NCBI RefSeq assembly: GCF_001412615.1
Contig: NZ_CP013011.1
Coordinates: 1,890,001 to 1,922,000 of the forward strand
Reading direction: 5' to 3'
Length of the DNA: 32,000 bases
From: Pyrodictium delaneyi
GTDB lineage: Archaea > Thermoproteota > Thermoprotei_A > Sulfolobales > Pyrodictiaceae
The notes beneath the pieces were generated by a model. The model ran no database searches and was not told where the DNA came from. It was given only the letters and a program-made list of their open reading frames with translations. This document shows positions 1 through 32,000 of this stretch, piece by piece. A program made the translations under genes and the position numbers. Positions within the stretch are counted from its first letter, which is position 1. Each line of letters starts with the position of its first letter.

Positions 1-2
1 AG

Positions 3-188
3 ATCGACCGCACAATAGAGCACCTCTCAATAGACTTGAACATGAAGAAGTACGAGATCTACGAGATAGGAGCGAGAGTGATAGTAGAGCTGCTAACGAC
101 TGGGAAGCTAAGCGAGCAACTCCGCAACAAGATAGCAAGCATGCACAACAAGGTAGCCCGTGCTGAGCTCGCTGCGGCTACAGCATGA
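3..188 (+). CDS. Hypothetical protein, 5'-truncated by the window edge (..IDRTIEHLSIDLNMKKYEIYEIGARVIVELLTTGKLSEQLRNKIASMHNKVARAELAAATA*)
   Basis: Frame 3 is open from the window start to TGA 186-188, with codon usage like its neighbours. It is not in the ORF track because it has no start in the window. Confidence 0.5.
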   Translation: MDRTIEHLSIDLNMKKYEIYEIGARVIVELLTTGKLSEQLRNKIASMHNKVARAELAAATA

Positions 189-204
189 GCGTGGGGGTGA
201 GGGT

Positions 205-783
205 GTGGTGGCTGTGCTTAGGAAGTTTGTTGATGGCCTAGGTAAGGACAGGAATGTCTACTACGAGGTTGGTGATGGTGTGCTACTATCAGATGAAGAG
301 TTAGTGATAGTCAAAGGGAATAATAGGGCTCTAGAGGGAAGTATTGACTTTACGAAGCTGGTCTACACAATCGCATCAGATATTAAGCCAAGCCTCTACA
401 TGGTGCACATGATTGACAAAGGAAGAAACATCTACGTGTACATGCCACAAATACTGCTACTGAACGCAGTATTTCAATGGATAGATGAAATGCTAAGAGA
501 GATTGACGAGAGTAACAAACGTCTACATGAGATATACATGGCTGACCTCGACTCGGGCAAGTACACGTCAGTGGAGAGGGAGCTCCGCGAAGCACTAGAC
601 CTCATCAACGCGGTAAAGGAGTGGCTAAAGACTGCAAGGGTTCTGCTTGGGTGGCTGCAGGTCATAACAATGAATCCTGACCTTGTGAGGGGGAAGAAGA
701 TCACGGTAGGACTAGAGAAGCGCGAGGCAGACGGCCTAGACAAGTACATGAAGAAGGAAGCCAAGGCAGAGGCCGAGGGGTGA
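205..783 (+). CDS. Hypothetical protein with a coiled-coil-rich C-terminal half (ORF track 160..783)
   Basis: 207-aa ORF. The likely start is GTG 205/208, preceded by GGGGGTGAGG (SD-like) and lying after the upstream stop at 188. Confidence 0.6.
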   Translation: MVAVLRKFVDGLGKDRNVYYEVGDGVLLSDEELVIVKGNNRALEGSIDFTKLVYTIASDIKPSLYMVHMIDKGRNIYVYMPQILLLNAVFQWIDEMLREIDESNKRLHEIYMADLDSGKYTSVERELREALDLINAVKEWLKTARVLLGWLQVITMNPDLVRGKKITVGLEKREADGLDKYMKKEAKAEAEG

Positions 784-790
784 CCAGAGG

Positions 791-1027
791 GTGGATTGTC
801 TGCCGCGGCTGGTGCATGTGCATGGATGCTGGCTTGCCATCAAGGCGTCTAGCTGCGAGGAGCTGGAGAGGGCTGAGCGCATCCTAGAGGCCCTCGACGC
901 GGAGAAGCTGCTCTACGAGGGTGCTCCCGTGGCGCCCGACTGCGCCAGGGTCTACGAAGAAGCCAGGGCAGCCCTGCAGGAGACCCAAGGAGTTGCAGTA
1001 GAAGCGGCATGGCCGAACCCGAGGTGA
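791..1027 (+). CDS. Hypothetical small protein (78 aa)
   Basis: GTG-start ORF packed between neighbours. The start is uncertain. Confidence 0.45.
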   Translation: MDCLPRLVHVHGCWLAIKASSCEELERAERILEALDAEKLLYEGAPVAPDCARVYEEARAALQETQGVAVEAAWPNPR

Positions 1028-1034
1028 CCGCGCG

Positions 1035-1208
1035 ATGAGGGTCATAACATTCAAAGCAGACGAAGAGCTCTTGGAGAGGCTAGACATGTTTGCACGCCTC
1101 AAGGGCGTGACACGGAGTGAGGTCATACGACGCGCCATCGAGCTCTACCTCAAACTAGAGGACTACAAGGTGCAGCCAGAACCAAAGATTGTGAGGCTGA
1201 CAAGCTGA
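1035..1208 (+). CDS. Ribbon-helix-helix (CopG/Arc/MetJ-type) DNA-binding protein, 57 aa. Not in the ORF track (<60 aa)
   Basis: ATG 1035 lies 8 nt after GAGGTGA. The translation is MRVITFKADEELLERLDMFARLKGVTRSEVIRRAIELYLKLEDYKVQPEPKIVRLTS. This is the canonical RHH pattern: N-terminal beta-strand, helix A, G-x-T-R-S-E turn, helix B. Confidence 0.8.
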   Translation: MRVITFKADEELLERLDMFARLKGVTRSEVIRRAIELYLKLEDYKVQPEPKIVRLTS

Positions 1209-1219
1209 GGTGACGGGCC

Positions 1220-1402
1220 GTGGCTGACGAGGAGTGCCAAGTTATTGATGGTGCTATAGTTGAACTGTGCAAAGAGGCTAGGCGCAGATGCATTGAAGAG
1301 GACGATGACGATGCATGTGCATTCTGGCGCTTCGACTGCCACATCGTAAGAGAGTGCCTAAAACTGCGAGAAAGAGGAGTGACGTGCCGTGCTGGACGCT
1401 AG
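1220..1402 (+). CDS. Small acidic Cys-rich protein (60 aa, 6 Cys)
   Basis: GTG 1220 is preceded by GAGGTGA (1207-1213). It overlaps the next ORF by 14 nt. Confidence 0.5.
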   Translation: MADEECQVIDGAIVELCKEARRRCIEEDDDDACAFWRFDCHIVRECLKLRERGVTCRAGR

Positions 1403-1961
1403 GGCGTTGAAGGCCAGGTATTCCTCGAAGTGGCGGCTGGCAGCTAGGCGGGAGCTGCTTTCATATAATATACTGAATATACTGCTGGCCCGGTATGGCT
1501 GCTATGTGTTGTTCACGGGTGTCGGGAGCGGCTACACCGGCTACGTACCAGACAACTATGATAGCCCATTGAACGCCTTCGACTTCGCGGTTTTCTGCAG
1601 CAAGGGTAAGGGCGACGAGCTGGTAGCCTTTGTCGACGTTACCGGCTACCGGGACTACAGCGACGGCAGGGGCGACACTAAGCCCTGCATACTCTACAGG
1701 AAGGTGGAGAAGGCGAAGAGGCTTGGCATACCCCTGGAGCGGGTGTGGTTCCTACACTTCGTAGACACCAGGGTCTCAATGAGGCTGATCAACGCCCACC
1801 TGGTAGAGGAGATGCTGGCGCAGGGTCTGGCAGAGAAGCGGAAACTATACCGCGACGAGAACTGGTACATATGCATAGAGCAGCGCCGCTGGCTAGAACC
1901 ACGCAACTTCATGAAGTGGCTGGCAATGATGAAAGAGGTGAACAACAGTGGCCAGCTATGA
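1389..1961 (+). CDS. Hypothetical protein, 190 aa, with weak PD-(D/E)XK-nuclease-like motifs (FDFAVF ... AFVDVTGY ... YRKVEKAK)
   Basis: The ORF has coding-like composition. The nuclease-like assignment rests only on a loose motif reading. Confidence 0.55.
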   Translation: MLDARALKARYSSKWRLAARRELLSYNILNILLARYGCYVLFTGVGSGYTGYVPDNYDSPLNAFDFAVFCSKGKGDELVAFVDVTGYRDYSDGRGDTKPCILYRKVEKAKRLGIPLERVWFLHFVDTRVSMRLINAHLVEEMLAQGLAEKRKLYRDENWYICIEQRRWLEPRNFMKWLAMMKEVNNSGQL

Positions 1962-2099
1962 GCCGTACAGCTGGAGCGGCTCCTCGAGGAGCTGGCTGAT
2001 GAACTGCGGGAGCTGGATGGGCTGCAGTCCAGGGTTGCCATGACGCTTGCCCGGATCAAGCTCCTACTAGAGCTAGAGAGTCGCTCGTAGGACTGGGGG

Positions 2100-2144
2100 C
2101 TATACTTTGACCTCTAGGCTGGCTATACCCTCGGCGGGCTATAC
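2100..2144 (+). repeat. CTATAC triplet array 1 (hexamers at 2100, 2123, 2139; spacing 23 and 16 bp)
   Basis: GGCTATAC occurs three times, in or adjacent to the 2091..2163 gap. Confidence 0.6.
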
Positions 2145-2820
2145 TCGGCAGCGCCTAGTCGTCATGCTGAGGGACTCTATGGGGCTGAGCTGGGGCGCGA
2201 TAGCAGAGATAGTATATGGGAGCAGGAATGAACGAGCGAAACTGAAGGCCTACGCACTCTACGCAACTGCAAAGAAGAAGGAGCACTATACTCCCGGCAA
2301 CACCAGTGCTATACCGGGCGGGAGCTATACCGAGCTGCGCCCAGAGCGCGGTTGGCAGCAGCGGGCTAGCCCCGTTCTCACGGGGTCTACGATAGGCACT
2401 CTACCAGGGAAATGGGGTAAGAAGGGGGAAGAAAGATACATCGAGGAAGCCGCGGGGATACTACGATACTTCTACGACCTTGTCTTTACACGCTATGATT
2501 TCGATAAGAGCATCCTGGCCTACGCCGAGGAAGTGCTCCGCAGGAGCCGCGGGCTGCTGGAAGGCGAAAAAGTGCATATCAAGCGCGGCTACGTCAAACT
2601 CACGCCGCGCGTCGCCGCAGTGGTTTACGCAAGCTTCTTTGTGAGCGTCTACAACCTCGCCCGCGGCCACCAGGTGCTGGGCGAGCTCTTCTACCACCTA
2701 GTTCAATACCTGAGCCAGACGAAAGAGCTCCGAGGGAATGCGAAGAAGGCGAGGGAGAAGCTGCAGGAAGAACTGAAGCAGATTATGCCGCACTTCGTCA
2801 AGTACATGATTCCGCCCTAA
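2107..2820 (+). CDS. Putative HTH DNA-binding protein (MGLSWGAIAEIVYG helix-turn-helix-like N-terminus). The start is either TTG 2107 or ATG 2164
   Basis: 237-aa ORF. With ATG 2164, the third GGCTATAC box sits about -25. With TTG 2107, the protein contains AIPSAGYT/AIPGGSYT repeats. Confidence 0.6.
   Translation: MTSRLAIPSAGYTRQRLVVMLRDSMGLSWGAIAEIVYGSRNERAKLKAYALYATAKKKEHYTPGNTSAIPGGSYTELRPERGWQQRASPVLTGSTIGTLPGKWGKKGEERYIEEAAGILRYFYDLVFTRYDFDKSILAYAEEVLRRSRGLLEGEKVHIKRGYVKLTPRVAAVVYASFFVSVYNLARGHQVLGELFYHLVQYLSQTKELRGNAKKAREKLQEELKQIMPHFVKYMIPP
2286..2330 (+). repeat. CTATAC triplet array 2 (hexamers at 2286, 2309, 2325; spacing 23 and 16 bp)
   Basis: The phasing is the same as array 1 but the spacers have diverged. 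It lies inside the 2107..2820 ORF. Confidence 0.55.
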
Positions 2821-2835
2821 GGCTGTGGGGCTCCG
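2811..2835 (+). promoter_or_regulatory. Intercistronic element copy A (variant TCCGCCC..GGGGC), 25 nt before GTG 2836
   Basis: The sequence is TCCGCCCTAAGGCTGTGGGGCTCCG. Confidence 0.4.
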
Positions 2836-3144
2836 GTGAAGCGGTTAGCGGCTATTCTGGCGCTCCTCGTATTCCTGGACGCGGCCACAACCTGGTATGC
2901 ACTCTCTACCGGCCATTTCGTTGAGGCGGCTCCTCTCACCTCTAGGCTCCTACCCATCATGGGTCCACTATACTGGGTGCTCGTGGAGTATCCCATACTG
3001 CTTTTCATGACCCAGTTTGCTAGGCTAGCCCCCCTGGGGCGCCGGGTTCTCGTGTATGTTCCTCTCGCCGTGGTCTCTGCTGCTGTCGTGAATAATGTGG
3101 CGTGGTTGCTGAGAGGGGGGTACCTGTTCTCCGGGACGCCGTAA
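2836..3144 (+). CDS. Small integral membrane protein (about 3 TM). The LDAATTWYAL..G..E..P motif is reminiscent of DUF5658-type proteins (from memory)
   Basis: GTG start with hydrophobic segments throughout. Confidence 0.6.
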   Translation: MKRLAAILALLVFLDAATTWYALSTGHFVEAAPLTSRLLPIMGPLYWVLVEYPILLFMTQFARLAPLGRRVLVYVPLAVVSAAVVNNVAWLLRGGYLFSGTP

Positions 3145-3159
3145 ACCCGGGTTTATTGT

Positions 3160-3185
3160 TCGCCCTGGCTGGGCGGAGAAGAGGT
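3160..3185 (+). promoter_or_regulatory. Intercistronic element copy B, 26 nt before ATG 3186
   Basis: The sequence is TCGCCC-TGGCT-GGGCGGAGAAGAGGT. CGCCC and GGGCG are complementary. Confidence 0.6.
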
Positions 3186-3674
3186 ATGCAGCGCCAAGCC
3201 TTGCTGGCCCTGGCTCTGCTCCTGGTAGCAGCAGTAGCGGTTCCCGCTGCCGCGGCCTCTCTAACCGTCAGCGCCGACAAGGACACGTACAGCCCCGGCG
3301 AAACCGTGGTAATCACGGTAGTCGTGGAAGACAACGCTACCAGTGCAACAGTGGCGGTGACGGTCCACGATCCCGAGGGTACGCTGGTCTACAGCGACCA
3401 GCTAACTGTGCAGCTTGTGAACGGCACAGGGAGCACCAGCACAAGCTTCGTTCTCCCCGGCGATGCCAAGGAAGGGAACTGGGTGGTCAAAGCACAGTAC
3501 GGCAGTGTCAGCGCCGAGGATGTGTTCCTCGTAGGCGGGTCTGGAAATGGGGGCTCCGGCGGGTTTGGGGGCGGCAACGTTGTTGTTGGTGCTGCTTTTA
3601 TTGCTATGGCTTTCATTGCTCTAGCCATCTCGCTGAACAAGAGCAAATCGCCCCAGACTGGGCGGAAGAGGTGA
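3186..3674 (+). CDS. Secreted, C-terminally anchored glycoprotein candidate. Layout is signal peptide, Ig-like beta-sandwich (DKDTYSPGETVVITV), Gly-rich linker, TM and basic tail
   Basis: ATG 3186 follows GAGGT. MQRQALLALALLLVAAVAVPAAAAS looks like a signal peptide. There are NAT and NGT sequons. GGSGNGGSGGFGGG is followed by a TM and KSKSPQTGRKR. The ORF-track N-terminal extension (3102) overlaps the previous gene. Confidence 0.7.
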   Translation: MQRQALLALALLLVAAVAVPAAAASLTVSADKDTYSPGETVVITVVVEDNATSATVAVTVHDPEGTLVYSDQLTVQLVNGTGSTSTSFVLPGDAKEGNWVVKAQYGSVSAEDVFLVGGSGNGGSGGFGGGNVVVGAAFIAMAFIALAISLNKSKSPQTGRKR

Positions 3675-3680
3675 GAACCG
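3648..3680 (+). promoter_or_regulatory. Intercistronic element copy C, 33 nt before GTG 3681
   Basis: The sequence is TCGCCCC-AGACT-GGGCGGAAGAGGTGAGAACCG. It is nearly identical in plan to copy B. Confidence 0.55.
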
Positions 3681-4463
3681 GTGCCAAGGAAGAGCCGCGA
3701 GCGTAAGATGCTCGAGCTGCTAAGCGACTTCGGCATAATACTAGCAATACTGGCGCTGATAGCGTCCCTTGGCATGGCTATCAGCGTCACGGTGAGGACC
3801 CCGATACTCACCCTGGCCGACGTCTGGGATCATAGGGACTATGCTAAGGTGCACGTATACCATTTGGTGAACGGGAGCGAGGTAGAGGATGTTTACAGGC
3901 TAGAGGACATCGCGAGCTATGCCAACGGCACGCTAAGCATAGCCTCTCCCGCGGAGAACACCACGAAGATAGTGCTCGAGCTGCAGTGGCTCTCATGGTC
4001 AGCTCTGGCCGACCGCGGCATAAACAGTGTGAACATAACCGTGGAGCCTGCAGCGGAGATAGAGTTCGGGCCGTTCACCGGAAACGGAACGATAAGCAAG
4101 ACCACTAATCCAGTTGAGTTCAGCGTCTGGGCGAACACGCATCCGGGCACGGTTAAGCTTGAAGTACACAATGCTAGCGCAGTGGACATAGCAAGGCTAG
4201 AGGTCATGGGCGTAGGCAAGCAGCCCTTGCTGGCCGTGCTGACACAGCCGTTTTGGGCCGTCGGTGGCATGATAATGGGCTACATCACAGCGATAGCGGC
4301 TGGCATAAGGAGACAGCTAGGATACGTGATGGGTGCAATGAGCGGTGCCATAGGCGCTTTCGTGGGAGCCATTGCAGAGAACCCGATAGCCGCGATAATG
4401 GGCATGGCTGTGGTACTCTTCGTGTTCTACATGATAGCGAAGGAGCAGCCACGCCGACGCTAG
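3681..4463 (+). CDS. Membrane glycoprotein candidate: N-terminal TM, ectodomain with six N-x-S/T sequons, C-terminal Gly/Ala-rich TM pair
   Basis: 260-aa ORF. The sequons are NGS, NGT, NTT, NIT, NGT and NAS. Confidence 0.65.
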   Translation: MPRKSRERKMLELLSDFGIILAILALIASLGMAISVTVRTPILTLADVWDHRDYAKVHVYHLVNGSEVEDVYRLEDIASYANGTLSIASPAENTTKIVLELQWLSWSALADRGINSVNITVEPAAEIEFGPFTGNGTISKTTNPVEFSVWANTHPGTVKLEVHNASAVDIARLEVMGVGKQPLLAVLTQPFWAVGGMIMGYITAIAAGIRRQLGYVMGAMSGAIGAFVGAIAENPIAAIMGMAVVLFVFYMIAKEQPRRR

Positions 4464-4477
4464 GAGCGTTGAAGGGG

Positions 4478-5071
4478 GTGAGGCCGGTGAGGCTGAGAGG
4501 TGCAATAAGCTTCGGCGGAGTACTACTGCTCTTCGTAGCGATAGTCATTATACTGCTAGCGTTCAGCTTCATAGGCGGTGCAAGCTGGTTCTCTCAAACG
4601 GTTAACGCGATAAACAGTCTCTTCGGCGGGATGGGGGAGTTCCTGCCGATCCTTGCTCTCTTCGGCGCAGCCGGCCTAACGGTGTGGCTCGGCGCAGAAC
4701 GTGAATCTCCTCTGCTCCTGACAGCCGGCGGCATAATGTTCGCCGCAGCGATGGGGTGGCTCGCCAACATACAGACATTCCTAACAACGGTGCTGTCGAG
4801 CGTCGGCACGCTAGCGTTCAGCTTCGCAATGCTGTACCTAGCGTATAGGACAAGCGGCTTCCAACGAGTCATCTTCGCAATGGCCGGCGCGATAGGAGCG
4901 ATAGGCGGCACCGTGCTAAGCCTAGGCGACTGGTTCAAGGGCTTTATGGAAGCATTAGTAGTACCCTTTGAAAGGATTGCAGGGCTAAACTACGTAGGCG
5001 TGATAGTGGCCGTGGTGGCACTCCTAGCAGTAGGCGGCCTAATCTTGCGCATCCTCAGGAAGGGCGTCTAG
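4478..5071 (+). CDS. Polytopic membrane protein (about 6 TM)
   Basis: The hydrophobic ORF most likely starts at GTG 4478 or 4487, after GGGGGTGAGG. The ORF-track portion 4253..4477 overlaps the previous gene and is Arg/His-rich junk. Confidence 0.6.
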   Translation: MRPVRLRGAISFGGVLLLFVAIVIILLAFSFIGGASWFSQTVNAINSLFGGMGEFLPILALFGAAGLTVWLGAERESPLLLTAGGIMFAAAMGWLANIQTFLTTVLSSVGTLAFSFAMLYLAYRTSGFQRVIFAMAGAIGAIGGTVLSLGDWFKGFMEALVVPFERIAGLNYVGVIVAVVALLAVGGLILRILRKGV

Positions 5072-5081
5072 CCCACTTTTT

Positions 5082-5106
5082 TCGCCCCCACGCTGCGGGG
5101 GCAACG
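5082..5106 (+). promoter_or_regulatory. Intercistronic element copy D, 25 nt before GTG 5107
   Basis: A T6 tract is followed by TCGCCCCC-ACGCTGC-GGGGGCAACG. The stem is 6 bp. Confidence 0.6.
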
Positions 5107-6126
5107 GTGGCTCGCCAGCTTATACTGCTGGCACTTCTCATCCCACTACTCGCGGCTGCAGCCGCGGCTGCAGACATCAACATCTGGTACAGCTGTGACA
5201 GTAGCGGCTTGTACATAAGCATAAGCAGTGATGTACCGTTTACGTACACTGTGATGCACGATGGTAATGTCATTGACTCGGGGCAATCCAGTAGCACATA
5301 CGCAATAACGGTGACTATGCCTGGTACATACGAGGTCGAGGCATATCCAACGGGTAGCAATACGGGGAAATGGGCTGCAATAAGCTATGACGGCGCAACA
5401 TGCTCGTGTAGTGGTGCGTGCAGCGGAAGCGGGGGCGGTGGTGGAAGCGGCGGGGGCGGTTGGGGCGGAAGCATAGGCATCGACTGCAGCGGCTGGTGCA
5501 ACAACTGCCAGCTACCCCCAGGACTCACATGGATATGCGATCTAGTCTGCAGCCTATGCAGGATAATCAACGGCATGAAAGCAGCAATAGAAGCAATCGC
5601 GAACTTCTTCGATGGGCTCCTCGGAGCGATCCACAGCGTCGGACAGAGGATAATAGATGGTATAAGCGCTGTCGGAAGCTTCTTTGCCGGCATCGGGGAC
5701 GCTGTGATAGGCTTCTTCTCGAGCGTGGCGAGCAGGGTAACAGGCTTTGTCGATGCTTTGAGCAGCTTCTTTGGCAGCTTGGCAGACGCTGTATACAGTT
5801 TCTTCAAGGGATGGTTCGACTTGATAACCGCGCCGTTCCGCGCTATAATGGACAGGTTGGGCGGGGGCAGCGGCGGGGCAGGGGTGAAAAGTGCCGGGGG
5901 GATGACGTGGAGACAATACTTGTTCATGCTCGGCGTCGCATTGATTGTGGGTGGCGCTTTCGCGGGTGGGAGAGCGAAGATAATCTCTCTGGCAGGCGCG
6001 CTAATAGTCGCATACATAATGTTCACGGACCGCCAGTTCATAGAGGGGATAGTGAAGTCGCCGTACCTGGTCATAGCTGCTGGTGCATTCCTGCTAGTCT
6101 ACGCGGCGCTGAGGATGAGAGAATGA
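5107..6126 (+). CDS. Secreted Cys-rich protein with a Gly linker, 11-residue-periodic FF amphipathic repeat region and C-terminal TM segments. Candidate virion or envelope protein
   Basis: MARQLILLALLIPLLAAAAAAA looks like a signal peptide. There are 9 Cys between residues 99 and 151. GSGGGGGSGGGGWGG is a Gly linker. FF occurs at residues 192, 203, (214), 221 and 232. Two or three TM segments lie at the C-terminus. Confidence 0.7.
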   Translation: MARQLILLALLIPLLAAAAAAADINIWYSCDSSGLYISISSDVPFTYTVMHDGNVIDSGQSSSTYAITVTMPGTYEVEAYPTGSNTGKWAAISYDGATCSCSGACSGSGGGGGSGGGGWGGSIGIDCSGWCNNCQLPPGLTWICDLVCSLCRIINGMKAAIEAIANFFDGLLGAIHSVGQRIIDGISAVGSFFAGIGDAVIGFFSSVASRVTGFVDALSSFFGSLADAVYSFFKGWFDLITAPFRAIMDRLGGGSGGAGVKSAGGMTWRQYLFMLGVALIVGGAFAGGRAKIISLAGALIVAYIMFTDRQFIEGIVKSPYLVIAAGAFLLVYAALRMRE

Positions 6127-6425
6127 GCTGGGAAGCATGGATAGAAGAGCTGAAACAATGGACAACTATGCAGTGGGCGCTGTTCTGGCTAGGAGCAGCA
6201 ATGATAGCCTATGGCCTGAAGAGCCACCCGAGGATATCGCAGTGGGGCGCGGCGCTCTTCTTGGCCGCGTTTTTCTGGCCCCTACTCCGCCAGGTGCACG
6301 CCTACACGTTGCGGCTCAGCGGCGACCCGGTGACAGCGGCTATAGCGACTGTCGCCGCGATCTTTGTCGGCCCTAGGATACTGTTGGAGCTGGTGAAGGC
6401 TGCGCTACGGAGCAGGTCGCCCTAG
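6123..6425 (+). CDS. Small membrane protein (about 100 aa, 3 TM)
   Basis: ATG 6123 overlaps the upstream stop (ATGA). It is the only sensible part of the 335-aa alternate-frame ORF 5418..6425. Confidence 0.55.
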   Translation: MSWEAWIEELKQWTTMQWALFWLGAAMIAYGLKSHPRISQWGAALFLAAFFWPLLRQVHAYTLRLSGDPVTAAIATVAAIFVGPRILLELVKAALRSRSP

Positions 6426-6441
6426 GGGGCGGAGAGTAGGG
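6417..6441 (+). promoter_or_regulatory. Intercistronic element copy E, 25 nt before ATG 6442
   Basis: The sequence is TCGCCC-TAGG-GGGCGGAGAGTAGGG. Confidence 0.6.
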
Positions 6442-6693
6442 ATGGTTCTCAGGCTGAAGCAAAGCGGGGTTGTGGACGGGTTTGATCTGGAAGAGCTAGA
6501 GGAGATAGTGGCTAGCGCGGCGGAGAAGGCTGTCGAGAAAGCTATCCGCAGAAGGGGGGACACGCTGGCATACGCGCAGAGAGTCCTGCAGGTCTACCAG
6601 TTCTTCGAGTCGAATGTGGGGGATAAGCAGGTCGCGCTTGAGCTCACCCGTATAGTCTTCGTCTCCGAGAAGATGGGTGAGGGAGATGAGTAG
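6442..6693 (+). CDS. Hypothetical acidic protein (83 aa)
   Basis: ATG-start ORF, with intercistronic motif copy E 25 nt upstream. Confidence 0.55.
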   Translation: MVLRLKQSGVVDGFDLEELEEIVASAAEKAVEKAIRRRGDTLAYAQRVLQVYQFFESNVGDKQVALELTRIVFVSEKMGEGDE

Positions 6694-7216
6694 CCTGCCC
6701 GATGAGCTCGAGAAGCTGAGCAACTCTATGATGCGGCTCTTCCAGCGGCCCTTCCGCCGCATAGACCGGGCCACGGAGACCCTGCTCCGCAGGGACATAG
6801 GGAGAAGCATAGCGAGGAGAATAGAAGGGCTCGGGGCCAGAGGAGTCCGCGCTCTAAGACTCGCGATAGAGAGGTTCGAGAAGGCGAGGAGCGAGAGGGC
6901 GCGCAGGAAGGCCTACGAGGACGTATTAAGAGCTCTCTATGGCAGGAAGGGCTCCAGGGTTCTCCGAAAAGCCATAGAGGCTGGCATATTGAGCGAGGAA
7001 GAGGTCGTGGAGCTGGCGAAGAGGCGGCTCCGCCGGAAGGCTGCTAGGATTCGCCCAGCAAGGCGGGAGAGACGCCGTGGCCGGGAGAGGAAGAACACTA
7101 GGCCCAAGATAGTAGCGGCATACGAGTTCCGGGAATGCTGGCGGGAATGTGGGCACCCCCGGCGGAACCGGCAGTGCTGGAGCCGCTGCATGAAGAGGGC
7201 GTGGAGCGACGTCTAG
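6677..7216 (+). CDS. Highly basic Arg-rich protein with a C-terminal CxxxC..H..CxxxC motif. Nucleic-acid-binding candidate
   Basis: 179-aa ORF with runs such as RRLRRKAARIRPARRERRRGRERK. The C-terminus is ECWRECGHPRRNRQCWSRC. Confidence 0.6.
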   Translation: MREMSSLPDELEKLSNSMMRLFQRPFRRIDRATETLLRRDIGRSIARRIEGLGARGVRALRLAIERFEKARSERARRKAYEDVLRALYGRKGSRVLRKAIEAGILSEEEVVELAKRRLRRKAARIRPARRERRRGRERKNTRPKIVAAYEFRECWRECGHPRRNRQCWSRCMKRAWSDV

Positions 7217-7218
7217 GC

Positions 7219-7244
7219 TCGCCCTCTCCGGCGGAGAGCCCGGG
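7219..7244 (+). promoter_or_regulatory. Intercistronic element copy F, 26 nt before ATG 7245
   Basis: The sequence is TCGCCCTCTCC-GGCGGAGAGCCCGGG. A CTCTCC/GGAGAG hairpin is also possible. Confidence 0.55.
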
Positions 7245-7547
7245 ATGCCGCGGAAGCGGGGGAAGAGGCGTAATAGGAACAAGTACCTAGGCAAGGGCTG
7301 CCAGAGCCCGCCATGCGTTCCCGACACCGGCAGACCCGGCCTCGATAATTTACACGAGGTAGAGAAGATAGCGAAGAGGATACTGCAGGACGCACGGCGG
7401 GGCAGGATAAGCAAGAAGACGGCGCATGGCCGGTTCCTGCTGCTCTATCGCCTAGTCTCCGGCAAGGATAGGGATTTCCGCGGCGCGAAGGCCCGGAGAG
7501 CCATAGCGATAGTGAAGAAGTACTGGGGGAAGCTCCGCAGGCTCTAG
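7245..7547 (+). CDS. Highly basic small protein (100 aa)
   Basis: MPRKRGKRRNRNK N-terminus. Motif copy F lies 26 nt upstream. Confidence 0.6.
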   Translation: MPRKRGKRRNRNKYLGKGCQSPPCVPDTGRPGLDNLHEVEKIAKRILQDARRGRISKKTAHGRFLLLYRLVSGKDRDFRGAKARRAIAIVKKYWGKLRRL

Positions 7548-7557
7548 CCCCTCTTTT

Positions 7558-7584
7558 TCGCCCCTCATACCCTCGGGGCGGGAC
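7558..7584 (+). promoter_or_regulatory. Intercistronic element copy G, 27 nt before TTG 7585
   Basis: A T5 tract is followed by TCGCCCC-TCATACCCTC-GGGGCGGGAC. The stem is 6 bp. Confidence 0.6.
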
Positions 7585-8559
7585 TTGACAGGGAAGCCTC
7601 TAACTCTAGCCCTCGCTATTCTCACACTACATTTTATACTATATACTGTGCCCGCGTACGCAGCCTCGAGTGGCCCCTACCTCTACCATGACCAGGAGTA
7701 CCTTGTAGTGGCTTACTACCGGTTCGGTAACCGTATCGCAATGGCGCAGAACAACAGCAAGGTCTTCAGCCCGGTCACTATAGAGGTGTTCAGCAAGACT
7801 GGTAGGCCTGTTAGCTTCGTAGTGGGAGAGCGGAAGTTCTCGCTCCTGGCGGGGTTCGGAGAGCCGGCCCGTCACGTGCTCGAGGTGCCGCCCAACCAGC
7901 ATGTGTGCATACAAGTGGTCCTGGAAGGCTCTGCGAAGAGGTTCTGCTTCTACGGCCTCGCCAGGGAGCGGGCGGTAGAGGAGTACGTGCAGATGACGGT
8001 GAAGGAGCTCGCAGCTCTGGTAACACGTGTACGGGCCGAGACGCTCGCGGCGGCGCTCGCCGGGATACTGGCTGGTGCCGGTTTGGCTTGGCTAGTCAAG
8101 ACGAGGCTGGTGCTTCTTGACGCTCTGAACCCTGTTAGCCTCGCGGCTGGGCTCATAGCCTTGGCCGCTATGCCGAGGTACTGGTGGCTCAGCATCCCAA
8201 TGCTCCTAGGCCTCTTTGCCGGCTACTGGTTGGCCCCCAGCCCGCCCACGGTAGCGCTGGTGAAACCCGACTTCAGCAATAGGCGTCTCAAGGTGTTGCT
8301 GCTCCCGGTTTACTACACGAGCGATGGAAGGCTCGCGGCGGCGCTGCAGGACTTCAAAGCGACTCTCGGGAGACTCCGGGGCAGCCACGTCTATGTGGAG
8401 AATACTGTGACGGGAGAAGGACTGCCCCTCTCAGGGTGGAGCCTAGATATCATAGACGAGAAGGGCAGGAGCAGCAGCTACGAGATGCTCCTTGTCCGCA
8501 GGATACGCTTGAAGCGTAGAAGGGTGAGAGGAGATGCTCTGGGGGAGAAGGAAGAGTAG
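7585..8559 (+). CDS. Secreted/membrane protein: signal peptide, beta-rich ectodomain, central TM cluster, basic C-terminus
   Basis: TTG start. MTGKPLTLALAILTLHFILYTVPAYA looks like a signal peptide. Motif copy G lies 27 nt upstream. Confidence 0.6.
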   Translation: MTGKPLTLALAILTLHFILYTVPAYAASSGPYLYHDQEYLVVAYYRFGNRIAMAQNNSKVFSPVTIEVFSKTGRPVSFVVGERKFSLLAGFGEPARHVLEVPPNQHVCIQVVLEGSAKRFCFYGLARERAVEEYVQMTVKELAALVTRVRAETLAAALAGILAGAGLAWLVKTRLVLLDALNPVSLAAGLIALAAMPRYWWLSIPMLLGLFAGYWLAPSPPTVALVKPDFSNRRLKVLLLPVYYTSDGRLAAALQDFKATLGRLRGSHVYVENTVTGEGLPLSGWSLDIIDEKGRSSSYEMLLVRRIRLKRRRVRGDALGEKEE

Positions 8560-8863
8560 ACCTCGAGTAGAGTACGAGTACGTGCTAGAGGTAGAGCCGT
8601 TGGTTAGCGCTGAAGAGAATGTCTTCGAATATCTGGCAGCTCCCTACGAGAAGTTTGCCGAGGTTCTCGCGGAGAATATACGGTTGAAGTGGGCCCTGAC
8701 GGCGGGGAAGCTACTAGCCTACAAGAGGGCTCATGAGATTGCACGTAGACGCATAACGTGGCTGGCCCGGAACATTCTCGCCCCACCCCGGCAGCCGCCG
8801 GGATCGCCCCTACGGCCCGGGGCGAGGGATGGCGAAGCGGAGAGGAAGGAAGAGGAAGCGTAG
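8534..8863 (+). CDS. Hypothetical protein (109 aa)
   Basis: ATG start after GAGAGGAG. It overlaps both neighbours. Confidence 0.5.
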   Translation: MLWGRRKSRPRVEYEYVLEVEPLVSAEENVFEYLAAPYEKFAEVLAENIRLKWALTAGKLLAYKRAHEIARRRITWLARNILAPPRQPPGSPLRPGARDGEAERKEEEA

Positions 8864-9344
8864 CAACCCACGGCTCCGGTACAAGAAGAGGTACGTGAAG
8901 CACAGGCGGCTCGAAGAAGAGGCGGAGCAAGTCTCGAGGGCTAGTGCTGAGCTGGGAGAGTACGTGGTCAAGTGGCTTGACGAGGCGCTGGATGCTCTGA
9001 GGCGGGGAGCCAGGAAGAAAGCGCAGAAGCTTATACGCCGCATCCTTAGGCGCGGCCAGGCCTCGATGCTCGGCAAGAGAAGGGGCCGGAGAGGCCGAAC
9101 AGTGTTTACAGACCACCTAGTGGTGAACAGCAGGGGCCGGGTCAAGCATTACGGCATACACGGGGTAAAGGGCTGGAACCCGGAGAGCCCCGAGGAAGTC
9201 CAGTTCAAGAACAAGCGCGGCGAAGACCTAGAATACGAGGAGATAGGCGAAGTAGCAGTAAAGCCCGCTAGGCGCAAAATCAAGCGTACCCAGCGCTGGA
9301 AAAGAGCCGGCGGAAAGGACAAGTCTAATAAAGGACGCAAATAG
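8829..9344 (+). CDS. Highly basic protein (171 aa, Lys/Arg-rich)
   Basis: MAKRRGRKRKRSNPRLRYKKRYVKHRR N-terminus and a basic C-terminus. Confidence 0.6.
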   Translation: MAKRRGRKRKRSNPRLRYKKRYVKHRRLEEEAEQVSRASAELGEYVVKWLDEALDALRRGARKKAQKLIRRILRRGQASMLGKRRGRRGRTVFTDHLVVNSRGRVKHYGIHGVKGWNPESPEEVQFKNKRGEDLEYEEIGEVAVKPARRKIKRTQRWKRAGGKDKSNKGRK

Positions 9345-9362
9345 TTTCCAATAAGCTGGAGA

Positions 9363-9430
9363 GCCCCCGCGTGCGATGTACGCGGGAGCCGCGGTAAGCC
9401 GCGGGGGCGGATGATTCCACCCCCTTTATA
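9363..9430 (+). promoter_or_regulatory. GC-rich nested palindromes followed by a TTTATA box, in the largest non-coding gap of the element
   Basis: GCCCCCGCG (9363-71) pairs with CGCGGGGGC (9400-08). An alternative fold is CCCGCG-N9-CGCGGG plus CCGCGG-TAAG-CCGCGG. GGGGG (9403-07) can pair with CCCCC (9420-24). TTTATA is at 9425-30. Confidence 0.5.
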
Positions 9431-9493
9431 GGACGCTTGGCCGAAACTAACCTGTGTAGAATCCTACTCCGCCCCTACTGTTGGGGGCTATGT

Positions 9494-9898
9494 GTGAGCC
9501 TCACGTCTAGGGAGCTACTGCACGAGATCGAGAAGCTGCTTGTCTCCCGGCTCCGCAGGCTGGATCCGCAGCTAGGCTCATTGGCCCTTAATGCCTATGC
9601 CCGGGAGATCGTGTGGTGGTATAAGCAGTACCAGCTTATGGGCTTCCAGCTGGAGTGGAATGCTAAGAGGCAGCGCTTCAAATGCCTAGAAAACGATGAG
9701 GGCTGCCGCCTGGCCGAGGAGCATCTCAACTACCTTCTCCTCATGGGCCGCGCCGAGACCGTGCCTCGGCTGTCGACACTGGATCAGCTCTTGCTGAGCG
9801 TGCCTGTGGGCGAAGAGAGCGAGAAGAGGAAGACATTGAGGATAGGGCCTAGGAGAAGACATGAGGACAAAGAGGAAGAAGTGATCGAGGAGTTCTAG
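9494..9898 (+). CDS. Hypothetical protein (ORF track 9437..9898; likely start GTG 9494)
   Basis: TTTATA at 9425-9430 would place a TSS near 9452. GGGGG lies 7 nt before GTG 9494. Confidence 0.5.
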   Translation: MSLTSRELLHEIEKLLVSRLRRLDPQLGSLALNAYAREIVWWYKQYQLMGFQLEWNAKRQRFKCLENDEGCRLAEEHLNYLLLMGRAETVPRLSTLDQLLLSVPVGEESEKRKTLRIGPRRRHEDKEEEVIEEF

Positions 9899-9901
9899 AG
9901 T

Positions 9902-9925
9902 TCGCCCCCTGACGTAGGGGTGGCT
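9902..9925 (+). promoter_or_regulatory. Intercistronic element copy H, 24 nt before ATG 9926
   Basis: The sequence is TCGCCCCCT-GACGT-AGGGGTGGCT. Confidence 0.55.
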
Positions 9926-10921
9926 ATGCCTAGGCTACCGATAAAGTTCATGCCCGAGGCTTTCAGCGACTATGTCTACAAGCTCCTCATCGAGGGGCCG
10001 CTGCGCGAGGTTGAGAAGGGCTCTCGGGCTATGAGGAAGCTATACTTTGTTGCGAGCCAGGGCGGCGGAAAAAGTTGGTCCATGGCTTCTACCGCAGAGT
10101 GGCTCTGGGACGAACTGGAAGCGAGGGGGCTGAGCGTTGACGTGAAAATGCTGGACGTGGATAGGCACCTGAGGCCCAAATACAGGGTTTCATGTATAGA
10201 GGAGCTCGTTGAGGCTATGAAAAACACTGCCGCGGATGTCTTCATAGGGATTGTCGGAGAGGCAGCAGCAGATCTATCCAACATGGTCATATCGGGTGAG
10301 GAGTACAAGGCGAACGTGCTCTTCGCCAGGCACTTCTTCAGGGCAAGACACTTCTCCAACGCCCGGATAGTATACCTAATGTTCGCTTCACAGAAGACAA
10401 AGCGTCTCATGGGAGATATAAGGGATCTTGCCGACCTAGTAGTAGTCAAAGCATTGCCTCGCTGGGAAGCGAACCTGATAATCGAGGCGTTGAACATAAC
10501 CGATAGGGCTGTTATAGAGGAGCTCATGAAGCTGTACGATTTGGCGTTCATATACGGAGATAAGAGCCGGGGCATAGGAGTTGCAAACGATAAGGCCGGG
10601 CTGATCCGGTTCGATCCACCCAGCCGCATCATAGACCCAAGCTACGAGGCACCGCCAGAGGAGAGAGAAGAGAAGGCCAAGCAGAGCATGAAGCGCTTAG
10701 GAAAGAGAAAGATTCTCGACTCTGTAGAGCGTAGGTGCGTGACGCGGAACTGCAGGGTGACTATCCCGGCTGAATGGCTCGAGGAGCTGCCCCGGGAGAA
10801 TGGGGCCTGGCAGTTCACGCTTGAGCGTGTCGTTCTTGAGGACGGCTCGGCGGGGTTTCTACTCCGGCCCCGGGTTCAGCAGAAGAGGCGGGGGCTGCTG
10901 GGCGGGCTGCTCCCCTTCTAG
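9926..10921 (+). CDS. P-loop NTPase with a C-terminal AbrB/SpoVT-like domain
   Basis: Walker A is ASQGGGKS (about nt 10061-10075). A Walker-B-like VFIGIVGE follows. The C-terminus CRVTIPAEWLEELPRENGAWQFTLERVVLEDGSAGFLLRP matches the AbrB swapped-hairpin pattern. ATG 9926 follows AGGGGTGG; GTG 9920 is an alternative start. Confidence 0.65.
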   Translation: MPRLPIKFMPEAFSDYVYKLLIEGPLREVEKGSRAMRKLYFVASQGGGKSWSMASTAEWLWDELEARGLSVDVKMLDVDRHLRPKYRVSCIEELVEAMKNTAADVFIGIVGEAAADLSNMVISGEEYKANVLFARHFFRARHFSNARIVYLMFASQKTKRLMGDIRDLADLVVVKALPRWEANLIIEALNITDRAVIEELMKLYDLAFIYGDKSRGIGVANDKAGLIRFDPPSRIIDPSYEAPPEEREEKAKQSMKRLGKRKILDSVERRCVTRNCRVTIPAEWLEELPRENGAWQFTLERVVLEDGSAGFLLRPRVQQKRRGLLGGLLPF

Positions 10922-10923
10922 AT

Positions 10924-10949
10924 TCGCCCAGTAGTAGCGGAGAGGCGGG
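10924..10949 (+). promoter_or_regulatory. Intercistronic element copy I, 26 nt before TTG 10950
   Basis: The sequence is TCGCCC-AGTAGTA-GCGGAGAGGCGGG. Confidence 0.55.
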
Positions 10950-11612
10950 TTGCAGAGGAGAACCCTACTACTAGGCCTGGGCGGGGCCGGAGCAGGCGCT
11001 GCTGCCGCCGTGCTAGTAGCACTACTACTATTCCAGCCTGCCGCTGAAACAGCCATGGCCGCGCTGGAGATACTGCCGGTGCTCAAGGTATACAAGAACG
11101 GCGAGCTGGTCTACATGAAGGTTGGTGACCCGCCGCTCGAGAACTGGGCGAAGGTGCTCGCCGCAATACTGACGAATCAGGGGCAGACGCTGATAACGAG
11201 CGACGGCGGTGGCGTTACACTAAACCACGGGGATGGCCTAGACGCGCTCGTTGGTAGATCCGATAACGGCGCCCTAACGGCGCCGCCGGTGGTTGTCGCG
11301 GGCCAGCTTAGTAGTGAACTGACATACAATACTTACTGGTTCGACGAGGCCTACACAGCGCCGATAACAACACTAGGCACCGGCTGGCAAGAGAACATGG
11401 GAGAGTACGTGATAAAGATCAAGGGCACAGTGACATTTGACTCCAACACTACCATAAACGTTGTGGGTCTTGCGATAAGGCCTGTGGTAGACACCTACCA
11501 GAGAACCGTACTTGTGTTTGCGGACAAGTTGCCAGAGCCTATAGATGTTAGCAGCACAGATAGCTTGACCATAGTCTATGAGATCCACATTAAGTGGCCT
11601 AGCACGGGCTAA
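10950..11612 (+). CDS. Secreted beta-rich protein with a Tat-like signal (MQRRTLLLGLGGAGAGAAAA)
   Basis: TTG start with motif copy I 26 nt upstream. A twin-Arg is followed by an h-region and an A-x-A-like site. Confidence 0.55.
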   Translation: MQRRTLLLGLGGAGAGAAAAVLVALLLFQPAAETAMAALEILPVLKVYKNGELVYMKVGDPPLENWAKVLAAILTNQGQTLITSDGGGVTLNHGDGLDALVGRSDNGALTAPPVVVAGQLSSELTYNTYWFDEAYTAPITTLGTGWQENMGEYVIKIKGTVTFDSNTTINVVGLAIRPVVDTYQRTVLVFADKLPEPIDVSSTDSLTIVYEIHIKWPSTG

Positions 11613-11621
11613 GGGTGAGAA

Positions 11622-12422
11622 GTGTTGAGGCGGGTGGCCCTACTCAGTTTTTCCCTGGCATTCCTCTCGACACTCGCAGTTCTAGCTGCTGCCGCAGAGC
11701 TGGGGCTGAGCGTGTCCAGCGTGTTTGACTGGTTCTACAACGTGACTGTCAGGCTGGGATTCAAAGCCCAGCCTGCGCCAATTGTGGCCTGGGACTACGC
11801 TCTAATGGGAAGCAGCGGGGGCAAGGCAGTAGCTGCGGACGGCTTCAGCTTGGCCTATAATCTGAGTGTTGACGTGAACACGACTGCTGCCAGCCCGGAC
11901 ACAGTGGTTGAAGTCGCCGCGTCCACTCCAACCGTCTCCGTCTACGGGGCGGAGCCCCGGCAGCTCTTCGTCGTCTACGCTAACGGGACTATGAGCGCTC
12001 TAGGCGGCGGTGGCGGGCAGCAGGTATGTGCATCTCCCAGGGAGTGCGGCCTCGAGCTTGGCTGGGGCCGGGTCTACTACACCGACGCGATGGGCAACCC
12101 GGCTAGCCCCGCCGCGGGGAAGCAGGTGCTGATCCACTTCCCGATACACGCCAGCCCCCAGGGCAGGTATGGTAAGGCGCTGGTGCTGGTAGAGGTTCAC
12201 AGGTATGATCCCAGCTACGGCACGGTGATAATCGATGAGAACATGGCGATAGGCGTGAGCTGGGCCCTCGTAGGCGACGGAATAGAGGTGACACTACTCT
12301 GGTGGCCCAAGGATCCCGGCACATATCTCATAAGGGCCTACGTCTGGAACGGGTTCCCGGGCCAGGTAGAGGAGTGGGAGAGCTACATCGAACCCCTAGA
12401 GCTGGTAGTGAATATCCCCTAG
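11622..12422 (+). CDS. Secreted protein (266 aa) with a Sec-type signal peptide
   Basis: GTG start after GGGTGAG. MLRRVALLSFSLAFLSTLAVLAAAAE looks like a signal peptide. A T5 tract follows the stop. Confidence 0.6.
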   Translation: MLRRVALLSFSLAFLSTLAVLAAAAELGLSVSSVFDWFYNVTVRLGFKAQPAPIVAWDYALMGSSGGKAVAADGFSLAYNLSVDVNTTAASPDTVVEVAASTPTVSVYGAEPRQLFVVYANGTMSALGGGGGQQVCASPRECGLELGWGRVYYTDAMGNPASPAAGKQVLIHFPIHASPQGRYGKALVLVEVHRYDPSYGTVIIDENMAIGVSWALVGDGIEVTLLWWPKDPGTYLIRAYVWNGFPGQVEEWESYIEPLELVVNIP

Positions 12423-12434
12423 TTTTTGCCCTGG

Positions 12435-13520
12435 TCAAAACCTAGGCGACGAGCTATCTCTCCCATTATCCTCAGCGAGATAGACCTGGAGCCGCCGCCT
12501 TAGCTCGGGGAGTATCTTCTCGACGTAGGCCTGGTCTGCGCGTAGGACTATCTTGCTGTAGTTGGTGAGGCCGACCACGTTCTCTATCTTGGCGTAGCGG
12601 TTCTGTATTAGCTCGCGGAGCTCCAGGTCTATCTCCAGGTCTTCCATGAGCTGGTAGTGGTGTTTGCGGAGCATCTTGGGCGGTGCCAGGTCTAGGCCAC
12701 TGCGCCTGCGTATATTCCTGACGTAGTAAGATAGGCGGCGCGCCGAGGGCGGCTCGCCATGCCACGCCCTGGCCTCTTCGAAGACCTCGCGGGGGAGCCA
12801 GAGGAACTCGCAGCGCTTCTTGCCGCGGTTGAAGTGCAGCGCCACTCTCACGGCGTCTCCCAGCTCCACGTATCCTGTTTGCTCTAGGCTCCGCTGGTGG
12901 CTTACGGGCTTCAGGCTGGCCGCCGCTCTCACAAGATATTCTGCCTCTTCCGCCCTGGCGCCAGAATAGTACATTATCTTGTAGAGTAGCGCGTAGCCGT
13001 GCTGGCCTGCGGCCTCGAGGTAGTCTATGGTGAACCGTATCTTTTCGGCCTCTACCGCGGGGGCCTTGGCCTTGCGCAGGCTCCTCTGGCCCCGCACTAG
13101 GGCGTAGATGCGCTCGCGCTCCTCTAGCGTTATGCTGCCGGTCTCCCAGAGGAAGCTGGCTATCTTGCGTATGAGGTTGGCGTACCACTTGCTCCTCTTA
13201 GCCAGCTCGGTTATAGAGTCGGGGGTTAAGACCTGGGGGAGCTTCGAGTAATAGCGCATATAGTCCTCGAGGGTTCTAGCCTCGACTTTACCGCTGAGCC
13301 AGTCCCTAAACCTGTTAGCATCCGGTAGAAGGATTTTCCAGGCCTGGGCTGAAGGCTCCGAGCCTTCCCTGGAGAAAATCTCGTTTCGATTCCTGTCTTG
13401 GCTCGGGACTCCTAAGCCGGTGGTCGGGGGTTCAAATCCCCCCGGGCCCGCCACTCTATCACCACCATTCTTCACGTACGCTATGAAGCCACTGGCACAG
13501 TCTAACCTAGAATTATACAC
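12435..13520 (-). CDS. int: SSV-type tyrosine integrase, Int(C) portion fused across attR. The drawn 361-aa ORF is probably chimeric: the N-terminal ~23 codons come from host flank and ~15 codons from antisense tRNA
   Basis: Recombinase motifs are YYSGARAEEA (Arg), LRKHHYQLM (H/R box) and GLTNYSK (Tyr). The frame reads antisense through 13409..13453. There is no Met between the tRNA segment and the catalytic domain. Confidence 0.8.
   Translation of the reverse strand: MYNSRLDCASGFIAYVKNGGDRVAGPGGFEPPTTGLGVPSQDRNRNEIFSREGSEPSAQAWKILLPDANRFRDWLSGKVEARTLEDYMRYYSKLPQVLTPDSITELAKRSKWYANLIRKIASFLWETGSITLEERERIYALVRGQRSLRKAKAPAVEAEKIRFTIDYLEAAGQHGYALLYKIMYYSGARAEEAEYLVRAAASLKPVSHQRSLEQTGYVELGDAVRVALHFNRGKKRCEFLWLPREVFEEARAWHGEPPSARRLSYYVRNIRRRSGLDLAPPKMLRKHHYQLMEDLEIDLELRELIQNRYAKIENVVGLTNYSKIVLRADQAYVEKILPELRRRLQVYLAEDNGRDSSSPRF
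13409..13453 (+). tRNA. 3' half of tRNA-Arg (anticodon CCT), positions 32-76 including encoded CCA. Attachment site copy (attR), not a complete gene
   Basis: The segments are: loop CTCCTAA (U33, A37), stem GCCGG, variable TGGTC, T-arm GGGGG-TTCAAAT-CCCCC, acceptor CGGGCCC, discriminator G, CCA. No complementary GGGCCCG acceptor strand, D-arm or CCGGC anticodon-stem strand lies upstream. Confidence 0.8.
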
Positions 13521-13593
13521 GAGTATCTCGCCGAGGACAGCAGCATATATCTGGACACCATACCCTTATAGGTTACTACGGTGGCCTCTAGCC

Positions 13594-14121
13594 TTGAAAC
13601 TAGACACTGCAAAGATCCTGGCAGTCGCCGGCCTCATCCTCTCCATGCTCTCGTTCATACACGCCACGCTGGGCCTCGTAGGACTAGTCCTATACCTTGC
13701 CGGGATGTATCATATAGGCCAACACTACAACAAGCGAGAAGTGTTCCGCTACGCCCTAGTCTCCACCGTAGGCTTCACCGCAGCCCTCATAGCCATAGCA
13801 CTGCTCGTCGGCCTAGGAGCCCTCCTCGGAACCCTCGCAGCCGGGCCCATGGGGGTCGGCGCGAGCATAGCAGCCGGCCTAGCCCTAGCCTACATAGCCA
13901 TACTGCTCATGGGCAAGTACAAGCGCGACCTAATGAGGACACTCGCGCCCCACAGCAGCAGCATAGCTGAATGGGCCGCCCGCCTCTACTGGTACGGGGC
14001 AATACTCGCCATACTCCTGGTAGGCCTAGCACTACTACTCATAGCCCAGGTACTCGAAGCAATAGTACTAGCGACACTTAGGCCCACCAGGACACCAGCC
14101 GGAAGCTCGGGCACGCTCTAG
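13594..14121 (+). CDS. Polytopic membrane protein. The N-terminus MKLDTAKILAVAGLILSML resembles DUF996-type archaeal membrane proteins (from memory)
   Basis: In-frame TTG 13594 lies about 25-29 nt downstream of TTATAG (13565-70). ORF-track start 13420 and ATG 13483 would include tRNA/att sequence. Confidence 0.55.
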   Translation: MKLDTAKILAVAGLILSMLSFIHATLGLVGLVLYLAGMYHIGQHYNKREVFRYALVSTVGFTAALIAIALLVGLGALLGTLAAGPMGVGASIAAGLALAYIAILLMGKYKRDLMRTLAPHSSSIAEWAARLYWYGAILAILLVGLALLLIAQVLEAIVLATLRPTRTPAGSSGTL

Positions 14122-14209
14122 TAGCTGTCCTGTACCTGCTCTAGCGGCTAACCGGCACTATTCTAGAAGCGAAGCAGTAATTGAGACAGCCGCGGTCCGT
14201 ACGCTGGTC

Positions 14210-14623
14210 CTAGGATTTGGGCTTCACGGCTACTAGGAGTATTGTACGCCCCCACTTCTTAACAGTCTTAAGCTCCCTCGCCCTGGAGTATGCTGCCGCT
14301 CTCTTCCCGTTATCCCATACAAAGAGTATGCCAGTACGCCAGTCGGTACCCTTCATGTAGCTCATGAGCTGTTCTACACCACGATCTACTACAGATGCAG
14401 ACGATGTTAGCTTAACCTCTATGGGGACCTCCACCCTGCCTCGCGGTTTCCTCACCACCAGATCCGGCCTGGCACGGCCACCAGTATAGTTGACATAGTA
14501 CCTCTTAGAGGCTAGGTAGAGGTAGAGGAGACCATGCAGGCAGTTTTCGTTCTCGGGCTCGATGGGGACTAGGCGAGGAAACTCTCCTCCAAGAAGCGAG
14601 GCGAGTTCCTCAGCAATGCCCAT
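14210..14623 (-). CDS. PD-(D/E)XK nuclease-fold protein (137 aa)
   Basis: The motifs are GRARPDLVV (Asp) and VPIEVKL (E-x-K), followed by QLMSY. This is typical of a restriction-endonuclease-like core. Confidence 0.6.
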   Translation of the reverse strand: MGIAEELASLLGGEFPRLVPIEPENENCLHGLLYLYLASKRYYVNYTGGRARPDLVVRKPRGRVEVPIEVKLTSSASVVDRGVEQLMSYMKGTDWRTGILFVWDNGKRAAAYSRARELKTVKKWGRTILLVAVKPKS

Positions 14624-14896
14624 GTGCTCACCTGTTTACACTAGAACTCCTCCACTCTATTCTATATACATATACGCATCTATACTAGATATACTCGATG
14701 TGCTACAGTAATACCACATTAAAATGATCATGTCTGCCTCCTTAGCTAGAGATAAGAAGCTACAACGCTAGCTCGATGAACACCTAAATAATGGTAATAC
14801 ATCCTTGTTGTGATGTTGCCATATTACTACATGGGCTCCACTTAGTGTATTCTAGGCTTGTATATATAGAGCTGGGTCCTGGGTATACTTGTTCTG

Positions 14897-15688
14897 GTGC
14901 TGTGTGTGGCTGGCTCACTCCGGCTGGAGCTGGACGGCGAGGCTGCTAGGGCTCTCGAGAGCCTAGCAAGGGCGACAGGAAGGCCGGCCAGAGAGGTTGT
15001 CGAGAGGCTGATCTACGCGGCGAGTGGTATCGTGGAGCCGGTGCCGCCTAGCAGTCTTGCCCCTGGGCAGCTGAGCCTCAGCATGCTTGTACGGCTAGTT
15101 TCCTCCTCGGCGCTGCTGGCCGAGTTCATAGACTACGCTGTGTTTAGGGGGTTCCTGGGCCTCCTGGAGACTATGAGCGTGGAGAATGTGGTGTGCTACG
15201 TCCCAAGCAAGGAGCTACAGGAAAAGGGCTGCAGTGCTACCAACGGCGCGTCCATAGAGCTCGTGGCCTCGGGAGACGAGGCCCCCTTTAGCAGCCTTAG
15301 CCTCGGCGTGGTGTTCCCGGCTGACGGCCACTCGCACGCCCAAGTGGAGGTCCAGGGCGACGTCATCGTAGAGGTGCCGGAGGGCGTTGGCCTGGAGGAG
15401 GCTGTGAAAATTGCTAGAAGGGTTGTAGGCTATGCCCGGAGGACCCGGCTCTACCGGGAGCTCGAAGACTACCTAGCGAGTGACGGCGACATGTACTACT
15501 ACAGCGTGGACATCAACGTAGAGGGCGAGGAGCCCCTGGACAGGGACGGTGGCTACGTGGCTGTGGCCGTGGAGGTTGAGGCTGAGGGTCTCCCGGGGCT
15601 TCTTCTCCCGTTTGACCTGGCCCCGGTGCTGGGGCTCGCCCGCTATATCAGGGTGAGGCTCGGGGAGAAGCTGGCGCGCAGAGGCTAG
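14897..15688 (+). CDS. Hypothetical protein with an N-terminal RHH-like motif (LRLELDGEAARALESLARATGRPAREVVERLIY) and an acidic C-terminal domain
   Basis: 263-aa GTG-start ORF, with T-rich tracts downstream (15735-15752). Confidence 0.55.
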   Translation: MLCVAGSLRLELDGEAARALESLARATGRPAREVVERLIYAASGIVEPVPPSSLAPGQLSLSMLVRLVSSSALLAEFIDYAVFRGFLGLLETMSVENVVCYVPSKELQEKGCSATNGASIELVASGDEAPFSSLSLGVVFPADGHSHAQVEVQGDVIVEVPEGVGLEEAVKIARRVVGYARRTRLYRELEDYLASDGDMYYYSVDINVEGEEPLDRDGGYVAVAVEVEAEGLPGLLLPFDLAPVLGLARYIRVRLGEKLARRG

Positions 15689-15875
15689 TCTCTTAGCTGG
15701 CTTAGGCGCTGTCCTATCCTGTACATGGGCTTGTTTTTGCGTCTTTCTTTCCTTACTGCCTCGGACGACGTGTTGTCGTGCGCCGGCTCGGCTGTGGGAC
15801 TGTATTTTGGGGGCCTGGGGCGTAGTGTAGAGGGGAGGCCTCCTCCGCTCTACTCTGTGTCTCTGGTGCTGGGCT

Positions 15876-16760
15876 GTGGCTGGGCTCGAGGACAGTCTAC
15901 GGGGCTTCCTGGTGGAGTTGATCCGTACTGCTGTTACGCGGCTTCCCCGTGACGTGTATGAGGCGTTGGAGAGGGCGCTGGAGGCTGAGGAGAACCCTGT
16001 GGCCCGGCGGCAGCTGGAGGCTATGCTGGAGAATGTGAGGCTCGCTGTCCGGCTTGGGAGGCCGTTGTGCCAGGATACGGGTACTCCGGTCTTCTACCTC
16101 CGGGTGGGTGACGGGTTTCCGCTCCGTAGCAGGCTCTACGAGGTCGTCGCGGAGGCTGTACGGGAGGCTACCCGGGTTGTGCCGCTGCGGCCTAACGCTG
16201 TGGACCCGTTGAGGGGCAGGAATAGCGGCGATAATACTGGCCGCTATGTGCCCTGGGTGGAGGTCGAGCTTGTCCCCGGCGACGGGCTGGAGGCTGTGTT
16301 CGTGGCTAAGGGTGGTGGGAGTGAGGCGCCTACGCGGCTAGTCATGGCGCTGCCGCTGCGGGGCTGGGAGGCGGTCAGGGAGGCTGTGCTCCGGGCGGTG
16401 GCGGAGGCTGGGCCTAAGCCGTGCCCGCCATTCGTGGTGGGCGTCGGCATTGCTGCTGGGGGTGACCAGGCTCTCTCCCTGGCTAAGCGTGCCGCGTTGT
16501 TGAGGCCTCTTGGGTCGCGGCACCCTGACCCAGAGGCTGCGCGGCTGGAGGAGGAGCTCCTGGAGGAGGTTAACCGGCTGGGGTTAGGGCCCCATGGCTT
16601 CGGGGGCCGGGTGACCGCCCTGGACCTCCACATCGAGTACGGGTTCCGCCACCCCGCGACCTACGCTGTGGGGGTAGTGTTCAGCTGCTGGGCGCTCCGC
16701 CGCGCTAGTGGCGTGTTCGAGCCGGACGGCTCATGGAGGATAACCTCGGAGCACATCTAG
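15876..16760 (+). CDS. Fumarate hydratase class I (Fe-S hydro-lyase), alpha subunit
   Basis: The motifs are LCQDTGTP, VAKGGGSE and GIGIGG-like VGVGIAAGG. Length is about 290 aa. Confidence 0.85.
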   Translation: MAGLEDSLRGFLVELIRTAVTRLPRDVYEALERALEAEENPVARRQLEAMLENVRLAVRLGRPLCQDTGTPVFYLRVGDGFPLRSRLYEVVAEAVREATRVVPLRPNAVDPLRGRNSGDNTGRYVPWVEVELVPGDGLEAVFVAKGGGSEAPTRLVMALPLRGWEAVREAVLRAVAEAGPKPCPPFVVGVGIAAGGDQALSLAKRAALLRPLGSRHPDPEAARLEEELLEEVNRLGLGPHGFGGRVTALDLHIEYGFRHPATYAVGVVFSCWALRRASGVFEPDGSWRITSEHI

Positions 16761-17407
16761 CCCTTGTAGGGGGCCTGGTGGCCGTGTCCCGTGTCTATCG
16801 TCTCTCGACCCCGCTTGGGGAGGACGAGGTCCGCCGTCTACGGGCTGGTGACGTGGTCTACCTCTCGGGGCTCGTGTTCACGGCGCGTGATGCGGCGCAC
16901 CGCAGGATAATCGAGGTCCTGGAGTCTGGTGGGGAGCTGCCCTTCCCGACCCGGGGCCTCGCAGTCTACCACGCGGGCCCGGTGGCCCGGAGGCGCGACG
17001 ACGGTGGATGGGAGATACTCGCGGCCGGGCCCACTACGAGCGCGCGTATGGAGCCGGTTGAGCCGGATTTCATCAGGCTTACCGGCGTCCGGATGGTGAT
17101 AGGCAAGGGTGGTATGGGCCGGGGGACTGCGGAGGCTTGCCGCCGCTACGGCGCTGTCTACGCCGTCTTCACTGGGGGCGCCGCTGTGCTGGCGGCGAGG
17201 GCTGTGGAGAGGGTTGAGGCTGTCTACTGGCTCGAGGAGCTGGGCATGGCTGAGGCTGTCTGGCTGCTCCGTGTCCGCGACTTCGGCCCCCTAACGGTGG
17301 TGATCGACTCGACGGGGCGTAACCTCTACGACGAGGTCATGACCCGGGTCCGGGAGAGGCTAGAGGAGCTACTGGGAGGCGCCGGGGGCGGTGGTCGAGG
17401 TAGTTGA
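16733..17407 (+). CDS. Fumarate hydratase class I, beta subunit (true start possibly GTG 16778)
   Basis: The motifs are [32 protein letters not shown] and IGKGGM. GGGGG lies 7 nt before GTG 16778. Confidence 0.85.
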
Positions 17408-19139
17408 GCACGATGTGCTCGTGATAGGCTCGGGGCTCGCGGGGCTACGGACTGCCCTGGAGATCAAGCGGAGCCCTGGCGGCGACAGGGTAGACGTGGC
17501 TATCGTCAGCAAGGTCCAGCTGATGAGGAGTCATAGCGTGGCCGCGGAGGGCGGCACCGCCGCCGTACTCTACCCCGAGGAGGGCGACAGCGTCGCGCTC
17601 CACGCCTGGGACACTGTTAAGGGCAGCGACTTCCTCGCCGACCAGGACGCTGTCTGGACTATGGTGAAGCTGGCGCCGGAGGAGATACGGCTGCTAGAGC
17701 GCTGGGGTATGCCCTGGAGCCGCCGGCCCGACGGGAGGATAGCCCAGCGGCCCTTCGGCGGCCACAGCTTCCCGAGAGCCTGCTACGCGGCCGACAAGAC
17801 CGGGTTCTTCGAGATGCAGACCCTCTACGGCAGGCTCCAGGCCTTCGACGGCTGGACACGGTACGACGAGGTCTACGTGACCAGCATCATCGTCGAGGAC
17901 GGCTGGTTCCGCGGGGCCACGGCCCTGGACCTCCGGAGCGGCGAGCTACTCGTGTTCAGGGCGAGGGCGGGCGTAATCGCGACCGGGGGCGCGGGCCGGA
18001 TCTACAAGTTCACGACCTACAGCCACTCCAGCACCGGCGATGGGCTCGCGATGGCTCTCCGGGAGGGGATCCCCCTCAAGGACATGGAGTTCATACAGTT
18101 CCACCCCACGGGGCTGGTGCCGAGCGGGATACTGATCACTGAGGGCGCCCGTGGCGAGGGCGGCTACCTCGTCAACGCCAAGGGAGAACGGTTCATGAAG
18201 CGCTACGCGCCGGAGCGGATGGAGCTAGCTCCCCGCGACGTGGTCTCGAGGGCCATCATGACCGAGATAATGGAGGGCCGGGGGCTACGCGACGAGTTCA
18301 CCGGGCTAGACTACGTGCTCCTCGACCTCCGCCACCTAGGCGAGGAGCGGATAAGCGAGCGGCTCCCCGCGGTCAGGGAGATAGCAATCAAGCACGCCGG
18401 GGTAGACCCCGTTGAGGAGCCTATCCCGGTGCGCCCTGTAGCCCACTACACTATGGGCGGGATACACACGGACAGCTACTACCGCGTCCTCACAGCCGAG
18501 GGCCGCTGGGTACGCGGCCTGTGGGCCGCGGGTGAGGCTGCCTCTGCGAGCATCCACGGTGCTAACCGGCTAGGCTCGAACAGCACCATAGAGTGCCTTG
18601 TCAGCGGGAGGCTTGTGGGCCGCCAAGTGCTCCGCTTCCTGGAGAAGCACCCCGAGGCCCTCAGGGGGCCTAGCAGGGAGAGGGTGGAGAGGGAGGAGAA
18701 GTGTGTCTACGACGAGTTGCTGAAGCGGGAGAGCGGGGAGAGCGTCTACGAGGTCCGCGAGCGGCTACAGGAGACGATGGACCGCTACGTATACGTCTTC
18801 CGCGACAGGAGTGGCCTCGAGGAGGCAGTGCGCCGGATAAAGAGGCTACGCGGGGCTATGAAGAACGTCTATCCCCATGACAAGAGCAGGGTGTACAACA
18901 CCGACCTAGTGGCCGTGCTCGAGACCGCTAACATGCTTGACGTGGCGCTGGCCGTGGCTGTCTCGGCGCTCGCCCGGACCGAGAGCAGGGGCGCCCACTA
19001 CCGGGTTGACTACCCCCGCCGCGACGACGAGAACTGGCTGAAACACACGCTGGCCGTGATGAACGCGAACGGTGAGATCGAGCTGGGCTACACCCCGGTC
19101 CGGATAACCACCTGGAAGCCCGTAGAGAGGAGGTACTAG
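17391..19139 (+). CDS. sdhA: Succinate dehydrogenase / fumarate reductase flavoprotein subunit
   Basis: The motifs are [15 protein letters not shown] fold, [18 protein letters not shown] and [10 protein letters not shown]. Confidence 0.9.
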
Positions 19140-19162
19140 ATCAGCCTAGAGGGGATGCAGGA

Positions 19163-19558
19163 GTGGCTAGACTACGTGTCCCGAACAACCCGGAGAGGCT
19201 CGCATACCGGCTGCACCGGGTCACCGGGCTCATACTGCTAGCCTACTTCATGGCCCACGCTGTGTCTATGGGCGGGATGCTGGCTGGCTACACCTGGCTA
19301 GCAGAGCCCGCGGCCGCCATAGTCTCGTCAAAGACCCTCCGCTTCGCCGTAGCCGCTGCAGCAGCGTTCCACGGGCTCAACGGCCTGAGGCTCATACTGG
19401 TAGAGGCTCTAGGACTCGGCCTAGGCAAGCCGGGGATACCCCGGCCACCCTACATATCCACAAGTCTACGCTCGGCACAACGACTGCTACTCCACTTTGT
19501 TGTCGTCCTCGCAGGCCTAGCCGTCGCCCTAGCAGCCTACCTACTCATAGCATGGTGA
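19163..19558 (+). CDS. sdhC: Succinate dehydrogenase membrane anchor (cytochrome b-like) subunit C
   Basis: Three TM segments with HRVTG and FHGLNGLRLILVE motifs. It lies between sdhA and sdhB. Confidence 0.7.
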   Translation: MARLRVPNNPERLAYRLHRVTGLILLAYFMAHAVSMGGMLAGYTWLAEPAAAIVSSKTLRFAVAAAAAFHGLNGLRLILVEALGLGLGKPGIPRPPYISTSLRSAQRLLLHFVVVLAGLAVALAAYLLIAW

Positions 19559-19564
19559 TGGGCC

Positions 19565-19885
19565 GTGGCGTCGTGGGGTTGGAGGCTTGAGGCGCTGCGG
19601 CAGCTGCTCAGCTATGTTGCTGCAGCCTTGCTGGCAGTAGCTCTACCCCTCCACCTCCTAGAACACGTTCCTGTTGACTGGCTCCGACAGCCCCCGAGGC
19701 CCTGGGTCCTCTGGACAGTCCTCCTGGCCGCGGGGTTTCATGGGCTCAACGGGCTCCGCAGTATACTGCTCGAACGTGTCCACGGTAGACGGGGCCGGGC
19801 AGTTGTTGAGGCGTTGTTCTGGATCCTCCTAGCCCTCGTTGTGGCTGTTGGCGCCACAGGACTAGCCAGGACAATAGGGTGGTGA
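19565..19885 (+). CDS. sdhD: Succinate dehydrogenase membrane anchor subunit D
   Basis: Three TM segments and FHGLNGLRSILLE, paralogous to the preceding ORF. Confidence 0.65.
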   Translation: MASWGWRLEALRQLLSYVAAALLAVALPLHLLEHVPVDWLRQPPRPWVLWTVLLAAGFHGLNGLRSILLERVHGRRGRAVVEALFWILLALVVAVGATGLARTIGW

Positions 19886-19891
19886 AGGACC

Positions 19892-20782
19892 GTGACCGGG
19901 GAAGAGCGTAGGGAGCTAGTGCTCAGGGTGCATCGCTACAGCCCCGAGGAGCGCCGGAGCTGGATCCAGGAGTACAGGGTGCCCCTCTACCGCGGCATGA
20001 CGGTGCTCGACGCGCTACTCTACATCAAGCAGCGTCTGGATCCGACCCTCGTATTCCGCTATAGCTGCCGGATGGGCACCTGTGGTAGCTGCGGTGTACT
20101 CGTAAATGGGGAGCCTCAGTTGGCCTGCCAGACCCAGGTAGCCAGTATAGCAAAGGACAATGTGGTCGAGGTTGGGCCGCTGCCCGGCTACCCTGTAGTG
20201 CGGGACCTCGTCATCGACATGACCCGTGTCTTCGAGAATCACCGCCGTGTGAAACCCTACATAGTCCGCCGCGACCCCCGCGAGGTAGAGGAAGCACCCC
20301 GCGAGTTCCTGATGACCCCGGAGCAGCACCTAGAGATATACCAGTTCAGCCTATGTATAATGTGCGGGCTCTGTAACGCCGCCTGCCCCGTATACCACGC
20401 GAACCCTCGTTATCTGGGCCCCCAGGCCCTGACGCAGGCGTATCGTTTCATCGTGGATGTACGCGACGAGGCCGCGGAGGAGCGTATAGCGTTAGTCGCG
20501 AACCCCGACGGCTGCTTTGGCTGCCACTTCGCCGCCAGCTGTAGCGCAGTCTGCCCCAAGGCAGTAGATCCTGCTGGCGCGATACAGAGGCTACGCAGCA
20601 TAGCGATACGTGCATCCCTAGGCCTATGGAGGAAGAGAGCCAGCAAAGTGGCGCCGCCACTAGAGAAGCCGCTACGAAGGGTAGAAGCCAGCTATCCTAC
20701 CGGGAACCTGGTAGAGGGAGCCGACCCCGAGGAGGAGGCCGCGCGGCCAGTACAGCTCGACATAGACCCCGAAGAACTATGA
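19892..20782 (+). CDS. sdhB: Succinate dehydrogenase iron-sulfur subunit, with a ~60-aa acidic/basic C-terminal extension
   Basis: The Cys clusters are CRMGTCGSCG, CIMCGLCNAACP and CFGCHFAASCSAVCP. Confidence 0.9.
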   Translation: MTGEERRELVLRVHRYSPEERRSWIQEYRVPLYRGMTVLDALLYIKQRLDPTLVFRYSCRMGTCGSCGVLVNGEPQLACQTQVASIAKDNVVEVGPLPGYPVVRDLVIDMTRVFENHRRVKPYIVRRDPREVEEAPREFLMTPEQHLEIYQFSLCIMCGLCNAACPVYHANPRYLGPQALTQAYRFIVDVRDEAAEERIALVANPDGCFGCHFAASCSAVCPKAVDPAGAIQRLRSIAIRASLGLWRKRASKVAPPLEKPLRRVEASYPTGNLVEGADPEEEAARPVQLDIDPEEL

Positions 20783-20836
20783 CCGCGAGGTGCTGAATTT
20801 GTCCCCTGGGGTTCTGTTTATCCCGTGGAATCGAGG

Positions 20837-21511
20837 TCATAGGAGTAGCTCGTCTATACTGCCTGTCTCTACTTTGCCGTTCTCGACTAGTACTGCGCGG
20901 CTAGCTATCCGGGCTGCGAGGTAAGTGTCATGCGTCGCTATAGCTGCTCCAGTACCACTGCTAGCTAGCTTCTCGAGGACGTTGAGGAGTAGACGGCGCT
21001 TCTCCCGGTCAAGGTGGGCGAAGGGCTCGTCTAGAAGGAGTATCTTAGGCTCGACGGCTAGCGCTCGGGCTATCGCGACTAGCTGCTGCTGGCCCCTGGA
21101 GAGCCCCGTGGCTGGTCTGTCTAGGAGCCCGTCTATACCTAGGAGTCTTGCTGCCTCCAGGGCGCGGCGCTGAGCCTTCTCGCGGTCTAGGCCTCTTATG
21201 CGGAGCCCGTAGACTATGTTGTCGAGGACTGTGCCACGGATGAGTATGGGTCTCTCGTGTACGTAGACTATTCTCCGGCGGAGTGCGAGCCTCTCGGCCC
21301 CAGGGGCCTCCCAGAGGTCACGGCCCCAGGCCTCTACGCGGCCGCGCATCGGCCGGTAGATCCCGGCGGCTATCTTCATGAGTGTCGTCTTGCCGGCGCC
21401 GTTGGGCCCGACTATGGCTAGCACTTCGCCCTCACGTATCTCGACGTCTATGCCGCGTAGGACCCAGTTGTTGTCGCTGTAGCGGTACCAGACATCCTTG
21501 AGCCTTATCAT
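20837..21511 (-). CDS. tupC: ABC transporter ATP-binding protein (tungstate/molybdate-type)
   Basis: Walker A is GPNGAGKTT, the signature is LSRGQQQ, and Walker B is ILLLDEP. It is co-operonic with the permease and the TTTS-type binding protein. Confidence 0.85.
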   Translation of the reverse strand: MIRLKDVWYRYSDNNWVLRGIDVEIREGEVLAIVGPNGAGKTTLMKIAAGIYRPMRGRVEAWGRDLWEAPGAERLALRRRIVYVHERPILIRGTVLDNIVYGLRIRGLDREKAQRRALEAARLLGIDGLLDRPATGLSRGQQQLVAIARALAVEPKILLLDEPFAHLDREKRRLLLNVLEKLASSGTGAAIATHDTYLAARIASRAVLVENGKVETGSIDELLL

Positions 21512-22170
21512 GGCTGTCCTAGCCTCCGGACGAGCCTTAGGCCGAGCGAGACAGCGACCATGATTACTACGAGGATCGCGCCAAGGCTTACTGCGTCCTC
21601 GAACTCGCCCTTAGACACCTCCAGGGCTATAGCTGTAGTGAGGGTGCGGGTGTAGCCTCGTATATTCCCGCCAATCATCAATGCTACGCCTAGTTCTCCT
21701 ACTGCCCGGGAGAAGCCCATTACGAGGGCCGCTACTAGGCCGGGCGCTGCCTCGCGGACTGCTAGGGCCATTGCCTGGGCCTCACTGGCGCCGAGGCTGA
21801 GAGCTAGCTCCCCGTAGGTCTCGACTGCGCCGCGGAGAACCCGGTAGGCGACGCTCACTAGGAGCGGTGTTATCAGTACAGCCTCGCCTACTATTATGGC
21901 TGTAGGGGTGTAGAGCAGGTTCAGGAAGCCAAGAGGCCCCTGGCGGCTTAGGAGAAAATAGAGTAGGAGACCGACCAGCACTGTGGGGACGCCGACTAGC
22001 GCCTCTGTAACCGCCGTTACTGCCTGTAACCTCCTCTTTGCAGCCATCATGTACGCTAAGGGGAGGCTCCATAGGGCTGCTAGTAGGGTAGCTGTACCCG
22101 AGACGTATAACGAGCGTAGCGTAATGTCCGCGAGTTCGTTGCCCATCATAGCGTGTCTAGCCTCGTCCAA
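21508..22170 (-). CDS. tupB: ABC transporter permease (tungstate/molybdate-type)
   Basis: About 6 TM segments, with an EAA-like loop SLGASEAQAMALAVREAAPG. It overlaps the ATPase gene by 4 nt. Confidence 0.85.
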   Translation of the reverse strand: MDEARHAMMGNELADITLRSLYVSGTATLLAALWSLPLAYMMAAKRRLQAVTAVTEALVGVPTVLVGLLLYFLLSRQGPLGFLNLLYTPTAIIVGEAVLITPLLVSVAYRVLRGAVETYGELALSLGASEAQAMALAVREAAPGLVAALVMGFSRAVGELGVALMIGGNIRGYTRTLTTAIALEVSKGEFEDAVSLGAILVVIMVAVSLGLRLVRRLGQP

Positions 22171-22203
22171 CAGCGGAGAGCGCTGTGGCCCGGTGGGCGA
22201 TTT

Positions 22204-23094
22204 TTAGCCCTTGGCTAGCATTTCCCAGGCCGCCTGTAGCTCCTTCTCGTGGCCCTCAGCGGGGTAGAATAGTGGCTGCCCGTACTTGTCGACACCGTAG
22301 CGGCCTATGAGATTCTGGTTGTTGTAGACGAATTCTGCGAACTTCTCAGCGTACTCGCGTTCCTTCCCGGTACAGCTTGTCACCAGGTATATGCTGTAGA
22401 TGTTGATTAGCTCGGTGCTGTTGCTGTATAGGAGTTCTATCCCTGGCAGCTTACCGTCCTTCTTCAGCTTTAGGTAGGTACCGATGTCGCTGAGCGTGTA
22501 GGCGCCAAGCTCGCTAGCCATGACTAGTGTCTGTGACATGCCCTGGCCGCTCTCGAGGTACCAGCTCCGCCCCCGCGGGTCTAGGCCAGCGAGCTTCCAT
22601 ATACTCATCTCCTTCACATGGGTACCCGAGTTGTCGCCGCGACTCACGAACTTTGCCTTACCTGCCTCGCCTGCCTCGTATATCCTCCGGAAGGCGTCAA
22701 CAGCATTCTCTGCCATCTTCACGTTAGCGGGGTCGTCTGGAGGCCCAACTATTATGAAGTAGTTGTAGGCGAATATCTTGTGCCCGGTTATCACGCCCTT
22801 CTCCATGTACTGCTTCTCGAGGCTAGGAGCGTGCACGAAGACCATACACGCGTCTCCGCGTTCAGCCCGGCGCAGCGCCTCACCGCTCCCCACAGCTATG
22901 AAGTCTATCTCCACATTTGGGTACTTTTCTTTGAACTTGTCAGCTAGATAGTCTAGGAGCCCTGTCGCGTAGAGGCTAGTAGTCGTAGTCACTCGTACAC
23001 GAACCGGCTCCGAGCTACTCCCCATCGCTATGTATAGTGCTACTGCAGCGGCCGCTACGAGGATTATAGCCGCTATGAGTAGCTTCCGATCCAT
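22204..23094 (-). CDS. tupA: Tungstate/molybdate substrate-binding protein, TupA-like
   Basis: It has an N-terminal TM or lipobox-like anchor. The TTTS motif (RVTTTTSLYATG) is characteristic of TupA-family binding proteins, and it has a PBP fold length. Confidence 0.75.
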   Translation of the reverse strand: MDRKLLIAAIILVAAAAVALYIAMGSSSEPVRVRVTTTTSLYATGLLDYLADKFKEKYPNVEIDFIAVGSGEALRRAERGDACMVFVHAPSLEKQYMEKGVITGHKIFAYNYFIIVGPPDDPANVKMAENAVDAFRRIYEAGEAGKAKFVSRGDNSGTHVKEMSIWKLAGLDPRGRSWYLESGQGMSQTLVMASELGAYTLSDIGTYLKLKKDGKLPGIELLYSNSTELINIYSIYLVTSCTGKEREYAEKFAEFVYNNQNLIGRYGVDKYGQPLFYPAEGHEKELQAAWEMLAKG

Positions 23095-23135
23095 CTTGCC
23101 TCAACCGCTTGGGGTTAACCTCATGTGGGCGAAAT

Positions 23136-23168
23136 TTATCCGTTACCCGATACCCGGTAACGGGATAA
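23136..23168. promoter_or_regulatory. Imperfect palindrome TTATCCGTTACC-N-GGTAACGGGATAA overlapping the AAATTTAT (TATA-like) box of tupA. Candidate operator
   Basis: The arms match 12/13 with one indel. It lies 42-74 nt upstream of the tupA ATG, in the divergent region shared with the regulator gene. Confidence 0.55.
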
Positions 23169-23269
23169 CCGGACGCGTACAGCTCTAAGAGCTGCAGAGA
23201 CACTAACCAGTAGCCTGGAAAACCAAGGCACCCCTACAGTGTACTTCGAGTCCGCTGGAGGAGGGTAAT

Positions 23270-32000: not shown

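Follow-up and report, generated by a model that had tools for sequence, protein, structure and literature searches.

This locus raises the question of what kind of element is formed by the closely packed and mostly unfamiliar genes in the first 13.4 kb of the window (the whole stretch of 32,000 nucleotides that was analysed). The earlier note had read them as a small provirus and had considered a known Aeropyrum provirus, or a relative of it, compatible with them. Protein look-ups gave exact matches to Pyrde_1889-1911, so that the host is the hyperthermophile Pyrodictium delaneyi Su06 and Aeropyrum is ruled out. Based on the results of this analysis, the 13.4 kb represents, with a probability of roughly 0.6, the right-hand part of a temperate virus-like element of ~17-18 kb in the Su06 chromosome, belonging to an undescribed family. 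A dormant virus is most likely what occupies the tRNA-Arg gene there.

Extent of the element and its integration

The right end of the element was marked by two features:
12435..13454, minus strand: Int(C), the catalytic C-terminal fragment of an SSV-type tyrosine integrase, 339 aa, Pyrde_1911
13409..13453, plus strand: attR, 45 nt that match the 3' part of tRNA-Arg(CCU) exactly, from the anticodon loop to CCA

With its SSV-type integrase and an att site derived from a tRNA, the region is an integrated mobile element, as had been proposed. Int(C) matched PF16795 (E 1.4e-9) and phrog_5127 (E 1.2e-14), and the alignment to the latter began only at profile position 122, which shows that the N-terminal part of the integrase is missing. 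GenBank lists Pyrde_1911 with 361 aa and RefSeq with 339 aa; the GenBank ORF extends to 13520 solely through read-through into host DNA. The attR lies within the integrase reading frame, and 45/45 positions were identical to the tRNA in an alignment with intact tRNA-Arg(CCT) genes from Pyrodictiaceae MAGs. Similarity between the window and one of its relatives, L003, ended immediately past the CCA. The integrase was thus shown to have recombined tRNA-Arg(CCU), in its 3' part, with an att site that the integrase gene itself contains, and the splitting of the gene by that recombination left the C-terminal fragment adjoining attR.

In the window, 23 tightly packed ORFs lay on the plus strand between 3 and 12422, followed by the integrase on the minus strand. 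Neighbouring ORFs were separated by 2-37 nt or overlapped by 1-43 nt, except at two larger intergenic gaps (1961-2107 and 9344-9437). The earlier count of about 24 close-packed ORFs up to 13453 therefore held; their placement on a single strand was slightly off, the integrase being on the other one. Similarly, of the proposed bounds, 13453 is the exact end of the tRNA-derived att core, whereas position 1 is only the window edge and the element ends elsewhere. The first ORF is truncated by that edge, so the element continues leftward. No complete tRNA was found in the window; attL, the intact tRNA and the Int(N) piece would lie left of position 1, and the element in full would cover about Pyrde_1885/1886 to Pyrde_1911. 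Its GC content and skew were not strikingly foreign.

Gene content

The ORFs on the plus strand fall into a variable, regulatory left arm and two blocks, A (2107-7216) and B (7245-12422), which hold the 17 core genes conserved in related elements. Locus tags given as presumable were assigned by inference.

Left arm:
3..188, plus: 3' end of a gene, presumably Pyrde_1889; the open frame runs off position 1
205..783, plus: Pyrde_1890, 192 aa, exact match to ALL01933 / A0A0P0N683
791..1027, plus: Pyrde_1891, 78 aa, acidic, exact match
1035..1208, plus: CopG-type ribbon-helix-helix (RHH) regulator, ALL01935, presumably Pyrde_1892 (Pfam RHH_1, E 3.7e-10)
1220..1402, plus: 60-aa ORF, a doubtful gene, unconserved and apparently unannotated in the public record
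1389..1961, plus: PD-(D/E)XK-type viral/archaeal nuclease, ALL01936, presumably Pyrde_1893 (PF12187, E 1.6e-6; phrog_9634, E 9e-25)

Block A:
2107..2820, plus: core gene 1, Pyrde_1894, 237 aa, basic, soluble
2836..3144, plus: core gene 2, presumably Pyrde_1895, small polytopic membrane protein, 11 kDa, DUF5658-like
3102..3674, plus: core gene 3, presumably Pyrde_1896, signal/TM, MG2/Ig-like ectodomain, Gly-rich linker, anchored in the membrane at the C-terminus; translation probably starts internally, near 3189
3681..4463, plus: core gene 4, Pyrde_1897, TM segment at the N-terminus, 6 N-x-S/T sites in the ectodomain, cluster of TM segments at the C-terminus
4466..5071, plus: core gene 5, presumably Pyrde_1898, polytopic membrane protein, about 6 hydrophobic segments
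5107..6126, plus: core gene 6, presumably Pyrde_1899, a signal peptide followed by a beta domain, a segment rich in Cys and Gly, amphipathic repeats rich in Gly and Ala, and 2-3 TM segments at the C-terminus
6126..6425, plus: core gene 7, presumably Pyrde_1900, 99 aa, 11 kDa, hydrophobic
6442..6693, plus: core gene 8, Pyrde_1901, 83 aa, acidic, exact match
6677..7216, plus: core gene 9, presumably Pyrde_1902, very basic (pI 11.6, 30% K+R)

Block B:
7245..7547, plus: core gene 10, Pyrde_1903, 100 aa, very basic, homologue of PAV1 ORF89
7585..8559, plus: core gene 11, Pyrde_1904, signal peptide, ectodomain of about 125 aa, 2-3 TM segments, C-terminal domain with an Arg-rich tail at its end
8534..8863, plus: core gene 12, Pyrde_1905, 109 aa
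8829..9344, plus: core gene 13, Pyrde_1906, very basic (pI 11.4, 32% K+R)
9437..9898, plus: core gene 14, presumably Pyrde_1907, about 133-153 aa, soluble
9920..10921, plus: core gene 15, Pyrde_1908, orphan P-loop NTPase, invariant Walker A
10950..11612, plus: core gene 16, Pyrde_1909, RR-containing hydrophobic N-terminus, beta-rich body, homologue of AGV1 gp26
11622..12422, plus: core gene 17, presumably Pyrde_1910, secreted or anchored, beta-rich, 4 N-x-S/T sites

In the left arm, the truncated ORF resembled an 80-aa ORF with a weak RHH match, situated 2.9 kb inside attL of the relative M1 (78% identity over 51 aa). Pyrde_1890 was not conserved in relatives, and Pyrde_1891 had neither a family nor a counterpart in them. 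The RHH regulator was 74-86% identical in relatives, and other Pyrodictiaceae carry a copy with 95% identity on the chromosome; the protein accessions of ALL01935 and of the nuclease are consecutive around the 1220..1402 ORF. The regulator module that had been proposed was thus upheld for RHH and not for HTH, for which the best candidate was a Myb-like PDB match (E 0.04). This match belongs to core gene 1 (51-71% identity in 4 relatives, dN/dS about 0.16), which had no other in Pfam, PHROG, PDB or the virus collection, and which is possibly a DNA-binding or regulatory protein.

The membrane block was confirmed at 2836-6425 (3.59 kb), with six proteins of 2-6 hydrophobic segments each; its 9 N-x-S/T sites fall within two of the six. 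Core gene 2 matched PF18902 (E 4.6e-5), a match that falls short of the curated cut-off. Core gene 3 (TM segments, 3 N-x-S/T sites) matched Pfam MG2 (E 3.6e-10) and phrog_215, 'structural protein with Ig domain' (E 3e-4). Core gene 4 (61-85% identity in relatives, dN/dS about 0.1) is a candidate envelope glycoprotein. Residues 141-288 of core gene 6 (46-68% identity) gave weak matches to tape-measure PHROGs (E 7e-6 to 2e-3), which are probably compositional. Core gene 7, without a family above threshold, was 61-81% identical in 4/4 relatives (dN/dS 0.10-0.16) and is a candidate small membrane or virion protein; core gene 8 was 33-54% identical.

The three very basic proteins were also recovered (pI 11.4-11.6, 30-32% K+R). 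Core gene 11 (51-81% identity) had no match in PDB, IMG/VR or the virus collection, and core gene 14, among the most conserved core proteins (78-90%), had none in the virus collection. The P-loop NTPase stood as well, its Walker A motif ASQGGGKSW being invariant. It fell into no Pfam or PHROG family, and among 5.8e9 proteins just 5 were close homologues. When its profile was searched exhaustively against 1.84e9 representatives, 5 matches reached E<=1e-3, of which one was a member of the family, two were distant proteins with weak similarity and two were marginal. Its C-terminal domain is possibly AbrB/MazE-like, the MazE match reaching only E 0.11. The two secreted beta-rich proteins described before (10950-12422) both have hydrophobic N-termini. 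Core gene 17 was 31-70% identical in relatives and had no match in PDB. Core gene 16 is the most divergent between elements, with only 31% identity between the window and L003, and is for this reason a candidate host-recognition protein.

Virus, plasmid or remnant

Besides the window, four distinct syntenic elements were found in hydrothermal MAGs and metagenomes, all in different genomic or chromosomal contexts. Both ends were captured only for M1 and M2, the two complete relatives: one of 17,335 bp lies in tRNA-Ala between 57-bp repeats and one of 18,010 bp in tRNA-Val between 52-bp repeats. Int(N) matched PF07935 (E 2.6e-9), and in-silico excision at the repeats rebuilt the integrase gene intact, with ORFs of 375 and 404 aa. 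Wherever an end of a relative was captured, an integrase gene or a neighbouring tRNA always came with it, so the region does not behave as part of the core chromosome, the counter-reading that the earlier note had named. The ORFs of the element are real genes, since 17 are conserved in the four relatives with dN/dS of 0.07-0.63 (mostly 0.07-0.3, at near-saturated synonymous sites); all 17 are under purifying selection.

These results bear on the possibility of a decayed or domesticated remnant, unable to excise and kept by the host, e.g., for its surface proteins. The core proteins were undetected in culture and the composition is not markedly foreign, as such a remnant would have it. However, 17/17 core ORFs are full length against four independent relatives, Int(C) is intact, with 75% identity to its counterpart in L003, and the att core still matches the tRNA at 45/45 positions. 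Moreover, the provirus proteins are singletons, each on one contig only, and the flanking gene Pyrde_1913 is present in strain Hulk as well. The element appears to be absent from Hulk, which is 99.77% similar to Su06 (PMC5556600), and this argues for a recent acquisition. A remnant is therefore improbable.

None of the proteins in the 13.4 kb matched a capsid, polymerase or terminase family, and no virion protein or packaging enzyme was identified. A search of IMG/VR returned nothing related, five core families run as profiles against PDB sequences gave no match, and no circular or virion-derived contig of the family was found. Two structure predictions, including an AlphaFold2 model of the NTPase (pLDDT 48), were too low in confidence for use. 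The enveloped or pleomorphic particle suggested earlier is compatible with the gene content (basic DNA-binding-like and many membrane or secreted proteins, and none recognisable as capsid, polymerase or terminase); a virion would follow by inference from the genes.

Alternatively, the element could be an integrative plasmid or another non-viral mobile element with the same SSV-type integrase, whose membrane and secreted proteins would serve the surface of the host cell, exclusion or, as in plasmid-vesicle systems, transfer by vesicles, and would form no true virion. SSV-type integrases are found on integrative plasmids too. The unrecognisable capsid, the chromosomal copy of the RHH regulator and the absence from IMG/VR agree with this, as does the only PAV1 homologue, ORF89, which sits in the half of PAV1 common to plasmids and is therefore no proof of a virion (PMC3543421). 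On the other hand, replication initiator, helicase, relaxase and conjugation ATPase families are all absent, basic and membrane or glycoproteins dominate the conserved module as in enveloped archaeal viruses and unlike small plasmids, and two core genes are common to the isolated virus AGV1. A plasmid is thus a rather doubtful possibility.

For the preferred reading, a temperate virus, the proteome of cultured Su06 contained Pyrde_1886, Pyrde_1887 (HTH_11) and Pyrde_1890 and none of Pyrde_1891-1914 (PMC8105010 Table S4). Detection of left-arm proteins only fits lysogeny; for membrane proteins, failure to appear in a proteome counts for little. The variable left arm, with its RHH and HTH regulators and its nuclease, would control lysogeny and be the sole part expressed in culture. 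Upon induction the element would excise as a circle and, since it has no polymerase, be replicated by the host machinery. Blocks A and B would then build particles, A supplying mostly membrane and glycoproteins and B the basic proteins, the orphan NTPase and the two secreted proteins. The three very basic proteins could condense DNA within a lipid envelope carrying the membrane and glycoproteins on its surface, and the two divergent secreted proteins might bind the host.

Comparison with known viruses

The earlier note had suggested APOV1 or a relative. Membership in APOV1 or the Guttaviridae could be supposed from the similar apparent size within the window, the SSV-type integrase with tRNA integration and one short motif common to core gene 10 and APOV1 orf14-121 (hhalign 91.9%). 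However, the host genus differs, the apparent size is an artefact of the window cutting an element of about 17-18 kb (complete relatives, 17.3-18.0 kb), and the target is tRNA-Arg(CCU) and not tRNA-Leu (PMC5882108). No record in the virus collection holding APOV1 and AGV1 showed nucleotide similarity, and only the integrase (23% identity) and the 24-aa motif are common among 21 APOV1 ORFs. The suggestion is refuted at the sequence level, and such membership is extremely unlikely.

Among the core families, 14/17 had no match in APOV1, AGV1 or PAV1, and the major virion protein of AGV1 and the MCPs of PAV1 and fuselloviruses had no detectable homologue in the element. PAV1 shares only ORF89, 45% identical to core gene 10 over 87 aa (HMM E 2.9e-19; hhalign 98.6%; whole-collection tblastn E 2e-5). 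Five genes are common with AGV1, i.e., the nuclease, the CopG regulator, the integrase, the DUF5658-like gene and the gp26-like gene. The window nuclease had its best virus matches in the nuclease of AGV1 (33% identity, E 2e-15) and in SSV1 D-244, and the CopG-like gp21 of AGV1 is similar to the RHH regulator. Core gene 2 is homologous to AGV1 gp10 (HMM E 5.6e-12; hhalign 96.9%) and core gene 16 to gp26 (hhalign 98.5%; HMM E 9e-25), the L003 copy of the latter reaching 37% identity over 216 aa (E 1e-38). Judged by its sequences, the element would belong to a small, undescribed family having a few genes in common with AGV1, PAV1, APOV1 and the fuselloviruses.

A probably divided integrase gene and the extent of the element

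Along the plus strand, from 3 to 12422, 23 ORFs follow one another with gaps of 2-37 nt or overlaps of 1-43 nt (two gaps are larger), and a convergent integrase ORF lies on the minus strand, which agrees with the compact array described in the earlier note. The membrane/glycoprotein block, the three basic proteins (pI 11.4-11.6, 30-32% Lys+Arg), the P-loop NTPase (with an invariant Walker A motif, ASQGGGKSW), the two secreted-type proteins and the integrase listed there are all real. Among its proposed regulators the RHH protein was recovered, while the HTH protein was not confirmed. No capsid, polymerase or terminase family was detectable among the window ORFs with Pfam and PHROGs, as the note had found by eye. 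Within 1-13600, internal repeats were not significant and there was no excess of promoters or terminators.

Features of the element (window positions; the exact protein matches are to Pyrodictium delaneyi Su06)
3-188, plus strand: first ORF, clipped at the window edge
205-783: Pyrde_1890, exact protein match
791-1027: Pyrde_1891, exact protein match
1035-1208, plus strand: RHH regulator, family match
1389-1961, plus strand: viral/archaeal nuclease, family match
2107-2820: Pyrde_1894, exact protein match
2836-6425 (3.6 kb), plus strand: block of six proteins with signal or TM segments, one MG2/Ig-like and another with six N-x-S/T sites
3681-4463: Pyrde_1897, exact protein match
6442-6693: Pyrde_1901, exact protein match
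7585-8559: Pyrde_1904, exact protein match
9920-10921: NTPase, Pyrde_1908, exact protein match
10950-11612: Pyrde_1909, exact protein match
10950-12422, plus strand: two proteins with hydrophobic N-termini
12435-13520, minus strand, convergent: integrase ORF, Pyrde_1911, exact protein match; PF16795 E 1.4e-9, phrog_5127 E 1.2e-14

Because these proteins match those of P. delaneyi Su06 (chromosome of 2.02 Mb) exactly, the window does not come from Aeropyrum, the origin considered earlier. Every provirus product is a hypothetical protein in the public annotation, except the RHH regulator, the nuclease and the integrase.

The integrase has a catalytic domain of the SSV1 D-335 type (PF16795, above the cut-off), and its alignment with phrog_5127 begins at profile position 122, so that the N-terminal part is missing. 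In frame within the ORF, positions 13409-13453 are identical (45/45) to the 3' part of tRNA-Arg(CCU), from the anticodon loop to CCA, in Pyrodictiaceae metagenome-assembled genomes (MAGs). Since the window has no 5' half of this gene, and ARAGORN and Rfam found in it no complete tRNA or RNA family, the stretch is an att remnant, namely the right attachment site, attR. In GenBank, Pyrde_1911 has 361 aa and extends to 13520, with 22 codons past att (13454-13520, minus strand) running through the tRNA piece into host DNA; in RefSeq it has 339 aa and starts at 13454, and neither annotation recognised a split integrase. Judged from its sequence, Pyrde_1911 bears the signature of an SSV-type integrase whose own gene was partitioned at integration; the window copy shows the C-terminal piece, Int(C), and attR alone, the left end being off-window. 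In the related locus L003, the integrase is 75% identical and another tRNA-like 3' fragment with compensatory stem changes occupies the same position; similarity between the two loci stops directly past CCA.

In two Pyrodictiaceae MAGs (L024, 7679-7710; L028, 7075-7106) tRNA-Arg(CCU) apparently has an intron after the anticodon, and ARAGORN made no call there; such an intron is relevant to att-site recognition in this tRNA. Directly outside attR, 13560-14623 holds a gene for a DUF996 membrane protein and a minus-strand gene for a small Mrr/PD-(D/E)XK-like nuclease (Pyrde_1913), past which the fumarase and fumarate reductase genes of the ordinary host chromosome follow.

The ORF that the window edge truncates has 78% identity to a gene 2.9 kb inside the left attachment site (attL) of M1, a complete relative, and at least ~3 kb of the provirus must therefore lie off-window. 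Published proteomics tables give Pyrde_1884 as the host protein FeoB and Pyrde_1887 as an HTH_11 protein, so that by locus-tag order, with FeoB taken as a host gene, the left end falls in the Pyrde_1884-Pyrde_1886 interval. A homologue search with a 393-aa protein of the M1 left arm returned no P. delaneyi protein, and the left arms therefore differ. The total size is probably 17-18 kb; the match in size to APOV1 (~13.4-13.8 kb) put forward earlier was an artefact of truncation, the complete relatives having 17,335 and 18,010 bp.

Apart from alternative-start versions, the provirus proteins are singletons when clustered at 90% identity, each on one contig, while the flanking Pyrde_1913 is also present in strain Hulk, which is 99.77% similar to Su06 (PMC5556600); this argues for an element specific to strain Su06. 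The RHH gene of the provirus has a chromosomal counterpart with 95% identity (10001-10174 in loci L059-L061), which adjoins a HerA-like (DUF87) ATPase, a context kept in several Pyrodictiaceae genomes. There are further RHH paralogues in P. delaneyi (e.g., Pyrde_0076) and one in Hyperthermus butylicus, and a recent exchange of this gene between host and element is suggested.

Related elements and the 17-gene core

Close homologues of the NTPase were very rare (only five among 5.8 billion proteins), and each was located within a syntenic element.

Syntenic elements related to that of the window, by locus
L001/L057 and L002
L003
L004/L056, L005 and L058
L006/L007
Complete among these, M1 (L056 and L004 joined): 17,335 bp, with 57-bp repeats corresponding to the 3' part of tRNA-Ala(GGC)
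Complete among these, M2 (L057 and L001 joined): 18,010 bp, with 52-bp repeats corresponding to the 5' part of tRNA-Val(CAC)

Across these relatives the 17 genes at 2107-12422 are conserved, with amino-acid identities of 31-90%. In the left arm, which is otherwise variable, the RHH regulator and the nuclease are kept, and the flanking host genes are different in each element. Against four relatives, dN/dS was 0.07-0.63 over all 17 core genes, mostly 0.07-0.3, with synonymous differences near saturation (pS 0.47-0.81), a pattern that indicates functional core genes. M1 has a 74-aa Int(N) at its left (PF07935, E 2.6e-9) and Int(C) at its right, and when the ends of M1 and M2 were joined in silico, the integrase ORF became continuous again, at 375 and 404 aa, with att after residue 70 or 85. 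As far as sequence comparison goes, the relatives prove that the family is mobile and has a true size of about 17-18 kb. A terminal overlap was sought in L002, L003 and L005 and not found, so there was no sign of a circular contig among them. With the window element and its relatives, the repertoire of SSV-type integrases gains four tRNA targets, i.e., Arg-CCU, Ala-GGC, Val-CAC and the tRNA-like 3' fragment of L003, the fourth being unconfirmed.

Several variations in the relatives and in the core were observed. At 7413-16570 of L006 (MAG GCA_054016755.1) the halves of the core are swapped, the equivalents of 7245-12422 preceding those of 2107-7216, so that the core is made up of two blocks that can move; in the same locus the nuclease is on the opposite strand, the equivalents of genes 2836, 3102 and 5107 are absent or replaced, and tRNA-Val(TAC) marks the left edge. 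An additional AAA_18/nucleoside-kinase-like P-loop gene lies between the RHH and nuclease genes in the M1-type element (L004, 967-1533; L056, 10174-10740) and is absent from the window element. About 1 kb past the att end of L003, at 14021-17550, a prokaryotic Argonaute gene (Piwi domain) is found together with two unknown genes; all three could be part of a host defence island or of another mobile element. The two large signal-peptide genes 5107 and 7585 each have, between the preceding stop codon and their own start codon, a T-tract and then a short GC hairpin, CGCCCC-N6-10-GGGGCG (5067-5106 and 7543-7584, with equivalent places in L001, L003 and L004). In the relatives, comparable elements stand ahead of several further core genes. 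The 3' arm of the hairpin may overlap the ribosome-binding site; folding gives modest z-scores (-1.3 to -2.3), and the motif is not kept exactly. In the 5107-6126 protein, Gly/Ala-rich amphipathic repeats (residues 141-288) weakly match tape-measure PHROGs (E 7e-6 to 2e-3); these matches are probably compositional, and the region could be a membrane-active or oligomerising segment.

Virus or integrative plasmid

These comparisons show, at the level of genes and att sites, an SSV-type integrase element at tRNA-Arg(CCU) from a conserved, selected and mobile family of ~17-18 kb, and the region is almost certainly an integrative mobile element. That this element is a virus is given a probability of about 0.6. 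The general idea of the earlier note, a provirus, possibly of an enveloped crenarchaeal virus, with few recognisable genes, was strengthened by the related elements that came to light and by genes linking it specifically to AGV1 and PAV1, while the part concerning APOV1 and Aeropyrum had to be given up. The chief alternative, a non-viral integrative plasmid that might travel in vesicles, is in agreement with the fact that no virion protein was identified and that both structure predictions were of low confidence: AlphaFold2 gave a pLDDT of 48 for the NTPase (five-sequence alignment) and also for the 10950 protein (single sequence), and Foldseek on the NTPase model returned only noise. If the element is a temperate virus, its virion would be enveloped or pleomorphic: the basic proteins would condense DNA, the membrane proteins and glycoproteins would make up the envelope, the two fast-diverging secreted proteins beside the integrase would bind the host, and the orphan NTPase would work in genome packaging or replication.

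Megablast of 1-13600 against the phage/archaeal-virus collection gave zero matches, and when the NTPase, integrase, 7585, 9497 and 2107 proteins were compared with the same collection by tblastn, no meaningful match was obtained. Profile scans of IMG/VR with three core families (NTPase, 7585 and 2107) gave zero matches, and sequence-profile searches of PDB with five core families nothing below E 0.04. The NTPase profile, run exhaustively through HMMER against 1.84 billion representative proteins, brought up just two distant relatives, both weak.

In the proteome of Su06 grown on ferrihydrite or nitrate, Pyrde_1886 is listed as quantified and Pyrde_1887 (HTH_11) and Pyrde_1890 as detected, and none of the proteins from Pyrde_1891 to Pyrde_1914 was detected (PMC8105010, tables S1-S4). 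This fits weakly with a lysogen expressing the regulatory arm alone, since membrane proteins are easily missed.

A more tentative reading, which we consider somewhat less probable than its opposite, is that a new virus family has its prototype in this element, which would also be the first virus lineage known from Pyrodictiaceae and would have virion proteins unrelated to known capsid or envelope proteins. Pyrodictiaceae grow at around 90-110 C, and to our knowledge neither Pyrodictium nor its family has a described virus or provirus; a search of the literature did not find a description of a Pyrodictium provirus. The 17-gene core is nearly all dark matter (AGV1 shares only two core genes and PAV1 one), so that work on the element could uncover a new type of virion from the upper temperature limit of life, and would assign functions to the widely scattered ORF89-like and gp26-like proteins. 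If the prototype reading is true, the ORF89-like protein, common to viruses of Thermococcales and Aeropyrum, would be of ancient origin and would serve hyperthermophilic archaeal viruses across phyla in DNA condensation or genome handling. The type strain Su06 can be cultivated, and both its complete genome and a proteome are published, which makes induction, junction PCR, electron microscopy and virion proteomics directly feasible.

Comparison with known archaeal viruses

AGV1, APOV1, PAV1 and the SSVs are all in the virus collection, which allowed direct comparison (blastp, family HMMs, hhalign). No match in AGV1, APOV1 or PAV1 was obtained for 14 of the 17 core families. Homology of the NTPase to AGV1 gp32, PAV1 ORF375 and the APOV1 ATPases was rejected (hhalign ~1% or less).

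APOV1 (13,769 bp, at tRNA-Leu; PMC5882108) resembles the window element in being integrated at a tRNA gene of a hyperthermophilic crenarchaeon, in its SSV-type integrase and in the lack of a polymerase. However, the earlier proposal of APOV1 or a relative did not survive comparison: the two have in common no more than the integrase (at 23% identity) and a motif of 24-45 aa that belongs to the 7245-7547 basic protein and recurs in orf14-121, with no nucleotide match, and the gene content of Guttaviridae, of which APOV1 is the only sequenced member, was accordingly not found. The NTPase has no similarity to any APOV1 ORF, and identity with APOV1 was rejected; 19 of its 21 ORFs are unrelated. With Fuselloviridae (SSV1 and relatives) the element shares att inside an integrase gene that is partitioned on integration, the catalytic PF16795 domain (and, in M1, the N-terminal PF07935), a D-244-type nuclease and CopG-type regulators; in contrast to them, its core ORFs have no PHROG or Pfam match to the VP1/VP3 capsid proteins, the DnaA-like B251 or other core genes.

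AGV1 (NC_036595), an unclassified spherical temperate virus of Aeropyrum with 18,222 bp, resembles the element in its circular-genome size class (~18 kb), its mostly one-strand genes and its SSV-type integrase with a tRNA-derived att within the gene; it has not been found integrated (10.1101/2021.04.21.440749). Five genes (of 34 in AGV1 and ~30 here, two of the five in the conserved core) are common: the nuclease (33-44% identity), the CopG regulator, the integrase (26-29%), a DUF5658-like membrane protein similar to gp10 (hhalign 96.9%) and the 10950 secreted beta-rich protein, similar to gp26 (24-37%; hhalign 98.5%), whose copy in L003 is 37% identical to gp26 over 216 aa (E 1e-38). On the other hand, the major virion protein gp01, the protease and the ATP-binding gp32 of AGV1 have no homologue in the element, and gene order is unlike. 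Searches with gp01 (309 aa) against the 17 core families and the window ORFs by blastp, HMM and hhalign gave only noise (best hhalign 11%). The overlap in gene sequences appears enough for a link and insufficient for membership, and membership in the AGV1 group was rejected; 15 of the 17 core families have no AGV1 counterpart.

PAV1 (NC_009597), spindle-shaped and 18,098 bp long, likewise has ~18 kb, almost all genes on one strand and an RHH regulator, and differs in having no integrase and a euryarchaeal host. All core families were compared with it by blastp and HMM, and eight by hhalign; its MCP ORF121, lectin-like ORF676/678 and ORF180b-ORF137-ORF375 cassette had no detectable relatives in the core families, and the only hhalign match other than ORF89 was with ORF180a (15%). 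ORF89, the only gene that PAV1 shares with the window element, corresponds to the 100-aa basic protein at 7245-7547, with 45% identity over 87 aa, hhalign 98.6% and an HMM E of 2.9e-19 (E 2e-5 against the whole virus collection), and in both PAV1 and the window element the ORF89-type gene lies upstream of a P-loop ATPase gene.

What the first reader, a model, noticed from the sequence alone, without database searches (positions are those of the whole stretch)
2811..10949. Element-specific intercistronic motif TCGCCC-loop-GGGCG(GAGAG) positioned 24-27 nt before at least eight start codons
There are nine copies (A-I). Each is listed as the T position of TCGCCC, then the start codon, then the distance:
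- 2811, start 2836 (25; variant TCCGCCC).
- 3160, start 3186 (26).
- 3648, start 3681 (33).
- 5082, start 5107 (25).
- 6417, start 6442 (25).
- 7219, start 7245 (26).
- 7558, start 7585 (27).
- 9902, start 9926 (24).
- 10924, start 10950 (26).

In each, CGCCC(C) can pair with a downstream GGGCG/GGGGCG (4-6 bp stem, 3-14 nt loop). The 3' arm runs into a purine block (GGCGGAGAG in 4-5 copies) that looks like an SD.

TCGCCC also occurs in the host part of the window, but not at a fixed offset from any start codon.

Three interpretations are possible:
- A shared viral promoter core occupying the TATA-to-TSS interval of leaderless mRNAs. Several copies are preceded by T5-6 tracts.
- A per-cistron RNA hairpin that masks or presents the SD.
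- Operator sites for one of the element's DNA-binding proteins.

A periodic, position-locked element in front of most structural genes is not something I can assign to a known class.
Basis: seen in the sequence. Interest (0 to 1): 0.75.

Follow-up and report, generated by a model that had tools for sequence, protein, structure and literature searches.

The report
Pyrodictium provirus gene-start motif
An integrated virus in the hyperthermophilic archaeon Pyrodictium delaneyi carries the same short G+C-rich two-part signal (TCGCCC, nine bases, GGRG) exactly 25-26 bases before about twelve of its genes; four related elements keep it, host genes lack it, and it most likely marks virus-specific start points of transcription that do not look like normal archaeal promoters.

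Summary
The window is Pyrodictium delaneyi DNA carrying an integrated virus-like element at 1 to about 13450.

- **Motif:** it is bipartite. Box1 is (T/C)CGC(C/T)C, with its first base 25±1 nt before the start codon. Box2 is GGRG, 14-15 nt after Box1 starts.
- **Copies:** the window holds 12 good copies.
- **Conservation:** the motif sits at the same 13 gene starts in four independent relatives, while the spacer sequence diverges.
- **Specificity:** it is absent from about 47 kb of host flanks and from the distantly related virus AGV1.
- **Gene class:** motif genes lack the host GGTG Shine-Dalgarno (4/55 versus 35/56 of other element genes).
- **Hairpin:** the hairpin potential comes from the consensus alone. 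There is no site-specific covariation, and many hairpins are unstable at 85 °C. Box2 is a poor SD.
- **A/T-rich upstream elements:** 12 of 56 sites have one. It lies 23-28 nt before the start codon in 10 of these, the canonical TATA-to-start spacing.

Best reading (about 0.5): a DNA-level, virus-specific promoter-proximal element of leaderless late-gene units, mostly without a TATA box. Main rival (about 0.25): an RNA-level translational operator. No transcript 5' ends are available, so the mechanism is inferred.

The parts
2081..2106 (+). Box1 variant TCGCTC 2081-2086, Box2 GGGG 2095-2098, start TTG 2107 (d=26). First motif-bearing gene; it encodes the 237-aa putative HTH protein.
   Evidence: orthologues L001 and L003 have TCGTTC at d=25
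2811..2835 (+). Copy A. Box1 variant T-CCGCCC (2812-2817), Box2 GGGG 2827-2830, start GTG 2836. It overlaps the stop codon of the upstream gene.
3160..3185 (+). Copy B. Box1 3160-3165, Box2 GGAG 3175-3178, start ATG 3186 (d=26).
3150..3155 (+). TATA-like TTTATT just upstream of copy B. Orthologues have TTTAAC or ATTTAT in the same place.
3648..3680 (+). Copy C, a degenerate or relic copy. Box1 lies inside the upstream ORF, d=33, and the gene has a GAGGTGA SD.
5077..5082 (+). T6 run. Its last T is the first base of Box1 of copy D. It could be a terminator of the upstream unit, a TATA substitute, or both.
5082..5106 (+). Copy D. Box1 5082-5087, Box2 GGGG 5097-5100, start GTG 5107 (d=25).
6417..6441 (+). 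Copy E. Box1 6417-6422, Box2 GGAG 6431-6434, start ATG 6442 (d=25).
7051..7076 (+). Box1 7051-7056, Box2 GGGA 7065-7068, start GTG 7077 (d=26). In relatives it heads a 52-54-aa Cys-rich ORF. In the window that frame breaks after 11 codons.
7219..7244 (+). Copy F. Box1 7219-7224, Box2 GGAG 7233-7236, start ATG 7245 (d=26).
7554..7558 (+). T5 run ending in the first base of Box1 of copy G. It is conserved in L001 and L003; L004 has a T4 run at the same place.
7558..7584 (+). Copy G. Box1 7558-7563, Box2 GGGG 7575-7578, start TTG 7585 (d=27).
8804..8828 (+). Box1 8804-8809, Box2 GGGG 8819-8822, start ATG 8829 (d=25). It lies inside the 3' end of ORF 8534-8863.
9468..9493 (+). Box1 variant T-CCGCCC (9469-9474), Box2 GGGG 9483-9486, start GTG 9494.
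9902..9925 (+). Copy H. Box1 9902-9907, Box2 GGGG 9917-9920, start ATG 9926 (d=24).
10924..10949 (+). Copy I. Box1 10924-10929, Box2 GGAG 10939-10942, start TTG 10950 (d=26).
12423..12427 (+). T5 run directly after the stop codon of the last plus-strand gene. It is the likely terminator, which shows how T-runs are used in this element.
1035..1208 (+). 57-aa ribbon-helix-helix (CopG family) protein, a candidate trans-acting factor. This assignment is inferred only.
   Evidence: PF01402, E=3.7e-10
2107..2820 (+). 237-aa conserved protein with a predicted N-terminal three-helix segment, a second candidate factor. This assignment is inferred only.
   Evidence: model pLDDT 50; no Pfam or PDB sequence hit

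Best explanation
The motif is a DNA-level, element-specific promoter-proximal signal. It marks the start of about a dozen short late transcription units whose first gene is translated from a leaderless or nearly leaderless mRNA.

**Geometry.**
- Box1 ((T/C)CGCCC) begins where the 3' end of a TATA box would lie, at -25 from the start codon.
- Its CGCCC part occupies the position just downstream of the TATA box.
- Box2 (GGRG) lies at about -10.

**Mechanism (inferred).** Most sites have no A/T-rich TATA sequence. I therefore infer that host RNA polymerase, TBP and TFB do not use these sites efficiently on their own. A sequence-specific factor would read Box1 and Box2 and switch the whole set of late genes together. 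Candidates are the 57-aa RHH protein, the 237-aa HTH-like protein or the small Cys-rich protein. The sign of control (activation after induction, or repression during lysogeny) cannot be told from sequence. Genes inside each unit use the ordinary GGTG Shine-Dalgarno.

**Shown:** the motif, its spacing, its conservation, its element specificity, and its mutual exclusion with the SD.

**Inferred:** transcription starting at the start codon, and the existence of a factor.
For: 1. **Position lock.** T0-to-start is 25 (17 sites), 26 (12) or 24 (5) among 40 exact sites, sd 1.26 nt. From my own knowledge of Sulfolobus and Pyrobaculum promoters, this is the precision expected of TATA-to-TSS geometry when the TSS is the start codon.
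2. **Mutual exclusion with the SD.** GGTG at -17..-5 occurs in 4/55 motif genes against 35/56 other element genes, Fisher P = 5e-10. The known crenarchaeal rule is that first genes are leaderless and internal genes are SD-led.
3. **Box2 is a poor SD.** Mean duplex energy with the assumed 16S tail is -7.1 kcal/mol at scattered positions, against -11.1 for SD genes and -5.2 for random 22-mers.
4. **A/T-rich heptamers.** Where one exists (12/56 sites), its 3' edge is 23-28 nt before the start codon in 10 of 12. This matches the spacing before the first G of a conserved non-coding element in all five viruses (best heptamer 24-26 nt, range 21-31), which serves as an internal standard for TATA-to-TSS.
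5. **T-runs.** T5-6 runs on the coding strand are rare. Apart from two inside coding sequence, they sit after the last gene and immediately before Box1 of genes 5107 and 7585. If they terminate transcription, re-initiation must occur within 25 nt of the start codon.
6. **The motif travels with each gene.** This holds in the rearranged relative L006 and at sites embedded in upstream coding sequence.
7. **Element specificity.** It is absent from host flanks and from AGV1, whose genes are nearly all SD-led. This points to an element-specific reader.
8. **Precedents.** SIRV1/2 have a GTC element directly downstream of the TATA box (PMC5569661). RHH-bound boxes lie between TATA and the start codon (PMC9976878).
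Against: - No transcript 5' ends are available, so the leaderless status is inferred.
- Of 56 sites, 44 have no A/T-rich heptamer. Only 9% have a window with at least 7/8 A/T at -42..-20, against 39% of host genes without an SD. No purine-rich BRE is visible either. A TATA-poor archaeal promoter would be unusual.
- The -10 region is G-rich. In the canonical promoter of the same elements it is A/T-rich (context).
- The two boxes are complementary, and the sites fold better than shuffles that keep the boxes (z = -2.9). This is what an RNA hairpin model predicts.
- 27 of 40 motif genes start with GTG or TTG. Such codons are poor for leaderless initiation in the systems where this was tested (my own knowledge). 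Host genes with a canonical TATA at -25 also use TTG or GTG.
- Archaeal activators usually bind upstream of BRE/TATA, not between TATA and the TSS.
Confidence: 0.5

Rival explanations
1. RNA-level element inside polycistronic late mRNAs. Box1 pairs with the G-rich Box2 region to form a small hairpin 6-7 nt before the start codon. The hairpin would act as a translational operator, either masking a weak purine-rich ribosome-binding site or serving as the binding site of an element-encoded RNA-binding protein. This would set the translation of each cistron.
For: - The boxes are complementary, and most sites fold into a 4-7 bp G-C hairpin at 37 °C.
- Stability exceeds shuffles that keep the boxes fixed: z = -2.9 at 37 °C and -2.2 at 85 °C.
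- Loop length and helix extension vary between sites.
- Most sites lack a TATA box.
- For gene 9494, a canonical promoter about 100-140 nt upstream could place the motif in a 5' leader.
Against: - Chimeras that join the 5' half of one site to the 3' half of a site from another gene fold as well as the real sites (z = -1.0, 57/300). There is therefore no site-specific co-evolution of the arms.
- Sense and antisense strands do not differ (P = 0.41).
- 15 of 38 hairpins have a free energy of 0 kcal/mol at 85 °C (two more are within 0.1), and the best reach only -3 to -5.4 kcal/mol. From my own knowledge, the host grows at about 82-97 °C.
- Box2 pairs poorly, and at inconsistent positions, with the assumed anti-SD.
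- The TCG of Box1 is conserved but has no regular pairing partner.
- At the sites with a T-run or TATA-like box in canonical geometry, the motif would not be transcribed.
- There is no Rfam match.
Confidence: 0.25
2. RNA processing site. A sequence- or structure-specific endonuclease cuts the polycistronic transcript at or near Box1. This releases monocistronic mRNAs with short leaders, or mRNAs with a protective 5' hairpin.
For: - The offset from the start codon is fixed.
- U-runs lie next to Box1 at two junctions.
- There is consensus-level hairpin potential.
Against: - No nuclease with such specificity is identifiable in the element. The only nuclease hit is the PF12187 family.
- The arguments against an RNA structure apply here too.
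- There is no precedent that I know of.
Confidence: 0.07
3. Generic host signal: an ordinary Pyrodictium promoter or Shine-Dalgarno context that any host gene could have.
For: TCGCCC occurs 21 times in the host part of the window. Three host copies follow an A/T-rich stretch.
Against: - Only 2/31 host TCGCCC copies have a start at +23..28. Neither has a Box2, and the start 24 nt after 30870 (TTG 30894) is not one of the host gene starts taken, which uses the minus-strand ORF 29433-31211 for that stretch.
- The full pattern occurs once in 18.5 kb of host DNA, which is the chance level.
- The A/T-rich-plus-TCGCCC association in host DNA is not significant (P = 0.51).
- Host genes use GGTG SDs or A/T-rich TATA boxes.
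Confidence: 0.03
4. Chance, or a by-product of coding sequence or base composition.
For: Overall TCGCCC frequency is not above expectation. A PWM without the start-codon constraint scores some random sequence as high as the real sites.
Against: - Binomial P = 1e-14 for the position lock in the window.
- The motif is conserved at 13 orthologous starts in four relatives while the spacers diverge.
- Most copies lie in non-coding spacers.
Confidence: 0.01

Closest known systems
GTC element directly downstream of the TATA box in most SIRV1/SIRV2 (Rudiviridae) promoters (Kessler et al. 2004, as summarised in PMC5569661)
   Same: A short, virus-specific cis element that recurs at most promoters of one archaeal virus. 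It sits immediately 3' of the TATA position. The CGCCC of Box1 occupies that same position if the start codon is the TSS.
   Different: The SIRV promoters keep canonical BRE and TATA boxes. Here most sites have none. The motif here is G+C-rich, longer, has a second box at -10, and is locked to the start codon. No experiment exists for it.
[quoted passage not shown]
   Same: A short box between the TATA position and the start codon of many genes, read by a small RHH protein. The element here encodes a 57-aa RHH protein.
   Different: The aCcr1-box is A/T-rich and palindromic, lies at variable offsets, and is found in host promoters that have normal TATA boxes. Binding was shown by EMSA and ChIP. 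Here nothing is shown about binding.
SSV1 F55 operators and the shared regulatory sequences of SIRV2 early genes (PMC5569661, PMC11065993)
   Same: Virus-specific sequences that overlap or flank core promoters and co-regulate a temporal class of genes in a (temperate) archaeal virus.
   Different: Those are tandem ATAGATAG repeats, or long conserved flanks around strong canonical BRE/TATA cores. They serve early genes, not the structural gene block.
Bacteriophage late-promoter consensus read by a phage-encoded specificity factor (e.g. T4 late promoters; my own knowledge)
   Same: It works like this if the novel reading is right: one short consensus in front of all late genes, silent until a virus factor appears.
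   Different: A different domain of life and a different transcription machinery. No archaeal virus is known to encode a promoter-specificity factor.
SD-sequestering hairpins and translational operators (e.g. MS2 coat-protein operator, T4 RegA sites; my own knowledge)
   Same: A small hairpin at a fixed place just before the start codon, repeated before several genes. This is the rival RNA reading.
   Different: There is no covariation, the hairpins are marginally stable at growth temperature, and Box2 is not a good SD.

Membership tests
Canonical archaeal BRE/TATA core promoter | A/T-rich TATA box of about 8 bp centred about 26-27 bp upstream of the TSS | tested here: not met
   Only 12/56 sites have an A/T-rich heptamer. 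Only 9% have a window with at least 7/8 A/T at -42..-20, against 39% of host genes without an SD.
Canonical archaeal BRE/TATA core promoter | Purine-rich BRE immediately upstream of the TATA box | tested here: not met
   Positions T0-14..T0-8 carry less than 0.3 bit and are C/G-rich, not purine-rich.
Canonical archaeal BRE/TATA core promoter | Fixed distance to a mapped transcription start | not testable with these tools
   No transcript data. Only the distance to the start codon is known (sd 1.26 nt).
Shine-Dalgarno ribosome-binding site | Complementarity to the 3' tail of 16S rRNA at a consistent spacing from the start codon | tested here: not met
   Duplex energy is -7.1 against -11.1 kcal/mol for GGTG genes and -5.2 for random sequence, and positions are scattered over 0-9 nt. 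The anti-SD sequence was assumed, not read from this genome.
Structured cis-regulatory RNA (hairpin) | Base pairs kept through compensatory change or site-specific co-evolution of the arms | tested here: not met
   Chimeric 5'/3' halves fold as well as native sites (z = -1.0). Box1 C-to-T variants occur without a change in Box2 in the g10950 group.
Structured cis-regulatory RNA (hairpin) | Stability above background and at physiological temperature | tested here: inconclusive
   z = -2.9 against box-preserving shuffles. However, 15/38 hairpins have a free energy of 0 at 85 °C, and there is no strand asymmetry.
Known RNA family (Rfam 15) | A match to any curated covariance model | tested here: not met
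   No relevant hit at E<=1 in window 1-14500.
Palindromic operator of a dimeric repressor (RHH/HTH type) | Two inverted half-sites at constant spacing | tested here: inconclusive
   Box1 and Box2 are at constant spacing (14-15 nt in 32/39 sites). However, Box2 (GGRG) is only a partial complement of Box1, and the full complement GGGCG lies at variable positions.
Palindromic operator of a dimeric repressor (RHH/HTH type) | Demonstrated binding by a regulator | not testable with these tools
   Needs EMSA or footprinting with the RHH (1035-1208), the 237-aa protein (2107-2820) or the Cys-rich protein.
Virus-specific promoter-proximal element (SIRV GTC type) | Recurs at most promoters of one virus lineage, is absent from host promoters, and lies next to the TATA position | tested here: met
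   12 window sites, 55 across five elements. Absent from host flanks and from AGV1. T0 coincides with the 3' end of T-runs or TATA-like boxes where these are present. That these sites are promoters is inferred.

The most novel reading that the evidence does not exclude
The motif defines a TATA-independent class of archaeal promoter. A provirus-encoded specificity factor would read TCGCCC at -25 and GGRG at -10, and recruit or position the host RNA polymerase machinery on G+C-rich DNA. All late genes could then be fired as separate leaderless mRNAs at about 90 °C. This would be the archaeal counterpart of phage late-promoter switching, which has not been described for any archaeal virus.
Probability: 0.2. 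Interest if true: 0.85.

Novelty: new variant of a known kind. Interest (0 to 1): 0.58.

Why it matters
Archaeal viruses are thought to rely wholly on host TBP/TFB promoters. Only a few virus-specific cis elements are known, and all come from Sulfolobales viruses. Here a whole block of structural genes in a Pyrodictium provirus lineage shares a G+C-rich, TATA-poor, nucleotide-precise signal.

If it is a promoter class, it would show how a virus can reprogram transcription in an archaeon growing near 90-100 °C. It would also give a clean in vitro system: a 25-bp element and three small candidate proteins.

If it is instead an RNA operator, it would be a rare case of coordinated translational control in Crenarchaeota.

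Either way it gives a practical signature, TCGCYC-N9-GGRG-N6-start. This signature corrects start codons and reveals small genes in these elements, for example starts 9494 and 7077 in the window and 7040 and 9559 in L001.

Tried and rejected
**Searches for relatives and context.**
- Searches of the phage collection with the element DNA and the ATPase found nothing. Only the nuclease links to AGV1 and the SSVs.
- GTDB genome scans and IMG/VR scans found no relatives. The metagenome scan returned only a duplicate of L004.
- A profile search added no new close relatives. The two distant ATPase homologues could not be placed in any contig.
- Attempts to fetch DNA left of the window failed. The left end of the element and more P. 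delaneyi host sequence were therefore not examined.

**Ideas tested and dropped.**
- That host promoters also use 'TATA + TCGCCC': rejected, 4/31 against 3.7 expected, P = 0.51.
- That the 237-aa protein is a TFB-like cyclin-fold factor: no Pfam or PDB sequence hit, and the AlphaFold model was too poor (pLDDT 50) to justify a fold search.
- That Box2 is a Shine-Dalgarno: rejected.
- That the hairpin shows RNA-specific signatures: no strand asymmetry, and no excess over chimeric sites.
- That the TSS lies at Box1 itself: rejected, because nothing A/T-rich is conserved 25 nt upstream of T0.

**Limit of the motif model.** A PWM trained on the relatives recovers the window sites but is not specific without the start-codon constraint.

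Full report
**Source and setting.** The ATPase-like protein encoded at 9926-10921 is 100% identical to Pyrde_1908 of Pyrodictium delaneyi, on a 2.02-Mb contig. Window 1 to about 13450 is an integrated virus-like element.
- Almost all genes are on the plus strand.
- It encodes an RHH protein (1035-1208), a PF12187 viral/archaeal nuclease (1389-1961) and an archaeal-virus-type integrase (12435-13520, minus strand).
- The 3' half of a tRNA lies inside the 5' part of the integrase ORF (read; no whole tRNA was found).
- The left end of the element lies outside the window.
- Nothing similar is in the phage collection at the DNA level.
- The only isolated virus sharing a gene at detectable level is Aeropyrum globular virus 1 (nuclease 33% identical). 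Its description already noted Pyrodictium homologues (10.1101/2021.04.21.440749).

**The observation.** TCGCCC is not over-represented as a word (40 against 28.5 expected), but its placement is far from chance.
- Eight of 23 element gene starts have it 24-27 nt upstream (P = 1e-14).
- Four more copies were missed: 2081 (TCGCTC, start TTG 2107), 7051 (start GTG 7077), 8804 (start ATG 8829) and 9468 (TCCGCCC, start GTG 9494).
- Copy C (3648, 33 nt) is atypical. Its TCGCCC encodes the conserved C-terminus of the upstream protein, and the downstream gene has a standard GAGGTGA Shine-Dalgarno. Only the most distant relative has a proper copy before that gene.

**Relatives.** Four independent related elements were recovered from MAGs and metagenomes: L001, L003, L004 (identical to L005 and L008) and L006. 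Their ATPases are 83, 81, 69 and 63% identical to the window's, and L006 has a different gene order.
- The motif stands before the orthologues of 13 genes, while the sequence between the boxes has diverged.
- Among 40 exact TCGCCC sites, the distance from the T to the start codon is 25 (17 sites), 26 (12) or 24 (5), with an sd of 1.26 nt over the 39 sites that have a recognisable Box2.
- Anchoring on the T reveals a second box. Positions +15 and +16 are G in 36/40 and 35/40 sites, followed by G or A.
- The motif is therefore (T/C)CGC(C/T)C-N8-9-GGRG-N6-7-start.
- In the five elements, 42 of 77 TCGCCC words are followed by the start of an ORF of at least 50 aa at +23..28. In about 47 kb of host flanks the figure is 2 of 31, and neither of those two has a Box2.
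- The full pattern occurs 9 times in the window against 1.08 expected, with one chance-level hit in the host part.
- AGV1 has no such motif before its genes.

One caveat remains: only 18.5 kb of P. delaneyi host DNA could be inspected.

**Two classes of gene start.** Host genes and the early genes of the element carry GGTG(A) at -13..-9, often overlapping the TGA stop of the upstream gene.
- Motif genes almost never do: 4/55 against 35/56 of the other element genes, Fisher P = 5e-10.
- Box2 does not substitute for the SD. With the usual archaeal 16S tail (an assumption), motif leaders pair at -7.1 kcal/mol at scattered positions. SD genes pair at -11.1 and random 22-mers at -5.2.
- In Crenarchaeota, genes without an SD are typically the first genes of transcription units and are translated from leaderless mRNAs, with the TATA box about 27 bp before the start codon (my own knowledge of Sulfolobus and Pyrobaculum).
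- In the flanks examined here, host genes without an SD carry A/T-rich boxes at -42..-20 more often than SD-led host genes.

**Hairpin.** The C-rich Box1 and the G-rich Box2 region are complementary, and most sites fold into a 4-7 bp hairpin at 37 °C.
- They fold better than shuffles that keep the boxes (z = -2.9).
- Three controls weaken a structural reading:
  - Fifteen of 38 hairpins have no stability at 85 °C, and the host grows above 80 °C (my own knowledge).
  - Sense and antisense strands fold alike.
  - Chimeras joining the 5' half of one site to the 3' half of a site from another gene fold as well as the native sites (z = -1.0).
- The complementarity is thus a property of the consensus, not of co-evolving arms.
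- The invariant TCG of Box1 has no regular partner.
- No Rfam family matches.

**Promoter geometry.** Only 12 of 56 sites have an A/T-rich heptamer upstream. In 10 of these, its 3' edge lies 23-28 nt before the start codon.
- These are TTTATT, TTTAAC or ATTTAT before the 3186 group, and T5-6 runs whose last T is the T of Box1 before the 5107 and 7585 groups.
- The same elements provide an internal standard. A conserved, structured non-coding element (window 9358-9420) is preceded in all five elements by an A/T-rich heptamer whose 3' edge lies 21-31 nt (best heptamer 24-26) before its first G.
- By that standard, transcription of the 3186, 5107 and 7585 groups would begin at or within a few bases of the start codon. 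Box1 and Box2 would then lie in untranscribed DNA between TATA and the TSS.
- T5 runs are otherwise rare on the coding strand, and one follows the last gene (12423-12427). If they terminate transcription, genes 5107 and 7585 need a promoter within 25 bp of their start codons.

**Interpretation.** I therefore favour a DNA-level role: a virus-specific promoter-proximal signal of about twelve leaderless late units. The units would be [2107], [2836], [3186-5071], [5107-6376], [6442-7216], [7077, broken in the window], [7245], [7585-8863], [8829], [9494], [9926] and [10950-12422].
- Its CGCCC part sits where SIRV1/2 carry their virus-specific GTC element, directly downstream of the TATA box (PMC5569661).
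- Its position between TATA and the start codon is where small RHH regulators such as aCcr1 and its viral homologues bind (PMC9976878).
- The difficulty is that most sites have neither a TATA box nor a BRE, and they have a G-rich -10 region.
- Either a factor makes these sites usable, or the sites are not promoters. That factor could be element-encoded. Candidates are the RHH protein, the 237-aa protein whose own gene carries the first motif copy, and the small Cys-rich protein.
- I put about 0.5 on the DNA-level promoter/operator reading, about 0.25 on an RNA-level translational operator, and less than 0.1 on an RNA processing site. The generic-host and chance explanations are essentially excluded.

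**Comparison and novelty.** The motif behaves like the known virus-specific promoter elements of Sulfolobales viruses, but it fails the tests for a canonical BRE/TATA promoter, for an SD and for a covarying RNA structure. I file it as a new variant of a known kind (a virus-specific promoter-proximal cis element). The more radical possibility, a TATA-independent promoter class read by a viral factor, remains open at about 0.2.

**Limits.**
- There are no transcript data.
- There are only five related elements and a small host control.
- The anti-SD sequence is assumed.
- Gene starts are predicted. The motif itself suggests corrected starts at 9494 in the window, and at 7040 and 9559 in L001.

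Noticed in passing
window 9358-9420 (+); L001 9418-9481; L003 8932-8994 (plus partial copies near 8828 and 8867); L004 9474-9537; L006 9493-9555: A conserved structured non-coding element, GGAGAGCC-(two hairpins)-GGCGGATGAT, sits in the only large intergenic gap. RNAalifold gives -24 kcal/mol, and 4 pairs keep pairing through double changes. It has no Rfam match. An A/T-rich heptamer ends 24-26 nt (best match; range 21-31) before its first G in all five elements, so it is probably a small RNA or a long leader of gene 9494. The GA/GAUGA strands flanking the outer stem look kink-turn-like; this was not tested.
   Followed up: partly
window 7051-7216 (+); L001 7040; L003 6502; L004 7201: A 52-54-aa Cys-rich ORF (...KPKVVAAYE.CW.ECGHPR.NR.CWSRC.KRAWSDV*) has its own motif and start codon in three relatives, and the gene callers missed it. 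In the window the motif and GTG 7077 are present, but that frame stops after 11 codons. The Cys-rich part is fused in frame to ORF 6677-7216, through a frameshift or a sequencing error.
   Followed up: partly
window about 13395-13451 (+), inside ORF 12435-13520 (-): The 3' half of a tRNA (T-arm GGGGGTTCAAATCCCCC, acceptor and CCA) lies inside the 5' part of the integrase ORF. This is an SSV-type attachment site. No complete tRNA is in the window, so the other junction lies left of the window.
   Followed up: partly
window 791, 1035, 1220, 3681, 4487, 8534, 11634 and host genes: The Shine-Dalgarno of this organism is GGTG(A) at -13..-9. In the element its TGA often doubles as the stop codon of the upstream gene. 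Upstream genes that are followed by the TCGCCC motif mostly end in TAG.
   Followed up: partly
L009 (AGV1, NC_036595.1): AGV1, the closest isolated virus, has GGTG-type SDs before nearly all genes and no TCGCCC-type signal. The motif is therefore an innovation of the Pyrodictium lineage of elements.
   Followed up: yes
L003 15103-16509: A Piwi-domain (prokaryotic Argonaute-like) gene lies about 2 kb from the integrase end of the related element, on the host side.
   Followed up: no
window 14640-14890: A strongly A/T-rich intergenic stretch (window G+C drops to 0.52) with several TATATA-like boxes lies between divergent host genes just right of the integration site. These are ordinary-looking bidirectional promoters and served as a contrast to the motif sites.
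   Followed up: no
Its relatives align with P-loop ATPases (GPPESGKT in distant homologues), but the Pyrodictium proteins have an aberrant SQGGGKS loop.
   Followed up: partly

Follow-up and report, generated by a model that had tools for sequence, protein, structure and literature searches.

The segment at positions 12435–13520 of the window (the whole stretch of 32,000 nucleotides analysed, taken from the Pyrodictium delaneyi genome) is very probably the attR, together with the C-terminal integrase part Int(C), of an element of at least 13.4 kb. The element, probably a provirus, would have entered the tRNA-Arg(CCT) gene of P. delaneyi by means of its own SSV-type integrase. Int(C) adjoins a 3' fragment of the tRNA, after which the integrase homology ends, and host core genes follow from position 15876. 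The mechanism is well known in archaea and its current understanding is unchanged by this element; the element itself is previously undescribed. Pyrodictiaceae are among the most hyperthermophilic archaea in culture, and few viruses are known for this family. No paper on a Pyrodictium provirus or integrase was found in the literature searched. For annotation, the public 339-aa "integrase" proves to be only the C-terminal remnant of a gene that was split, which fixes one boundary of the element in P. delaneyi. Additionally, this element, together with its metagenome relatives, could open the way to a new group of deep-sea-vent viruses.

The tRNA-Arg(CCT) Fragment

The att core, representing the attR copy, lies at positions 13409–13453 on the plus strand and corresponds to the 3' portion of tRNA-Arg(CCT), starting at position 32 in the anticodon loop and ending with CCA, while the antisense integrase frame encodes AGPGGFEPPTTGLG. 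Its letters (CTCCTAA / GCCGG / TGGTC / GGGGG-TTCAAAT-CCCCC / CGGGCCC / G / CCA) give the same arms and loops that were read in the initial annotation, in which the segment was described as a tRNA 3' half, and were found to be identical to nt 34–78 of the intact tRNA-Arg(CCT) gene of relatives at 45 of 45 positions (blastn-short E = 2e-21). A scan of genome contigs with a 38-nt stretch of the att gave 36 loci, all from relatives; these loci (L001–L036, from about 30 related archaea) hold intact tRNA-Arg(CCT) genes matching the att at 45/45. Within the 32-kb window the 45-mer is present as a single copy, even with up to three mismatches allowed, and it occurred in 0 of 100 shuffles. The 45-nt extent originally assigned to the att stands as described, although the base 3' of CCA (C, 13454) is also present in the attP of the metagenome locus L037, which lies within an intact int and is identical to the window att at 46/46 positions, so that the common stretch may be 46 nt.

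The absence of a matching 5' strand upstream, also claimed from the start, was borne out by every search made for one. ARAGORN, which called the intact tRNA-Arg(cct) in loci L042–L044 as a positive control, called no tRNA anywhere in the window; Rfam at the gathering threshold gave no match in the window; and the tRNA-Arg(CCT) 5' half, GGGCCCGTAGCTCAGCCAGGATAGAGCGCCGGC, had no match anywhere in the 32 kb. At a permissive Rfam threshold, the region around the att produced only spurious partial matches based on the T-arm (tmRNA, plastid UTRs and mascRNA) and no tRNA, an outcome consistent with a tRNA fragment.

Thermoproteota include species with split tRNAs and tRNAs that carry introns, introns at position 37/38 are found in tRNA-Arg genes of several relatives (L009, L016, L019, L027–L029 and L034), and tRNA disruption has been proposed to be linked to SSV-type integration (PMC3293823). 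The 45 nt might be viewed as the 3' half of a tRNA-Arg(CCT) that is still in use though split or interrupted by an intron, its 5' half being joined in trans or over a long intron and the integrase overlap being secondary. Nevertheless, besides the 5' half missing throughout the 32 kb, the fragment begins at position 32 in the anticodon loop, whereas canonical splicing is at 37/38, the DNA directly upstream of 13409 codes for integrase, with conservation in relatives, and is no 5' tRNA half, and the same segment lies within the intact int genes of L037 and L038. An intron-split or trans-split tRNA was rejected on the lack of a 5' half, the start at position 32 and the integrase coding upstream, and a functional tRNA half is hardly credible here.

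The Split Integrase

Positions 12435–13408 of the minus strand code for Int(C), the element-derived C-terminal portion of a tyrosine integrase of the SSV ("suicidal") type, with the stop codon at 12435–12437; Int(C) includes the catalytic domain, a core-binding region and a linker. The entire minus-strand ORF (12435–13520) encodes 361 aa and passes through the tRNA segment as ..VAGPGGFEPPTTGLGV.. The SSV-type identity initially assigned to it was confirmed by several lines of comparison. The ORF matched PF16795 (Phage_integr_3) over aa 156–334 (E = 1.4e-9, 38.5 bits with a cutoff of 27) and phrog_5127 (E = 1.2e-14) at profile positions 122–352 of 355 only, i.e., the C-terminal two-thirds. With hhalign, the values were 97.6% (E = 3e-12) against the full SSV1 Int and 99.7% (E = 5.5e-26, 326 columns) against the AGV1 integrase, and the family profile A1 matched the SSV1 Int catalytic domains in the PDB (3uxu, 3vcf and 4dks) with E values of about 2–4e-4. 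Residues R189, K282-M-L-R285 and Y321 are invariant or nearly so in alignment A1, and R189, K282xxR285 and Y321 of the window align with SSV1 R211, K-Y-F-R (KxxR) and Y314, respectively. R...KxxR...Y is the signature of the SSV1 type and R...YxxR...Y that of the pNOB8 type (PMC8371274). The Int(C) homologues P0002 and P0003 share 72–75% aa identity with the window integrase, and the intact P0004 shares 50%. Tblastn of the ORF against the phage collection, SSVs included, gave no match; viral contigs (IMG/VR) yielded neither an att match nor an integrase relative, and metagenome scans with the viral arm plus att were similarly without a match.

In frame with Int(C), 22 flank codons (MYNSRLDCASGFIAYVKNGGDR; positions 13454–13520, minus strand) provide the only usable start codons and are not integrase sequence. 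As had been noted from the letters alone, the frame reads through the att and meets its first start codon, a GTG at 13520, 67 nt past the tRNA end; this account has to be extended by a second in-frame GTG spanning the att/flank boundary (13454–13452), at which the public record P0001 (339 aa, "integrase [Pyrodictium delaneyi]") starts. The frame is shut by a TAA at 13566–13568. No homologue conserves the first ~23 residues of the ORF: the first 22 were found in none of them, and the intact homologues display the conserved Int(N) domain instead. The fused flank codons would merely supply fortuitous start codons.

Intact Relatives and the Integration Site

The intact metagenome homologues P0004 (421 aa) and P0005 (430 aa), as well as the integrase of AGV1, possess 70–100 extra N-terminal residues. 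In P0004 (locus L037) and P0005 (locus L038), the tRNA-Arg(CCT) 3' half is located within the ORF, at codons 74–89 and 104–118, respectively, and encodes AGPGGFEPPTTGLG; both metagenome contigs also hold other element-type genes. The att peptide of these intact relatives coincides in position with the SSV1 integration site, annotated at int nt 191–234. When the window integrase was aligned with SSV1 Int, a comparison recommended in the initial annotation, V23 paired with SSV1 residue 63, placing the split at the SSV1 integration site, and the geometry postulated there, with attP inside int, is realised in intact P0004 and P0005. The frame reading through the att copy suggests that attP likewise lay inside the window element's own int. 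The Int(N) domain (..KLYLVKEW..KSIG..EWLE..) was found in P0004, L040, P0010–P0013 and AGV1, and it is absent across the whole window. The attL state is represented in L042–L044, where ORFs of the form Int(N)..VAGPGGFEPPTTGLGGRRSILAELRA overlie intact tRNA-Arg(cct) genes in antisense.

Two related elements, L039 and L040, with the Int(C) proteins P0002 and P0003, have tRNA-Gly(CCC) as their insertion site. They have the same Int(C) family as the window (72–75%), and L039 is also collinear with it, whereas the target tRNA is different and the att and linker are read in another frame. L040 (72% identity) retains an intact tRNA-Gly(CCC) with an overlapping Int(N) ORF and has further att fragments, one of them with Int(C), making up an array of three att copies. 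The anticodon stems of tRNA-Arg(CCT) and tRNA-Gly(CCC) are identical, and their anticodon loops are one base apart. L037 differs from the window in its unsplit int and its gene order, while its attP is identical. No description of the L037, L039 or L040 elements was found in the literature searched.

The public annotation of a 339-aa "integrase", the availability of in-frame GTG starts and a length close to those of SSV1 Int (335 aa) and AGV1 Int (339 aa) would all agree with a whole, functional and classical non-suicidal integrase of 339 or 361 aa, in which the att merely overlaps the 5' end of the gene. The similar length, however, is due to a longer linker and core region and not to a retained N-terminus. 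Furthermore, the att peptide of SSV1 and AGV1 is at residues 63–80 and not 2–16, their N-terminal domain before the att aligns with P0004 and P0010–P0013, the phrog_5127 alignment begins only at profile position 122, and the 22 extra residues are without a homologue. The complete short integrase was rejected on the missing N-terminal domain, the position of the att peptide and the unmatched first 22 residues, and it is regarded as very improbable.

Proposed Course of Integration

In the free circle, attP would lie approximately 70–100 codons into int as a 45–46-bp copy of the tRNA-Arg(CCT) 3' part in antisense. Recombination of attP with its identical counterpart in the chromosomal tRNA gene would linearise the element within int, placing Int(N) at the far left end, next to a rebuilt intact tRNA, and Int(C) at the right end, where it would adjoin the duplicated 3' fragment of the tRNA, with the chromosome beyond. 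By analogy with SSV1, strand exchange would probably take place near the anticodon loop. The partner attL with Int(N) is presumably still in the P. delaneyi genome; the left end could also have been lost or displaced by rearrangement, and a two-ended provirus is unproven. Judging from comparable elements, Int(C) alone would be unable to excise the element efficiently, and the intact integrase of a related co-resident or superinfecting element would be needed. Excision aided by the intact integrase of a related element has reportedly been observed for SSV2 and pTN3/TKV4.

The Element Body

To the left of Int(C), the integrated element body extends over positions 1–12422 as tightly packed plus-strand genes and continues past the left window edge. 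Many of these genes code for proteins predicted to be membrane-located, secreted or very basic, and the body has a GC content of 0.52–0.62 with a positive GC skew. The left edge cuts through a plus-strand ORF (open over positions 3–183), which puts the end of the element at least one gene further left. Homologues of w791 and w1389 adjoin the intact int of L037. A mobile-element marker was recognised at positions 1389–1961 (plus strand), which encode an archaeal-virus nuclease of the SSV1 D-244/AGV1 gp20 family, matched by PF12187 (E = 1.6e-6), by phrog_9634 (E = 9e-25) and, with tblastn, by the nucleases of AGV1 (2e-15) and of SSV1 to SSV5. Weak similarities were detected between w2836 and AGV1 gp10 (45% over 53 aa, 1.6e-6) and between w10950 and AGV1 gp26 (24% over 184 aa, 1.4e-6). 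Among PHROGs, the nuclease and the integrase were the only matches on the element. The ORF at 9920–10921, with a P-loop-like motif (GGGKS), had no family match and no protein match in the phage collection, and the homologue search with the leftmost complete ORF (160–783) returned the self match only. No virion or capsid gene was identified in the element, and an integrated plasmid is the alternative to a provirus.

A less favourable view of the junction accepts it as real and takes the left end (attL and Int(N)) to have been deleted, or separated by rearrangement between related elements, leaving an orphan remnant as fixed, "captured" DNA. In this respect, the 13.4 kb available on the left of the att contains neither a second att copy nor an intact tRNA-Arg nor Int(N). 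Elements with suicidal integrases are documented to undergo inversions with one another and to form tandem arrays (PMC8371274), the three att copies of L040 forming such an array, and earlier events at the site are hinted at by the low GC content to the right of the att and by the flank's likeness to an Int(N) tail. On the other hand, the body is collinear with the metagenome provirus L039 over window positions 2836–13520, where 17 ORFs (31–81% aa identity) are without evident frameshifts, all the catalytic residues are kept in Int(C), and the gene array runs on past the window edge. The nearest isolated virus, AGV1, measures 18.2 kb, so an element end several kb outside the window is expected anyway. 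An orphan remnant is, on balance, unlikely.

Comparison with Known Elements

The resemblance to SSV1 comprises the PF16795 family and R..KxxR..Y signature of its Int (D-335), the D-244-type nuclease common to both, and an att located within int approximately 63–78 codons from the start, antisense to the tRNA 3' part. The att-coded peptide is Gly/Pro-rich in both (DPPGFEPGTSGSG in SSV1 and AGPGGFEPPTTGLG in the window). The SSV1 target in Sulfolobus/Saccharolobus is a tRNA-Arg gene. Integration of SSV1 partitions int into Int(N) and Int(C) (PMC8371274). In contrast, SSV1 Int and the window integrase share only about 24% identity over the aligned region, their N-terminal domains are of different types, and the hosts are Sulfolobales for SSV1 and a Pyrodictiaceae archaeon for the window element. 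Apart from the nuclease and the integrase type, the remainder of the element has no detectable similarity to fuselloviruses. The initial label "SSV-type (fusellovirus-like)" is apt for the integrase and not for the element, whose few detectable links go to AGV1. Membership of Fuselloviridae was rejected: DNA of window positions 1–14000 gave no megablast match to the phage collection, SSVs included, the integrase ORF likewise had no tblastn match to SSVs, neither VP1/VP3-type capsid genes nor DnaA-like genes were found, and only the D-244-type nuclease is common.

The best isolated-virus match of the window integrase, by hhalign, was gp25 of AGV1 (NC_036595), which carries the Int(N) domain ..YLVKEWWDP..KSIG..EWLE.., taken in by the 326 aligned columns, and has an annotated antisense tRNA inside the gene, at codons 73–98. 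That internal tRNA is a tRNA-Glu annotated as full-length, whereas the window att is a tRNA-Arg(CCT) fragment. The two integrases have only 22% identity, and the AGV1 int is episomal and unsplit while that of the window is integrated and split. Beyond the integrase, AGV1 shares the nuclease (33% identity) and the weak gp10 and gp26 homologues, most genes having no match. In AGV1 and L037, int lies downstream of the nuclease on the same strand; in the window it is opposite to the gene array.

The Thermococcales families pTN3/TKV4 and pT26-2 resemble the window element in having attP in int, integrating at tRNA 3' ends and forming Int(N)/Int(C) pseudogenes. They belong to another phylum (Euryarchaeota) and have experimental support, whereas the window element is known from sequence alone and is likened to them by description. 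In Thermococcales suicidal integrases, the att-coded Pro/Gly-rich segment tolerates change and the tRNA target can switch (PMC7253208, PMC8371274). The use of Arg(CCT) by the window element and of Gly(CCC) by L039 and L040 is an instance of such switching, and this pair of close relatives constitutes a clean natural example for the existing target-change model of suicidal integrases. A broader proposal, offered tentatively and at somewhat less than even chances, takes the DNA on the left of the att (13.4 kb or more) for an intact provirus, possibly an inducible one, from an undescribed Pyrodictiaceae virus group with only a distant link to AGV1. On this proposal the integrase lineage would have been recently retargeted between tRNA-Arg(CCT) and tRNA-Gly(CCC), with the att cassette replaced and the frame of att and linker changed, so that the constraint on this stretch would be on its DNA, as a recombination site, and not on the protein.

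The Chromosomal Flank

On the chromosome side of the att, positions 13483–15688 form a low-GC flank of 2.3 kb (0.52–0.56). It contains a DUF996 membrane protein (13483–14121, plus strand), a PD-(D/E)XK-like protein (14210–14623, minus strand), both assigned by Pfam, and an ORF without an assigned family (14897–15688, plus strand). This flank may belong to the host or be what is left of an older insertion. Homologues of its genes were found in none of the loci fetched, the tRNA-Arg loci of relatives included, the search covering the fetched DNA. There is consequently no synteny support for 13454 onward as the native tRNA trailer, a result that is uninformative rather than contradictory. A scan for promoters and terminators near the junction, run with a bacterial model unsuited to archaea, found none. 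At the very start of the flank, 13/17 nt of the YVKNG stretch agree with the L037 sequence for the Int(N) tail "PYLKKG" (p ~0.005 by shuffling). This likeness of the first 17 to 25 flank nt to an Int(N) tail counts against a pure host flank, where it is not expected.

Unambiguous chromosome is reached to the right of the att at positions 15876–20782 (plus strand), where Pfam identified the host fumarate hydratase alpha and beta subunits together with succinate dehydrogenase/fumarate reductase subunits (Fumerase, 1.3e-88; Fumerase_C, 4.8e-47; FAD_binding_2, 3.4e-112; Sdh_cyt and Fer2_3). The GC content of these host metabolic genes is 0.62–0.69, above that of both the element and the flank.

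The integrase gene

The minus-strand open reading frame at 12435-13520 (361 aa) was confirmed to run uninterrupted through the tRNA fragment, which it reads as VAGPGGFEPPTTGLGV. Its first start codon is a GTG at 13520, 67 nt beyond the tRNA end, as the initial annotation had it, but this is not the only one, since a second in-frame GTG spans the boundary between the fragment (att) and the flank and serves as start codon in the public record of 339 aa, "integrase [Pyrodictium delaneyi]" (P0001; 100% identical). These flank-derived GTG codons may permit expression of the C-terminal integrase part, Int(C). On sequence grounds the ORF belongs to the SSV-type integrases, an assignment borne out by matches to PF16795 (Phage_integr_3; E = 1.4e-9, aa 156-334 of the ORF) and to phrog_5127 "integrase" (E = 1.2e-14). 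The latter match was confined to profile positions 122-352 of 355, so the N-terminal third of the family is missing from the window protein. A profile built from the ORF and nine homologues matched the solved catalytic domains of the SSV1 integrase and, with hhalign, full-length SSV1 integrase (97.6%, E = 3.3e-12) and the integrase of Aeropyrum globular virus 1, AGV1 (99.7%, E = 5.5e-26). The residues of the SSV1-type signature R...KxxR...Y (PMC8371274) were found as R189, K282-M-L-R285 and Y321, aligned to R211, KYFR and Y314 of SSV1.

The tRNA fragment

The segment at 13409-13453 (plus strand) reads, in order, as the anticodon loop (CTCCTAA, anticodon CCT), anticodon stem 3' strand (GCCGG), variable loop (TGGTC), T-arm (GGGGG, TTCAAAT, CCCCC), 3' acceptor strand (CGGGCCC), discriminator (G) and CCA of a tRNA-Arg(CCT), and its identification as a textbook tRNA 3' half was upheld by a 45/45 match (E = 2e-21) to nt 34-78 of the relatives' tRNA-Arg(CCT) gene. 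The 45-mer occurs once in the window with three mismatches allowed, and no shuffle reached the match. When one genome per species was scanned with the last 38 nt of att, 36 loci were matched, none in P. delaneyi itself and all from Pyrodictiaceae, Acidilobaceae, Aeropyrum and other Thermoproteota. In every one a complete tRNA-Arg gene ended in the matched stretch, most of these genes reading GGGCCCGTAGCTCAGCCAGGATAGAGCGCCGGC followed by CTCCTAAGCCGG...CCA. The absence of a 5' tRNA strand upstream of 13409 was found to extend to both strands of the window, where no 5' half-like stretch was detected; ARAGORN returned zero tRNAs over the whole 32 kb and Rfam zero window matches at gathering score. 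The ARAGORN negative is meaningful, since the program called intact tRNA-Arg(cct) in the control loci L042-L044. Among the scanned loci, tRNA-Arg(CCT) genes with an identical 3' half carried an intron of variable sequence and length at or beside 37/38 (L009, L016, L019, L027-L029 and L034), and L004, L012 and L022 were intron-bearing tRNA-Arg(TCT) genes. As the 3' 38 nt are identical in all of these, a single att could serve several tRNA-Arg isoacceptor genes.

The split point and the unsplit relatives

The N-terminus extends further in P0004 (421 aa), P0005 (430 aa) and P0009 (393 aa) than in the remaining homologues; P0009 does not begin with methionine, so its gene call is probably truncated. 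All three contain an interior AGPGGFEPPTTGLG, preceded by 74 residues in P0004 and 104 in P0005. In the loci of the latter two, L037 and L038, the tRNA-Arg(CCT) 3' half lies antisense inside the DNA of the intact ORF, the att region being identical to that of the window over 46 nt in L037 and with one mismatch in L038; the proposal that attP lies inside int is thus demonstrated in unsplit relatives. The same antisense geometry is found in AGV1 (NC_036595), an isolated Aeropyrum virus, where a full-length tRNA-Glu is annotated opposite int (10702-11721) at codons 73-98. P0009 carries AGPGGFEPPTTGLGGRR, and its att may therefore extend into the anticodon-stem 5' strand; its metagenome contig (L041, 6211-8742) holds two PF16795 integrase genes (428 and 393 aa) back to back on opposite strands.

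The N-terminal residues of the long homologues form a conserved domain (..RLKRxNGKLYLVKEW..KRTKSIGRVEWLExLADEY..), shared with P0010-P0013, an N-terminal integrase (Int(N)) ORF in L040 and the AGV1 integrase; no such domain was found across the whole window. The 22 flank-coded N-terminal residues of the window ORF had no counterpart in any homologue, in agreement with the view that the first ~23 residues are not integrase-conserved. In the alignment to SSV1 that had been suggested for locating the end of homology, window V23 stood opposite SSV1 residue 63 (..DPPGFEPGTSGSG..), and a 44-nt integration site is annotated at int nt 191-234 of the SSV1 record, which makes the window break point homologous to the classical one.

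The complementary end and the mechanism

A probe that joined Int(N) of P0004 to the peptide predicted from continued reading through the tRNA 5' half matched ORFs of the form Int(N)...VAGPGGFEPPTTGLGGRRSILAELRA in P0011, P0012 and P0014-P0017. At the loci of P0011 (L042) and P0016 (L043, L044), these ORFs overlie an intact tRNA-Arg(cct) encoded on the other strand, and host genes follow. The complementary attL state therefore occurs in genomes other than P. delaneyi. In L040, a 72% identical relative, an intact tRNA-Gly(CCC) is overlapped by the Int(N) ORF, and an att fragment ~6.4 kb away adjoins Int(C). This 15.6-kb contig holds the tRNA-Gly(CCC) 3' part three times (2963-3028, 6843-6908 and 13281-13346), which marks integrated elements standing in tandem at a single tRNA gene; PIN/toxin-antitoxin-type genes lie between the copies.

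The split-integrase mechanism is well established in hyperthermophilic archaea (SSV1, pTN3, pT26-2, AGV1). The window junction is the attR and Int(C) of an element integrated by such a "suicidal" integrase, and the initial annotation was correct in both observation and interpretation. An attP inside int would have recombined with the chromosomal tRNA-Arg(CCT) gene over 45-46 identical bp, splitting int, duplicating the tRNA 3' part and rebuilding the intact tRNA at the opposite element end; if SSV1 is a guide, strand exchange should take place at the borders of the anticodon loop (PMC8371274). The other att copy, together with the intact tRNA and Int(N), is accordingly predicted beyond the window edge. 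The main alternative, that deletion or rearrangement has left this end without its partner, is considered improbable. Int(C) fragments are reported to be unable to multimerise and to recombine only poorly, and excision of SSV2 and TKV4 needed an intact related integrase in trans (PMC8371274); by inference, both would hold for the P. delaneyi element too. The mechanism is already known, and what is new is the P. delaneyi element and its Pyrodictiaceae host as instances, neither of which was described as such in any paper found in the literature search.

Target tRNA in close relatives

The closest relatives, L039 and L040 (72-75% aa identity), are integrated in tRNA-Gly(CCC) and not in tRNA-Arg(CCT); the two targets have an identical anticodon stem and differ in one loop base. 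When window 13296-13480 was compared with L039:5900-6080 and L040:6840-7020, the element-side DNA beside att was 67-70% identical over ~67 nt between Arg and Gly types, although the two types use different frames for att and this linker and return to a common frame through a 1-nt indel just before a conserved W-K-I. Such identity despite the frame change suggests constraint as DNA, not protein. Both the frame-shifted segment and the Arg/Gly difference agree with a published account (PMC7253208) in which the Pro/Gly-rich part coded by att tolerates change and suicidal integrases move between targets.

The element body

To the left of att, an unbroken plus-strand ORF array (1-12422) shows positive GC skew and a GC of 0.52-0.62. 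Seventeen body ORFs and the integrase are collinear with the metagenome provirus L039 (31-81% identity). Family matches identified an archaeal-virus nuclease of the SSV1 D-244/AGV1 gp20 family (1389-1961), and ORFs at 2836-3144 and 10950-11612 weakly matched AGV1 gp10 and gp26, respectively; only these three link the body to AGV1. Most of the remaining body ORFs gave no match in the family search. Extremely basic proteins are predicted at 6677-7216, 7245-7547 and 8829-9344, and many body ORFs encode predicted membrane or secreted proteins. The ORF at 5107-6126 encodes a protein of 339 aa that is rich in Gly and has a signal-like segment at its N-terminus; its weak matches to phage tape-measure/tail-protein PHROGs (best E = 7e-6, aa 153-262) probably reflect composition or coiled-coil/membrane segments. 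With at least 13.4 kb, mostly of ORFs outside known families, the body may represent an undescribed virus group of Pyrodictiaceae. An ORF open from position 3 to 183 indicates that the gene array continues past the left window edge. The placing of attL and the tRNA just upstream of position 1 was thus too optimistic as a distance, as at least one more gene lies between and the nearest isolated virus, AGV1, measures 18.2 kb.

The right flank

Between att and the high-GC host fumarase/SDH operon lies a low-GC stretch of 2.3 kb (13483-15688, GC 0.52-0.56) with a DUF996 membrane protein, a PD-(D/E)XK/Mrr-like nuclease-fold protein (14210-14623, minus strand) and a family-less 263-aa ORF, followed by fumarate hydratase and succinate dehydrogenase genes (GC 0.62-0.69). 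With element genes to the left and a low-GC flank, then host core genes, to the right, att marks the transition from element to flank. The low-GC stretch may have been left by older foreign DNA at an integration hot spot. Window 13454-13480, which gives AYVKNGGDR when translated in the int frame, is similar to "PYLKKG", the tail of Int(N) in the unsplit L037 integrase; over the first 17 to 25 nt of the flank, TACGTGAAGAATGG compares with TACCTGAAGAAAGG (13 of 17 nt identical in the best 17-nt window, with an in-frame gap of 9 nt; shuffle p about 0.005). The likeness to the Int(N) tails of L040 or L042 was not significant, and no resemblance was found in the attR flanks of L039 and L040. The resemblance may be due to chance or to an earlier insertion at the tRNA that left a scar. 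On the chromosome side of attR in L039, a Piwi-domain (prokaryotic Argonaute) gene lies next to a gene for 362 aa (2531-5019), the nearest gene end being ~0.9 kb outside the provirus attR; at about 416-462 there is another tRNA-Gly-like fragment, which is degenerate.
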